Assembly: GCA_905178155.1 (NCBI GenBank) | Contig: CAJINV010000019.1 | Coordinates: 626,475 to 690,474 of the forward strand | Source of the DNA: Amoebophrya sp. A120 | Lineage: Eukaryota > Protista > Dinoflagellata | Direction: 5' to 3' | Length of the DNA stretch: 64,000 bases | Shown here: positions 1-64,000 of the stretch, piece after piece | How positions within the stretch are numbered: position 1 is the stretch's first letter | Layout of the letters: every line of letters begins with the position of its first letter | Notes under the pieces: generated by a model | The model's input: the letters and a program-made list of their open reading frames with translations, nothing else | The model's database searches: none | What the model was told of the DNA's origin: nothing | Program-made: the position numbers and the translations under genes

Positions 1-707
1 ACAACCAGCAGCTGTGCAATCTTCCTGTTTCCGAACGAGTTGTACTGTAGGCGAATAAGAAGAAAAATCCATTAAAAAATTCCCAGCCGAGAGGTGCTGA
101 GTTTTATATTCGGTCGCAAAAGTTTTTTACAGTTTCATAGACATCAGCACGCAAAATGCTATAATTGTCAGCGGCCCGCCAACGGTCCTGCCGCTCTGGA
201 AACAAAAGAATTAGACATCAAGTTGATGGCGCAGCTTGGTCTAACAAGATGAGTTTTCATAGTGTAGTAATCTGAAAAGGTCCGAGAAAGAAACAGTGCT
301 AAAAACTGCAAGCGGCGTGACCGTTCGTCGTGTGAGCTGAAGGGATAAGCTAATTCGTGTACGCAAAACACTTTAGCAGCAGAGAAAAAGTTTTTTCCTG
401 GTCTGCTCTGGACGAAACGATGCTTTAGCAGCCAAAAACTTCCTTCCGGCCGCCGTAACAACTTCCGCAGAGCGTGGCGCGACTAGTATACTTACAACTA
501 GGGCAGCGGCCATAATTTGTCGCGTTGTTGACTGCTCGCCATTGTTATTATTCAAAACTGCAAAACTTGCTTCGTTTCTTAATTTTTTTATACCTACTCC
601 TACTTTACAGCGACTGCAACTCCATCAGCTCCTACACATTTATTCATACTTATTTTGTTCTCGAATTCGTCTTTTTGATTAGGATGTTCATGCTCGTCTT
701 CCGGGGC

Positions 708-3700
708 CTAGTAGCCCCTAGCCGGGCCCCCGTAATCATACGGCAGGTCCTATCCCGAGCAAAAACATCTCCACCCCATAGTTAAGTTGGGAAATCTGCT
801 AGACAAATCAACAAACTTTGGCTGTTCCGCATGACAAGTTTGGTGTCGTAGTGTAATCCTGTTTAGCTAGTTCAACAGCATAACACGTCTAGCCTCGTGT
901 GCGGATTGCAGCATCACAAATTCCGAGACACGAAGAAAGCATGCTTGTCATGGGGCTCCGCATGAGAAACATTATAAAAATGCGAATTTGCATTACAACT
1001 ACGGGGTGGGGACGTTTTTACATAGGATAGGTCCAGGCCCGTCGGGTGATCGTAGGCCGTCGGATAGGGGTTCGGCGGAAAGAGACTCGGCTGCCCGAAG
1101 GGGGTCGTAGGGCCTGTGGGTGGCAGCGGGACACTCGCAGTCGGCGGCGGCGTGTTCGCGAGAGATGAAGCCTGTTTTGATTGGAAGTCGTGGTCATGTA
1201 TAGTGGAAAAATGATCATGATGCCCAAGACGTTGTTTGACGTTGTTTCTTACTTTCTACTCCCTGCCAACAAGAACTACTTCCAGAAGATCTAGGATCTT
1301 CAAAAACCTCTATCATAAAGAAACTGTACCTGCTGCTGCAGCAATGCCGCGATGTTGGGCGGGAGATAAGGATCCTGCGACAGGCTCTGGACTTGCTGTA
1401 ACATGAGCAGGTTCTGCAGCAACGGACCGGTGCTCGCGGCCGAAGTGTCTAGATTGTAGTTCAGCTCGGCTAGTAGCTGCGCCTGCGCGTGGTGGAGCTC
1501 CGGTGCTGTGGGGGTGATTTTTGTTTTCGTTGTCGAGAGTAGAGGGAGATTGAAGTCTTGAAAGATATATAAAAAAATGCAGTTTGTCATGCGCAACAGT
1601 TGTAACTTGAATTTTAATACGCGAGGATATGAAATTCAAATCGCAAACCACTATTAAACAATCAATCTATACAGTTCGTGCTGGCGTGACTGCTGTTGTC
1701 GGTCGGCACACTGTAGTAAGACTGGTCCGACCCGTACGCATTTCCGCCCTTGTACGACCCCGCCCCTCCGGCACTGCTACCCTTGATGCCCGCCAACGCA
1801 CCCAGGGGCGGAGGTGGTCCACCCGCGCCTCCACTTGCGAAGCTGTTCAGCGGATGGTAGTTTCCATTGGCGTTGCTGCCGCTCCCATGATGGTACCCGC
1901 TGACCGAGTACCCTGGGTTACTGTTCGCGTAGTAGGAAGATGCAGAGGAAGATCCCCCGGTAGCCGACTGCGCCGAGTAGTAGCTGGCCGCGGTCGGGGG
2001 AGAGTTGTGGTAGCTGTACTTCGATGAATTGTAGCCCCCGCCGTAATTGCTGTAGCCATCGTACATACTGTTTTTGCTGTACTGCTTGCCCTTGCCCTTG
2101 AACACAGACGCGCCGCCCTTGTTGCTCTTGGTGTTTTTACCTGAAGGTTGTGGGGGATGAGAAACAGAAATCTACTATTGCCATGGTTCTATTTTCTTCG
2201 ATGGAGATCAAGAACATGCATCTAATTCCGGACGATTGCAGGTTGATGATACATGTTGTTCTAGCTCCGTAATGGATCAATCGATCCTCTGCAGCGAGAC
2301 AGCACCTTCTTGGCCATGTCTGTCAACATGCAAGGAACATTTTGCTCGTTGCACAGCTCGACGTAGTATCAAATCATAAGCAGCTAAAAACAATTATACC
2401 CTTGCTATTCGTTGGACTTGTTGACTTGGACCCCGCTGCGCTGTTGGCGTCGTCCACCATATCGCCAGTCTTGGCCCACTCGGCCTTCAGGTGCCACACA
2501 TGGTCTCGGCTGTCGTTCAAGCACACCAAACCCTCCCGGGTCGCGTCCAAAGCTTTCATGGCCTCCTCCTTGGATTCAAACTTCACAAACCCGAAACACC
2601 GGGGTCTGGTGTTGTTTTTGTCCAAGACCAGGTGGACGCGTTTCACCTTGCAGTGCTTGGAAAACTCGCGGTGCACGTCCTCCTCTGTGGCCTCCCAGGG
2701 GAAATACCTGCGAACAAAGTTTTGATTTGTCATGAAATTATGGTCGCAATGACTCAACTTGATTTTTTCATGAATCTTGTCAAGACAATTACGAATTTCA
2801 TGATTTTTGTCATGCATTTTGGACATCAACAACAAAACGCAGTACGCGATCAGCAGCGTTTGTCCTCCATTCGGTGGTGGCGTTCCCACATCGTGCATGG
2901 TTTCTTTCGGGGGGTGGTGGTGAATCACCGTCGTGGTCGCCACAGGCGTGGTGACGGCAGGTGGAGCTGTATGTAGGTGAAGTTGATTGTGAAGTAGAAT
3001 TTCAACTTATCAGAAGTCTTAGGCGCATGATTCCAAAAACTACCATCAGTGCGCCACAAGTGCAGCAGTCTTCCATGGCAAAAGAGTTGAAGAACAACGT
3101 CAAGCGTCAAAGTCCATAGTACTCTTAGACTTACCTTTCTTCTGCTCGGCATGATTTATGTCCACTCGGTTGTTATTGTTTGTCATGATCGCAGGCTTTT
3201 CCGGTTCGCCAGTTGCACTGGCCGCCGGGGAGGTTGGCGGCTTGTTGGCCGCTAGATCGTATCAAATGCAAAAGTGTCTGGGTCTGGAAGAGTCATGCTG
3301 TTTTTGCATGACACAGAAGGTCTGGCATGCAAGCTCTAGCATCACAGGTTTCGAGAAGCGTTCGCAATGCCGAATCCGCATGACAAATCCCCCACTTTGG
3401 TGACAGACAGTAGGCAACTTGTGCTGCCTATGCATGAGAGATTTTTCTGTGTTCTGAAATGCGCATCACAAGTTTGTATTCTTCCAGACCCAGACATTTT
3501 TGCATTTGATAGATCGGGGGTGCTGTGGGTCGTAGACGGGTCCGGAGTCCACGTTGCCGCAGCGCTGTCGGTATCCTGTGCAAAAGTATCGCACTCGTAG
3601 TAATTGCACTTATGCATTACAAATCCAGTTCCTAAGGCAAATCCGCATTACAAATTGAATTTGTAATGCTGAGCCAATTTGTATTGCAATTTATACTAGT

Positions 3701-3733
3701 ACGATGCTTTTGCATTTGATAGTCGGGTAACAT
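708..3733 (-). CDS. Multi-exon RRM-domain RNA-binding protein with Gly/Ser/Tyr- and Pro/Gln-rich low-complexity C-terminus
   Basis: ORF 2374..2943 has RRM motifs (FPWEATEEDVHREFSKHCKVKRVHLVLDKNNTRPRCFGFVKF). ATG at 3733. Frame continues across introners 3572-3721, 3260-3511 and 751-1029 and across GT-AG introns (e.g. 2967-3134, 1172-1328). Inferred stop at 708-710. Exon structure inferred by eye. Confidence 0.7.
751..1029. mobile_element. Introner family C
   Basis: TATCCCGAGCAAAAAC...GTTTTTACATAGGATA; TSD GGTCC/GGTCC. Confidence 0.9.
3260..3511. mobile_element. Introner family A
   Basis: ~31-bp TIR TATCAAATGCAAAAGTGTCTGGGTCTGGAAG; TSD GATCG/GATCG. Confidence 0.93.
3572..3721. mobile_element. 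Introner family B
   Basis: TATCCTGTGCAAAAGTATCG...CGATGCTTTTGCATTTGATA; TSD GTCGG/GTCGG. Confidence 0.92.
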
Positions 3734-6700
3734 CGCCAGCAACTTCTAGTCGTTAGACTTAGTATACGTCCAAGCAGAGTTTCGTGTTCGTCTTCAGGCT
3801 ACAGTTAAGGTTCTCTATCTCTTGCACTGATAGTAGAAGTCGGTGGCGCCTCAAGTATAATTTTCTCTTCTCTACGACGGCGCGAATCTTCCCAGCAGCC
3901 TGTCGTGCAGTGGTGACACAACAAGGTTCTACTTCGTGACACAAGAATCTACGAATAACGTAGAAGGTTTATTTAAAGCGAAACAAAAACAAGGAAAGAG
4001 AAAGACACACGCGCTCTTTATGGTGAGAAGCAACACTTCTGTAGTGATCGGTTATGAAACTAGTAGTTGTTGAAACGAGTGGCTGCTAAAAGTTGGCGTT
4101 GGAAACTACGCGGCGTCTGCTCATTAAATATTCGAATTCGTATAATTGAGAAGAAACGGATAAGGATATTCTTTATCAAGTAGGAGTGGAACTATCGTAT
4201 AGAAGTGTGAAAATGGTGAAAAATCTGTATGGGTGATACTGTAGTAGAAAATCGTATAGGGGTATAGCAGATAGAGCGGGAGTTGTGAGATTTCCTGGTT
4301 TTTTTAGAGCAGACGAAGAGAAGCAATTGCCGTGAAAATCATGTTGAAACAACGAGATCTACAAGCGGTTTTGAGATGAAGACAGACACTCTCGAAACGA
4401 AGGACGATGTTGCGCCGCTCAGGTGCTGCTCGGTACGTGCTCCTGTACTCGTACGGACTCCGGGATGATAAAAAGAGAAAAAAACGAGGGCCGTTTTGGT
4501 TTTGCCGTTTGTGTGGACGAGACGAAATAAATAACTTCTGCAGCTCAGAAAGCACGACCGAAAACAAGCACGAATGTGATGCTGCTTGTGCTCAACGTCA
4601 GAACTACCGAAGAGTTATTTAGGCCTTTTTGCCAGTGCTGTACGAGTACGGAAAACCGAGTGTGTCGCTGAAGGAAAGATTTGGGGATGCCGAAATACCT
4701 TCCGAGAAAAACGCAAATTAATTCAGAAACGAGTCTATAGAGCGAGGGACTTGAAGAGCATTGAAGAGACGATATAGGGTGATACGTAATTGATATCTCG
4801 CGCTCGTGTACTAGCAAAGAAACAATAGTGTACTGGTAAGCCCGCGGAAGATCAGCGTGTGCGTTAATTGAAATTATGACAACACTTGCACTTGGACAAT
4901 CTTCTGGAAAAGAGTTCCAGTTTTCGATAATTCTGGTTCATTCGAGTAATCCAAAAAAAGAAAAAGCCCGACTACAACAACATCAAAATTTCGTATCAAC
5001 AAAAACCCGACTGCTAGTATTGCTTAGAGCAAGTATCGTCAGAAATGCGAAATCGGTAGTGTGGTAGAATTCTGAAAAATCCGGAAGAGGAAGTCAGTTG
5101 TCGTGTGCGTGGCGTGGCCGTCTCTGGTACTCAGCACCGTCAACGTAGCTTGCCTTTCGTGTTGGAAGATGTGTTCAGTTTGTGTTCAGTAACTGCACAA
5201 AATCTACTGTCAATGGGATCCCAATTCTAGTGCAGACAGCGGAAACGGTAACGGATGAAATGAAATGCAAAAAAATAAACTTCTTCAAGTTTCCAGGAGA
5301 GATTTATAACAATTTAGCGGCTCAAAATGAGTACGGATTTATGAATGCAAGAAAAGTCTGCATTTGTGTCCGCTAAGTAGCACTCATCGTCCTCGGTAGA
5401 CCCGCTGCACCTTACGCTCAGGTGCTTGTGAAAATGGACATACAAATGAGGTCTCAGGCGGCCGCACATAATACCCTCACACACCTTCCAGTTCTACAAA
5501 CAATGCCTCTGTAGACTGTCCCTCCTGTATTGATTGCTCGACCTCTGAGGTGCGCTGCTCGTTCTCATCTGTAAGTGCCCTTATCATGATCCATGAAACA
5601 AGTCGGCGCACGCTTCCTCTCCCCGGCGCAGGTCCTCCGCTCACTGGCGCAGTCGCGAACACTTCTGGCAACCAGCGCACATAGCCAACTTCGAGACGCA
5701 GAAAACACAATCGAAGCAGCGAACAGGACGGCCTCCATCAGGGCGGAATAAATAGAGAAGCGGGCCGCGACATACAAAGCCGCGCCACCAGGGCCGGCGG
5801 GCCGCGCCCAACATCGGCGCCCCTGCTACCGCCGCCCCCCCGCGGGCGCTGGCTGGAAAAGGGGCACGTCACCGGCCCGATTCGCCGCTAGCTAGGGCCG
5901 GGGCGGCTCTTTGGCGCATTTAAGTGGCGCACGCGGCCGGCGCGCGGCACTGGCGAAGAGGCCCGCCGCCCGGGCGGTCCACCCGGTACGGAAGCAAGCG
6001 CGCGCGCGGCGCGGGGCCAGGGTGGGGCACCGCTGGAGGCCAGCGCGTCACAGTCGAGACAGCAAGAATAGGCCGCTGCGCCCCCTGCTTCTCGTTCTCC
6101 GCCGCGATTGCTAACGGGAGCAGCTTTCCGCGGGTGAGTTTCGAAAAAACCCGCTGCACACTTGTGCACTTTTGTCGCTTGTTCATGCGGCACGGCGCAC
6201 CAGTAGGCTACGGGGGGCCCAGGCTTCCGGCTGACATGCTTCCTTTGCTAGGATCCGCCGCGCGACCAGAAGGAGCGCCAACATCTCTGCTGCCGGAGGG
6301 AAAGGGTGCGACGCGCGGAAGCCGGCGCGCATCGCAATCGCGGGGTCTTGTCTCCGTCTAGCTTCTGGAGCAAATAACACCCTCCGCCCTGTTGCTTGTC
6401 GTGTCAAGCGAAGAGCCAGCCGGGTAACTGACTGCCGCGTTCTTCGCAGGGAAAGGGGCTGACAACTCGGGCAAGCGACAACCACGGCGGGCAACCACCA
6501 CTGGCTCCGCGGGATAAGCGCAGTTCTGTTCTTGAAATAATATCACGTAGAATAGCAAGGACAAGGTGGATATTCAATTCCGCCTCTCAGGTCTGAAGCA
6601 AGATAAGATTCTCCAACTCAACACCTCGTCCCCTCTTGTGTCGGTAATTTACTTATGCTTATGGCTGCACTCAACCGTGAACGCTTTCATTTTCAGGATA

Positions 6701-7033
6701 GAACAGGCACTCCTCTGAAGAGCTTCTCTCCATAGCAACTCGTTTCGCAATTCTGATGAAGATGTTGAAATCTTGACGCAATACGGACACTTCAAACACG
6801 AGGACGTCGGAGCACGAGCCTGCTTCGTAGAAGCGGATCGATTTGCAAGGAGCAGAAGAAGGAAGAGGAGGTTCTTAAGTTTATTACACCTTTTTGATGT
6901 TTGTGTTTCTCGCGTACAACTCTTCTTTTCATTCCATTTGCGTTCTGAGGTATCTGTTGAATCTGTTCAGCAAATAGAATATCCGATCGGCACCTGGGAT
7001 AAGAGTCTCTGATTATCAAACTTCTCAACATCC

Positions 7034-8195
7034 TCACCCAGGCGATTGAAACTGCACGTGCTTCTGTTGTCGCTGCTGCGCAAATTCATTTTGATACAGC
7101 AGCTGCTGCTGCTGTTGCTGTTCGACAGGGTAGTTATTAGAAAACTCGTACCTATCGGCATCCCCTCCAGCCCCGCCAAAACTACTCCCTCCAGCCCCCG
7201 CTCCCCGCATCACCAAGCCTTCCAATTCTTTCCGCAAGGCCACCAACTGTTCCCGCTTCGCAATTATCCTGTCGCTGGTGCACACATTTTTTGCGTACAG
7301 CTCCGACGCGTTCGCCGAGCTATTCGCGATCTCCATCTCCGTCTGGATCCCGTCGAGCTTCAGGCTCAACCGATTCGTAAAGTCCGTGCGAAGGAGGTTC
7401 AAGTACGACTTGTCTGCCGCGTTCTTCAATCGGCGGTACTCGCCGTTTTGCTCCGGGATTCGCCTTATGAATTGCAAAAGTATAATCGTACTCGTATAAA
7501 TGCATTACAAATTTCCTCAGCGTGAGAAATGAAATTTGTAATGCTGATTTACCTTAAGAAAAATATACTGTGATGCATGATTGCAATACGAGTACGACAC
7601 TTTTGCACAGGATACGCCTTTCGAACAGCAGCGTTTGGAACACTTCGTCGAAGATCTGCTCGAAGTCGATTTTGTCAGCGAGTTTCGTGTATCAACTGCA
7701 AAAGTGTCTGGGTCTGGGAGAGTCCGAGATTTGTCATGCTAATCTGGCATGATTCTGAACTCTGTATTGCGCGGCCGCGAAGAGCTGCTACTCCCTGTCA
7801 TGCAAAAACGCAGTTTCTCATGCAGAATACGCAACTCAGAACCATGCCAAAAAACTTGTCATGCTTGGCAGCGCATTACAGTGAGCTCACTCTTCCCTTC
7901 CTAAGGAGGGAAGAGTGAGTGACGCAAGGACCTTGCATCACAAATTTCCAGACCCAGACATTTTTGCAATCCATATCGTGCCTACTTCGCCGAGAGAAAT
8001 CGGGGGACCGGAGTAGGGCGGGGGTGACGGTTGGTGGTTTTCCAGTTGAAATTGGTTATTGTGCTGATCGGGATTAAACAGCTGCTGCTGATAATTATAC
8101 TGGTGCTGCTGTAGTTGTTCCTGCTGGTTAGACTGCAGCTGCTGCTGGTAATTATCGTAGTGCTGGTACGTGGTCGTCGGTTGAAGCGCGTTCAT
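7034..8195 (-). CDS. Hypothetical protein with Gln-rich termini and a probable helical core, 3 exons
   Basis: ORFs 7938..8195 and 7034..7477 join through a short middle exon (KLADKIDFEQIFDEVFQTLLFER) after removal of introners 7690-7975 and 7466-7614, each with one TSD copy. No family recognised. Confidence 0.6.
7466..7614. mobile_element. Introner family B
   Basis: TIRs; TSD CGCCT/CGCCT. Confidence 0.92.
7690..7975. mobile_element. Introner family A
   Basis: TIRs; TSD TCGTG/TCGTG. Confidence 0.92.
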
Positions 8196-9017
8196 TTTTC
8201 GGCAAGGGTGTGTGTGTATACGCTACAGATGTGAGAATCTAGATCAAACTTGTGTGCTACTCAAGTCGACATCCGTAGTGCCTAGGCCTCTAAATCTAAT
8301 CTTCGTGTAGTTTCCTACTACTTCAGCAAACGGATATATAAAAGTTGATGCGCTTCCTTGCTAGATTTGAACAAACACACTACACGATTGCTGGCGCGAC
8401 AAACACAGAAAGATAGGATGACGCTAGTGCGACGTGAAGATAGATCTCCTCGTCCGCTGTAGTTGCGATCACGACCTTTTTTGCAATACAAATCACAAAA
8501 GTTGACGAAGCTTCTGCTCTTCATAGGTGCAAGAACTACTTCTCTCTTCAACTCCCACAATCGCGACTGACAAGCACTGGCAGTTTGGACATCTTCAACT
8601 CGATATTCCTTGGCGGTCGTACTGATGCGTACCACGGACTTACTGTGCGTGGGCGAGGCTGAACTACAGAAACAGAGAAAGCGCAAATCTTGTTTTGCGA
8701 GGATCACAACGCAGCTGCGCGCCACGAACCTAGCCGGTACGAAAGTATCCATATGGAACTCGTGTTTCAGTTCTGATGTCGTCATTCGCTTATCCTATTT
8801 TCTATGTCTTAGAAGAAGTAGTTCTCAGTGGCACGTCGCTTTTGTCCTTGTGTGTGTTACAACACACCCTAAGTTTTTATCTGGTCGTATGGAGGCACCA
8901 TCATGTCGTGGTTGAGCCGCACTGTGCTGATGAACCAGCACAGGCACGACCACGACCACGATTCATTATACCAAAAACGCCCTCCCCCGCACCAGCAGCA
9001 GTCAATCAATATTCACC

Positions 9018-12000
9018 TCACCTCACCGCACTGGCCGCTGCCGCCATGGCTTCTTGTTCCCGGGCGGCTTTCGCGGCTAGATTTCGCTTGTGCAAGTCGG
9101 ATATGCAATGCAAAAGCATCGTACTAGTATAAATTGCATTACAAATTTTGGCAAGAAGGAAAGTGGAATCTGTATTGCTGTTTTGCCTTAGGAAAAACAT
9201 TTGTCATGCATATTTGCAATTAGTACGAGCACGATACTTTTGCACAGGATATCCGACTCATTCTCGTGCCGAATCAACGCGGCCGCGTGGGGGAATTTTC
9301 GCTGACACAAATAGCAGATGTACTCCCTCTCTTCCTCCGGTTCGGGGACATCCTCCGCATCGGACAGTTCCATGTCCTCCTCATCAGATTTATCAACTGC
9401 AAAAGTGTCTGAATCTGGAAGAGTGCCAGACTTGTCATGCAGGTTTTCCATGACCCATGAGGTCTGGCATATAGGACATAGCATGACAGAATCTGTGAGA
9501 GTTCTATCATGCCTATCCTGCATGAGAAACTGCCTCTCGATTAGGTCAAAAGTGGACAGCTTTTGGTAATCACGCAACACAGATTTGTACATGATTCAGA
9601 TTTAGCATGACAAGTCTGCATTCTTCCAGTCCCAGATGACACTTTTGCATTTGATAAGATTCGGACGCAAACACCGCGGGTTGCTTCTTCGTATTCAACA
9701 TCGTCCCAAGGTTCTTATCAACTACAAATATGTCTGGGTCTGGAAGGATACAAGGTGAAGGTTTGTCATGCTTGTCTGGCATGACTGAAGAGTTTGTGAT
9801 GCGTGTGCAAGAAGAGACCTCTTTGCTTGTCATTCCAAAACGCAGTTTTTCATGCGGAAAGCGCAACACTAAGAAGCGCAGATATTTCTCATGCTTGGCT
9901 GTGCATTTCAGAGCATTCACCATTCCCAACCCAGCATTACAAGTTTCCAGACCACCCAGACATTTTTGCATTTGATAGTTCTGCTGTGGCTGCTGACCCT
10001 GCGGCGCAAGAAGATGTTGCTGCTGTTGTACCTGCTGCTGCCGTAATTGCTGGTGGTGCGATGTCGCGTTGTAGATATCCTGAAAGTATCAAATGTAAAA
10101 ATGTCTGGGTCTGGAAGATTCTGACACTTGTCATGCACGTTTTGCATGAGCCCTGATGTCTGTGATGCATGCCCTAGCATCACAGATTTTTTGAGAGCTT
10201 CTTGATGCCTATTCCGCATGACAAATGCCCTCTCCGCGTAGCAAGAATTACATTCCCTTATGGTACTCATGCAATACAGATTTTTTTGGAATCCAAATCC
10301 AGCATCACAAGTTGCATTCTTCCAGACCCAGACACTTTTACATTTGATAGAAAGCTGACCGGGCCTCGAGAATCAGTAGGCGCCGGTTGGGGCGCGAACT
10401 GCGGCGACGGCTTCCCTAACGGAATCGAGTTCGAACCTGTGGAAAAGCTTGGCGGCGGACGCTGTTGCTGCTGCTGCTGCTGCGAGGGATTCATGTTCTG
10501 TTGCTGGGTCATTTGGTTGTTATACAGCATTGAACTACTATGCTGTTGCGGTTGGGAATTTGGCGACGGAAGCCTTTGCTGGTTCATCCGGTCATTCAAC
10601 TGACTCTGCTCCATCGACGCCGCGGCCATCGCGTTGCGCATACTGGAGGCGGTTGCGCTGAGAGGGGGCGGGGCAGTCGTGCTAGGGTCGTCAACAGCGC
10701 TTGTTGATGGCATAGTACTTGATGTTCCTGTCACATTTACTGGGAATGAAGCATCTTGCTGTAGCTGCGGGTTGTTGTACGTCGCATCTGTGCTATTCGG
10801 AGGTGACCCACCAGGCACGCCAGGTGGTGCACCAGTTTGCCCACTCTCCACCGTAGAGGCTGCAGCTCCAAGCTGCGGACTTTGCACCGGGTTCGGCTGG
10901 ATCACCAACCCAAATTCGTGCTTCCAGCTCGCCGGGAGATGCTTCAAGGGGAGTTTGGCACAATCCTCCTTGATCTTTCCCTTGGAGTCCACCTGGATGA
11001 GAACTCGCGATTCCTTCTCGTACTGAAAATAAATCGCGTTAGCGTCGAAGAAAAAACCCCGCTCGGAGTCGAAATACCTGTATAAAAGATTTTTTTTGCT
11101 TTGTATAATCTCCGAATTCTTGATCTTGTTTTGGAGCGGAATAAAGAGATTAGCCAATTATGCTGTGAAATGAATCGCTATAGTGATCGAAACAAACACA
11201 AAGACAAACAGGAAGAGTTCCTGCAGAAGATGAAATAGTACATTGTAAGCCCCTCGTTATCCACAGTGGTCCATATTGCCGTTTGCGTTTCATCGGGATT
11301 CCAAACGTTCATCAGTTTCCTCCCACGTGGTAGAGACTTATCCATCGGCTTACTATCGCCGGAAGAAGTAGATCCTGTTGCGCCGCCGCTGTTTCCACCT
11401 CCAGGCGGGACTAGAACCCCGGCTGAGGAAGCTGTGGCACCAGCGTTGGCTGAAGCTGCAGCTCCCCCGCCGCCGTTGATCCGACTGTTGCTCACGGCAG
11501 CCGTCGTTGTCGCCTTTGCACCATTCGCGCCCTCGAACTTCTTCAGATAAGAGGCCCACATGCTGCTATTGGTGTTCTCTTCCTTCTCTAGTATCGCAGA
11601 AACTGCTGCACTCGTAGAATTATTCCCTCCTGCGCTCGATGAAGATAAAAACGGGTTGGAGGGTCCACTTTTGTCGTCATTTTTCTCCTGCATCAATTTC
11701 AGGAGCTCCGGTTCCTGTGCGAGCAAGGAAATGTGTTTCTTCGGCAATTTTGTAGCCTGTAAAACCGCGGGTAAATTCGCCTGGTCTCTTTCAAACTGCA
11801 CCTGCGCGGAGGCTTTCGCAAAGTGCGGGTCGACAAAAGTGTCGTTGATTTTTGACTGTTTCTTATCCTGAGTAAAAACGTACCCACGCCAGAGTTGTAA
11901 TGCAGATTTGCAAAGACAGGAAGACTTGTCATGCGCATCCCCATGAGAGCCATTTCCAATCGCGTTTTGGAATTTGTGACGCTGTGAACAGGATGAGCAG

Positions 12001-13735
12001 ATGAATCTGTGACGCGGCTGCACTTGCCAACCTGCACTACACTGCAGAGTGCAACTTGTCATGCGTGACTCACAAAACTCCTAGGTTTGTGTTGCAAAAT
12101 CCCCATCGTGACTCTGGTGTGGGTACGTTTTTACTCAGGATATTTCTGCGACTTAAACCGGTCCATCACCAATTTCGCGGTGGGTTGGGACTTGCAGTAT
12201 CAACTGCAAAAATGTCTGGGTCTGGAAGAATGCATGTTTGTCATGCTTGTCTGGCATGACTCTTAAATCTGTCATGCACGTTACCCAAGAGCCCTATTTT
12301 TCTGTCATGCAAAAACGCAGTTTGTCATGCAGAATAGGCAACACATAGAAGCTCAGAAACTTGTCATGCTGAGCCAGCACTTGTTGCTTTCTCATGATAC
12401 GCCACCCGGCATCACAAGTTTCCAGACCCAGACATATTTGCAATCCATATGCAGGTGACAAAGGCAAACTGGTTCTGCATCTGCTCCATCTGCTGCTTCT
12501 GCCCCTTCGTGGTCTGCGTCTGCGGGTTTGGGGGCACAGGATTGCCCCACCAATCGTATTCCTGCGGCGGCTTGTGCTTTCTGCGAGTGGTTGTAGGTTT
12601 CAGTTTTACAACGACGTCAATGTCCACTTGATTAACAATCATGGGCAGCTTGTCAAGAACGAAAATGCGGTTTGATTAAATCGACATTCTACTGCGGTTC
12701 TTTCGGTTTATCAACACATTCGATTCCTCAAAAGTGTCTGGACGAAACAGAAGGTGAGAGGCAAAAAGGAGCTTTGTAAGTAAGTACATCATCTTCACGA
12801 ATAGTATGCTGTTGGGCACCAATTCCTCGAAAATTTTTCTGATATCTTTCTCGCTTATTTCTTCGATGTGCCGGAGCTTTATCGTGTCCGATTCTTTTTC
12901 AGCATTCACATCTGCCGCTCCACCGTAATTCACGAAATCCAGCGTCTGCCCGTTCACTTCCAGCTTCTTGGATTGACCCTGATAGAAGTACAGAATGAGT
13001 TTTTTTTTCATGCCAATGTATTAATTTTACAAACACCAGCAATTTTGTCATGCTCATGCCCACCAGCTGCACTAAAAGTTGTAAGAATAGGACCGCTTTG
13101 CAAAAGCCGCATTACAATTAGTGCATCTCTCTGCAAGAAAACAGTACCTCTGCAAAGCACTTCTTCGCCGCGTCGGCTGAGGGGAATTCGATGAAACACA
13201 GCGTGTTGCTGACGAACTCGACCCTGTCTGGAACACTATACCCACCCGCAATGGCCATGTCCGCCGCCGCGTCCTCGATGTCTTCCGGGGTTAGCCCCTC
13301 GCGCTTCTGCACGCGCGCGACCACCGTGGACTCCGTGGGCTGTCGGCCCTTTGTGCGTGCTGGTTTGGCCTGAGATGTTGGGTCATGATGGTGCCAGGTG
13401 TTGTAGGATGAGTTGTACTTCCCACCGCCGAACTTCGCCCCCCCTTTTCCACCGCCTCCTTTGTGGTCCATCATTGGAGCCCCACCCCATGAAGCTCCTT
13501 GGTTGTAATAATCCTGCTGCAGATGCCCCATATTGCCATAGCTGGGATTCCCATCCTGAATCAACCCCGGCGGCCCAATCGCTTCCCCCATGCCTTGCGC
13601 GCGGCCCATCTTCCCCTTCGACAGGGGAGCTAGTCCGCCGCCGGTTTTACCGACGCCACCATAGTAGGGGGACTGCCGGTTGCGGTTGTTTTTGCCGCCG
13701 TGGTACTGCTTTCCAGGTTTGCTGTTGTACATCAT
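9018..13735 (-). CDS. RBM5/RBM10-like splicing factor (RRM-like domains, OCRE domain, C-terminal C2H2 zinc finger)
   Basis: RRM-like segments (LCFIEFPSADAAKKCF; DTIKLRHIEEISEKDIRKIFEEL), OCRE-like aromatic repeat (MYFDSERGFFFDANAIYFQYEKE) and zinc finger YICYLCQRKFPHAAALIRHENESDLHKRNL, which is completed only after removing introner 9102-9251. No G-patch seen. Confidence 0.7.
9102..9251. mobile_element. Introner family B
   Basis: TIRs; TSD TCGGA/TCCGA. Confidence 0.9.
9391..9656. mobile_element. Introner family A (closest intact relative of the LINE-split copy)
   Basis: TIRs; TSD AGATT/AGATT. Confidence 0.92.
9716..9977. mobile_element. Introner family A
   Basis: TIRs; TSD GTTCT/GTTCT. Confidence 0.92.
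10087..10349. mobile_element. Introner family A
   Basis: TIRs; TSD GAAAG/GAAAG. Confidence 0.92.
11864..12142. mobile_element. Introner family C
   Basis: TIR TATCCTGAGTAAAAACGTACCCAC; TSD TTTCT/TTTCT. Confidence 0.92.
12198..12449. mobile_element. Introner family A
   Basis: TIRs; TSD TGCAG/TGCAG. Confidence 0.92.
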
Positions 13736-14580
13736 GACGTCTAGTAAAGCTCATACAGAGGTACAGGTAGCATAACAACTAGGTAAAGTCATATGTCAAG
13801 ATAAAGTACTTAAATACTAAGTTGTAGTTCAGGAGTTGGAGTTCTACCTCGAGCTCTTTCCACTTCAAATAGACATAGTACTTAGTCATAGAACAAAAAG
13901 AGCTGTGGAGGGGTCAATTTGAGCAAGTAGTTATTTAAGTTGCGATGAGGCAAAAGACACAACGAAACGCGGAGAGAAGTTAGGCAGCGTTGTATAGGAT
14001 TTTACTGTCAGAAATGCCAGTCTTACAGAACCAAATAAACGGAATTTCTTCGATGAGGACGCATTTCCTTCGAGAACGGAAAAACAAAAACCCAATGGGA
14101 CATCGGGATTTCCTCTAAAAAATGATCTTCGAAAGAACGACACCAACACCATGAGGGTATGGATGTCAAATCTTATTTTGATCGCCGTTGAAAGTCAGTG
14201 CCTTTAATCTGCGCCAAATCACATGTCTGAACTAAAAATATTTATCTTGTCGAAGTAGTGCCTGGCCTAGGTTGTGAATAGAACAGCTACTAACATCGGT
14301 GCAAAGCTGCGCGCAAAAAGTACTTCTTTGCGGGGGACAATCTACTATCCGAATCATTTTTTTTTTCCCCGATCCTTCTTGGTGCTGCAAAATAAAAGAA
14401 AAAAGCAAGAACAAACACACGGTCGATCAAGAACAGATGGATCAGCAAAAGCGACACGCAGGTGAACAAAAACAGTTTGCGTCTTGACAGGAAAATCGCT
14501 TCGCTGCCGTTCTTTTGCAAACGAGCCACGCGGAAGATGACACGACAATACGATTTGTACAGTTTCAAAAGGTCGTTCTT

Positions 14581-17500
14581 TCACAGAAACATTTGACAAT
14601 CCTGCTTCTGATGCAGATGGTGCAGACGCACTCCTTTGTGCGCACTTTTGGTCCTCTTCATGTTCTGTAGGGAAGACCCATGATGTTGCGGCTTCTCGCG
14701 ACGAAAAACATCTGTCGTTGCAGCGTGCCTGCTACCCTTTTCACAACTTCTACCGAGCACAAACATTTTGCGCATTCCCGCCAGCATTTCCATTCCGAGC
14801 AGGAAAACAATCCCAACACGATCTTCCACCACCCGGGTTGCTTTCTTCACTTGGTTCAGGGAAAAGATCCTGTCTGGGGACTGGTTCAACTCCGGGTCGG
14901 TAAACATCACCTTCACACAGCCCTCCGTGTTGCAATCGTGCTGATCATCCGACGTCGTCAGCGGCCGCGAGTTCAAATCGTTTTCTAACTTCTCCAACTC
15001 CGCCGGACTTAAATTCTCGGTGGAAACGACCTGCACCGAGGTTTCGTCCGTGTCGTTCTCGTCATCTTGCTCCGCGATGGGCTTCCACAGCTTGGTGACA
15101 AACCCCTGCGTATCAAACGCAAAAGTGTCTGGGTCTGGAAGAGTGCCAGACTAGTCATGCAGGTTTTCCATGACCCATGAGGTCTGCGTCTGGTATGTAA
15201 GACATAGCATGACAGATTCTGTGAGAGTTCTATCATGCCTATCCTGCATGGGAAACCGCCTCCCGATTGGCTCAAAAGTGGACAGCCTTTCGTAATCACG
15301 CATCATCATCATCATGTAGTGGACACCCGCTCCCAGCGCCACAGGTCAAGGATCCCCTCCCCGGGGGGTGGGCGAGGAAGCACTTTCGGCGACCTCCACA
15401 TACAAAAGCCGAGCGCTACCACGGCAAGTCGCCCCAATAGAAGTACCAACCAGTCGGGAGCTACCCACCACACCTGATCAGTACAGCCCGGCCAGCTAGC
15501 TGAGCGCGACAGCCCAACATACAGAACGATCCAGGACCCGACCCATTTTACGCCATAAGTTTTTGTTCTCACGGAAGAGACGACGTACCCCTTTGGGCTA
15601 AGGGGCGAGACTCTCCCTTAAGCCGCAACCCCACCCAGACAGGGGAGGCTGGACCATTTGTGCCTTACCTGCGGCACGGACGAAAAAGGCAAGTGCCGCG
15701 GACCGGAGATGTCAAACCATTGGCCAGTTGTTTGTCACTGCTGACTGGCAACCCACCTGGGGCACAGCGACAACTTAAAGGTTTAGTTTGTGCGTGGAAG
15801 TCTTAGTGCGACCCTTGACTTATTCTGCAACAGAAGCAAAGGGCGGGAGGGGGGACGGGGGTCGTAAGCCGGAGTCGCGACGGAACTTACCTATTAAGGG
15901 TAGCCGGCAATCCCCTTTACCTCTCAAGCCCCCCTCGACCGTAGCTGATTCCGTATTGTGCCACCGATTAGCTTCGGTTGCATAACACCCAAGGGCTGCG
16001 GAGCACTAATCCCGCCGAACACCGTGCAAGCCTACTCGAAACTACACGCCACCTCCTGCACGAGCAAGGAGAATGGCGGGAACTACCCTTTTACTCTTGT
16101 AGTACACTGCTGTTGCCGTTTTTCTTCGTTCTCACTTATTTTCTAGCACAAGTTTGACACTTTCGTTTTCTGTGCTTTCTGTGCGAATGTTCTAATCAGT
16201 CTGAATGTGGCAAAGTCTCAATGTGGCAAAATCTCAGTGGTTCAAATCGAAACTATTTAGCTGCTAACTTGGCTGCAGAGTGGCAGAATCGTCTACCGTC
16301 ACTCTACATCCTCCTTCTTCCTGCCTGTGACCCGGCGCAACATCTCGCCCCAACTCCTGGGTGAGAGTTGTTCACACTCCAGTGGGGCCTCCTGCTTTTG
16401 TCCAGTGCCCCTCCCGGCCTCGCCGTCGTTCGACGGTAGCATTAAGTGGACTACATCCAGCAACCTCTGGAATTTCCCCACCTGGACATCCGACGCAAAC
16501 GTACGTCGCGGCAGTTCCGCCCCCGTGCACGCTTGACGCGCTTTGTCGCTTCGTTCTTGCTTACCCTCTGAGACCCCTGGCCACACAGGCGACGAAGCCC
16601 GCCCCGCACTCAACGAAGCAGCCTCACTTCCCCCCTCGCTGCGCTTTGCCTCTCTGGTAGCTCCGTTCGGGAGGCTACTGCCGAGGACGCCACTGCTAGA
16701 CACTGTCCGTGCCTTCTCGGTGCCCCTGCTTTCTTGGCTAGTCGCGTCCTCCGTACTCGGCTGCGCCACTTTTCGCAGCTTCTTCTCCGGCGACCCCTTC
16801 ACTAGCTTTTCTGGCTGCCAACTCTTTGGGGAACAGCCAGCAGAGTGCGAGGGGCTAACTCCCTGCTCAGTAAGACACATCTCGTCTTCCGCTAAAGCGG
16901 TAGATCGATCAACCCCCTCACCCCAGCTCAACGCGTTTGAGCCCTCACGCGCTACCTTGGGAAGCCTTTTTGCAAACCTTTTCCGCTCGCTCATTGTGAG
17001 CTGGTCATACCTCTTGTGTGATATGGATGAGGAAGACGAAGAAGCTGACGCTGAAGAACCGACTGGAAGGCGAAGCTCTTCAACTGTCGCCCGACTAGAC
17101 ATCGCCGGCTTTGGGGGACTCACTTCCCCCTGTGCTGGCTTGCTCGCACCCTTCGCAAGAGTACGACACAAACTCAGACAGTCAGCCTCCATGTGAAACT
17201 TACTGAGCGGGTCTTTTGCCACGTCGCTTTTGTGTTTTTCCGTTCCGGACTGCTGCTCCGTGGCACTTCCTGCGTCTACTTTCTCTGCGGGCACGTCGCC
17301 TGCAGCCGTGCCCTTCGCTTCCTTCTGGTCCCCCCTCTCTTGCACCGAGGGGGCCTGTTCCTCCTCTTTTCCTCCTTCTGGTTTTACCTCTTTCCCTTGC
17401 TCTATCCCTAAGCATTCGTCAAGATACAGCGTTCGTCTCGTGCGCGACATCTTCGGCCAGTCCCTGACCGGGGGAAACTTGTACGCTTCTTCACCGAACT

Positions 17501-20500
17501 CGTAGACCGGCCATGTTGTGTAGCAGTTGTCACGCTGCGCTACGTTGACTATCTCGAGAGGGACCGCGTGCACTGGGACTCCCGAGTCTAAGTCCCTGAA
17601 ATTTTCGCCGTGCTTAGGCAAAACTTCTTTACGGACTTCATAGCCCAAGGCCTGCGCGCCTTCTAATGCTTCGACTAGGCTCAGCACTATTCCGTTGCCC
17701 TGCCTGAGCGGGCCACGTGTGTTCGACTGCAACCGCTTGTAGTCCGAAAGCTCCACTCCTGCTCTCTGAACCCCATGACAATACTGCATGACACCCCGCA
17801 GCAAGGCCATTGCATTGCTCACATATGCCAAGAAGCGTCTCTCTTGTCTCCTCACTTCGACCTTTAAGTGCTCCAGTTTCGTTCTGTACTGCGCAACAAT
17901 CCTGCCTGTGCTCCTCTCTACGCAGACCGTTGCAGTCAGATCTGTCGAGGCTCTAATTTCGTAAACCGGTAGGCCTGGCGACATCTTGTCACGTCGTAGA
18001 GTGCGGTCCTGCACGAACCCTGCCACCCTGAGGTCGCTCCTGTGGGAGATGCGGGTCGCCGCGCCGTCAACTAGAGCCTGAACAAGCGCTATGTCCGCTT
18101 TAGCCTGTTCCTTCAGGTCCTCCTTATCGCTGTACTTGATGCCAGTCTCGCCCGCCCCCAGAACTCTAACGGGGTAGACCGCCTTAGGCAATAGGAAGTC
18201 CATATCCGTCAGGATGCTAGACTGGCAGGCACTCCGGAGGAGCTTGATGCTCATAACAAATGGGTCGATTAACGCCAAACAATTCTCGGAGAAAATTACT
18301 CGGTAGAAGCACTGTGGCTGCAGCTGTGCTCTAGCAGTCAGCTCGACCCACGCCCTTTTGGAGAAACCCAGTGTCTCCGCCACTGCAGTGGCCATATCCA
18401 TCAGGAGGTCAGCCCAGTCCGATGGCTGCAAGATCACCTGCATCAATGGAAGGAGATACAACAGCCCCGAAAGATAGAACATAACCACCAACCACCTGAG
18501 TTCCTCCCCGGCCATCTCTTTCTGACTCGCCATGACTTTGGCAGCTAAGTGCTGGCCAAGGCCAATCGCGCTAGTAATCTGACCCTTTGTCGCCGCCCTC
18601 TGCTCGTCTATCCCTTGCAGCGTTATTATTGCGCCGAGGATCCGAGTGGCTCTCTTCCGCAACAGTTGGACGCCTAGTGGCGTGAAAGCATGCAACAACG
18701 CGAAAGCCTCTACCTCCTGATCTGAGCACAGGAGCTCGCTCTTCGCAGGTGACAAAAACTGTCCTTCGCTGACGTACATCCTTTCATAGATTTTCGAAAC
18801 CTGTTGCAGAATCCAGTGCACAGCTTGTCTATCCTGCTTCCTAAAACGCAGGGAGATTGTGCCGTCATCGATAAATTGAACGGCTGTTGCTGCGCGACGC
18901 TTCGCCGCTTTGTGCGGATTCTGTAACTTGCCGTCCTGATACTCGAATCGCACACGTCCTTTGCGCTTATCGTCCCTCGTCTGTGTCGCAACCCTTCTAA
19001 AACCTGTTGACTGGCCCCCATTCGTCCCTACATCAAAAAAGAGCTCGCCCACCTCTGTACGGACATCGTACTTGCGGAATGAAGTGTCCAAATCTTCACC
19101 AGACGCGTAGCGCTTCTCGACTGCGTTGCGCATCGTATGCGCTAACTTTCTAAGTTCCGCGTCGGGGACCACTCGCCCCTCTTCATCAAAGCACCCACTA
19201 AGAAACTTTGCCACTTGATGCACTGCCGGCATGAAGAGGAGACTACCGCACATCATGGCGTCTACACTGCCTTGGATCATTTCATGGTGACCGCTAATCT
19301 CTCCGAAAACTTCGCCGTTCCTCAAATACAGCTTTTTCGAGTACGTGGCTATCATTATCAACTTGATGATCACCGGATGTATGCGAGCGTCACGCAAAAC
19401 CCTTGCCGCACTGCATACCGAGAGACTATTGAAAAAATTTGCGGCGTCGACTCCTATTAGGCAAGTGAGCCACTCTGCTTCTTCCCCCGAGGAGGGCTGT
19501 TCTTGAGCACTAGCATCCCTGTCAGCAGCAGCTGGGCTCCCTGGCGCGGCTAGAGGCTTAGCCTCATGCTTCGCTTTGCTTTGTGAACCCTTCTCGATGT
19601 CCAGGCCAAAAGTGCTCTGCTCGTGCAAAACGAGTGGACTCGCACTAGCTGCCTTCGTAGCCTTTTTTGTGCCCTTACTCCCTTTTGCCCTCTTCTTGCC
19701 CCCAAGTTTGCTGGCCTTACTCCGGGGGGCCCCCTCTCTCTTCTTTTGCAATTTCAAAAATTTCTTCGGCTCAGCATCTAGCTTCCTGTTCCATCCATCC
19801 TGCAGCTCGTCTGAGTATATAGTGCCCAGAATCTCCAGCGCCGTCACAACGCTGGAAGCGCCCGGCTTACCCCCAGCACCTGCTGGTGTATAGTTGTCGC
19901 CTAAGTCAGCAACTCTGGCGCTAATGTATACGAGGTAGGAGAGCAAGAGTCTGTAGCACGGCGTGCCTTTTATGACTGTCCTCAGCTTCCTAATGTCGTT
20001 CCCCAACCCTTTGACCAGAAGCTCTACCTGTAGGGTAGTCAGGAGAGGATGGATCACCTGGTCCTTATCCTCCAGCCACGGTTCGAACTTCATCTTCTTG
20101 ACTTTCCTCAGGAAAGACGTATAGCCCCGGGCTAAGTTGCAGAGTTGCTTCATACCTAAGCCTTGGAATGCTTTGACTCGCATCCCGTCTGCGCCCCCTG
20201 CTTCGCCGTTGACTCTCTTCAGATGAGCCTTCAAGTCTTTTCCTGTAATTTCGATGTCAGGAACAAGGTCGGCCGCTTGAGTCAATTCACCCAAAGCTTT
20301 GGCAAATTCAGCGCGGTCAAAGGTGTGCCTCTTGCCGGCTTCTCGCCTAATGTGCTCGTTTTTCGACAAGTGAAATTCAGCTATCTTCACTGCGCATTCT
20401 TCTGCGCCATAGACATAGACCGGGTCAGCTTCCGAGCCTATATTCAGGCAAGACTGCTCACCTGCAGCCGCGCCTCGTTGTGCCCCACAGACCTGTAGTT

Positions 20501-23500
20501 TTGCTGCTTTCGCCCTTTTGTACTGATTGTCCATTTGGTCTGGGTCACAATCGTGCTCAAAAGACTTTACCCATCTCTCTGCAGTCTCCTTAGCTTCCCG
20601 CGCTAACTGCTGCAGATCGTCCTCGGTGTTTGCCACATCCTTGCCGAGAACAATTCCGCCTTTCCTGACCTTGCCGAAGCCTTTTCGTCCTTTCATCCCC
20701 GGCAAGCCCTTCGAGCCTTTCCCTTTCGAAGTGCACTTGCCGCCCTTGCCAGTGCCTTTTTTTCTATGCGCAAACCTTTCTGGCTTTGCGCGCTCGAAGA
20801 GCTTCTGCAAGTTCTTCGGCATTTCCGCCGGAATCGGGGCAATGAGTTTCTCATCCACTAGAACCTCTTGCATCCACGTCTCCACCTGGTGAATCCCTTC
20901 TTTTTCAAGATCTGGCATCGCTTTTCCCTCAAAAGCCTTCTGCAAAGCCTCGGCCTTGTGCGTGTTCCGAGGCCAGGCAGTGATCATAGGAAAGGGGGCC
21001 GCTTTCTCGAAGTTGTTCCTTCCTTTATAGATCTTGACCCGATTTTCTGTCGACAGGCCCTGCGGGATCCTTTCTGCATAGGTCGCGTTAAATTTCAGAC
21101 CAGATTCTGTCTGGACTCCTGCCTTTTCCCTAGCCATCTGCTGCAGGACCTCCTCAAACTTCCGCAGTGCCGCCCAATGTGGGCGCCACACCACATCTAA
21201 AAGCAGCGCTAGGTGGTCTGTCTCTTCCTCAAGTGGGTGCTCGTGCTTTTCCAGCATTTCGCAACTCCCCTCAGGCGTATTAGCAACCTTCATTCTTTGC
21301 AGCTTCGGCTGTTCAAAGATGCTCGCGTGGTTCGCTCCCACCGCTACAAAGTCAATCGCCCGGCGCGAGGCGCCTTTGTACATGATTCAGATTTTTACAT
21401 GATTCAGATTTAGCATGACCAGTTGCATCCTTCCAGACCCCGACATATTTGCAATGCATACTGTGCCCGGGGCTCCCCGGGGAGAAGCCGCACCTCGACG
21501 GCGCTGCCCTCGGCGATAGTTGGGCTATCAACTGCAACTACATCTGGGTCTGGAAGAGTGCACGACTTGTCATGCATATTTCTCATGGCCCATGGTGCCT
21601 GTAATGCATGACCTAGCACCAAAGACTTTCAGAGGGCTTTGCGATGCCTCTACCGCATGAGAAATGCCCTGTCTGCGTAGCACAAAGCGGACCCCCCTCT
21701 TGCTGGTCATGCAATACAAATTTTTTTAGAATCCAAAAACAACATGACAACTTCCAGACCCCGACATATTTGCATTTGATATGGGTCCACCGTCCGCAAA
21801 ACGTGCACCGCGTGTTTCGGTAGGCAAACCGGCTGGTATGTCTCCGCGATGGTTTTTCCGGTCAGCGCGTTTGTTGTTCCGTCTGTCGCATAATCCCGCA
21901 TGGTTTGAAAACTGTCCAGCCGGAGACACACGGTGTCCTTAGCTTTTTTGCTTTCAAACTCTTCTTCCGGGGTGAGATCGCTGCGGTCGATGGGCTGCGA
22001 GACCACGGCTTCGGGCACGCATTTCTGCGAACTCTTTTCGCACAGGTACCAGCTGTGCTGCTTGGGCACGAACCACAATTCGGTTTTTTCTTCGCCGCTC
22101 GCGCCCCGGCGGACGGAGGTTTCTCCTTGCTCTTGTTCTGGGGTGTCTTGCGAATTTGTTCCCCTGAATCCGAAAAATCGACGGCTCTTTTGCACGTTCT
22201 TCGGGCCCTTGTTTTTCACGCCCCAATCAGCCAGAAATTCCTGGCGAATTACGGTTGCCGCGTCGGAGTCAGTGTTTTCGTCGACGATGCAGTGCTCGTA
22301 TCAAGTGCAAAAGTATCGCACTCGTATTGCAATCATGCATTGCAAATCTTTTTCCTAAGGTAAATTCGCATTACAAATTCCACTTCTCATGCTGAGAAAA
22401 TTTGTAATGCATTTATACGAATACGATACGTTTGCACTGCGCAGCTCGTCCCGAAGATGGCACAGGTTGTCTTTCCGGAAAAACATGGTGGTTGCCGGTC
22501 GTGGCGTATCAAGTGTAAAAATGTCTGGGTCTGGAAGAACGCATGTTTGTCATGCTTGTCTGGCATGACTCTTAAATCTGTCATGCAACTTACCCAAGAG
22601 CTCCATTTTTCTGTGATGCAGAAACGCAGGTTGTCATGCAGAATAGGCAACACATAGAAGCTCAGAAACTTGTGATGCTGAGCCAGCATTTCTGGCCTCA
22701 TCATGAGACGCCACCCAGCATCACAAGTTTCCAGACATCCAGGGATTTTTACATTTGATATGGCGTGGGAGTTGTACTACTACCGCTGCTATCAAATGTA
22801 AAAATGTCTGGGTCTGGAAGAATGCAACTTGTAATGCGTACTTCAGAACACAGAAAAGTCTCTCATGCATACGTAGCAAAAGCTCCCACTTTTTGTCTGC
22901 AAAATAGGGGACTTGTCATGCGGATTCGGCATTGCGGAAGGCTCTCGAAACCTGTGATGCTAGAGCTTCCATGCCAGACCTTCTGCGTCATGCAAAAACA
23001 GCATGACTCTTCCAGACCCAGACACTTTTGCAATCCATAGCTGCCTGCTCCAGAAGATCCAGTACTTCTACTTGTCCCGTCGCCTAAACTGACCGCCACG
23101 AACTCCGGAGGTGCGTGGCTTCGGGCCGCAAAAATCCCCGGCTCCCGCTGGGGCGGGTCTACGTCGTCGCACGTCCTCTCATCCAGCGCCTTCCGGTTCA
23201 CGTAGGGCATCTCCAAAACCATCGGCTTGGTTTTGTTCTTCAGCGCATCCCGCCAGTCCTTCGAAGGAAAATCCTTCCGCTTTGTCACGCGGATGTGCTT
23301 CTCGGTTTCGAGCGGGTTGAAATCCTTCGGACAGTCTATTTCGTATCAAATGCAAATATGTCTGGGCCTGGAAGAGTCGAAGGTTTGTCATGCAGCTCCT
23401 CAAAGCCCCACGAGCTCTCTAATGCAGAGCCTAGCATGACAGATTTTCTGCGGTCATTATCGTGCCTATCCTGCATGAGAAACTCCTTCCTACCCTAACC

Positions 23501-26500
23501 AAAACTGGCAACTTTTGGCAGTCACGCAACACAGATTTTTGTGTGACCCGCAGCATGCATCACAAATTTGAGCTTTTCCAGACCCAGACACATTTGCCAT
23601 GCATATTTCGTTGGATTTTCCGTTGGTCCGGAAACCGAAGTTTTCGAATTTTTTGTACGCTTTCGTGTAGTATCAACTGCGAATATGTCTGGGTCTGCAA
23701 AAATTGGAATCTGTATTGCTCGTCTTGCACTCCTGTAAAATCTGTATTGCGTGACCGACAAAAGCGCGAATGCTTTGTTATGCAAAAACGCAGTTTCTAA
23801 TGGGCATTTACACATCATGAGGAAGCGTCCTGAAAATTTGTCATGCTTGGCTGCTCTCAGAAGTATGCTCCATCATTGCCACATAGCATCACAAGTTTCC
23901 AGACCCAGACATATTTGCAATCCATATGTAGGCGTCGAACGCGTCAACCATCCAGGAGGGGAGGTCCCCGGCTTTTGCTAATTTTTTCATCTCGTGGTTT
24001 TCCGCAATGCAGCGGGACTTCTTGTAGAAAAGGGATAACGCCGACCGAAAATCATGGAACGTGACATCTTCGATTTCAGGGAGGTCCTGCTCAGAGGTGT
24101 AGCTGTCGCCGCTTTTCGTACCTGTATCTTCGTCTTCATCTTCATCTTCTTTGGAAGTTGTACTACTATCCTCATTTGCGTTTGTTCGCTCGTCCTTGGA
24201 ATTAATATCGTTATCGCCGGGGGTGCTCTGCGTGTTCTCGTCCGGTTTATTGCTGTCGCCGCTTTTGTTCGTAGCTGTATCGTCTTCGTCATCTTTTTCT
24301 TCTTGTTCTTTGGTTGTTGTACTATCCTCGTTTACGTTTTTTCCCTCGTCCTTGGAATTAATATCGTTATCGCCGGGGGTGCTCTGCGTGTTCTCGTCCG
24401 GTTTATTGCTGTCGCCGCTTTTGTTCGTAGCTGTATCGTCTTCGTCATCTTTTTCTTCTTGTTCTTTGGTTGTTGTACTATCCTCGTTTACGTTTTTTCC
24501 CTCGTCCTTGGAATTAATATCGTTATCGCCGGGGGTGCTCTGCGTGTTCTCGTCCGGTTTATTGCTGTCGCCGCTTTTGTTCGTAGCTGTATCGTCTTCG
24601 TCATCTTTTTCTTCTTGTTCTTTGGTTGTTGTACTATCCTCGTTTACGTTTTTTCCCTCGTCCTTGGAATTAATATCGTTATCGCCGGGGGTGCTCTGCG
24701 TGTTCTCGTCCGGTTTATTGCTGTCGCCGCTTTTGTTCGTAGCTGTATCGTCTTCGTCATCTTTTTCTTCTTGTTCTTTGGTTGTTGTACTATCCTCGTT
24801 TACGTTTTTTCCCTCGTCCTCGGAAGCCTTATCGCCGGTGCTCTTCACCAAGTCTTCCTTCTCACCAGCAGGAGCGTCTGTGCCGTCCTTTTCGCCACTA
24901 GAAGCATTTGCGTTCTTTGTGCTGTTATTGCCATCATTGTTCTCGCCTTGTTTGGGTAGTTCTGCTTGCTCGGTGGTGGACTTTTTCGCTTTTGCCTTGT
25001 AATTATCCACTTTTTCCGCAGCGTTCGCCTTGCTCTTCCCCCCAAGCGTTCCCGTTGTAAAAAGTTGGTGCACAGCTCCTGCTGCTTTCCTGCCTTCAAT
25101 CTTCTTACCATTTTCCACCACCTCCTTCACCCACAATCTCCTCTCCGGCGCAATCTCGAACTTGTCTTCTAGCGGCTTTTCATTACTACCACTCTTGTTT
25201 CCACCTCCAGTCGCAAAAACGGAGTTCGCGCCCGAATACCCGGGCTTTAGTTTCGGTTTCCACGCTTGCAGGAAGAAAAAAAGCGCCGACTCTTCTTCCT
25301 CGTTCAAGTTCCTGCTGTTTCCGTCCTCAATTTTATCCAACTCCGGATCTTTGTCGGGCTCTTTTGGTCCTGGCGTGTCGTCGTTGTTGATTTTCGATTT
25401 CTGCGTCAAGCCGCCGACGGTGTCGTACTTTATCAAGTCTTCCGGTTTGTCTATCCTGTGTGCAAAAAACTGAATCCCAAACACGATTTTTTTGTTGTGG
25501 TATGAACAAGAAAACGCAGAAGGCTCCGCGTCTACGTTTAGCAAACGTAGACGCAACTGTTTACCTCTTGCGGTGCATGCAAAGCCTATCTGTGCATGAC
25601 CTGTCTGATGTGGGCGCTTGCATACCCAGTGCTTTGTAGTTTTACCAGACAACCAGAGTTCAAAAGTTGACTATCGGAGTGTGAGGGACGTTTTAGCGCA
25701 GGATAGCTTCATTATCAGGCTTTGTTTTCTCGTCCTCTTCGTCCTCGGGAACTTCAGCATCGCCTGTGGATGTTGTTGACCCGTCAGTCGACTTACTCCC
25801 GGATTCGTCAGTTTTTTTTGCTTCGTCTACTGTACTTGCGTCTTTACTCGCATCTATTTGCGCACCCGCAGCTGTACTATCGGAAGATTCGGAAGTAGGT
25901 TTATTATCCTTGTTCTCCGCTGCCGCATCCTTCGTACCACTGTGTCGTATCCTTAGTGCCGCATCCTTCTCGACCATGTCGTACTTTATCAAGTCTTCCG
26001 GTTTGTGTTTGTCTATCCTGTGCAAAAAACGAAATCTCAAACACGACATGTTTAGTGTGAGTGCTGTGAACAAAAACCGCAAAACGCTTTTACCAATATT
26101 ATTTTTTTTGGTCCAAGCAAAGCCTGTCCTGTATGCAGAACCCGTCTAAAAATACGAGCGCTAGCATATTTATGATTACCCTTGGGTTATACATTCTAAC
26201 TATCGCAGCAGGTTTCGGGACGTCTTTGCGCAGGATAGCTTCATTCTCGGGTTTTGTTTCCTCTTCGTTCTCGTCCTCGGGAGCGTCATCATCGCCTGTG
26301 GATGTTGTTGACTCGTCCTCGGGAGCAGCTGTGGATGTTGTTGACTCAGTCGACTTACTCCCGGATTCGTCAGTTTTTTTTGCTTCGTCTACTGTACTTG
26401 CGTCTTTACTCGCATCTATTTGCGCACCCGCAGCTGTACTATCGGAAGATTCGGAAGTAGGTTTATTATCCTTGTTCTCCGCTGCCGCATCCTTCGTACC

Positions 26501-28637
26501 ACTGTGTCGTATCCTTAGTGCCGCATCCTTCTCGACCATGTCGTACTTTATCAAGTCTTCCGGTTTGTGTTTGTCTATCCTGTGCAAAAAACGAAATCTC
26601 AAACACGACATGTTTAGTGTGAGTGCTGTGAACAAAAACCGCAAAACGCTTTTACCAATATTATTTTTTTTGGTCCAAGCAAAGCCTGTCCTGTATGCAG
26701 AACCCGTCTAAAAATACGAGCGCTAGCATATTTATGATTACCCTTGGGTTATACATTCTAACTATCGCAGCAGGTTTCGGGATGTCTTTGCGCAGGATAG
26801 CTTCACTCTCGGGTTTTGTTTCCTCTTCGTTCTCGTCCTCGGGAGCGTCATCATCGCCTGTGGATGTTGTTGACTCGTCCTCGGGAGCAGCTGTGGATGT
26901 TGTTGACTCAGTCGACTTACTCCCGGATTCGTCAGTTTTTTTATTTGCTTCGTCGGTGGTTGCGTCTTTAATCGCATCTTTTTGCGAACCCGCAGCTGTA
27001 CTATCGGAAGTAGGTTTGTTATCCTTGTCCTCCGCTGCCGCATCCTTCGTGTATGACCTGCTCAAACGTTACAATCTCAAACGGTACAATAGAGTCTGAG
27101 ATTTGTCTTGCATGATCAACATGACAGACTCGGACAGCGTTCCACTTTTTGCAATACAAATTTCGCCAGATTGTAGTGCGGATTGGGACTCCAGAACTTG
27201 TCATGCGCAATCCTGTGGGAGTAGGGTAGATCATGCACTTCTTGCAACACAAATTCCAGATTCTATTGTAACGTTTGAGATTGTAACACCTGAGCAGGTT
27301 ATATCGTACCGCTCCACTTTTTCCAGTCTCGCACGATCCACCTGGGTATGGAAGCGTCAGGTTTGAAATCGTCAAAGTTGAAATAATTTGTAATGCATAA
27401 AATGCATGACCCAAGGCGCGTGTGTTGCAGAGCAGGCAAGTGAGGCCGACTGTGAGCCTGTTTGGGGTTACAGCTCGAGCTGCTAAAGTAGCATGAGAAA
27501 ATCACTCTTCTTTGCCTAAACAGCATGACAAACTGGATTTAGGGACCGCCGAAATTTGTCATGCGCCACTTGGAAACTGGGTTCCAACTGGCATCCATTT
27601 TATGCATGCCAAATTATTTCAACTTTGTCGATTTCAACTCTGACACATCCATACTGGGCGCCACCTCCGTATCACTGGTAACCCCGACTTATCCGTTGCA
27701 AAAGCATTAGCGCGCTCGTGCTCATTGCAATCATGCATGACACATGTGGTTTAGCTTTAGGTTTTCCACATGAAAAATCCGCATCACAAAGTCCAGTTCC
27801 TTTTGAAAGAATTTTCATACTTCCGCAATTCCACGAGTTCGGACAATCAGAAACTTTTGCAATCCCTACGTCTTTATATTTCACTTTCAGACACTTATCA
27901 GTCCCACCCCCACAGCTTCCCGTCGGCTCCATGACTTTTGCCCGCTTCCACTGCCCGGGGTTCTTCGCACTGTTTACCCCCTCCTGCGTCCGAAACGCCC
28001 AGACCTCCTCCCCGGGAAGGTTGTTGTACCCGAACTTGCCAAAGTGGTTCTTCTGCAGAAATCGCTTCATCGTGTTCCCCGCCTGTAAGCGCCGGATGTC
28101 GCAGCCGCCGGTTTTTTTCGCAATGAACTGCTGACTCCGATCGGATTTTTCCACGTTCAGCAAGGAAAGGTTACCCGAAGCGGCTGCATTCTTCGTCTGC
28201 AGAAGTTCCGATGAAGCGTTGTTCTTTTTGCTGTTGTTCGACAATGTGGTCCCGACCTGCCTGTCAACCAAGCTCCCAACGACTGCATTTGATGTTCCCG
28301 CATTCATCTTGCTAATTCCCTGCGCTTCGTGCGCTTCCAGCATTCGGGTTTGCAGCGCCCGAAAGACGGGGGAATCGCGGCCGAGCTGACTCGCAAACAC
28401 TTCGGCGAGCTTGGGAGGCTGGTTGGAATTAGAAGTTGTACCATCGCCCGGTTGGTTATTATTGGCGAGTATGTTGGCAGCCTGTCCGGAACTTCTCTGG
28501 CCGTTAGGCGCATACATCTCGTGCAAGATTTCATAGGAGGCAAAGGAAGATGTGGGCATGACGTCGCTTTTGCCGGGCTGGATGGACAAGGCGGAAAAGG
28601 TGGTAGCTTCTTTTTTTTTACTGTTTTTACTCGACAA
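14581..28637 (-). CDS. Paralogue A of an unknown Cys-containing family (possible Tudor/Agenet-like beta modules, acidic tandem repeats); host of the nested LINE
   Basis: Exon motifs match the genes at 38371 and 42588: CDIRRLQAGNT / NPGQWKRAKV / KCLKVKYKD vs CNLRRRAANST / NPGMWKRGTI / ECLGIRWRD; RSHAPPEF vs RNHAPPAF; EGSAVEV..GFVTKLW vs VGTQVEV..GKVTRLL. Exons PGEPRAQ (ending 21461) and GFVTKLW (starting near 15105) join in frame across 15111-21460. Both gene ends uncertain. Confidence 0.6.
15303..21374 (-). mobile_element. 5'-truncated non-LTR retrotransposon (LINE, APE + RT type) inserted inside a family-A introner
   Basis: Splits an introner into 15111-15302 and 21375-21460. (ATG)5 3' tail at 15301-15315 (plus strand CATCATCATCATCAT), ~1-kb 3' UTR, RT ORF. 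Confidence 0.88.
16299..21383 (-). CDS. LINE ORF2-like protein: C-terminal remnant of APE endonuclease plus reverse transcriptase (FIDD)
   Basis: 1694 aa, no stops. APE-end motifs RAIDFV and TDHLAL. RT motifs AGGADG, KLRTV..PCYRLL, GVDAANFFNSL, MIQGS, QFIDDG, LSPAKS and RILG occur in the canonical order, with long inserts. Confidence 0.85.
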   Translation of the reverse strand: MYKGASRRAIDFVAVGANHASIFEQPKLQRMKVANTPEGSCEMLEKHEHPLEEETDHLALLLDVVWRPHWAALRKFEEVLQQMAREKAGVQTESGLKFNATYAERIPQGLSTENRVKIYKGRNNFEKAAPFPMITAWPRNTHKAEALQKAFEGKAMPDLEKEGIHQVETWMQEVLVDEKLIAPIPAEMPKNLQKLFERAKPERFAHRKKGTGKGGKCTSKGKGSKGLPGMKGRKGFGKVRKGGIVLGKDVANTEDDLQQLAREAKETAERWVKSFEHDCDPDQMDNQYKRAKAAKLQVCGAQRGAAAGEQSCLNIGSEADPVYVYGAEECAVKIAEFHLSKNEHIRREAGKRHTFDRAEFAKALGELTQAADLVPDIEITGKDLKAHLKRVNGEAGGADGMRVKAFQGLGMKQLCNLARGYTSFLRKVKKMKFEPWLEDKDQVIHPLLTTLQVELLVKGLGNDIRKLRTVIKGTPCYRLLLSYLVYISARVADLGDNYTPAGAGGKPGASSVVTALEILGTIYSDELQDGWNRKLDAEPKKFLKLQKKREGAPRSKASKLGGKKRAKGSKGTKKATKAASASPLVLHEQSTFGLDIEKGSQSKAKHEAKPLAAPGSPAAADRDASAQEQPSSGEEAEWLTCLIGVDAANFFNSLSVCSAARVLRDARIHPVIIKLIMIATYSKKLYLRNGEVFGEISGHHEMIQGSVDAMMCGSLLFMPAVHQVAKFLSGCFDEEGRVVPDAELRKLAHTMRNAVEKRYASGEDLDTSFRKYDVRTEVGELFFDVGTNGGQSTGFRRVATQTRDDKRKGRVRFEYQDGKLQNPHKAAKRRAATAVQFIDDGTISLRFRKQDRQAVHWILQQVSKIYERMYVSEGQFLSPAKSELLCSDQEVEAFALLHAFTPLGVQLLRKRATRILGAIITLQGIDEQRAATKGQITSAIGLGQHLAAKVMASQKEMAGEELRWLVVMFYLSGLLYLLPLMQVILQPSDWADLLMDMATAVAETLGFSKRAWVELTARAQLQPQCFYRVIFSENCLALIDPFVMSIKLLRSACQSSILTDMDFLLPKAVYPVRVLGAGETGIKYSDKEDLKEQAKADIALVQALVDGAATRISHRSDLRVAGFVQDRTLRRDKMSPGLPVYEIRASTDLTATVCVERSTGRIVAQYRTKLEHLKVEVRRQERRFLAYVSNAMALLRGVMQYCHGVQRAGVELSDYKRLQSNTRGPLRQGNGIVLSLVEALEGAQALGYEVRKEVLPKHGENFRDLDSGVPVHAVPLEIVNVAQRDNCYTTWPVYEFGEEAYKFPPVRDWPKMSRTRRTLYLDECLGIEQGKEVKPEGGKEEEQAPSVQERGDQKEAKGTAAGDVPAEKVDAGSATEQQSGTEKHKSDVAKDPLSKFHMEADCLSLCRTLAKGASKPAQGEVSPPKPAMSSRATVEELRLPVGSSASASSSSSSISHKRYDQLTMSERKRFAKRLPKVAREGSNALSWGEGVDRSTALAEDEMCLTEQGVSPSHSAGCSPKSWQPEKLVKGSPEKKLRKVAQPSTEDATSQESRGTEKARTVSSSGVLGSSLPNGATREAKRSEGGSEAASLSAGRASSPVWPGVSEGKQERSDKARQACTGAELPRRTFASDVQVGKFQRLLDVVHLMLPSNDGEAGRGTGQKQEAPLECEQLSPRSWGEMLRRVTGRKKEDVE
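21526..21781. mobile_element. Introner family A
   Basis: TIRs; TSD TGGGC/TGGGT. Confidence 0.9.
22299..22443. mobile_element. Introner family B (right end GCA instead of ATA)
   Basis: TIRs; TSD GCTCG/GCTCG. Confidence 0.88.
22507..22760. mobile_element. Introner family A
   Basis: TIRs; TSD TGGCG/TGGCG. Confidence 0.92.
22790..23039. mobile_element. Introner family A (reverse orientation of 3260-3511)
   Basis: TIRs; TSD GCTGC/GCTGC. Confidence 0.92.
23344..23605. mobile_element. Introner family A
   Basis: TIRs; TSD TTTCG/TTTCG. Confidence 0.92.
23671..23926. mobile_element. Introner family A
   Basis: TIRs; TSD TGTAG/TGTAG. Confidence 0.92.
24189..24820 (-). repeat. Coding tandem repeat, 156 bp (52 aa) x ~4 apparently identical copies
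   Basis: GTCCTTGGAATTAATATCG recurs at 24192, 24348, 24504 and 24660. Encodes KDEGKNVNEDSTTTKEQEEKDDEDDTATNKSGDSNKPDENTQSTPGDNDINS. Confidence 0.95.
25452..25705. mobile_element. Old introner, family D
   Basis: TATCCTGTG...CGCAGGATA; flanks TTGTC/GCTTC (diverged); removing element + 5 bp restores the frame. Confidence 0.75.
26014..26237. mobile_element. Old introner, family D (duplicated with its exon)
   Basis: TATCCTGTGCAAA...TTTGCGCAGGATA; flanks TTGTC/GCTTC. Confidence 0.75.
26576..26799. mobile_element. Old introner, family D (near-identical to 26014-26237)
   Basis: Same ends and flanks, 562 bp offset. Confidence 0.75.
27052..27303. mobile_element. Introner family E
   Basis: TATGACCTGCTCA...TGAGCAGGTTATA with ~50-bp imperfect TIR; TSD TCGTG/TCGTA. 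Confidence 0.9.
27347..27653. mobile_element. Introner family F
   Basis: TATGGAAGCGTCAG...CTGACACATCCATA; TSD CTGGG/CTGGG. Confidence 0.9.
27690..27868. mobile_element. Degenerate introner, family B-like
   Basis: TATCCGTTGCAAAAG...CTTTTGCAATCCCTA; TSD CGACT/CGTCT. Confidence 0.8.
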
Positions 28638-29331
28638 ATTCTTACAAAAGCAAAACCGCTACCGACTATATCTATATCTTCAGATGCGCCGCCAGAATAG
28701 TGAGTACTATCACGCAACAAGGCCACACCAGGTACCACTAGTACGGTCACTGAACAGCGAGAAGCCAAGAAAAATGGAATTCTCCCTTACAAAAGTCAAG
28801 AAATGCAGCTATCACGCAGCGTTACTTTCAACTGTACTAGTAGCCGAGATGGGGTGCAGGATGACGAGCACGAATGCCACGATGTCACTACAGGCGGCTC
28901 TGCTGTTTTTCTCTCGCGGAGCAGATTGTGGAGCTCTAGTATCTATAGATACGATTGATTAAAAGAAAAAGACGACCACCACGACGACAAGCACGATAAG
29001 AGTTGTGATATACCGTGGACGATAATGCGATTGCAACGACTGCGTCTGCGAAATATCAAAGAACCACTCGAGCGATGGAAAACATCAAGTCGATTATGTT
29101 GAACAGAATTTCTTGCGATCATTCAGGTCTCCGGAAGTTGAAAAATAAAACTTTAAGCAAAAACTATCAGTAGAAGCACTGAGGAGCAGTTCTATGTATG
29201 AGTCGCTCTTTCCCGACATGTTTTGCGTGCTGGCCTTCTTCTGCCACAGAATAAAAACAATATCTCCAGCTTCTCTCCTGAATTCGCGATGCGGGTTCAT
29301 GATATTATGGAAGAAGCCGTGAAAATGTTTA

Positions 29332-31643
29332 TCAGTAGCAGTAAGTCCTTGTTCTGTGAAAGGGGAGTAATTTCCCTTCCCCATCCAGCTGCACGGCTTT
29401 TCGCCAGAGGTAGTAGTCGAGGTTCGCCATGTTCAATCCGTTCTCGAAATCTTCCTTCTCGTATCGTGAGAAAAAACTGCTTCACTTTGATGATTTTGCA
29501 AGATCTGCATCACAAGTTTGTTACGCATGACACACAAAATTTGCCATGCGCGCTTCCCAAGCGAAAACATGCTTAAAAATCCAATGTCTTGCAGGTGTAG
29601 CAAGACAAATCGCTCTGTGCTCCATTCTATGCATCACAAGTTCACAGTGAAACAAATTTTTCTTGCGATATCTCGTGCATTTTCCGCAGCAGCTCCAGCA
29701 GATCCGCACAGGCGACGATTTATCAAATGCAAAAAGTGTCTGGGTCTGGAAGATTTCTAGATTTGTCATGCATATTTTCCATGAGTCATGATGTCTGTAA
29801 CACATGCCGTAGCATCACAAATTTCTAGAGGGCTTTGCGATACCTCTACCGCATGAGAAATGCCCTATCCGTGTAGCACAAATTGCACCCCTCTCGCTGG
29901 TCATGCAATACAAATTTTTTTAGATTCCAAAAACAGCATGACAAGTTGCAATCTTCCAGACCCAGACATTTTTACATTTGATACGATTGTGCCCGCTCGA
30001 AGGGAGACCTCGAAATCGGAGTTTTCTGGGATGTATCAAGTGCAAATATGTCTGGGTCTGGAAGATTCTGAGACTTGTGATGCACGTTTTGCATGAGCCA
30101 TGATGTCTGTGATGCATGTCCTAGCATGGCAGATGTTTTGAGGGCATCTTGATGCCTATTCCGCATGACAAATGCCCTTTCCGCGTAGCACAAATCGCAT
30201 CCCCTTTGCTGGACATGCAATACAGATTTTTTTGGAATCCAAATGCAGCATCACAAATTGCATTCTTCCACACCCAGACATTTTTGCATTTGATAGGATG
30301 AACTCGCAGTTTTCGATTATGCTTAATAACGGCGTGCTGTGTTTTGTCACCTTTACTTGCGAAGAAGTTGTAGAGGTCTTTTCGCTTGGTAGTTGTACTT
30401 GTTCTTCGCAGCTGCCGCTCATAGTACCGTCTTCGGTTGTTCCGGTTCCCACGCTAGTTTTGCTAGAAATATTAAAGTCGAACACTTTTTCGGTGAGGAA
30501 CAACTGCGGCAAGCGGTAATCGGAAAACACCGTCAACGATTGGTTTAAGTCAGAAAACACCACCAACTTATCTGCGTGCAACATCGAGGCCGCGAGCTGC
30601 GGCCGCTTCGCGAACTCGATGTTGTCCCGACGCAGGTCCCGGAAAGCAGGGACGTGTTTGCAAAGAAGGTAGACAAATTTTCCCACGGTCGGCTTCTCTC
30701 CCAAAATCTCCAAAAGCTTCTCCAGAGACACCCTGTTCGAATAACAGTCCCCGAGCGACCGCAAGCACTGCATTCTCCAGGGCAGGAGAGGGAGGGAACC
30801 AGCATTGGCTGCCGGGCGGAACACATTTTCGAGGTGAGGGACTGTGATTTGTTGTAGAAAATGTCCATTCCGCCAGATAGTCGAGTCCCTGACCTCCTTC
30901 TCGAGACGCTTCATGGCCTCGACAATGGCGAACGCCTCGTCGTCCTTCCCGAAAAACTTTTGTTCGCCCCGTTCGTCGTCTTCACCCTCATCGCTGATAA
31001 ACCAGCGCGGCTTGCCGTTGTCGGGAAAAAAGGAAAAGTTAATGACATTGTAGGCCAGGATTCGCGCGATGTCGTTCAAGCGGGTTTCGAATTTATCGTA
31101 GTCCGGCATGACAACATCCTCGTCCCGTTCTGGCACAACAATTATCTTCTCCGCACCAGCAGGGCTGCTTTTCGCGCAACTCACGTCGCACAAATCCCGG
31201 ATATCGATGGATTGCGCGAACTTTTGTAGAGCTTCTGTCGGAATGGAGAGCTTCGCACAGCTACTTTCCAAAAACTTCCGGCACTCGGGGATGATACGAG
31301 ACGGAGGGAGGAACTGCTCCGGGAGGGAGACTTCCGGTTCCGCATCGGGTTTGTTCGCGACAATCTCCTCTGTCCGGTAGTTGAACGGAGGGAAGACCAG
31401 CGGCGGAAGAGTCTCCTGACGACTCCAATCCACTTCCGGGGGTGCGGTTATGATGTTCTTCTTGCCATCCATGTTTAGCTGCTCTTGCAGAGCAGGCTGT
31501 GTTTTCAAAACAGCCTGGGTCGACGTATACACATGAGGGGACATCATCGCCTCGTGTGGTGCTCCTCGCACTACAGTCATGATCTTTTTGATTCGATTTG
31601 GTTGTTGTAGTGTGGGTTGTGCTTGTGTTTGCTCTTCATACAA
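29332..31643 (-). CDS. QNG1: Queuosine 5'-phosphate N-glycosylase/hydrolase (Q salvage protein, DUF2419)
   Basis: Motifs NVINFSFF, FAKRPQL, LTVFSDYRLPQ. After removing three introners the C-terminus reads EVSLRAGTIVAC...NMANLDYYLW...LPFHRTRTYCY*, matching DUF2419 family ends. Start uncertain. Confidence 0.85.
29462..29670. mobile_element. Introner family G
   Basis: TATCGTGAGAAAAA...TTTTTCTTGCGATA; TSD TCTCG/TCTCG. Confidence 0.92.
29721..29983. mobile_element. Introner family A
   Basis: TIRs; TSD CGATT/CGATT. Confidence 0.92.
30034..30295. mobile_element. Introner family A
   Basis: TIRs; TSD GGATG/GGATG. Confidence 0.92.
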
Positions 31644-32733
31644 CTAGAACTAGGCAAAAGTGAAAACGCCTGCTTTTGTAAGTAAGTGCAAGTCGTACTA
31701 AAGGTAATGAGCTTCCAATCGTTGGAACAGTAAAAACCACGGACCTACTTCTGCAACTCACTTCGCGTAGTTGCCGCGGTGTATTTGGCGTGACACCAGC
31801 TGGTACGAACTTACGACATGCAACTAGGTAGAACAACCAAAGAACAAAATAGAAATAAAACTGACAAGAGGACCCGAGAATCAATACCGGTAGAGAAGTT
31901 GCTCAATTTTCACTAACATCAGAAGATCCTCACACGGAGGTGTGATCGCCGACAGAAGAACTTCAACTTCTCAAGTGGAACCGTCTTACATGGTATACAC
32001 CAATGGAACAGATCATGATCGCGATCAATAATAGCAGGAGAACGCCGAGATTTATAGAAATGAGACGACTGCACCATAGGCTGAAAGGCCTGGTACCTCA
32101 GGTTTTGTTATCAGATGCAGACACGTAGCCGTGCACGAGACTGCATGGAGGCGTAAAATTGTGATATTCATATTTGAATTTGTGCCCCGCAGGCGTGGAA
32201 AATAAACCAAACGCCATTCGGAATTGAAAAAGTTTCCCATATTATGAGTCGAGGTTTTTGGAAGTGCAGAAATGCGCAAATATGCTGAACCGCAAGCTGC
32301 AAGAAAGCTTTCGGCTTCAATGATACAATTCTATTGATATTCACCAGAGTATTTTTGCGTTTGGTGCAGCCGCCAGCTAGGATTGTAGTAGTAGGCTCTC
32401 TTAGAAGATGAGTGCTCATGTGATCACTAGTCAAGATGAGGCAGAAAGTAGCTGCAACTCGGACTCCTCGATGGGAGTGGATGCGAAATCATAAATCAGT
32501 CTAAAGAACTGAAAAGTGGAAATCTAGGATTTTTCTTGCAGCTGTTGCTTTCTGTTTCGTTAGATTTCTACTGGATGTATTGCCTCAGCCTCCCTATTGC
32601 AAACAGAAACATGTCGCAGGAGTAGAGTCAGGTGATAGTTGCTTTATTGCCCAAGGTGGAAAATCTTGATGCGATCAAAATTTCAAGCTTCACATTTTCA
32701 ATGACGGTCCGTCCGCATTTATTTTCGAGACCA

Positions 32734-33871
32734 ATTTTTACTGTGTGCAAAAGTAGAGTTTGTGAAATGGAAGATGCTGTTATTGTCGTGTCTCTTGGCA
32801 ACAAAAATTTTTGCAATTAATTTAGAGCGGGGTAACAAACTAAATCTGGAACTTCGCGGTTGAGTTCCTATCGGGCCGGCGGCCGGATGAGAACTCAACC
32901 ACATCACCGGCGGAACCCGGCGGGCCGGCCCGGTCCTCTTCCCCTGTCCTCAACCGGTCGACCCACTCTTCTCCCCCGTCCGCCCCCGGGCTACGTTGTT
33001 TCATTCGGTAAAAAGCCCCAGCTTTGCCTTGCAAAGGCAGCGGAAAGCGCCGAAACCCCAAAAGCAGACGCGTGGGCTTTCTAGTCTTTATCTGTGCGAC
33101 CGTAATTTCCGCTCCTGCTACTATTCAACGCGGTTTGTGCTTTCTATTTTTTCTACTTTCTGCTTCTGGGTTTGTACTTCCGGAAGCTCTATTCCATGCA
33201 AAGGAAGCGACTGCGCTTTGCTTCAGCGCTGCTACTTCTACTAAGGAATAGCAGGCGCCACTTTCCTGCTACTGCGTTTGTTCTGGCTCTCGCAGCTTCG
33301 GGGTGCAGTCACAGCCTCCGTCTTTATCCAGGACACCACGACGTCGGTGGCACTTGCGCGCCCTAGGTTATTGGCGTAGACCGCCCGCTTCTGTCTCTGC
33401 CCAAATATGGGGCCCCGTAGGAACAAGCAGGGGGAGACAGACGGCAGCACGCTGCCGCCGTCGGGGGTGGTCGAGTCTCAGCAGGCCCCACCGATAAACC
33501 CCTCGCAGCAAGCGGACAACCGCTGGAAGCGGGGAAACGCGGAACGCGGGGAACCACGCCAGGGCTTTTAGCGGTTGTCCGCTCGCTTCCAGCGGTTGCC
33601 CGCCCTCAGTGGCTGATTGGCCGCTTTAGTGATTGCCCGCTGCAAGCGGTGGCCCGCTTTCAGCGGATTCGCGTTTTCAGCGGTGGCCCGCTGTCACCGG
33701 TTGCCGGCTTTCAGCGGCTCTCCGCTTCCAGCGGCTCCTCCGCTTTCAGCGGCTGCCCGCTTTCAGCGTTTGTACGAGTCGCCCGCACGATTTTTACTGT
33801 GTGCAAAAGTAGAGTTTGTGAAATGGAAGATGCTGTTATTGTGTCTCTTGGCAACAAAAATTTTTGCAATT
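32734..33871. repeat. 85/82-bp direct repeats (32734-32818, 33790-33871) flanking a ~970-bp GC-rich insert
   Basis: ATTTTTACTGTGTGCAAAAGTAGAG...CAAAAATTTTTGCAATT is present twice; the left copy has a 3-bp insertion. Confidence 0.9.
33564..33770. repeat. Degenerate ~17-bp minisatellite, about 12 units, consensus GCTTTCAGCGGNTGCCC
   Basis: Repeated CCGC-TTTCA-GCGG palindromic core; inverted copy near 33508-33531. Confidence 0.85.
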
Positions 33872-33973
33872 TACAAATCATCCATGTAGTCGTGTTTTAG
33901 TTGCACTTCTTTAGTCTTCAGATAAGTAAACAAGAAGAAATGCCAGCTGCAAATTGTTCAACGCACCGGCTAC

Positions 33974-36900
33974 TTACCGCTTAGCATTTTCTTGCCTTCC
34001 TCTTTCTTCCTCTTTCAACACTTCCCTCCTCCGGTCAAAAAAGTCGAACACCGCTTTGTCGGACCAGCATGCTAAACCCTTCGTCTCTTTTTATGGCGTT
34101 CTCAATTGTTACATTCTCAACCGTTCCATGGATTTGTAATGCAAAAACAGCAATAGGAACAAAAGGGGAAAGCTTGCAAGTCTTGCATTACAAATTTGGC
34201 ACGGATTTAGATGCTGTTTAGCCCTTCGACAATTTGTCACGCGAAGCAGCTTGATAGTCCTCTTGCGGCTCATGGTCATTCGGCATGACAAATCATGTAA
34301 CACAGTTGAGAATGTAACGTTTGGGAACGCCATACTTTCCGAAACGGCCAGAACATCCCGTCCAGCATCGGGCAGTGCGACCCCGACTGTATCGCAAGAA
34401 AAAACTGTTTCACTGTGAACTTGTGATGCAGAGAACGAAGCACCAAAGTGTTTGTCTTGCCACACCTGCAACACATCGGAGTTTCAAGCCTGTTTTCCCT
34501 TGGAAAGCACGCATGGCAAATTTTCCGTGTCATGTGTAACAAACTTGTGATGCACAACTTACAAAATCCTTACAGTGAAACACTTTTTTCGTATGATAGA
34601 CTGCGCCACCACCACGATCCATGGGTTTTCCTGCACATCCTCCGATGTTTCAATGTGCTCTTTATTCGTCTTCCCAAACCCCGAATCCTTTATCTTCCAC
34701 TTAGTTTTCTCATCACAGAAGTTTTCGTGCAAACTACCCCGTTTTATCGTCTTGAAATTTTTCACGTTCGAGATTGGATCGTCCTCCCCAATCACCGTCA
34801 AAATCGGCGTTTCCGTGATGTCTGGGAAAAATCTCACCGGGTTTTCGTTCTCGTCAAATTTCTCCCTGCCGGATTTGTAGCCCGCGAAGACGTATCCTGT
34901 GCAAAAGTATCGCACTCGCATTGCAGTCATGCAATACAAGTTTTGTTCTTAACGCAAATCCGCATTACAAATTTTATTTCTCATGCTGAGGAAATTTGTC
35001 ATGCATTTATACGAGTACGACACTTTTGCAGTTCATAAGACGCACATCGCGTCCACGATCTCCTCGAAGCTGTTTGCGTTGATCGCTTCTTCGTACGCTA
35101 TCAAATGCAAAAATGTCTGGGTCTGGAGGAGTGCATGTTTGTAATGCTTGTCTAGCATGACTCTGAAATCTGTCATGCACGTTACCCAAGAGCCCCGCTT
35201 TTCTGTCATGCAGAAACGCAGTCTGTCATGGAGAATAGGCAACACCTAGAAGCTCAGAAACGTGTCATGCTGAGCCAGCACTTGTGGTTTCCTCATGATA
35301 CGCCACCCAGCAAGACAAGTTTCCAGACCCAGACATATCTGCAATGCATATACGCCTCGTTATCGAACTCGCGCAGAATTTTCTCATTTCGGATCAGGAA
35401 GTAGCTCTGCACGCCGTTGACCAGAATCGAGTCGAACAGCGGACTGCACTGGGTCAAACAGCCGCCGGGGGCGATGTCAAAGCCGGGGTACAATGCGCAC
35501 CCGGCGTCGAATTTGGGTGGGGGGATAGGTTTGACGAAATTCAAATTCTTCGCGGTTTCATTCGGGATTAATACTGCAGGGGACCCTCTGCCCATTTTCA
35601 ATTGCGATTTGCTCCTGCTGCTTATGTTGGAAGAGGAGGAAGTAGAGCTGCTTGCGGAAGATATTACAAAGAAAAATGCCCCCACCCCCGAACTTGGGAG
35701 CATTTGCATTGCAAACCTTTCCAAATGAAACCTTCGCCCTCTTGCATCTATCAGCATCACAGATTTCCAATCGTGAATAGCAAAAATTTGTATTGCAAAA
35801 GATCCCAGCAAGAGCGGCGTTTGTCATGCGCGCGATGCTATATACGCCTCAGACTCTGCATCAGAAAGATTGGATTCACAGTCCTTGCATGCATGACAAA
35901 AAGTTTTCATTTGAAAACTTCGCATCACAAATTATTTCAACTTTCAGGTTGCGGGCATTTTTCACTGCAATAGAAGAACTGCCGTGAACATCGCCAGAAT
36001 TAAAACTACTTCCGGTGGCTGTAGAGACTAAGGAAGCTGCACTGTCGAAACTGGTAATGCTGCGGTTCGTATTTCCTTTATTTCCACGACTTTCTCCTAG
36101 AGAAGAAAGCCCAGAACGTTGCTCAACATCTTGCGGCTGTACTTGCAGCGCGCCCGCGTTCTTCTGCATCACCGCTTCCAGTTCCCTCCTCCGTCTATCA
36201 AACTTCCCCATCGCGGTGACTAGCAACGCACTGCCAGCGCTGATCCCGATACAGAATTTCTCCACGGTTTTGTCCGGCAACACATTGTTCACGACGTGGT
36301 TGAAAGCGATCTCTAAATCAAAAACGTCCCCGAAAATGTTGAACCTCGGGGATTCGAGCAACCCTTGTCCCTGCCCCCGTCTTTCCAAAACCACCACCCG
36401 GTACCCGCGGTGATTTGCGTAGAGGATTTGGTGGATCCCGGGCAAATCTTCCGCGTCACACGCCAACCCGGGCAGGATGAAGACGATCGGGGCGGAATCG
36501 GGGAGGGTAAGTGTGGGCTTCGTTCTTGATGACCGGGACGAGCTACTACTGTGTTGATTTCGATCCGCTGCTGCTCCTCCTGTGTTTATTCCTCCAGTTT
36601 CCTTTGTTCCTGCTGCAAACGGCGGAATCACGACGATCTTCAAGTTGTGCGCCATATTTCGTTTCACTCCATCCCCCTCTGTTCGCTCCTCCCCGTTCTC
36701 GTCTAGTTCTTTATTCTCGAGATCGAACGACCGAACATAATGCACCTCCCGGGCCGGTTGGAAATACTTCCCGTGGATTCCATTCTGCAGCATCCACGGC
36801 AGAAATTGCAACAGCGGGTGGAAACACCAAATCGGCGGTCGGGGGCCGGCGTGGAAGGAGTTTGGTAAAAATTTCACGTAGTGTTCCCGCATGAATCTGG

Positions 36901-37372
36901 TCGCGTAGATCTCCGCCGGCTTGGATTTTTGGTAGTAGGGAACGGCGAAGACAGCGAAGAAGAGGTAAAAAATCAGGAAAGCCGCCATTAAAAGAAGCGA
37001 GAACAGCGGAAAGTTGTTTCTCGCGAGCGTTGTAAAGTTTTGTTCCAGGTAAAATTGCTCGACCACGTAGTAATAAATGCTGGAGAGAAGAATGAGACCC
37101 GTGCGCAGCGCGAAGCAGAGGAAGCAAATGACCGACGCGAGTCGGTATTCGTAGATCGCGAGGTGCATGAGTTTTTGGACAGGGTTGCCACCCGTGTTTA
37201 CTGCCACTTTTTTCTTCGGTTTGGAGGGGGAGGATGGTTGTACCTGGATCGTTTCATTTTGCGGCTTCGAGGTAGTCGTAGAGGATGCTGTGCCGCGAGC
37301 GAGTGCCGTGGGTTTATTTGCCGACGGCGAGGAAGGAGATGTAGGCGGCATTTTGGGTGTTGCTTTGCTCAC
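33974..37372 (-). CDS. ABHD1/2/3 (YheT)-like alpha/beta hydrolase with N-terminal transmembrane segments
   Basis: IVFILPGL, GYRVVVLERRG, nucleophile elbow GISAG, PILTVIGEDDP (Asp) and GSHCPMLDG (His), assembled across 5 introners. Stop at 33974-33976. Confidence 0.85.
34092..34334. mobile_element. Introner family I
   Basis: TATGGCGTTC...GAACGCCATA; TSD CTTTT/CTTTC. Confidence 0.88.
34390..34598. mobile_element. Introner family G (reverse orientation of 29462-29670)
   Basis: TIRs; TSD GACTG/GACTG. Confidence 0.92.
34893..35037. mobile_element. Introner family B
   Basis: TIRs; TSD AGACG/AGACG. Confidence 0.92.
35099..35350. mobile_element. Introner family A
   Basis: TIRs; TSD TACGC/TACGC. 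Confidence 0.92.
35662..35972. mobile_element. Introner family H
   Basis: TATTACAAAGAAAAATGCCC...GGGCATTTTTCACTGCAATA; TSD GAAGA/GAAGA. Confidence 0.88.
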
Positions 37373-38370
37373 TGATCTAGTACTTTCTTTGCTGCAAGGT
37401 CTCGGGAACCGAAGTGAGCAGTAATCTCTCGTTTTACTAGAGCTACATTCTAGACTTTTCCACGATTTCGTTCTATTTCATCTCGGTCAGCAGAAATCCA
37501 ATAATTTTTTCCGCGCAGGTAGCTGCTGCACGAGGAGTAGTATGTACCGTGAGAAAGCATTGGATGCGTATTTGCACCAAATAGGATCAATGCGGCCCGA
37601 CAAAAGCAAACCCATCTCGTCTTCGCGTATCTCACTCATGCGACTCGCACGAGTTCTGGTTCTATCTTCTGGTGTGCTCTCGACAGAGCGTAAACGATGT
37701 GGGCAACTACGCACTGCAACTACACAATAAAGAGGTCGTGAGAGTCTGCCATGCGCTAAGGCAGAAAGCGAAGTGTGGGCATTAAAATTTCATACGTGCT
37801 AGTACTACTACTATCAGTCTCAGCAAATTAAAATTTCACGGAAAATGAAAGGTCCTGCGAAGGAGAAATAGGGAGAAAAGCAAAATTTTGGTCTTGCTGA
37901 CTGTGAATGTTAATATCAGCGCCAGCACTATGTTGGAGTAAAAGTAATGCACTTCTTGCAAGGAGAATGCATCTGTAGTTTCACGCACCACCTCACCGAG
38001 CGGTCAATCTACAACTCCAAATTCAATGGCATAGAAGTACTTCTACTTCGTATTCACCGACAGAATTGCTATTGCAATCTCCTTGGATGCCCGTCACGTA
38101 AGAACACCGATTTATTACGGTCCAGCCACTTGCTGACTGCAGGGCGTTCTGGAAACACGACAGCAGCTCGTTTTGCACAATGCAGGTAGTAGACCGGATT
38201 ACAGTCACCACAATTATCATGCTCGTTTGGTGTGAAAAGAAACCATGTTGATGAAGAATCTTCTTCTTTCTTCTTCGAAGTAGAACCGAGCATGCAGGGT
38301 CGACGGAAGTCGCGGCGTGCATTTAGCCAAACACACAGCAGATGATTATTTAAGATTTATGTCCTCCCGT

Positions 38371-41300
38371 TCACAACGCCGTCCCCGCCCGTTCCTTCGG
38401 AAACCGCATGCGTTTCCCGAAATCCACCGGATAGATTCTGTTTACCCCCTGCACATTCAACTTCCGATTCAAACTTCCATCCGGCTGCAGAAAATCGATT
38501 TGCGCACACCCGGTCTTCCGCGGACACGGCTCCTTCTCAAACGACGTTCTCGGGTCTTGCGCCTCCGCTGCAACTTGGCTACCCCCCGTGTCCTCAAAAT
38601 TTCCCAACCCGGACAAATCGTCGGTATCATCCTTGGGCGGGAACAAAAACTTCGCGACCTTCCCCAACAGCCACACACCCTTTCCCCCGCGGGATTTGTC
38701 CAGCACTTCCACCTGCGATCCGACCACTAGTTTTCGATCGCGCTCGGGGACGAGCAGCACATCGTCCGCCTCCCGGCAAAACACGCGCTCGGTGGATTCT
38801 TCTCCTTTCGGTTTTGTCGCTAAATCCGGCATATCAAATGTAAAAATGTCTGGGTCTGGAAGGATCCGAATTTGTGATGCGTATTTCGGATCCTACAAAG
38901 ATCTGTGATGCATAACGTGCAAAAGGTGCCCACTTCTGGCCATGCTGAGAGGGCATTTCTCATGCAGAATACGCATCACCAAGGGGCTGCAGAACCTGTG
39001 ATGCTAGGCCCTGCATTCCAGACGTGGGGGAGCTTGGAAAAGCTGCATGACAAATTTCGGAATCTCCCAGACCCAGACACTTTTGCACTTGATACGGCAG
39101 GAAACAGATCCCCATTTTGTCCGGGCGGATCTTCGGCCGGCAAGAAGTTTCGCATTTCTCCGTGTAGGGGAAGATCAGTTCTTTAAGGGGGAAGGTCGTG
39201 TTTACGCCCCCCTGACCCTTCACTTTGGTGGCGTATGAAGAGCAAAATTTGCATTTTGTATGCTATCACAGAAAATAAGCTAAAACAGTACGTGTCAAAA
39301 AAAAGCAACCCGTGTCTAATACTCCTGTCGGACAAAGAGCTTCATACAAGTTTTAGGTCTGGTGTCAATTTTCATCACAAGTCTGGAAATAAAAGCCCCA
39401 GTGCCTGTTCCCGATTTTGATTTGCCGTGCTAGCTTACAAAATTTTGTCTTCACTCGCATATCGTGAGCATGGGCACGATTGGATACTTGGTAATCGGCA
39501 ACTTCATGCAGTGCAGCGGCCCTTTTTTCACACTCGGCTGCAATCCGGTCGCGCCGCACACCGCATACTGATTGGACTTTACGTCGTAAAGAAAAGCCAG
39601 GTTTTTGTTCTTCTCCCCATCCTTCTTTCCCAGATCCTCTCCATCCTTCATCAACTCGTCGAGCAACGTCTTCTTTTCCCCCTTTTGGTTCGAAGAAAGG
39701 AAGCAGTCCGCGGGGGAATCTTCAAAGAAGCACTGTGGCTCGTCGGTGAAGAGCTTCTGGTACCGCTTGTACAGCTATCCTGTGCAAAAGTATCGCACTC
39801 GTATAGCAATCATGCATTACACATTTTCTTGTTAAGTCAAATCCGCATTACAAATTTTATTTCTCATGCCAAGGAAATTTGTAATGCATTTATACAAGTA
39901 CGAATACGATTATCGTATAATTTTTGCAATGCATAACAGCTCCGGGCTGAAGGTGTCCGTCTCCTTGTCTTCTGGGGACAAGAAGCGAAAAGCAGGCGGG
40001 GCGTGGTTTCGCGGAACCGCTTCGCCGGCCGGGTCCAGGTCGCAGGTGCTGAAGTCGTAGCCACGCTTTACGGTTTTCGGGTAGCCAATATCGATTTTGT
40101 CTTTCGCGTCGGCGAGTAGCTGTGATCTAGTTTTCATCACCATTTTCGCCGCTTTATTTGATGCTGGTGATCCACCTTCTGCCGCGGATGCGGAAGAAGC
40201 TTTTTTATTTCCCGCTGCTGCTGCTGCTGTTCCTCCTTCTGGCTCCATGCAAAAATCCCTGGTGATCCCTTCCGGCGGCAAATCTTCCGGGATGCGGTCC
40301 GCTTCCTTGGATTTCTCACTTTCCTCGTAGTGCTGGTTTTCGCCGATTCGGAAACGCTGGAACCGCCGACTCGGAGCATCTGTGATCGATGACGCTTTGT
40401 TCGCGTTTTCCTTGTGTGTCTCCGCCTTGTGAATCCGCAGCCCGAACTTCCGCAATTCGTGGTACGCGTCTCTCGTGGTAAGATTGTCGTGCTTCTTCGC
40501 GTACTCTCCCTTGCTGACCGCGAAAAACCGATGACAGGCGGTTTCCAAAATCCCCTCGCGAAGTTTCTCGATTAATTCCTTCTTCGGCAGAGGATCGTCG
40601 TTTTTCGCGTCGAAACCGAAAATCTTCTTAAATTTCGACCCAATCACGTCGGCCAGATTCTCCGCAAAATCGCGGATGTCATTTGGCTCCTTATTAGCAG
40701 GAGGTGGAGCTGCTCCTTCTGCGCCATCTCCATCTGCCGCAGGAGGAACAGCTGCATCCTGTTTCGCGTCTTTCTTCGACGCTCCTATGTCGTCGTTGTT
40801 GCCCTTGAAACCCCCAATAGTACTCCCGTCCTCTTCAAACTCCAATCTCCCAAATTCCCGCGGATCCGTTTTCTTGTCCAAAATCCATCTCGGCGTCGTA
40901 AACACCCTGTCATTTGCACCGTCGCGCCACCGAACCCCGAGACACTGGTCGTCCCCATCGCCGCAGTCGTCGGAGTGCACCAAGTATGCATTGCAAATAT
41001 GTCTGGGTCTGGAAGAGTGGAGGGTTTGTCATGCAGGTTTTCCATGACCCGTGAGGTCTGGCATACAGAGCCTAGCATGACAGATTCTGTGGGATCTCTA
41101 TCATGCCTCTCCTGCATGAGAGACTGCCTCTCAACTTGGGCAAAGATGGATAGCTTTTGGTAAGCACGCAACACAGGTTTTTGCACGATTCCAGACTTAG
41201 CATGACAAGTTGCTTTCTTCCAGACCCGGACATATTTGCATTTCATACCAAGATTCCGCGCTTCCACAGCCCCGGATTGGTCATCAAATTCTTCTTATCA

Positions 41301-42098
41301 AATGCAAATACGTCTGGGTCTGGAAATTTGTGATGCAGGGAAGGGAATAGTGAGCTCACTGTAATGCGCTGCCAAACATGACAAGTTTTTTGCATGGTTC
41401 TGAGTTGCGTATTCTGCATGAGAAGCTGCGTCGTTGCATGACAGGGAGTAGCGGCTCTTCGCGACCGCGCAATACAGAGCTCAGAGTCATGCTAGACTAG
41501 CATGACAAGTCTCGGAATCTCCCAGACCCAGACATTTTTGCATTTGATACTCCTCCGGAGACAATTTTTTCCTCGGTCTCCACACCCACAACTCGTTGTC
41601 CGGGTTCAATCCGCTGTAGCCGAGTTTTGAAAACTTTTTCACGCTGCTGTTCGCCGCCCGCCGGCGCAAGTTGCACTTCTTCTCCATCACGGTCGGATTG
41701 GGAGAAGCAGTGTTCTCATTTAACATCACAGCGGAAGACTCCATGTTTGGTCGCTGCGATGGGGGTCTTGTGGAGAAGTCACCGCTACCTCCGCCCACTT
41801 GCTCGGTCGTTTGCTGTTTTTTCATGTCTTCGACGTGCACCTCAGTGCTCTTTGCGAACTGCGCACTGACACCGGTTCTCGCATCATTCGCGGTGGGGAC
41901 AAGAATACTGTCGACGAAGCCTTTGGCATTGTGGTTGGAAATGAAGTCCGCGAGCTCCGGATTCACGAAGGCGGTCGAGGCGAGCGGCATTTTTTGGTGT
42001 TTTCGAATTTCTGTTTTTAAATTATAACTCAAGGTTGTAAGAACGTCGGCAGCACTTCTACGTTGGAGAAAAGTTGCGAAGCAGGACACCACGTCCAC
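38371..42098 (-). CDS. Paralogue B of the unknown Cys-containing family
   Basis: ORFs 41487, 39910, 39451 and 38371 join across 5 introners; colinear similarity to 42588-46138. Start uncertain. Confidence 0.7.
38832..39094. mobile_element. Introner family A
   Basis: TIRs; TSD CGGCA/CGGCA. Confidence 0.92.
39234..39461. mobile_element. Degenerate introner (family J)
   Basis: TATGAAGAGCAAAATTT...AAATTTTGTCTTCACTCGCATA; flanks TGGCG/TCGTG; removing element + 5 bp restores the frame. Confidence 0.7.
39776..39935. mobile_element. Introner family B
   Basis: TIRs; TSD ACAGC/ACAGC. Confidence 0.92.
40985..41247. mobile_element. Introner family A
   Basis: TIRs; TSD CCAAG/CCAAG. Confidence 0.92.
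41296..41549. mobile_element. Introner family A
   Basis: TIRs; TSD CTTCT/CTCCT. Confidence 0.9.
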
Positions 42099-42587
42099 GA
42101 AAAGCGAATATCTTTATCATTATTTCTTCATGCCACACGTAAAAATCACCATCATAAACAGAAAAGACGATGTAGTTTCCATAGCCATGGCTGTATGCGA
42201 TGTACGAAATAAGAATCAACAGTGAATGCTGCTTGTTGTGCCTCTCTGAAGTAGCCCCAGTCGCCTCTTCTTGCGTGGCGAAACGACCAAAGCGATGACG
42301 ATTATGATCACACGACCACGGCAAGTGGGAGACACGATCACGAGAGGCGGAGAAACGGGTGACAAGTTGCCGGTAGCAATTGCTTTGTTTGGACCTTCAG
42401 CAGAAGGACCCGCTGGAATGTTGAAAAATGCGAATGTTAATCGTGTCTGTGTTTTTACATTCTTGGCGTTGCCAATGAATATGAAACATTTGTATATGTG
42501 TCTACATACGGCTACAGCTAACTGTTGACACAAGCCACTTCTATCTTGATCTTTGGAAGATCAGAGCCTGTCACGCATGAAAAAATC

Positions 42588-45500
42588 TTACAACATCGCC
42601 CCCGAAGAAACAACTCTTTCCGCCGGAAACCGCATGGTTTTTCCAATTTGCACTGGATAGATCCTGTTCTGCCGCTGCACATTCAACTTCCGGTTCAATC
42701 CCCCATCACTTTGCTATGAGAGTGCACAACTCGCTCTTAAAAATGCATGAGCAGCAACAGACGCGCGGGCAAGAGTGCAGCTTTTGCATGATCAGTCATA
42801 CAAGACTGTAGTTCTGTTTGGGCTTCGCCTTCGGTAACGTGTCATGCAAATAGAGCGAAGAGGCAAAGGGTGAACTTGCGCTCTTGCGTGACAAACGAAG
42901 GGGAGTTGTGCATTCTCATATGTTCAAGAAATCGATCTCTGCACAGCCGGTGACTGGCGGGCAGGGTTTTTTGTCGAAAGATGTCCGAGGGTCAGAAGCA
43001 ACGCTGCCTTGTTTCTCCGCGAGGCTCCCTCCGTCGTCTGCCTGATCGTAGCCCAAACCGGATAAATCGTCCGATGCATCCTTCTCCGGGAACAGCAACC
43101 TCGTCACTTTCCCGAGCAACCAACTTCCCTTCTCCTTCCCGCGGCTTTTGTCCAATACCTCCACTTGGGTACCGACGGTGACTTTCCTATCCCTCTCCGG
43201 GATCAGTAACAAGTCCTCCGCTTTGCGGCAGAAAACGTCCGTCATCGCCGTGTTTTTCTCCGGATCGAGCACGACGTCGGGGAGGAAGCAGAGCCCGATT
43301 TTCTTCCCATTTTCAAACTTCGGTTTGCAAGTTCTGTTGCACTGTTGCACGAATTTCGCAAAATTCTTCTCCAACCGCGGCATCTCGAACGCGGTCCTGT
43401 GTTCCCTCCGGAGTTTCTTCGGAAAGATCGGGTAAATGGGGTACTTCGTGATCCGGATTTTCGCGCAGTGCATTGCCCCGTGTTGCAAAGTCGGATTTGA
43501 TGTCCCGGTAGCACCGCAAATCGCGTATTCGTTCGCTTTCACGTCAAACAAAAACGCAGTCGTTTCGTCATTTTTCCCGTGCACTACTTCCTGACCGTCG
43601 TCTTTCAGCGCTTCTAACAGAAAATTTTTCTCGACTTTTTGCTCCGCTGTTAACATGCAGTCCACCGGGGAGTCGTCGAACAAACAGGGATTCTCATGGG
43701 AAAACACCGTTTTGTATCGGTCGAACATCTCCGGGCTGAAAGTGGCGGTTTTTTTGCTGGTTGGAATTTCGTCGGACAAGACTTTGAAAGCCGGCGGAGA
43801 ATGATTCCTCGGCAAAGCCTCGCTATGGATTGCAAAAGTGTCTGGGTCTGGGAGATTGCGAGACTTGTCATGCAGGTTTTCCATGATCCATCTCGTCTGG
43901 AATGCAGGGCCTAGCATAAAAGATTCTGTGAAATCCCTATCATGCCTATCCTGCATCATGAGAAACTTTCTCTAAACTGAGTCAAAAGTGTGGACAACTT
44001 TTGGCATTCATGCAGCACAGATTTTCATTTTTGCACGATCCAGAATTAGCATTACAAGTTGCATTCTTCCAGACCCAGACATATTTGCAATGCATATTCA
44101 CCAGCCGGGTTCAAATTGCAGCTGTTCAAGTCGTAGGCGTTCTGGATGGTTTTGGGGAAATTGATCACCGGCCCGTCGGGCTTTTGCTTCGCGAGGTCGA
44201 GGAGCTTGTGCTTCGATCTCATCTTGAGTTGCGCAGGTCGTTTCTTGTGTAGTTTTGTGTTGTCTTTCTTTCCCCCGCCACCGCCGAACCAGGAAGACGC
44301 TGGCTCGTCTTTCTCCGGCTCCTCCACACAGAATTCTTTCGTGATCCCGTCGGGCGGCGTGTCTTCCGGCAGTTTTTCAGCTTGCTTCAACTTTTCCAAG
44401 TAGCGCTCTTGCTCCTGTGCGGAGAACTCTTTATCACTCTCAGAAGCTCCGAAAATCCTTCCGCCCTGCCGTCGAAGTTTTTCCTGCTTGTAGATTCTGA
44501 TCCCGAACTTCTTCAATTGGTGGTAAGCTTCTTTCGCCTCCAGGCCGTCGTGGTCTCTCGCGTACTTCCCCTTCGTTGTTGCGAAGTACCTGTGACACGC
44601 AGCTTCCAAAATACCGGCGCGGAGCTTGTCCACTAGTTCGGTTTTGTTCGGCGACATTTTTGTTCCGGTAGCTGACGCTTTATTCTGATTGAGAGAAGCA
44701 GAAGATGTTTCATCTGTAGTTTTTTCCGCGTCAAGTTCGTCCGGGTCAAAGGCGTCATCATCTGGTTCTTTGCTTACATCGGCATTGTTGCTGTTCTCCT
44801 CCACCACAGCCCGGGGATCGAACCCGAAAATCTGCTTGAATTTCGGCCCCGCCGCCGCCTGTAGATTCAGCGCAAACTCCCGTAAAGGATCCGGCTCTGG
44901 CAGTTTCTTTTCCTTGGGTGTCGTGCCAGAAAGCAAACGCGCGTGCAAAAGCTTCGCGTGGTCGGCCACATGTTGCACAGCTTTCGCGACGTGTGCATGC
45001 ACTGCATTGGAAATGCCAGACAGCCAACCAGAACCCACACCGCTGCTATCGTGTCCTGCCGCGGTAGTTTCGGTGTCCTTCGTGGAGGTGTCCGGAACTT
45101 TACTTTCAGCGTCCTCGCCCGTTTCCTCATCTTCTGGATTAACTGTCTGCCCTACTTCTCCACCACCCGTGGCACTGTTACCGTCATCTTCCTCATCATC
45201 ACCCCTTATTTCCTCACACGCACCGCCGGTACAATCTAACTTCCCGTAGCTCCTCGGATCCAACTGCTCCTCCCGCACCCACCTTGGCGCCGTGAACAAT
45301 CTATTGTTCGTTTGGTCCCGCTATCGAGTGCAAAAATGCCTGGGTCTGGAAACTTGTGATGCAAGGAAGGGAGTAGTGAGCCCACTGTAATGCGCTCCAC
45401 AGCATAACAAATTTTTTTCATGGTTCTGAGTTCGTTGCGTATTCCGGATAACAAACTGCGTTTTTGCATGACAGGGAGGAGGAGCTCTTTGCGGCCACGC

Positions 45501-46138
45501 AATACAGAGTTCAGAGTCATGCCAGACTAGCAGGACAAATCTTGCAATCTTCCAGACCCAGACAATTTTACAATCCATACCCGCCACCGGATCCCGAGAC
45601 ATTCGTCATTCCCAACACCGCAGTCATCGGAATGGACAATCGTTCCTCTTTTCCACATCCCCGGATTCACCATCAGATTTTCCTCCGGATCTAATCCCCT
45701 CTTCGGCCGAAACGCCCAGGACTCGATCACGCCATCCTGGAGTAGCGCGCTGTACCCCTTCTCCAAAAACTTTTTGTACGTGCTGTTCGCGGCGCGGCGG
45801 CGTAAGTTGCAGTGCTTCTCGAGGATGGCCGGGTTGGGAGAAGATTTCGGTTTGTCGAATTGATACGGGGGCTTTTGCGGAATTGCGACTACTACCGAAG
45901 AGCGAGCTGGTGTGGGGCTTCCAACGACTTGCGGATTCGGTTTCAAGTGGTACGCGAGGTGGGCCTCTTCTGCCGGCGGCACATCCAAGTCCGTTGTCGG
46001 CACCTTGGTCAGCGCGACCGCAACCGCGGGCGCCGCGGGCGGGGCTGCGCGACTAGCAATAGATTGCTGGGTGGAGACGAGGTGGCTACTCAGATCCAGC
46101 CCAAAGTGGGCACCGCTAACCCCATCGAGGAGATCCAT
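42588..46138 (-). CDS. Paralogue C of the unknown Cys-containing family (tandem with B)
   Basis: ORFs 45527, 44052 and 42916 plus a last exon (DGGLNRKLNVQRQNRIYPV), joined across 3 introners. Stop at 42588-42590. Confidence 0.7.
42715..42920. mobile_element. Introner family K
   Basis: TATGAGAGTGCACAACTC...GAGTTGTGCATTCTCATA; flanks TTTGC/TGTTC. Confidence 0.85.
43824..44096. mobile_element. Introner family A
   Basis: TIRs; TSD CTCGC/TTCAC (both differences synonymous). Confidence 0.88.
45322..45579. mobile_element. Introner family A
   Basis: TIRs; TSD CCCGC/CCCGC. Confidence 0.92.
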
Positions 46139-47357
46139 CTTGATTTTCTATTCTGGCGATAAATGGCGTTTAGTTGTGGGTAACACACAGTAGTGTAGGA
46201 AATACTCTGTGCACTAGACTATCGGGCGGGTGCAGAATTGAACTTCCACGTATGATTGCGAGTAGGTTTGGGTAGACGTGCCACCTCAGTCAGATGAACT
46301 TCTTCATCGACTTTGTTGAATGTGATACTGGCTACTGATCGCTCTGAGTAGCGAGAGACAGAAGAAAACGATCGCGAGAGACAGAGAGCGACAACGACAC
46401 AGCGAAGGCGACAAACGATGCGGCGACAACGAAGCAGAGATAAGTAGATCGGGTTTCTACGGCTGGGCCCATCCTCTAACCGTCCGAAATATAAAACAGG
46501 CTTTAGGCAACAAGACACACGCAACTTCAAGATGCGCGGATACGAACATGCTCGAGGAAACAATTGACATTTAGTTGGTCCTCCTCGTTGCCATACGATA
46601 CCGGTGCGGTCGGCCACTTCCTCATTTCGGAAAATCTGTCTTCTCACAACCTTCAGAGAATCGCGCATCAGAGTTTTTCCTTCGAAAGTTGAAGCGTAAA
46701 AATTCCGCGTGCCAGTTCAATTGCGTAGTTGATGATCTTCGCGATAATATAGTCGTTCCCTGTCCATCATATAGACAGCAGCTGCGACAGCAACTGCAGC
46801 TTCCTCGGCCCAAAATGAATCTTTGTTCTCGCTTAGTTCAGCTTTCTGACTCTTATCAACTAGAGGCGCTGTGGTCATAGTAGCGGTTTTTCAGGCAACA
46901 TCATCGTGCAAACATCAAAAAACTTTAGTGTTGCACTTGGTGACATGAGTCCTAATCGGTTCTTTGAAGGCGCAATTCAATTGTACCAAAAACCCCATAG
47001 CGAGGTTTTGCTCTGTCGGTCGTTAGTTGTCGCTTCGCAATTCGAAAACGCTGATGATACCGAAGTGGTATCACAGCGGAAAAAAACACCTGCTGAAAAA
47101 AGATGAAAAAGCGCCTGCTGTTGTCACAAGAAGACGCTTATCTTTCATCGGCAGTTCTATATCTGTAGACAGAAGATCTCGTCTCTCAGTTGCTAGTAGA
47201 ACTCTAGAAAGAGCTTCTAGAGCTCTACCCTAAATGATAAAATTGGATGACACTAAGGAAGTGGTTAGTCGTTAAGTTTACGCGAGAGTCTTTTCTACCT
47301 CTTCTGGATGAGTTCTAAATTATCATCTTCTCTTCAACCGAAGGACCTTCCTGCCCC

Positions 47358-50300
47358 TCACAGCGTTGGTTTGACGGGAGCTGCATCTGGCGCAGCGGCG
47401 GAGACCGCGAGCCAGAACGGCCCGCCAGTTTTTGGGTTCGACCAGTTGGCGATGACAGAGCCGAAGACCAGGGACATGATGGCAGACAGCTTGTATCCTA
47501 TGCAAAAACGTCCCCACACCAGAGTCGAGATGGTAAATCTGCTAGACAAATCAACCAGCTTTGGCTGTTTCGCATGACAAGTTTGTCCTTGTAATGTAAT
47601 CCTGTTTAGGTAGTTCAGCAGCATAGCAGATCTAGCATATGATGCTGATTATAGCATCACAAATCCCGCAACACGACTAGAGACTGCTTCTCATGGGTCT
47701 CCGCATGAGAAACATTTTCAGCATGCAGATTTGCATTACAACTCTGGGGTGGGTACATTTTTGCTCAGGATAGCTTGACCACAATGTTCAGGGACGGGCC
47801 GGAGGTGTCCTTGAGTGGGTCGCCGACGGTGTCACCGGTGACCGCGTTCTTGTGGGCGGAAGAACCTGTCGTGTGACAAAGATTTTCGCATAGCAGGAGA
47901 ATATGCTCGTCCTAGTAGAAATCGCATTGCAAATTCGGCCAGCATGACAAATGGAATTTTTCATGCTGTGGCACCTTGGGATGGAAATTTGTAATGCATG
48001 ATTGCAATATTACTGTTGAAATACCCTTTCCAAACTCCGGTCCCAAGCCACCAGCCTCAATGTATTTCTTTGCGTTGTCCCATGCGCCACCGCTGTTGCT
48101 CATGCTGATTGCCAGCTGAACCCCGGAGACGAGAGCACCTGATAGGAGGTTAATCATGTCATGTGTACTATGCGCATGAGAGAGTAAAAGTCTCAATGCT
48201 GCAGGTTTTTGCATCAGAAGCTACCGAAATGATCAAGATAGAAATCACTGCTCTATATTGAAAATCGCATCACACAATCTATACCTGACAGGACCCCGGC
48301 CGTGCAGTTCTTCCCAAACGCCAAGCCCGCGACGAGTGGGTATCAAATGTAAAAGTGTCTGGGTCTGGAAGAATGCAAGATTTGTCATGCATATTTCTCA
48401 TGACCCATAATGCCTGTAATGCTTGAACTAGCATCGCAGACTTTTAGAGGGCTTCCTGATGCACCTTCCGCATGAGAAATGGCCCGTCTGTGTAGCAAAA
48501 ACTGTACCCATTTTGCTGGTCATGCAATACAATTTTTTTTAGAGTCCAAAAACAGCATGACAAGTTCCAATCTTCCAGACCCAGACATTTTTACAGTTGA
48601 TAGTGGGGACAAGATGACCAGCGCACCCGGTGCGAGCATCTCACGCAGGGACGCTTCTGTGGAGATGGAAATGCAGCGCTGGTACTGGGGCTTGATTTCC
48701 CCGGAGAGAATTTTCGGGAACTGTTGCATGCACTCGTTGACCATGTCGTTCGCGGCTTCACCGACCGACTTCATGGTCATGGCCGAGAAGGCGTACGGCA
48801 TCATGGCACCGTAGAGAAGACCAGAGAAGCACCACGGGTCGAGGATGTCGACCGTCTCGACCTTTGAGTTGATGGGTTGTTTGCGTGGATGATTGGGTAG
48901 CACAAGACTAGTACAACCTTGATGAGTTGATGGGTAGCACAAGACTAGTACACCACGCAGAGTTTGTAAAGTCGATTGGAAGTACAAGTAGTAGTTCAGG
49001 AAGAAAATATAACAGTTACAGTTTATGTTTACCTGTGCCCGCACGCAGTACGCCCCGAACAAAGCCAGGGACACCAACGCCGCGCTGCCGATTGCGAATC
49101 CCTTTCCGATAGCCGCGGTTGTGTTTCCCGCCGCGTCCAGAGCATCCGTTCGACGGCGCACTTCCGGATATGAACTGCAAAAGTATCGCACTCGTAGTAT
49201 TGCAACACAAATTGGCTCAGCATGACAAACGGAATTTCTCATGCTGATTTAGCTTGAAAACGAAATTTGTCTTGCATGACTGCAATTACTACGAGTACGA
49301 TACTTTTGCAGTTCATACCGGACCCATACCGCACATTTCCGCGATTCCACCCGCATTGTCGCTGATCGGGCCGTAGACATCAATCGTCAACCCCATGGTC
49401 ATGGTGGACAGCATACCAATCGCACCCAGTGCGACACCGTAGGAACCGCACAGCGTGTAGGCAACGAGGATGGTCAAACCCAGGCAGGCAACCGGGATAA
49501 CGCAGGACAGGTACCCGAGGGCGAGGCCGTAGATGATACCGGTGGCGGCGGAGACGCGTTGGGTTTCGGAGATCTCGCGGACCGGGCGGTAAGAGTGGGA
49601 AGTGTAGTATTCCGTGACGAAACCTTGATTTGAGTTTTTCATCATGTGCAACAGAAATTTTCAGGTGCCAACACTAGCGCTAAGGCCCATTTCGCCCCAC
49701 AAATGATCAATCCGCTGATCGCGCCCACAAATGTATTCTATACCGATGATCAATCCGCTGATCGCGCCCAACACGCACGTATGAATTGTAAAAGCATCGC
49801 ACACTAGTAGTAATCGCATTACAAATTTGCGATGCATGACAAATGGAATTTCTCATGCTGATTTCCCTTGAAAAAGAGATTTGTCATGCATAAATGCGAT
49901 TACTACGACCACGATACTTTTGCACAGGATAACACGGGACAGCGGCGCCGAGCCACGTGACACCACGTGCGTTTGCGGCCAAGTCGAAGGTTCCGTCGGG
50001 CAGGCAGACCTTGGCGAGGATGAGAATGACGGGGATCTCCAGGAAGGTGGAGATGACGAGAACACCCTTCAGCGCCTTCTCAATGTCGGGGAGTTCGCGG
50101 ACCGGGTAAAATTGGTTGACAACGCACAGAGTGATGATACCGACCAGGATACCGGTGGAGGAAAGGAGAACCTGAGATAGTTTTGATGGAGGTTGATATG
50201 GTATACTCAGAGGCCGTCCGACGTTTCTTGTGGCAACTACGAAGAAAAGCTTTTCAACCGTTCTTGACATTATAATTGGGTCAGTAAATTTTTGTTTTTT

Positions 50301-52877
50301 CAACAACATTTGCAGACCAACCTGCGAATATCGGAAGAAAAAAGCGTCAAGGATTTTACATCACGAGAACCCCGAAAATAGGCGAAATGCGTTTTTATGA
50401 TTACATTTACAGTATCGATTCGCATTCCACAATCAAAAGGCATTTTTCAGCTCAATTGGAGGGTGAATTGCTATCGGCATCAGCAGATAGGCTGCCTATG
50501 CTGCTTTCAATTCTGCATCACGACAGGAGCAAAACTTGTGATGGAATTACCAGCTAACATGATGCTTTTGTAATGCAGAATCCGCAAAACAAAATCCTAT
50601 ACCGGGAACATCATGGCGGACCAGTTGTTGGCGATGCCATTCGCAAACGCGCCACTACTCGCCCCGACCACAAGAGCCGCACACGTCGCCTCCGCGAAGG
50701 AACCGAACAGATCTGCGCCCATACCGGCCACGTCCCCAACATTATCTCCCACGTTGTCGGCGATACACGCCGGGTTGCGCGGATCGTCCTCATCGAGCCC
50801 GTAGTCGTTCTTTCCGGAAAGATCCGCACCGACATCTGCAGCCTTGGTGTAGATACCGCCACCAACACGACCGAAGAGTGCGATGGAGGAACCACCTGAG
50901 AGTTTTTGCATAGATAGTGATTAAAAAGGAGTGGTTTGACAAGCTAGGGGGCCTGTTATTTGCAGCTGCGCCTGTATTTGAAACCGCTTCTGTCAGATGT
51001 GTGTTTATCGTTTGAGTTCTCCTTGCATCACTGACGACCTGGGAGGCCAAGTCAGGAAGCTATTTTTTCCTCACGAAGACGAGCTTTGCAACCTCATGGG
51101 GCAACTAAGAAGCGGCTCTTGCCTACTGGGACGGAGAGATCACCTCACACCAAATATTGGATTGGTGTGCGCGTCTTCAGTCGGCTCCCGAGTGTGATGT
51201 ATGAGGTGAAGTACCAATGGCAGATCAAGATCTCACTACACGACCTAAAGAAAACAGTCTCAGACCGAATTCGTGCAGTTCTTCATCACAGAGGCACGGC
51301 AAGCGTGCATCTTCGAACCAAGTAGCTTTTGGGTCATCATGCGCAGCACCTATACAGCCTTCAGCAATTAAGGGCCTTCACGGGCTATCCACAATCCAAC
51401 TTCGGAGAACCATCACCGCTTGCAGGGTGTGCAGGAAGCATAGTCTACAAAACCGTGTGCAAATAATGTCAGTCTACGTACGGGATTCTTTTGTGTCTTT
51501 CACAAGAAGCACGACGCACGTGCTACTCAGAAACTCACCAAGATTTGTTCCTCATTTCAACCACGGGCAAAAATACGCGATGTGCAACAGTCAGCTTCAT
51601 GTCACTTTCTTTCGAGTCTTTCACAGAGCACGCACAACGAGCGTGCCCCTCAGAAACTCACTAAGATTTGTTCACCATTCCGTCAACGAGCCAGTACGAC
51701 CCCAGCATGCGCTTATGACATTCAACCTACAAGAATAAGAACAAGACACCTACTTACAACGCAAGTATACCCAGTCCAAACCCAGCAATCGCGTCGAAGA
51801 TTGCGCTCTTGTCGCCGGCGAAGCCGAAGGGATCCGACGCGGACGTGTAGACCTGAATCAAAGCGTACAGAGCCAGCACTCCCAGAGAGACCAAGCTCAG
51901 CCCCATGACGCACCCGCCGCGGATGGCGACGTCGTACCCAGATGACAAATCCTTCCAGCACTCGTGCGCGGTCCTGACGTTCGTGTACACGGCGATTTTC
52001 ATACCGATGTAACCGGAGAGGATGGAGGTGATGGACCCGACGATGAAGGCGACCACCGTTCCGTAGTTCACCTGGGTCAGGATGCAGGAGAAGAGGATCA
52101 CGTAGACCGCCATGTACTGATATTCCTTCATCAAAAACGCGTTCGCGCCCTCCGCGATGTAGCCGCCGATCTCGGTCTATCAAATGTAAAAATGTATGGG
52201 TCTGGAAGAATCCAACTTGTCATGCTGATTTTGGATTCTAAAAAAATCTGTATTGCATGAGCAGCAAAGAGAATCCAAATTTTGCAGTACGGAAAGAGCA
52301 TTTGTCATGCGGAATAGGCATCAGGAAGCCCTCTAAAAACCTGTGATGCTAGGGCATGCATCACAGACTTGAGGAGTCATGCAAAATGTGCATGACAAAG
52401 CCGGCAATCTTCCAGACCCAGACATTTTTACAGTTGATACGGTCATGACGGAGAGAATCTTCTGGGTGTCCTCACCCAGCTGATCGGATTTTAGGAGTTT
52501 GTCCTTGTGTATCAAACGTAACAACGTCTGGGTCTGGAAGAGTGCATGTTTGTCATGCATATTTCTCATGACCCATGATGCCTGTAATGCATCACCTAGC
52601 ATCGCAGACTTTCAGAGGGCTTCCTGATGCACCTTCCGCATGAGAAGTGGCCTGTCCGTGTAGCACAAATTGCACCCCTCTCGCTGGTCATGCAATACAA
52701 ATTCTTTTAGAGTCCACAAAAAGCATGACAAGTTGCAATCTTCCAGACCCAGACATTTTTGCATTTGATATTGTGCCCGTTCATCTTCACGTTCCGGAGA
52801 AAAACGCACTCCTTCGCGGCCCAGCCCAGGCCCAAAAGGCACGGGGCCACGATGAGCCCGTCGATGAGGGGAGTCAT
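47358..52877 (-). CDS. VP1: Vacuolar-type H+-translocating pyrophosphatase (K+-dependent type by the GNTTAA motif)
   Basis: [100 protein letters not shown] and [17 protein letters not shown]. Six introners plus GT-AG introns. Confidence 0.96.
47494..47772. mobile_element. Introner family C
   Basis: TIRs; TSD GCTTG/GCTTG; interior similar to 751-1029. Confidence 0.92.
47866..48024 (-). other. Canonical GT-AG intron with family-B introner interior
   Basis: Joins K-G|[11 protein letters not shown]. Contains GCATGACAAATGGAATTTTTCATGCTG, one mismatch from the interior of 49780-49931. Confidence 0.8.
48139..48284 (-). other. Canonical GT-AG intron retaining a perfect 5-bp direct repeat and TAT/TA-like ends
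   Basis: Sense strand TCAGG-TATAG...CCTA-TCAGG (plus strand CCTGA at 48138-48142 and 48284-48288). Confidence 0.8.
48341..48602. mobile_element. Introner family A
   Basis: TIRs; TSD GTGGG/GTGGG. Confidence 0.92.
49169..49317. mobile_element. Introner family B
   Basis: TIRs; TSD CCGGA/CCGGA. Confidence 0.92.
49780..49931. mobile_element. Introner family B
   Basis: TIRs; TSD GCACG/ACACG. Confidence 0.9.
52178..52439. mobile_element. Introner family A
   Basis: TIRs; TSD CGGTC/CGGTC. Confidence 0.92.
52510..52770. mobile_element. Introner family A
   Basis: TIRs; TSD TTGTG/TTGTG. Confidence 0.92.
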
Positions 52878-54119
52878 CTTGTCGTTAGATTTGTCTTGTC
52901 GTTAGATTTTTTGTGTAGTACAACAACTGAAAATGATTTACTGGAGTAGTACACGCGTGGCGGTGTGATACTCCAGATTTTGACCTGAAAATTGGATTGA
53001 AAAAGGACCCTAATCGAATGCAAGATGCAAACGATAGAGGAATTAGTGTTGCTCTGCGGGGGAAGGTCGTGAAGATGAAATCGAATCTGAGAGCTGTATC
53101 TACGCAGTCTTTAAAGGCTAAAAAAGACACAACTGCATCTCGTGCGCTTCAAAATAGAAAAATCGGATCGATCGGTAGAGCTCGGCATGGAAATAATGTC
53201 TTCGTCAACGTTTCCAACCACAGTTTCGGCACCAGGTTCTCTACTTTGCGTACAATGTCGTCACGTGCACGTGCTAAAAAATACGATTTGATCACCAAGC
53301 TCACGAGTAGCCTCATGTCCTCGGATCAAAAATGCACGGCAGGATCATGGGGAAGGACGTTGAACTCAGTAGTGCAACTAGAACTACTGACAATCCGACA
53401 TAAAAATGGCTGAAAAATAAAGCTAGGAGCCTTCTCAGTAGAAGTCACAACCACCGCCACACAGCACATATCTGTTGTGATCTGCAACCCCCGATGGAGA
53501 GAGCCTTCATCGTATTTCGCTTCCTCCTAACGCCACGAGATCTCGATGCCAGTTTGGAGCAACAAAGAGCTCGGAGATCTGTATTGGCTTTGACAAGTCC
53601 TCCACCACTACATGAGACACAAACTGTTGACTTGCATCCATCATAAAAGGTACAAATGGAACCAGACCTTCATCGTCTCACCAAACCGCTGATCCTTGGT
53701 TCGCAATCCTGGAATGGAGAACACAACAGCACGCAAAGAGGACTGAGTTAGTTGCCTACAACGAGAAAGGCACTGGTAAACAGCGGCCAAGCCGCGCTAC
53801 ATTCAATGAGTACAGGAATCCACGCACAAATTTATAAATCGCAACAGTGATCGAAACAGGAAACAATGGAGGTTTCCGACAATCATTGGTCAGCTTTGTA
53901 CATGATGTGAAGCAAAACACTCGCAAGCTTCAATTCTTGTACATTTTGGAACGATTCTACAGGATTATCCTTTACAACGAGTAGCATACATTTCGCGAGC
54001 CTAGCGACACGGTTGTATACAATCGCTTTCTGCTTTATTGACAATTTTCATTCTACTTTTACGGTAAAGTTGTGATTGCTAAAAATAACTTTGTCTTTGT
54101 GATTGTGACATTTCGAAAC

Positions 54120-57100
54120 TTAAGTTACTGCCTCGCTGTTCGTTTTCACGACGTTACTGCTAGTGTAGTAATGCACTCTTAATCTTTCAATGATCCATTC
54201 GATATTTTCCGCGCGTCCCTCCGCTATTTCCACCCATTCTTCACCGGGCTCTTCCTGTTCATTGCGAATCCGCCGGTAAACTGGTGTATGGATTGCAAAA
54301 GTGTCTGGGTCTTGAAGATTCCGGGGCTTGTGATGCATATTTTGTATGATCCATGATACAGGTAATGCATGATCTAGCATCACAGATTTTTAGAGGGCTT
54401 CCTGATGCCTATTCGGCATGAGAAATTCCCTCTCCGCGTAACACAAACTGGCGGACTCCTGTTGCTGGTCACGCAATACAGATTTTTTTGGAATCCAAAG
54501 ACAGCATGACAAGTTGCAATCTTCCAGACCCAGACATTTTTGCAATCCATATGGTGATTCTTCGCAGTGTGCATGTCTACAATGGGGGACAACGGGGACA
54601 AGAAAAGCGGTACCTTGGACGGCGATTTTCCCAAGAGACCGCTCGCTTGCCCAGAAGCTGCTGTCAACGGGGAAACAAACTTGCTGCTGCTCCAGGGGGT
54701 GTTTCCGCCACCAACTGCGCCGTCATGATCTCCCTTCATTTTGTTCATCTTGGAAGGACTGACTTTCAACGGGGACAGCTGGCGCTTCGATGGACTCAGG
54801 GAGGAAAAATCGTCCATGGGATTCGACGATGCTGAGCCACCAGGTCCCCCTATCTCGGACGTGTGGTAGTCGTGCCCAGGCTGCTCCTGCACCACGAAGA
54901 ACTGCTGCGATGGGAGGCGCTTCCCCGGAGACGCCTCGAGTGGAGACAGGGTGATCTTGTATTTCCCTGCGTTTGGTCCACCAGCTGCTCCTAGATGATG
55001 CTGCTGTAATCCAGGTGCCTGTGCGGGTAGAGCTCCTCCTCTTGTCGACCACTTATTCGCCGGCGCATAAGACTGCATCATGATCGGTGGCTGCTTGTTC
55101 GGACTGGTTAGCGAAGGTATTCGGTGCACAATTGGAGGACTTGCATTTATTCCATGCTGATCTTGTTCATCCTGAGCCGACCCTTCTCGCGACCGTGACG
55201 CGTTCGTGTAGAGCGAAGTTTCGGCAAGAACTAGTTCCCGCCCGTGCACAACTTGGAGGTTCTGATCGCTGTAGCTGCCATCATCATATTCCTGATCGCC
55301 AGAAACAGCAGCTGCGGCAGCGTCTTCGGTGAGAAACGTTGCGCACGATGAGCCACCTTCCGCCTGTTCACCATTTTCGCCTCGCTGCTGAGAATGTTGG
55401 TCTTCGTTCTCGGTGTATTCGTGTGAAGAGTTCATCCCACCATCGTGGTCATCCCCTTCCCCACCACGTGACGACGTCCCAGAGACCGACTGCTGGTCAT
55501 GGTCGATCACCATGGAACCGGACAAATCCACGACCCCGCTGCGCATTCGCCGCTGCTTTTGCACGACACCGGAAGAGACGTTTTCCTCATCCAAAAGTGC
55601 CAACTGCTGGTGCGCAGTGTCGTTGTTTGGATTGTAAAAGCTGAAGGATTCTTGGTCATCTTCTTCCGGGTTGTCGTTGTTCCTCCGCCCGCCCTGATGG
55701 CCGGCGCGCTGATGTTGTGGAAACTGGTTTGGTTGTTCCTGCAGTAGTATCAAATGCAAAAATGTCTGGGTCTGGAAGATTCCAACTTGTCATGCTAAAT
55801 CTCAATCATGCAAAAATCTGTGTTGCATAATTCCCAAAAGCTGTCCACTTTCGACCATGTTGGGAGGAAGTTTCTCATGCAGGATAGGCATGGCATAGGC
55901 CTCACAGAGTCTGTCATGCGAAGTCCCGCATTCCGGACCTCATGAGTCATGGAAAGACTGCATGACAAGCTTACACCCTTCCAGACCCAGATATTTTTAC
56001 AGGTGATAAGTGACCCGCTCAATGTTGTCACTGTCGTTGTGCAACCAGCTTCGTCCCAGGTCGTGTCCAAATTCGTGTTGGTCAGAGAATTCTGTCCGTA
56101 GAGCAACTCGTTTTTATTCCCCAAAGAACCACCCCCAAGCCCGCTCTTCAGAGAGGATTTCCTGCTCTTATCAACAACAGGCTGAAAGAGATCCAACGCC
56201 AGACCATTGATTCCCGCTGCGTTGCCTTGCTGCCCCCCGGAAACCTGCACGCCGCCAGCAGCCCCCGCATTTCCACCACCATTCGCCATACTATTGATCA
56301 TTTGCGCCCGCTGAAAAATCTCCGCGTTGTCGTTCTCTTCCCCGGGGGCGAAAAACACGCGTAAAACACTCGTTTGCTCCAATTGCTGCTTTTGATTCTG
56401 TATGTCTTCTATTTTCCTTATCCGCCGCACCGCGTCCTGGTACAGCCGGTTGAAGACATTTCCCGGGTCGCGGGAGAGAAAATCCCCAAGGCCAGACTGC
56501 CGAAACATTTCCTCGTAGTTCGATGTTTGCTTATTTTCCATCCCGTTGCTGGATTCCATGTTCTCTTTCAGCCTCACTAGCCGCATCGACATCTCGTTGA
56601 TGATCAAGCGTAACCGCGAGATCGTCCTACTAGCTTCTTCCTTCTCCCTTTCCAACTCCTGCAGCCTCTGGAGCAATTCCTTCCGGGATTCCTTCGCGTA
56701 GTCCGTGCTGAGATTTTCGATCGTCGTGTCCAAAATCGCTTTCAATTGCGACTCGTGATCCAATTGATCCGGGTCGAGAGTCTTGATATCCCCACTTGTC
56801 TCCGACGCGGATTGATCATCGTTTTTCCGGTCTTTATTATGTTGACCATTTTCATTCGCTCCTGAACCTGATCGGTTGCTGGATTGTGGACGGCTGGGGT
56901 TTTGGGAATCATACTTGAGACGTTGCTGGGCGCTGTTATCGTCTTCCCCGTCGCGGTTATCGTCGGGCTCGGAGCCATCGCTGTTGTAGCCCCGCATCAG
57001 CTCCGGGTCAGAACCGTCCCAGCGCGGAACGGTGGCGCCCTGAAAGTGAAAGAATTTGTTTGACAAAAGCATCGTCTTTATGTAGTTGTAAACCACTCTT

Positions 57101-60100
57101 TAGGCAGGCGCTCGCGCACAGCATATTTCTCATACAGATCCTTCACAAACAGCAGCGAAATCTGTACCTGTTGTGTCTGTCTGAACGTGTCTTCCAGCTG
57201 TCTGATTTCGCCTTCCAAAGCCGTTACCAACGACTGCGCCTCCAACTTCTGTTGCGTTTCCACATCTAGTTTCGAAAATGTATTCCGCAGCTGCGTTTCC
57301 GTTGCATGCAGCTGCTCCTGCATGTCGTCCGTCAATTGCGACCACATGTTCGATATCAAATGTAAAAATATCTGGGTCTGGAAGATTGCCAGCTTTGTCA
57401 TGCACATTTTGCATGACTCCTGATGTCTGTGATGCGTGCCCTAGCATCACAGATTTTGTGAGGGCTTCCTGATGCCTATACCGCATGACAAATGCTCTCT
57501 GCGTGTAGCAAAACTTAGACTCTCTTTGCTGCTCATGCAATACAGATTTTTTTTATAATCCAAAATCAGCATGACAAGTTGCATTCTTCCAGACCCAGAC
57601 ATTTTTACAATCCATATTCGACCGCCCGAGGTTCAGGCCCCGCGTGACAGTGTTCGTGTGGCTAGTTGGTTCCTGAATCGTCGCTGGCAACTGACTATGC
57701 ATTGCAAATGCAGGAGCGCCCTCGTAGTAATTGCAACACTGCATGAGAAGTCTCAGCTCTTCGGCAACTCAGCATTAGAAATCCGAAATGCTCTACTTGT
57801 GATAAAATTTGTCATTCACTTGCTAGTAGCACGATCATGCCTTTGCAATCCATAACCACCGTTGTTCATCAAATTTCCCCCAGCGTTCGACCCGCTCGCC
57901 GGCGTCCAAAACTGATCTCCTTTTGACATTCTGAATCCGGAGGAGGACACGGTTGTTTCGTACATCTTCCGGTGCCTCGCGAGCTGGATCCTGAGGTCTT
58001 TACTGTGCTTCTCCTGGTTTTCCAACATGGAGGACACCGCATCCTTATGCGCCTCCAAGTCGACAATGTCAACCTGGGAATCAAGTAACGCTTGACGGAG
58101 TTTGAGAAACAAGTCGCGCACCCACGGCTCGACGACCCTGTCTTTCACATTACTCGTCGCAGTGTCGTTGTTATTCTCATTGGCCGCGGCGGAGGAGGAG
58201 GATGCTGCAGGTGGTTGTTGTGTGGGATGGAAGTTTAGAGTTGTCGCCGTGTTATTCAAGCTCTTGTTCGCCGCGGTATTTTGAAGATTTTCATCATTCG
58301 TAGCAGTCGCGGTACTACCGTTAGTTACGCCGACGTTCAGGATTTCTCCAAGGAGAGAAACCAGATTTTTCTGCCTTTCCCGCCTCTCCTTCCGGAGGGT
58401 TTCCGACAAAGGTTCCTTGGATCCAAACGTCGCTTGCACCCCCGTCCAGGTCCACTTCGCTTTCGAACGGTCCATCGTTGCAGCGTTAGTATTCGTGTTA
58501 TTTTCGTGGTTACCTGCAACTGCACCATCACCTCCCGACTCCCGAGCGGTTGTGTTCCAGGATTTGTTGGTTCGGTTTTCCTCCAGCGCTCGGTTGTCGT
58601 TGTTTCCATTCATCATAGAACTGTTATTGGTCCGCCAAGAACTGCTGCTCTGCTGGTTGTTAGTACCTGGATCTCCTAGACCCGGCCCTGGCCCTGTTCC
58701 TCGCTTCTTCACCGCGTGCCTCCTTGCTCTTTCCAAATGTTTTCTCTCCAACTCCTGCCTTACCCTCGTGCTTGACGGCGGAAACGTCGCGCGCTGCCAC
58801 TGCGGCACAAACCCTTCTTCCCCTTCCTGCAGACTAGTGTCCGGGATCCACGACTGGTGCTTTCTGTTCCTTTCCGCCATACGGGAAAAAAGTCTCGGGT
58901 CGCCGCCGAGAGAACTGGCCGTGGAAGAGAGTTTTGACGAATCATCGGCGTGGTCCCGTCGTAGATGGCCTTCGTGGTCCAAATCCATACTGTTCTCTTC
59001 CTGTCCAAACGCCGCGGTGTGGGTCCCTTGGCCGTCAAAATTGTGTAATTTCCGTAGAATCAGTTGGTGTTTCTCGTGCTCGCTGTACCCGAGTTTCCGC
59101 AGAAGGCGCGCATTTTTCAAGTCCGTTGCCGCGTGAAGCAGTGGATGCGCGCGGGTAATAACAAGTCCGTAGGAATCGACGGTGCGCTTGATCTCGGATT
59201 TTTTCGCGTCAGGATCATTTATTTCGTCAGCGTCTTCAACGCCGGGCTTTCTTCCTCGACTCCAGAAATTACCCTTCGCATTCGACGCGCTCCTTCTCCG
59301 ACTGCTCGCATTGCTCGCCCGTGTCTGTTCCAAAAACTCATTCGTTTTATGCAGTAAATCCTCCGCGTGCTCGCCCCAGGCCGCTTTAATGTCGTCCCGA
59401 AGGCTATGCTGAGTAGAAACGTCCCCACCCCATACTTGTCATGCAGATTTGCAGTTACCGGAAGATTTGTAATGCGCATCCCCATGAGAGGCATTTCCAA
59501 ACGTATTTTGGACTTTGTTATGCTGTAAACAGGATGACTAGATGGATCGATTTGTGTTGCGGCTGCACTTACTAAACTGCACTACACTACAGCGAGGAAC
59601 TTGTCATGCTTGACTCCCAAAACTTCTCGATTTGTGTTGCGAGATCCCCATCTTGACTATGGGGTGGGTACGTTTTTACTCAGGATAGAGGCCAGCGGAG
59701 CGGTTCCGCGGATGGCGGTTGTAGATGGTTCGGTTTTTCCGGAGCCCATGCATTTTATTCCGCCGGGAAGATTTATTTCTGTTGCTTCTTACTCCTGTTC
59801 TCCCGTCGCCGACACTGCCAGAGGCTGATGATGACATCGTGACTCCGAAGAAGGTTCCGTGCGGCGTTTTACTATTGTCCTGTTGTGTCGTGTCGTAGAA
59901 ACAAGATGAACTTTGCTCTTCCTCATTTTCCGTGTTTTCGCCATGACGATGATCTTGCGGACCACCGACACTGCCATCGAGAAGATGATTATGCTCCACA
60001 TCATTATAGTTGCTCACGTCATCTTCATCGACCAAATCCCCGCGCTCCGAACTGGAACTAGACTGCGGCAACGCGATAAGATCATTGTTCAACATCTCCC

Positions 60101-63100
60101 CCTCCTCGGACGAAGCAGACTTCGAACAACTTGACGCGCTGCTGGTCTTCGCCGCGTCAATTGCCCGATGAAAACCGGCGGAATGCGCGTCGCGCTTTTT
60201 GTTTTCTTGGTCGCTTGTTGTTCCCATAGCTAATTTCTCCTTTTCCGCTGTTAAAGCGGTCCATGTCGTCAAAGATTGCGCCATCCGTTTTTTCCCAGGT
60301 GGGAAATTTTTGCTGCTTTTATTCTGTTGAACAAACCCAACCGCGGTGTTGTTCTTCTCTGCGACTGCGGTCCGCGAAAACTTCTTCCAGAGCAGATTTT
60401 GCGTCAACCTCTCGTCCAAAATCCGCAGAGCGTCCTGACTTTCCGTGAAGACCGACTGGCGCTCGTCCCAGAACCTGGTCATGGTGAACCGACTGCTTTT
60501 ATGCAATGCAAAAGTTTCGCTATCGTACTAGTATAAATTGCATGACAAATTCCCTCAGCACCCTGTAATGCTGATTTTTTACTTTGAGAAAGAGATTTGT
60601 AATGCATAAATGCATATGCACCGAGTACGATACTTTTGCAAAGGATAGCTTTGGTTCATCATGTTGCTTTGGTTCGTCCTTTGGTAGGTGGTCCGGTTGT
60701 ATCAAATGTAAAAATGTCTGGGTCTGGAAAAATGCAACTTGTGATGCTGCATTTGGTTTCCAAAAAAATCTGTATTGCATGAGCGGCAAAGGGAGCGCTT
60801 TTTTTGCTACGCGGAGATGGCATTTGTCATGCGGAATAGGCATAAGGAAGCGCTCTAAAAATCTGTGATGCTAGGCCATGCATTACGGGCATTATGGATC
60901 ATGCAAAATATGCATGACAAATCTTGCAATCTCCCAGACCCAGACATTTTTACATTTGATAGGTTGTGCTGAGACGACATCCCCGTCCCGCGGAACATTT
61001 TCGAGGAGGTGTTGGTTATGTTCGCTTGGGCGGGAAAAAACGCAACGTTATTGATGCTCCCGCCCGCGCCTCCCGCACCAGTCCCGGAGGAGAAATTGGT
61101 TCGGTTCGGGAAAAAATTCTCCGTTTTGGAATTCCGCCGCGACGCCGGGTTGTAGTAGTTGTTATTATATCTCGTGCTGTTCTTCGACATAGCGGAATGT
61201 TGGTCTTTATCAAATGTAAAAATATCTGGGTCTGGAAGGTTCTGAGACTTGTCATGCACGTTTTGCGTGAGCCATGATGTCTGTGATGCATGCCCTAGCA
61301 TCAGAGATTTTCTGAGGGCTTCTTGATGCCTATTCCGCATGACCAATGGCCTCCCCGCGTAGCAAGCATTACGCTCCCTTTGCTGCTCATGCAATACAGA
61401 TTTTTTTGGAATCCAAATTCAGCATCACAAGTTTCATTCTTCCAGACCCGCCAGACATTTTTACATATGATAGTCTTGATCGTTGTCGTTGATGTCGTGG
61501 GCGGCGACACTAGAAGACATGTCCGCACTGTATGGCTTGCTCAGATGTTACAATCTCAAACGTTACAATAGAATCTGGAATTTGTTTTGCATGAACAGCA
61601 TGAGTACCATACAGAGACTTGGGCTTTTCGCAATACAAATTTCGTCAGAATCTCATGGGGTTTGGGGCTCCGAAACTTGTCATGCGCGCTCCTTTGGGAG
61701 TAGGCCAGATGTTGCGGATTTCGCAACACAAATTCCAAATTATATTGTAACGTTTGAGATTGTAACACCTGAGCGGGTTATACGCTGCCGTCCTGGTCAT
61801 CTTTGTCAACATTCTCATTACCATAAGGAACACCATGGCTGTGATTCTCGTTCTGCTCCTCAGCACCACCACTTCCGGGACGCCGCAAGGCGTTGCTGCT
61901 TCTCGCTGTGATCTCGAAAAACTTCCGTCTCGTGACCACCAGACTGCTATCAAATGCAAATATGTCTGGGTCTGGAAGAGTCATGCTGCTTTTGCATGAC
62001 ACAGAAGGTCTGGCATGGAAGCTTTAGAATCACAGGTTTCGAGAAGCTTCCGCAATGCCGAATCCGCATGACCAATTTCTCATTTTGGTGACAGAAAGTG
62101 GGCAGCTTTTGCTGCCTACGCATGAGAGATTTTTATGTGTTGTGAAATGCGCATCACAAGTTTGCATTCTTCTAGAGCTGGATATATTTGCAATGCATAA
62201 CTGCCATCGCAACTCTCCTCGAAGTCCCAAGGCCCGTCGGCGAGAAAATCCTCCTGGTTCCTCGGATCTTCAAAGTGCGCAGCAAGTGCGTTGCTCGTCC
62301 CAGCAGCGCTTGTTTCCTGACCGGGAATAAACGACCCTTCTTGTTGGCTTTCATACTGCAGTTTTTCGATCTTCCTTTTCTTCGACGATTTATTTTTCAA
62401 TCTTCTACTTTTCTTCGGAAACAAGGGCGGGCTGCTTTCCGTCACCAAGCTTCTCTCGATTTCCGTCGCGATTTCTTCCTTCATCCTCTTCCCAGTTGCG
62501 GAATTCGCGTTAGAAAGTTGCGCATTTGACAGCACTCCAGATTCACTGTACTCATAATCGGAGCTGTTGCCATCTTCTTCCTCCGTATCGGAATTTTGAT
62601 TTTCGCCATGATCTTGCTCTTCGTTACTCCGCATGGTCTCCTTTCCGAATTTCGCGTAGAATTCGTTGTTCAGCTGCACAATGTTCTTCAAATTTCCCAC
62701 GTTGTTTTCGAGGATGATCACCCGGTTTTCCAAATTCGTATTTTCCTCTTCCAAAACTTGCTTCTCGTCCTCCAATAGACCACATTTATCCTTCAATTCA
62801 TTTTGGATCTCCGCATATCAAATGCAAAACTGTCTGGGTCTGGAAGATTCCCAGGTTTGTCATGCATATTTTGCATGACCAATGACGCCTGTAATGCATG
62901 CCCTAGCATCCCAGATTTTTAGAAGGCTTCCTGATGCGTATTCCGCACGAGAAATGACCCGCCCGTGTAGCACAAACTGGACTCCCATTGCTAGTCATGC
63001 AATACAGATTTTTTTGGAATCCAAAGACAGCATCACAAGTTACCACCTTCCAGACCCAGACATTTTTGCATTTGATACCGCAGATTCGCGCTCCATCTGC

Positions 63101-64000
63101 AGCTTGTGCTCTTCCAATTCCTTGAAGTCCTTTTCCAACTCAGTAATTTTCGTTTTTGCCTTCTCGAATTCCTCGCTTTGTTCTGTGTACCGGAATTCCG
63201 CAAGTGTCTTTTGCTCTTCAAACAACTTATTTTCCGTTTCTAATTCCTTGTTTTTCAAATCCGCTTTTTCGGAATCTTTTTTCACTGTCGCCAATTCGTC
63301 CCTCAGACTATTCGTCTCAGTGACTTGCTCCCGGTAGTGCTGCCGGAGTTCGGTGGTTTGAGATTTCTCAGTGGAAAAAGAGTCTTCTAACTTCTCGAGC
63401 AATTCACTTTTTTCCTTCAGCGTTTTACTCATCGAGTCGAAATCTCGTTGTAAATCCTGCAACTCCAAAACTTGATTCTCCACTAATTCCGACTGCTTTT
63501 CCAAATCGAACCGGAACCTTTCCGCCTCCAAGCATTTCTGCTCAAACGCTTCACTCGTTTTTGCTAGATTTTCCTTCAAGGCTTTGATTGTTTCTTCAAA
63601 GTTGTTTTGCTCTGTTCTTCTATCCTCTTCGACCTTGCTGAACTTCACGAGGAAGTCCTGCACGCACAAGTCTAGGGACTTCGATTTCTGGTCCAAGTCG
63701 TTGATCAACTCGTCTTTCTGTTCAAGCTGCCCCGCGAGGTCGACGTTTGCGGACCGGAGTTGCACCTGCTCCTTCTCGTAATCGTCGACAATCTTCTTCT
63801 TTTCGTAGTTCAAAGTATCAATCAGTTTTTCCTGTTGTTTTGCTTTTTCCGCTTGCTTCGCAGTTGTTTGCTGAATTGATTCGAGCTCTTTCTCTAGTTT
63901 CTGTTTTTCCTTTTCCACATCTATCAACTGTTCCTTGAATTTCTGGATCTCCGCTAACAAATTCCTGCTGTTCGTCACGGAAGTTTTGTTCTCCTCCTGC
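54120..64000 (-). CDS. Large coiled-coil / low-complexity protein, 5' end beyond the window (possibly more than one gene)
   Basis: Chain of minus-strand ORFs (63040, 62116, 59676, 57816, 55795, 54380) separated only by introners and one GT-AG intron (~57041-57167); E/K/Q-rich heptad-like segments. Confidence 0.6.
54287..54551. mobile_element. Introner family A
   Basis: TIRs; TSD TGGTG/TGGTG. Confidence 0.92.
55748..56008. mobile_element. Introner family A
   Basis: TIRs; flanks AGTAG/AGTGA. Confidence 0.88.
57354..57616. mobile_element. Introner family A
   Basis: TIRs; TSD TTCGA/TTCGA. Confidence 0.92.
57696..57854. mobile_element. Degenerate introner, family B-like
   Basis: TATGCATTGCAAA...TTTGCAATCCATA; flanks CTGAC/ACCAC diverged; removing element + 5 bp restores the frame. 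Confidence 0.75.
59405..59687. mobile_element. Introner family C
   Basis: TIRs; TSD AAGGC/GAGGC; interior similar to 11864-12142. Confidence 0.9.
60500..60647. mobile_element. Introner family B
   Basis: TIRs; TSD GCTTT/GCTTT. Confidence 0.92.
60700..60961. mobile_element. Introner family A
   Basis: TIRs; TSD GGTTG/GGTTG. Confidence 0.92.
61208..61472. mobile_element. Introner family A
   Basis: TIRs; TSD GTCTT/GTCTT. Confidence 0.92.
61531..61782. mobile_element. Introner family E
   Basis: TIRs as in 27052-27303; TSD CACTG/CGCTG. Confidence 0.9.
61948..62199. mobile_element. Introner family A
   Basis: TIRs; TSD ACTGC/ACTGC; same subfamily and orientation as 3260-3511. Confidence 0.92.
62816..63077. 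mobile_element. Introner family A
   Basis: TIRs; TSD CCGCA/CCGCA. Confidence 0.92.

What the first reader, a model, noticed from the sequence alone, without database searches (positions are those of the whole stretch)
751..63077. 57 TIR/5-bp-TSD elements act as precisely removable introns without GT-AG: a non-canonical excision system
Seen: about one element per 1.1 kb, at least 10 sequence families, ends almost always TAT...ATA, 5-bp direct repeats of arbitrary sequence. They interrupt conserved motifs of otherwise intact genes (V-PPase, QNG1, ABHD, the zinc finger), and in the junctions I translated, removing element + exactly one TSD restores the frame. Sense-strand TSDs such as CGATC, AATCT, CTTTC and CAACC allow no GT-AG or GC-AG register. 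Established: introners with inverted and direct repeats are reported from Amoebophrya, so the class is not new; to my knowledge the excision mechanism is unresolved. Inference: removal relies on TIR pairing plus a fixed 5-nt offset, either at RNA level or as IES-like DNA excision.
Basis: partly seen in the sequence, partly recalled or inferred. Interest (0 to 1): 0.88.

Follow-up and report, generated by a model that had tools for sequence, protein, structure and literature searches.

The report
Transposon introns spliced without GT-AG
Dozens of small transposon-like inserts break this protist's genes and are missing exactly from its spliced transcripts despite lacking normal intron ends; the class is already published, and what is added is that the cut likely falls at a fixed distance from the insert's ends, probably made by a modified spliceosome.

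Summary
Confirmed: 57 TAT...ATA elements with 5-bp direct repeats interrupt minus-strand genes. All 14 element joints listed in RNA-like contigs skip element + 5 nt; a DNA-like run keeps the elements, so IES-like DNA excision is not supported. The class is published: Amoebophrya introner elements (Farhat 2021, PMC7789003). The scan also noted a similar intron in another genome (e1-7695377). Added here: five elements with diverged repeats share only one cut register, N|TAT...ATA-NNNN| on the sense strand, 1 nt outside the 5' TIR and 4 nt outside the 3' TIR. With n=5, some shared register arises by chance with P=0.11. The donor lines up with GTAT, which starts 5 of 6 canonical introns here. Repeat identity is not needed, orientation is free, and no G or AG bias is seen in 95 elements from other loci. 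The layout parallels Euglena nonconventional introns. Most likely a hairpin-guided, U1-less spliceosome (about 0.5); rival, a separate endonuclease/ligase route (0.33). One element has grown to 6.35 kb around an RT-like insert and still restores the frame. Already known class; the mechanism is now testable.

The parts
751..1029 (.). Element, family 3, exact 5-bp repeat
3260..3511 (.). Element, family 1, exact repeat
3572..3721 (.). Element, family 2, exact repeat
7466..7614 (.). Element, family 2, exact repeat
7690..7975 (.). Element, family 1, exact repeat
9102..9251 (.). Element, family 2, in the C2H2-like motif; repeats differ at sense position 3; no RNA laid
9391..9656 (.). Element, family 1, exact repeat
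9716..9977 (.). Element, family 1; the only one of 57 that could be read through in frame
10087..10349 (.). Element, family 1, exact repeat
11864..12142 (.). Element, family 3, exact repeat
12198..12449 (.). Element, family 1, exact repeat
15111..21460 (.). Composite family-1 element, 6350 bp; halves at about 15111-15300 and 21370-21460; repeats differ at position 2; removal + 5 nt keeps the host frame (predicted, no RNA laid)
16299..21386 (-). 1695-aa ORF inside the composite element, with a (TGA)n tail near 15300; likely a non-LTR retrotransposon
   Evidence: RVT_1 E=0.04, below cut-off; no hit
21526..21781 (.). Element, family 1; repeats differ at position 1
22299..22443 (.). Element, family 2; sense 5' end TGC instead of TAT, exact repeat
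22507..22760 (.). Element, family 1, exact repeat
22790..23039 (.). Element, family 1, exact repeat
23344..23605 (.). Element, family 1, exact repeat
23671..23926 (.). Element, family 1, exact repeat
25452..25705 (.). Element in a tandem gene repeat; repeats differ at positions 3-5
26014..26237 (.). Element in a tandem gene repeat; repeats differ at positions 3-5
26576..26799 (.). Element in a tandem gene repeat; repeats differ at positions 3-5
27052..27303 (.). Element, family 4; repeats differ at position 1; laid, no joint listed
27347..27653 (.). Element, singleton; laid, no joint listed
27690..27868 (.). Element, singleton; sense 5' end TAG; repeats differ at position 3; laid, no joint listed
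29462..29670 (.). Element, family 5, in the QNG1-like gene; RNA joint skips 214 = 209 + 5
29721..29983 (.). Element, family 1; RNA joint skips 268 = 263 + 5
30034..30295 (.). Element, family 1; RNA joint skips 267 = 262 + 5
34092..34334 (.). Element, singleton; joint skips 248 = 243 + 5; register constraint r>=1
34390..34598 (.). Element, family 5; joint skips 214 = 209 + 5
34893..35037 (.). Element, family 2; joint skips 150 = 145 + 5
35099..35350 (.). Element, family 1; joint skips 257 = 252 + 5
35662..35972 (.). Element, singleton; joint skips 316 = 311 + 5
38832..39094 (.). Element, family 1; joint skips 268 = 263 + 5
39234..39461 (.). Element, singleton; joint skips 233 = 228 + 5; constraint r=4 or 5
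39776..39935 (.). Element, family 2; joint skips 165 = 160 + 5
40985..41247 (.). Element, family 1; laid, no joint listed
41296..41549 (.). Element, family 1; repeats differ at position 3; laid, no joint listed
42715..42920 (.). Element, singleton; joint skips 211 = 206 + 5; constraint r=4 or 5; spanned whole by a DNA-like contig
43824..44096 (.). Element, family 1; joint skips 278 = 273 + 5; constraint r=2-4
45322..45579 (.). Element, family 1, exact repeat
47494..47772 (.). Element, family 3, in the V-PPase gene; joint skips 284 = 279 + 5
48341..48602 (.). Element, family 1; RNA loose ends match removal + 5 nt
49169..49317 (.). Element, family 2, inside the H_PPase match; removal + 5 nt fits the contig arithmetic
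49780..49931 (.). Element, family 2; RNA piece starts at 49933, constraint r<=4 (indirect)
52178..52439 (.). Element, family 1; removal + 5 nt fits the contig arithmetic
52510..52770 (.). Element, family 1; removal + 5 nt fits the contig arithmetic
54287..54551 (.). Element, family 1, exact repeat
55748..56008 (.). Element, family 1; repeats differ at positions 1-2
57354..57616 (.). Element, family 1, exact repeat
57696..57854 (.). Element, family 2; repeats differ at positions 3-5; spanned whole by a DNA-like contig
59405..59687 (.). Element, family 3; repeats differ at position 5
60500..60647 (.). Element, family 2, exact repeat
60700..60961 (.). Element, family 1, exact repeat
61208..61472 (.). 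Element, family 1, exact repeat
61531..61782 (.). Element, family 4; repeats differ at position 4
61948..62199 (.). Element, family 1, exact repeat
62816..63077 (.). Element, family 1, exact repeat
47866..48024 (-). Canonical GT-AG intron (donor GTAT) holding a decayed family-2 copy
48139..48284 (-). Canonical GT-AG intron, donor GTAT
48862..49032 (-). Canonical GT-AG intron, donor GTAA (inferred from contig arithmetic)
49624..49743 (-). Canonical GT-AG intron, donor GTAT (inferred from contig arithmetic)
50172..50602 (-). Canonical GT-AG intron, donor GTAT
50896..51770 (-). Canonical GT-AG intron, donor GTAT

Best explanation
These are transposon-like inserts flanked by 5-bp repeats that stay in the DNA and are removed from the transcript together with exactly one repeat, likely at a fixed position measured from the paired ends and probably by a modified, U1-less spliceosome. 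Shown: elements, repeats, +5 removal in spliced contigs, retention in a DNA-like run, both orientations, tolerance of mismatched repeats. Inferred from five elements: on the sense strand the intron is N5-TAT...ATA-N1N2N3N4, so the 5' cut lies 1 nt outside the TIR and the 3' cut 4 nt outside. Inferred, untested: the TIRs fold into a stem that brings the ends together; the 5' TIR supplies positions +2 to +4 of the organism's normal GTAT donor, with +1 free; the 3' site is set by distance from the stem, not by AG; an invariant A at -7 or -5 is a candidate branch point. Spread is inferred to be DNA transposition in trans by an unknown DDE-type enzyme.
For: 14 of 14 listed element joints skip length + 5; four more elements fit by contig arithmetic and one by loose ends. 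One X3 contig lacks elements and GT-AG introns together. Allowed registers r (letters of the upstream repeat kept in the exon): 1-5, 4-5, 4-5, 2-4, 0-4; only r=4 fits all. At r=4, +2 is T in 57 of 57, +3 A in 56, +4 T in 55; 5 of 6 RNA-supported canonical donors are GTAT. All 9 top A120 splice-site pairs in Table S4 of PMC7789003 have T second, and all 9 for A25 start TT, where the IR starts TTA-purine-purine. Nearly all spliceosome proteins plus U2, U4, U5, U6 are reported for A120, U1 not detected. Terminal TIR pairs are predicted in most elements. Terminal triplets changed at 2 of 264 positions against 13 of 220 repeat mismatches in 44 homology-defined copies (P 0.016 or lower). Fritillaria shows that a spliceosome can take transposon-derived non-canonical introns.
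Against: The register rests on five elements, one of them indirect; chance of any shared register is 0.11, of r=4 in particular 0.039. All genes here lie on one strand, so 'sense' is not separated from 'chromosome strand'. No preference for G at +1 or AG at -2/-1: GT-AG at r=4 in 0 of 53 here and 3 of 95 against 2.2 expected in other loci; the normal spliceosome reads both (PMC11585973 passages). A stem that pairs TAT would have to open for U6 to bind. Donor +5 is C in 31 of 57. TAT is invariant partly because it was a search anchor. Table S4 placements may reflect the aligner. In 39234, spliced exactly, the terminal stem is not predicted. No lariat, circle or machinery data were obtained.
Confidence: 0.5

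Rival explanations
1. Same RNA-level removal and same 1/4 register, but by a separate hairpin-measuring machine (endonuclease plus ligase, or a circle-forming route as proposed for Euglena nonconventional introns), not by the U2/U6 core.
For: Repeat letters, which form both splice junctions, are unbiased. Both orientations occur (18:11 and 5:5). The architecture matches Euglena: paired inner motif, short 5' spacer, longer 3' spacer (3 and 5-6 nt; PMC12501133 abstract and section 8), with excision as circles. U1 snRNA not detected.
Against: The inferred donor lines up with the canonical GTAT donor of the same genes, and the A25 ends look donor-like too. A canonical intron holds a decayed element and starts GTAT. 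No such enzyme is identified.
Confidence: 0.33
2. RNA splicing removes element + 5 nt but the register varies from element to element, as the original paper states.
For: PMC7789003 calls the sites variable and places IRs 1-5 nt from them. Five constraints share a register by chance with P=0.11. At 42715 the paralog residue matches the downstream repeat copy, which the RNA does not use.
Against: Exact repeats make the site look variable to any aligner. All five informative joints admit r=4, which is also the register that aligns with GTAT and with Table S4.
Confidence: 0.12
3. The joints are reverse-transcriptase template switches across a hairpin between direct repeats (a known artefact, recalled), or cryptic GT-AG sites are used, or the genes are pseudogenes.
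For: Hairpin plus direct repeat is the usual signature of that artefact (recalled). 31 of 57 elements have an in-frame GY-AG pair within 10 nt of the ends. All RNA evidence is from contigs of one sample set.
Against: Retention would break the frame in 56 of 57 elements, including V-PPase. Joints are exact where only 1 letter fits both sides (39234, 42715). 7 of the 14 joint-confirmed elements have a cryptic in-frame GY-AG option, yet the listed joint is +5.
Confidence: 0.03
4. The elements are cut out of the DNA, like ciliate IESs, in some life stage.
For: TIRs, TA-rich ends and precise removal resemble IESs (recalled). The life stage of X1 is unknown, contigs drop rare variants, and only 15 of 1821 joints were shown.
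Against: X1 contigs run from unique flanks into the elements and span 42715 and 57696 whole with no differences, while 42715 is absent from RNA-like contigs. Element-free contigs also lack GT-AG introns. The 1/4 register is asymmetric.
Confidence: 0.02

Closest known systems
Introner elements (IEs) of Amoebophrya A120 (Farhat et al. 2021, PMC7789003; seen: abstract, sections 10, 11, 12, 16, passages, supplement legends and Table S4 rows; figures not seen)
   Same: IRs start TAT, seven looser letters, then a run of A; 3-5 nt direct repeats with a 5-bp example; mean non-canonical intron length about 240 nt; many families; RNA-seq-supported non-GT-AG introns.
   Different: Nothing at the level of the class. 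The paper calls the splice sites variable and the border unknown; here five diverged repeats point to one register. [quoted passage not shown]
Euglena nonconventional introns (PMC12501133; seen: abstract, section 8, discussion; PMC11282704 section 6)
   Same: No GT-AG, paired inverted ends, TSD-like repeats, fixed spacers with the 3' spacer longer, MITE-like origin, unknown machinery.
   Different: Code N3-CDG...CH'G-N5-6|R against N1-TAT...ATA-N4 here; purine preference at the exon start there, none seen here; circles shown there, untested here; unrelated lineage.
Fritillaria borealis non-canonical introns (PMC11282704 section 6; PMC13326754 abstract; the 2019 paper is not held)
   Same: TIR/TSD transposon-derived introns removed efficiently without GT-AG.
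   Different: Preferred ends (AG-AC, AG-AT), U1 present, duplicated U2AF; here both junction dinucleotides are largely free.
Aureococcus, Micromonas and Polarella introners (passages in PMC7789003, PMC9860276, PMC11282704)
   Same: Non-autonomous DNA elements that create introns and are enriched in genes.
   Different: They use canonical or GC-AG sites; these need none.
Ciliate IESs (recalled)
   Same: Transposon-derived, TA-rich ends, precise removal restores genes.
   Different: Removed from DNA; here the DNA-like run keeps the elements.

Membership tests
Amoebophrya A120-type introner elements | IR starts TAT, seven looser letters, then at least three A | tested here: met
   TAT at both ends in 55 of 57; A at TIR positions 11-13 in 50-55 of 57
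Amoebophrya A120-type introner elements | 3-5 nt direct repeat over the exon/intron boundary | tested here: met
   5 nt; 39 of 57 exact
Amoebophrya A120-type introner elements | Repeated families, no transposase in the short copies | tested here: met
   Clusters of 29, 10, 4, 2, 2; 145-311 bp
Amoebophrya A120-type introner elements | Spliced from RNA with non-GT-AG ends | tested here: met
Amoebophrya A120-type introner elements | Sequence identity to the published family models | not testable with these tools
   Models and genome not held; the source of the window was not determined
U2-type spliceosomal intron | GT/GC donor and AG acceptor | tested here: not met
   0 of 53 GT-AG and 1 of 53 GC-AG in any register
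U2-type spliceosomal intron | Donor positions +2 to +4 like the organism's canonical donors | tested here: inconclusive
   TAT at r=4 matches 5 of 6 canonical donors; small n, register inferred
U2-type spliceosomal intron | Lariat with branch A; U2/U6 dependence | not testable with these tools
   No raw RNA reads covered these exons
Euglena nonconventional intron | N3-CDG...CH'G-N5-6|R code | tested here: not met
   Ends are TAT...ATA with 1 and 4 nt spacers
Euglena nonconventional intron | Paired ends at fixed, unequal distance from the cuts | tested here: inconclusive
   Folding and five register constraints agree, P=0.11
Euglena nonconventional intron | Excision as a full-length circle | not testable with these tools
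   Contigs only
Ciliate-type IES | Element absent from DNA of the expressing nucleus | tested here: not met
   X1 retains the elements; one run, stage unknown
MITE of a named DNA transposon superfamily | Cognate autonomous element with the same TIRs and a transposase | tested here: inconclusive
   The only long copy holds an RT-like ORF, no transposase hit; TIR pattern absent from viral contigs

The most novel reading that the evidence does not exclude
This lineage uses a general hairpin-ruler splicing code, N|TAT...ATA-NNNN|, that ignores both junction dinucleotides. It arose independently of the Euglena code and makes any such transposon, in either orientation and even 6 kb long, a perfect intron on insertion, run by a U1-less spliceosome or a new enzyme.
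Probability: 0.5. Interest if true: 0.75.

Novelty: already known. Interest (0 to 1): 0.5.

Why it matters
The published account leaves the intron border and the machinery unknown for about 30,000 repeated introns in A120. A fixed 1/4 register says where to look for lariat or circle junctions, which letters to mutate in a reporter, and how to annotate the genes. It also explains why insertions at arbitrary 5-mers in coding exons cost little. If the spliceosome does this, it splices without G+1, without AG and without U1; if not, it is a second case, beside Euglena, of a structure-measuring route. Diverged target-site repeats give a cheap genome-wide test on existing data.

Tried and rejected
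C enrichment at repeat position 1 (25 of 53, p=0.0009; 24 against 15.4 phase-matched, p=0.007 uncorrected) did not repeat in 95 strand-called elements out of 159 from other loci (26 of 95): rejected. A G bias at donor +5 (14:5, p=0.064) reversed there (16:28): rejected. Paralog residues as a register test were mixed: 27690 and 41296 fit r>=3, 42715 points to r<=1 against its RNA joint, and the others gave nothing; not counted, so the 8-constraint P is not used. The shared inner motif (200 of 216 hits in elements) sits at no single distance from the 3' site across families, so it was not taken as a branch point. My first idea, that the half element at 21460 is a hybrid canonical intron, was dropped when its other half was found. 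Raw RNA runs X10 and X12 did not cover these exons; no listed holder was on record as RNA, and X3-X6 are judged RNA because they lack GT-AG introns. No joint was listed for 27052, 27347, 27690, 40985, 41296 (3 joints not shown). No whole genome was held, so snRNA genes and a transposase could not be sought. The RT-like ORF found no relatives. TIR pattern in viral contigs: none. Two Current Biology papers are not held.

Full report
Observation. A strict search for TAT...ATA segments with an exact flanking 5-mer and at least 10 of 14 complementary end letters gave 37 elements, and 0 in each of 20 Markov shuffles. An end profile, self-BLAST and inspection added elements with diverged repeats or ends. 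The final set is 57: 53 single, 3 in a tandem gene repeat, 1 composite. 55 end TAT...ATA and 39 have exact repeats. The 53 fall into groups of 29, 10, 4, 2, 2 and six singletons, in both orientations relative to the genes (18:11 and 5:5 in the two large groups). All host frames are on the minus strand. Removing element + 5 nt gives ORFs of up to 1599 aa over 13 elements. H_PPase and Q_salvage are firm Pfam matches, and the H_PPase match runs on across 49169 (profile 319-419, then 419-561). The hydrolase and zinc finger rest on weak hits and motifs. 53 of 57 elements lie in ORFs of 150 aa or more, which cover 66% of the spliced DNA. Retention would break the frame in 56 of 57. No element of 53 allows GT-AG in any register.

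RNA and DNA. One search listed runs holding 7000-13000. I laid X1, X3, X10, X12 on 42101-62100 and X3-X6 on 27030-44300. X10 and X12 did not cover the exons. X3-X6 are only guessed to be RNA, but X3 contigs lack GT-AG introns as well as elements, so they are spliced. In one search, 13 of the 15 joints shown remove an element (18 elements lie in that stretch; 3 joints were not shown); the other two are a 60-nt skip inside element 27052 and an element-to-element cross-match. One search adds 47494. All 14 skip length + 5. Loose ends at 48341 and the piece arithmetic of one contig (49169, 49780, 52178, 52510) agree. Seven of the 14 have an in-frame GY-AG pair within 10 nt that is not the listed joint. 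X1 behaves as DNA: its contigs run from unique flanks into the elements and span 42715 and 57696 whole with no differences. No empty-site joint was among the 15 shown of 1821. This is one run of unknown stage, and contigs drop rare forms.

Where the cut falls. With identical repeats the cut cannot be placed. Five elements with diverged repeats constrain r, the number of upstream-repeat letters kept in the 5' exon: 34092 r=1-5, 39234 r=4-5, 42715 r=4-5, 43824 r=2-4, and 49780 r=0-4 (indirect, from a piece that starts at 49933). Only r=4 fits all. The intron is then N-TAT...ATA-NNNN. If registers were independent and uniform, some shared register would occur with P=0.11 and r=4 with P=0.039, so this is a good lead, not proof. 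Two things favour r=4 independently. It aligns TAT with +2 to +4 of the canonical donors, 5 of 6 of which are GTAT. And all 9 top A120 splice-site pairs in Table S4 of PMC7789003 have T second, though aligner placement may shape that table. Exact removal where the repeats differ at two of five letters shows that repeat identity is not what the machinery reads. A paralog test was mixed and is not counted.

What is and is not constrained. In 44 copies defined by homology, terminal triplets changed at 2 of 264 positions while repeats differ at 13 of 220 (P=0.016 at half rate); the one decayed copy found lies inside a canonical intron. Repeat letters are free. Two biases seen in the window (C at position 1, G at donor +5) failed in 95 strand-called elements of 159 from loci of one other assembly (strand called from ORF length; the search pattern fixed part of one TIR). 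GT-AG at r=4 occurred 3 times against 2.2 expected. The terminal TIR pairs are predicted in most elements but not all.

Mechanism. Shown: insertion with a 5-bp duplication, retention in DNA, exact removal from RNA. Inferred: TIR pairing brings the ends together and the cuts are measured from it. I favour a modified U2-type spliceosome (0.5): the donor matches the canonical one at +2 to +4, the A25 elements also begin like a donor (TTA-purine-purine), nearly all spliceosome parts but not U1 are reported, and tunicates give a precedent. Against it, the normal spliceosome reads G+1 and the 3' AG and no trace of that preference is seen. A separate route like that proposed for Euglena, whose introns have the same layout with 3 and 5-6 nt spacers, gets 0.33; variable registers 0.12; artefact or cryptic sites 0.03; DNA excision 0.02.

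A natural test case. The half elements at 15111 and 21460 are one family-1 element of 6350 bp, split by a 6-kb insert with a 1695-aa ORF and a (TGA)n tail. Removing it + 5 nt keeps the host frame. The ORF has a weak RVT_1 match over the catalytic region (E=0.04) and no relatives found, so a non-LTR retrotransposon is likely, not shown. No RNA was laid there.

Comparison and novelty. The elements meet every feature of the A120 introner elements that I could test (PMC7789003: abstract, sections 10-12 and 16, passages, supplement legends and Table S4; its figures, which may show the offsets, could not be seen). I did not determine the window's source. PMC12130899 (passages) reports diverse A120 introner families. 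Searches found no paper stating a fixed register, but they cover only CC-licensed PubMed Central and bioRxiv, and two relevant Current Biology papers are not held. Verdict: real, already known class; the fixed 1/4 register is a probable addition that makes the open question of mechanism directly testable. Interest 0.5.

Noticed in passing
window 15300-21386: A 6-kb insert with a 1695-aa RT-like ORF and a (TGA)n tail sits inside a family-1 element; it holds no short elements itself, which suggests a recent insertion.
   Followed up: partly
all element families; e.g. window 9391-9656, 49169-49317: A shared inner motif, GCA(T/A)NACA and its complement, occurs at 15.9 per kb in elements and 0.3 per kb outside, across unrelated families; possibly a transposase or other protein binding site.
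   Followed up: partly
window 47866-48024: A canonical GT-AG intron contains a decayed family-2 element and starts GTAT; it may be an element that turned canonical.
   Followed up: partly
window 14584-28658, 38374-42113, 42591-46147: Three paralogous genes of unknown function (no Pfam hit in the pieces scanned) carry elements at different positions, so insertion followed duplication.
   Followed up: partly
window 24102-24825 and 25415-27000: Coding tandem repeats (about 156 bp and about 560 bp units); the longer unit was duplicated with its element inside.
   Followed up: no
window 59645-59687 and 55748-55826 (runs X12, X10): Raw RNA reads from other loci carry a lone element end between foreign flanks (about 370 and 70-180 reads), as if an unpaired end is not removed; strain and locus unknown.
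   Followed up: no
window 32734-32818 and 33790-33871; 51486-51556 and 51607-51679: Short repeated segments without TAT...ATA ends, outside the 57 elements.
   Followed up: no
canonical introns 47866-51770: The six canonical acceptors lack a clear pyrimidine tract and are A/C-rich, two ending AAG; a branch point close to the 3' site is possible.
   Followed up: no
L001-L080: The same TIR family occurs densely in contigs of one other assembly; element lengths peak near 150 and 250-270 bp.
   Followed up: partly

Follow-up and report, generated by a model that had tools for sequence, protein, structure and literature searches.

In Amoebophrya sp. A120, a short introner that forms the final intron of a host gene is split by a 6-kb insert. 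The locus lies in a 64,000-nt stretch of contig CAJINV010000019.1 (the window, to whose first letter all positions refer), and every feature described below is on its reverse (-) strand. With good confidence, the intron can be read as an inverted-repeat introner that probably holds a 5'-truncated APE-type non-LTR retrotransposon; contigs presumed to be RNA join the exons across 6,355 nt, probably because the cut sites sit at fixed distances from the introner arms (-1 and +4), not by virtue of intron length or GT-AG ends.

The split introner can be rebuilt from its two halves. The left half (21388..21460), which begins with a TAT inverted-repeat arm, is supported by DNA unitigs 15903-21417 and 21432-21593, and the right half (15111..15300), which ends in an ATA arm, is delimited by local matches and by alignment of the rebuilt element. 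Joined, the halves form a 268-nt TAT…ATA element of the Amoebophrya A120 type and are 86.4% identical (235/272 columns) to the closest intact introner in the window (9391..9656), which tops a comparison of 18 intact copies and serves as the reference for the empty site. An earlier note on this DNA had recognized this reconstruction from sequence; the split stands as described, with the limits of the halves corrected to the collinear parts given above. Its estimate of a ~265-bp intron grown to 6.35 kb is refined to a 268-nt element and a 6,355-nt intron that comprises the element and one 5-bp duplication. The two copies of that target duplication, CACAG at 21461..21465 (5') and CGCAG at 15106..15110 (3'), differ by one synonymous change; the duplication is exact in 23 of 28 introner arm pairs among those listed. 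TAT-initial inverted arms, a short direct repeat, and membership in a repeated family, the marks of A120-type introners, are thus all present. Introners are rich in ATG (77 per kb vs 28 per kb), and TGATG at 15301-15305 is common to the introner half and the tail of the insert.

The insert measures 6.07 kb and consists of a stop-free 1694-aa frame, a 983-nt 3' UTR, and an (ATG)5 tail, all as the earlier note had proposed (its UTR estimate was ~1 kb). The frame (16299..21383, stop codon included) lies in an exact single-copy DNA unitig and is element-derived from 21374 downward. The other five reading frames of the region contain 36-90 stops, and 1695 stop-free codons would arise by chance with a probability of ~1e-34. 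The in-frame ATG at 21383 comes from 13 extra nucleotides (21375..21387) copied from adjacent introner sequence, which might represent template-jump filler. The last ~650 nt of the 3' UTR (15316..16298) are common to many short, diverged copies, and the UTR folds no better than its shuffles (z -0.09). Other copies diverge at 15301, where the tail (15301..15315) ends; the five nucleotides at its end, TGATG, may reflect micro-homology to the target. The insert has no target-site duplication of its own, its target being blunt or lacking no more than 9 nt, and its tail is (ATG)n, not poly(A); in these respects it departs from L1-like elements.

The identity of the frame is best seen through its relatives. 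Nine are found at E up to 0.001 with 18-28% identity; the five that are named are all Amoebophrya proteins, in five families. N-terminal matches to the Pfam endonuclease families PF03372 or PF14529 occur in three of the nine, one exceeding the cut-off; in these three, an APE endonuclease thus precedes the RT-like region, as in APE-type LINEs. Alignment with full-length relatives leaves the window copy a C-terminal APE remnant (21195..21374) with the IDFV and TDHL motifs, the earlier APE motifs being missing. Exact junction contigs and these APE-bearing relatives uphold the nesting of a LINE in an introner that the earlier note described, although its "open-frame" copy is 5'-truncated inside APE and is therefore not self-sufficient.

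Farther downstream lies a very divergent RT-like region with two long insertions (18600..20250), assigned at the level of motifs: D-x-x-N-x-F-N at 19454, QG at ~19277, FIDD at ~18875, K at ~18746, and LG at ~18638. DD is invariant in all eight aligned sequences, the upstream Asp in all seven that cover it, and QG is present in six of seven; the catalytic aspartates thus follow the canonical RT order. Trimmed pieces reach E 0.012-0.048 against Pfam RVT_1 (best 15.7 bits vs a cut-off of 29.6), and none of the nine whole aligned members matches it. In the family profile, the upstream Asp aligns with the corresponding motif in each of two group II RTs, one of which ranks above 500 shuffles, although at E 2.1; hhalign to two group II RTs gives a probability below 1%. 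Searches for an RT in Pfam with the whole ORF, PDB sequences, word-indexed homologue searches, NCBIfam, PHROGs, plasmids, metagenome and viral contigs, and a two-sequence group II profile returned no significant match. Single-sequence AlphaFold models are poor (pLDDT 35 and 49); the second puts two strands around FIDD, and fold searches with the models returned helical-bundle noise only. On sequence grounds the insert is likely a truncated retrotransposon, with an RT assignment at motif level and below the Pfam cut-off.

Other copies of the element share its 3' end. In one DNA run (X1), the ORF unitig is at single-copy depth and the 3' end is multi-copy, depth falling from ~5,400 at 15397 to 44 above 16506, where summed depth does not equal copy number. 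The other copies have the same 3' end at 15301 and varied 5' stops (15383, 15394, 15494, 15954), so that 5'-truncated copies have a simple-repeat 3' tail in common, as in LINEs. The single-contig flanks of other short copies resemble introner arms in two of four cases, and both may be ends of one copy. The earlier note's reading of introners as safe havens for LINEs is tentative at genome scale. Separately, an X1 joint of 15645 to 21434 may mark another nested copy; the flank count excludes it, as joints can be listed only where they reach the window. A composite TIR element of the A120 family 38 kind, mobile together with its retro-ORF, has published precedent in A120 introners with TIR-flanked retro-ORFs. 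Such an element should exist as several near-identical arm-plus-ORF copies; with the ORF at single-copy depth in this run and tail-anchored fragments sitting at other sites with other flanks, it is an extremely improbable account of this locus.

Selection, in place of youth, might have kept the frame open, either in a domesticated gene or in a working source of the short copies. The window ORF is the sole long copy at ≥90% likeness in X1, with short copies differing by ~2-8%, and the filler supplies an in-frame ATG. Most of the APE is missing, however, and the presumed-RNA contigs join across the ORF; a host-LINE fusion protein was rejected, since a stop codon ends the host frame after 16 intron codons. 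Selection is very improbable, and a recent insertion is the preferred reading of the open frame.

In the host gene, an upstream exon (21783..22299, exact contigs) is followed by an ordinary introner intron of 261 nt (21522..21782, from contigs), a 60-nt micro-exon (21462..21521, from contigs) that is either included or skipped, both in frame, the split introner, and a last exon (14541..15106, exact contigs in 4/4 runs) with its stop at 14581-14583. The 1092-aa spliced frame matches two upstream copies at residues 15-84 only, and the earlier note's suggestion that the flanking exons resemble the paralogues is not confirmed: tblastn of these exons against the window gives no non-self match below E 0.2.

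DNA unitigs run unbroken across 15106, 21461, 21521, and 21783. Among the DNA contigs listed, none bridges 21417-21432 or shows the 3' junction, so that the long-range assembly is a probable one. These gaps leave room for a misassembly in which a LINE from another, related introner was linked to these exons through repeated arms, as the short-read unitigs end within each arm (at 21417/21432 and 15138) and give no phasing. Against this, the rebuilt halves meet within 0-9 nt and belong to one subfamily, the 5-bp duplication matches at 4/5 positions, and the 5' junction falls within an exact unitig; a misassembly is very improbable, and an insert residing in this intron is the better reading.

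The evidence for splicing comes from contig sets of four runs of one sample (S2), whose RNA label is a guess, no listed run being on record as RNA; DNA run X1 is from a different sample (S1). The earlier note had called for an RNA check of the joint across the insert, and the joint is there: in contigs from two of the four runs (X3, X4), the exons are joined with precisely 6,355 nt skipped. The intron thereby defined (15107..21461) reads GT..CA if cut at -1/+4, its placement within the duplication being inferred from a second, in-frame joint. That joint skips 6,676 nt in three of the four runs, pairs the upstream introner's left arm with the split introner's right arm, and is unambiguous: it has AT..CA ends and places the cuts 1 nt ahead of the left arm and 4 nt past the right one. 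Both lengths were predicted before the contigs were examined, and both joints amount to the non-canonical removal from the transcript that typifies A120 introners. The in-frame peptide PGEPRAQ|GFVTKLW expected of the joined exons also occurs in presumed-RNA contigs. A canonical GT-AG pair lies 1 nt away and is not used; the corresponding length of 6,356 nt is absent from the three joints listed, and GT-AG splicing was rejected, because it would run the reading frame into a stop codon and the observed joint is a different one. A -1 cut before TAT would yield donors of the form N-T, and 6,681 of the 9,716 donors annotated in a published A120 family have that form.

The joint would be silent on the 6-kb cargo if the cells that yielded the RNA had a short introner without the insert here. 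The RNA and DNA samples do differ, and contigs drop rare alleles. Opposing this, the exon contigs match with zero differences, one X3 contig of 162 nt (16035-16196, depth 2.1) exactly matches the 3' UTR in its single-copy part, and insert depth in X1 (44.2) equals that of the flanks (41.4-46.8), which speaks against a sizeable empty allele there. An empty allele is thus decidedly improbable, and splicing across the insert is the favoured reading. The presumed-RNA contig sets give no cover of the ORF in 4/4 cases, which carries no weight on ORF expression, and a raw RNA run (X9) matches introner arms only and no exons, making it uninformative. The tolerance of 6 kb of cargo envisaged in the earlier note is backed by the exact junction contigs, although it is not the first sign of such tolerance, multi-kb TIR introners having already been tabulated for A120.

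The arms are mutually complementary, with duplexes of ~-35 to -58 kcal/mol vs -26 at best for the LINE-internal windows tested, and hairpins were proposed by Farhat et al. (PMC7789003). Proteins or an snRNP might instead read each arm alone as a donor or acceptor motif, with the same anatomy and no arm pairing: neither the 6.3-kb tolerance nor arm swapping requires pairing, and duplex energies fail to predict the skips, the i1-left/i2-right pair being equally strong with its 60-nt exon included. This alternative to pairing has a modest probability. In X3, contig arithmetic points to a further skip that fits -1/+4: a 24-nt exon flanked by two ordinary introners is missing from a contig. On this ground the LINE was rejected as the cause of skipping.

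In the preferred scenario, the retrotransposon would have inserted by target-primed reverse transcription with the TGATG micro-homology as primer, and the 13 copied nucleotides would have completed the insertion, which would have generated no further duplication. It would be recent, the frame being intact while short relatives differ by ~2-8%, and its mobility would have depended on a source element that is absent from X1 or >10% diverged there. The introner arms would pair in the pre-mRNA. Because arms of one family are interchangeable, the outer pair can skip the micro-exon; since the frame is restored when the element and one copy of the 5-bp duplication are cut out, the protein is shielded from the insert.

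The locus extends what is known of A120 introners. Those described by Farhat et al. (2021; PMC7789003) share TAT-initial arms, short direct repeats, lengths of ~250-270 nt, non-canonical ends, and many copies; that study covers introns of 40-1000 bp only and leaves borders open, whereas this intron has 6,355 nt and the skip joint fixes its border at -1/+4. A120 families 38 and 103 of Gozashti et al. (2025; PMC12130899) are likewise introns whose TIRs enclose kilobases of sequence. Retroelement-like ORFs occur in family 38, and family 103 has 27 copies with termini ~4.5 kb apart in the table (PMC12130899). Both are treated as multi-copy families in their own right (PMC12130899), in contrast to the present locus, where a single LINE entered a short introner of the ordinary kind at a later time. 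Several short TIR families in the same study have LINE peptide hits and alignment spans of 6-14 kb (PMC12130899), and the same kind of nesting may have gone unnoticed in them. Short-repeat tails are known among APE-type LINEs, for example in zebrafish ZfL2-2 (PMC2666801); unlike in these elements, the RT at this locus has diverged beyond the reach of Pfam RVT_1 and contains long insertions, and its relatives are distant, the named ones all from Amoebophrya. Euglena non-conventional introns also have splice sites at fixed spacers from a pairing motif and a proposed MITE origin, but belong to another lineage with a CAG-CTG motif and spacers of 3 and 5-6 nt (PMC12501133). The Euglena knock-in test changed the central length by just 5 bp (PMC12501133). 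The present locus adds exact removal of an intron lengthened 24-fold.

More than 60% of Amoebophrya introns are without GT-AG ends, and 5-bp duplications conceal their true cut sites. Skip junctions of neighbouring introners have unlike flanks and thus reveal the cut positions; mined genome-wide in existing RNA-seq, they would test pairing against motif recognition. A bolder generalization, to be held only tentatively, is that introner arms serve as modular signals for splicing, measure off the cut sites like a ruler (-1 left, +4 right), swap partners, override canonical GT-AG, and span at least 6.7 kb, and that an undescribed, Amoebophrya-restricted LINE lineage lands by its (ATG)n tail preferentially in ATG-rich introners as genome-wide hiding places. 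A retroelement family missed by standard RT profiles would mean that non-LTR content is under-counted in these genomes.

The earlier note had described a LINE nested inside an introner whose halves rebuild a copy like that at 9391-9656, and the finding is real. On the (-) strand, 21388-21460 and 15111-15305 join into 268 nt with 86.4% identity to 9391-9656, the best among 18 copies compared. The flanks of this split introner, CACAG and CGCAG, differ synonymously. Its insert comprises 13 nt and the three parts already named in that note: the 1694-aa frame, a 3' UTR (put at ~1 kb, measured at 983 nt) and an (ATG)5 tail. The 13 nt repeat the introner sequence beside them and contribute an in-frame ATG. 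A target-site duplication of the insert's own is absent; either the insertion junction is blunt, in which case tail and target share TGATG and the 13 bases are filler, or it follows a short tandem repeat, at most 9 nt being lost. Excerpts of the ZfL2-2 study describe comparable junctions, alike in type: blunt with micro-homology or filler, or a short repeat with loss (PMC2666801).

At least 29 intact introner elements, each about 250-290 nt, lie in the window; they start with TAT, end with ATA, and occupy 7,562 of the 57,650 nt that remain once the long intron is set aside. An exact 5-bp flanking duplication accompanies 23 of 28 listed arm pairs (two of the 28 being cross pairs over two elements), and exact duplications of 3, 4, 6, 7 or 8 bp accompany none. 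These elements fit the A120-type introners of Amoebophrya, as far as the consulted sections characterize them (PMC7789003). A 150-nt intron at 22300-22449 (-) belongs to another repeat type: its left arm is degenerate, reading TGC instead of TAT, and its duplication is CGAGC. A loose end in presumed RNA shows that it is removed.

In the DNA run X1, an exact 5,515-nt unitig spans 15903-21417 at a depth of 44.2; since unique flanks have depths of 41.4-46.8, the ORF is single-copy in X1, where no relative at 90% likeness was found. The 5' junction of the insert lies inside this unitig and is therefore real. Among the X1 contigs listed, none spans 21417-21432 or contains the 3' junction. Over the final 650 nt of the 3' UTR, depth climbs steeply. 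Other copies of the 3' end part from the window sequence at the tail (15301) and have several different 5' ends, as expected for 5'-truncated retrocopies. A diverged (~96%) copy of this terminal stretch of ~650 nt, at 15445-15954 and ending at 15954, occurs in DNA and RNA contigs at depths of 19-27; it may represent a SINE-like partner or else a truncated copy that is expressed.

All four presumed RNA runs compared, X3-X6, come from one sample, and their RNA label is a guess. Exon contigs in a first comparison ended at 21783 and 15106, from which two junction forms were predicted ahead of the second: inclusion or skipping of the 60-nt micro-exon 21462-21521. Three joints are listed over X3-X6. 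The 6,355-nt joint (depth 12.5 in X3, 17.8 in X4) shares a 120-nt contig with the 261-nt joint, and the 6,676-nt joint reaches depths of 5.9 in X3, 8.6 in X4 and 10.8 in X5; X6 has none of the three. Both forms are present, the skip accounting for about one third in each of X3 and X4, contig depth being a poor measure. The spliced junction over the long intron that the earlier note proposed to seek across 21461/15110 thus exists in contigs of presumed RNA from one sample, bearing out its main prediction. X1 unitigs run unbroken over 15106, 21461, 21521 and 21783, so the joints listed give no sign of the joined forms as alleles in DNA.

Removal of seven introns, the LINE-bearing one last, leaves a host frame of 1092 aa, and the 6,676-nt skip drops the 60-nt exon with the frame kept. 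In the first long exon of the host gene (24039-25002), an acidic repeat of ~55 aa recurs in about four near-identical copies, with no Pfam match. Two tandem copies at 25972-26169 and 26534-26731 (-) resemble host protein residues 15-84 (E 0.001-0.002), and a Queuosine salvage protein domain (PF10343, E 1.9e-17) lies at 30156-31643 (-).

The skip joint has unlike flanks and an unambiguous position: one cut falls 1 nt ahead of the upstream element's TAT, the other 4 nt past the ATA of the LINE-bearing element (-1/+4). Both inclusion joints (6,355 and 261 nt) are compatible with -1/+4, under which the long intron reads GT..CA; the GT..AG alternative, one base longer, would shift the frame and is absent from the joints listed. 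In the parts of PMC12130899 consulted, 6,681 of 9,716 donors of an A120 family, possibly not the window's, are GT, CT, AT or TT, in agreement with a cut one base before T. Euglena introns, as partly presented in PMC12501133, offer a tested analogue of such fixed distances.

A 1,220-nt X3 contig has only 53 nt from 23041 to 22299 and ends at 23041, where inclusion would match further; its X4 counterpart is longer by 24 nt (1,244 nt). We infer a second in-frame skip, of a 24-nt micro-exon at 22762-22785 (-), absent in X3 and apparently present in X4. This skip, too, is consistent with -1/+4, and both introners involved are ordinary, so a LINE would not be required for skipping. Every arm cross-pairs in duplex energies, which do not predict the skipped exon; arm pairing accordingly stays a conjecture. 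Five further neighbouring introner pairs (9656/9716, 9977/10087, 29983/30034, 41247/41296, 52439/52510), with intervening exons of 43-104 nt, some in frame and others not, provide more natural tests of arm swapping.

Whole-protein scans with the 1694-aa ORF (Pfam, PDB sequence, word-indexed homologue search, NCBIfam) gave no match. When 800 of the ORF's 1694 residues were compared, without an index, against 1.84 billion proteins, 9 reached E 0.001 or better; name and source were obtained for six of the seven looked up, all Amoebophrya proteins (five from strain AT5.2, one from A120). Endonuclease families are matched by three of the nine, one above cut-off. The window copy begins 9 residues upstream of the IDFV motif, where the relatives P0001, P0003, P0004 and P0008 carry 265-338 residues that hold the earlier APE motifs, and so appears truncated inside APE. 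The order of RT motifs used in reading the ORF is general knowledge. Among the aligned sequences DD is conserved in 8/8, the upstream Asp in 7/7 and QG in 6/7; the putative RT rests on these motifs and a weak RVT_1 match at FIDD (E 0.012), profile and structure tests of the ORF and its relatives giving nothing significant for RT. Of the APE-remnant/RT frame first proposed, the alignment upholds the APE remnant, and the RT reading stays at motif level. The gene model of P0002, an AT5.2 relative, opens with a V-SNARE domain replacing most of APE, which may reflect a LINE drawn into the model of a host gene.

The flanks of other short copies bear on whether introners are safe havens for LINEs, and four single-contig flanks are readable (one at 15301; three at 15383, 15394 and 15494). 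Introner right-arm-like sequence occurs in two of the four. Patterns from these two match the window only inside introners (1 and 2 sites vs 0.00 and 0.03 by chance), patterns that were picked post hoc, from flanks that may be one copy, in RNA contigs that are a biased sample. Introners are rich in ATG (76.7 per kb vs 28.2 elsewhere) and TGATG (7.5 vs 2.6), which offers a possible priming route to insertion bias; survival under selection would yield the same introner-flank pattern.

According to the sections consulted, the introns that Farhat et al. analysed were limited to 40-1000 bp, and their borders were left unknown (PMC7789003). The portions seen of Gozashti et al. (2025) include a TIR-flanked family with a retro-ORF (family 38) and families whose spans reach several kb, some of them with matches to LINE peptides (PMC12130899). 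The term "nested" is absent from both main texts. The literature searches returned no paper describing LINEs nested in Amoebophrya introners, nor one on borders defined by skips; subscription work such as Roy et al. (2023) and the Farhat et al. supplements may bear on both. Element-in-element nesting is nothing unusual, and published work already implies long TIR introns; what is new is the exact removal of 6.3-6.7 kb, an arm swap by which the cut sites are fixed, and a divergent LINE lineage.
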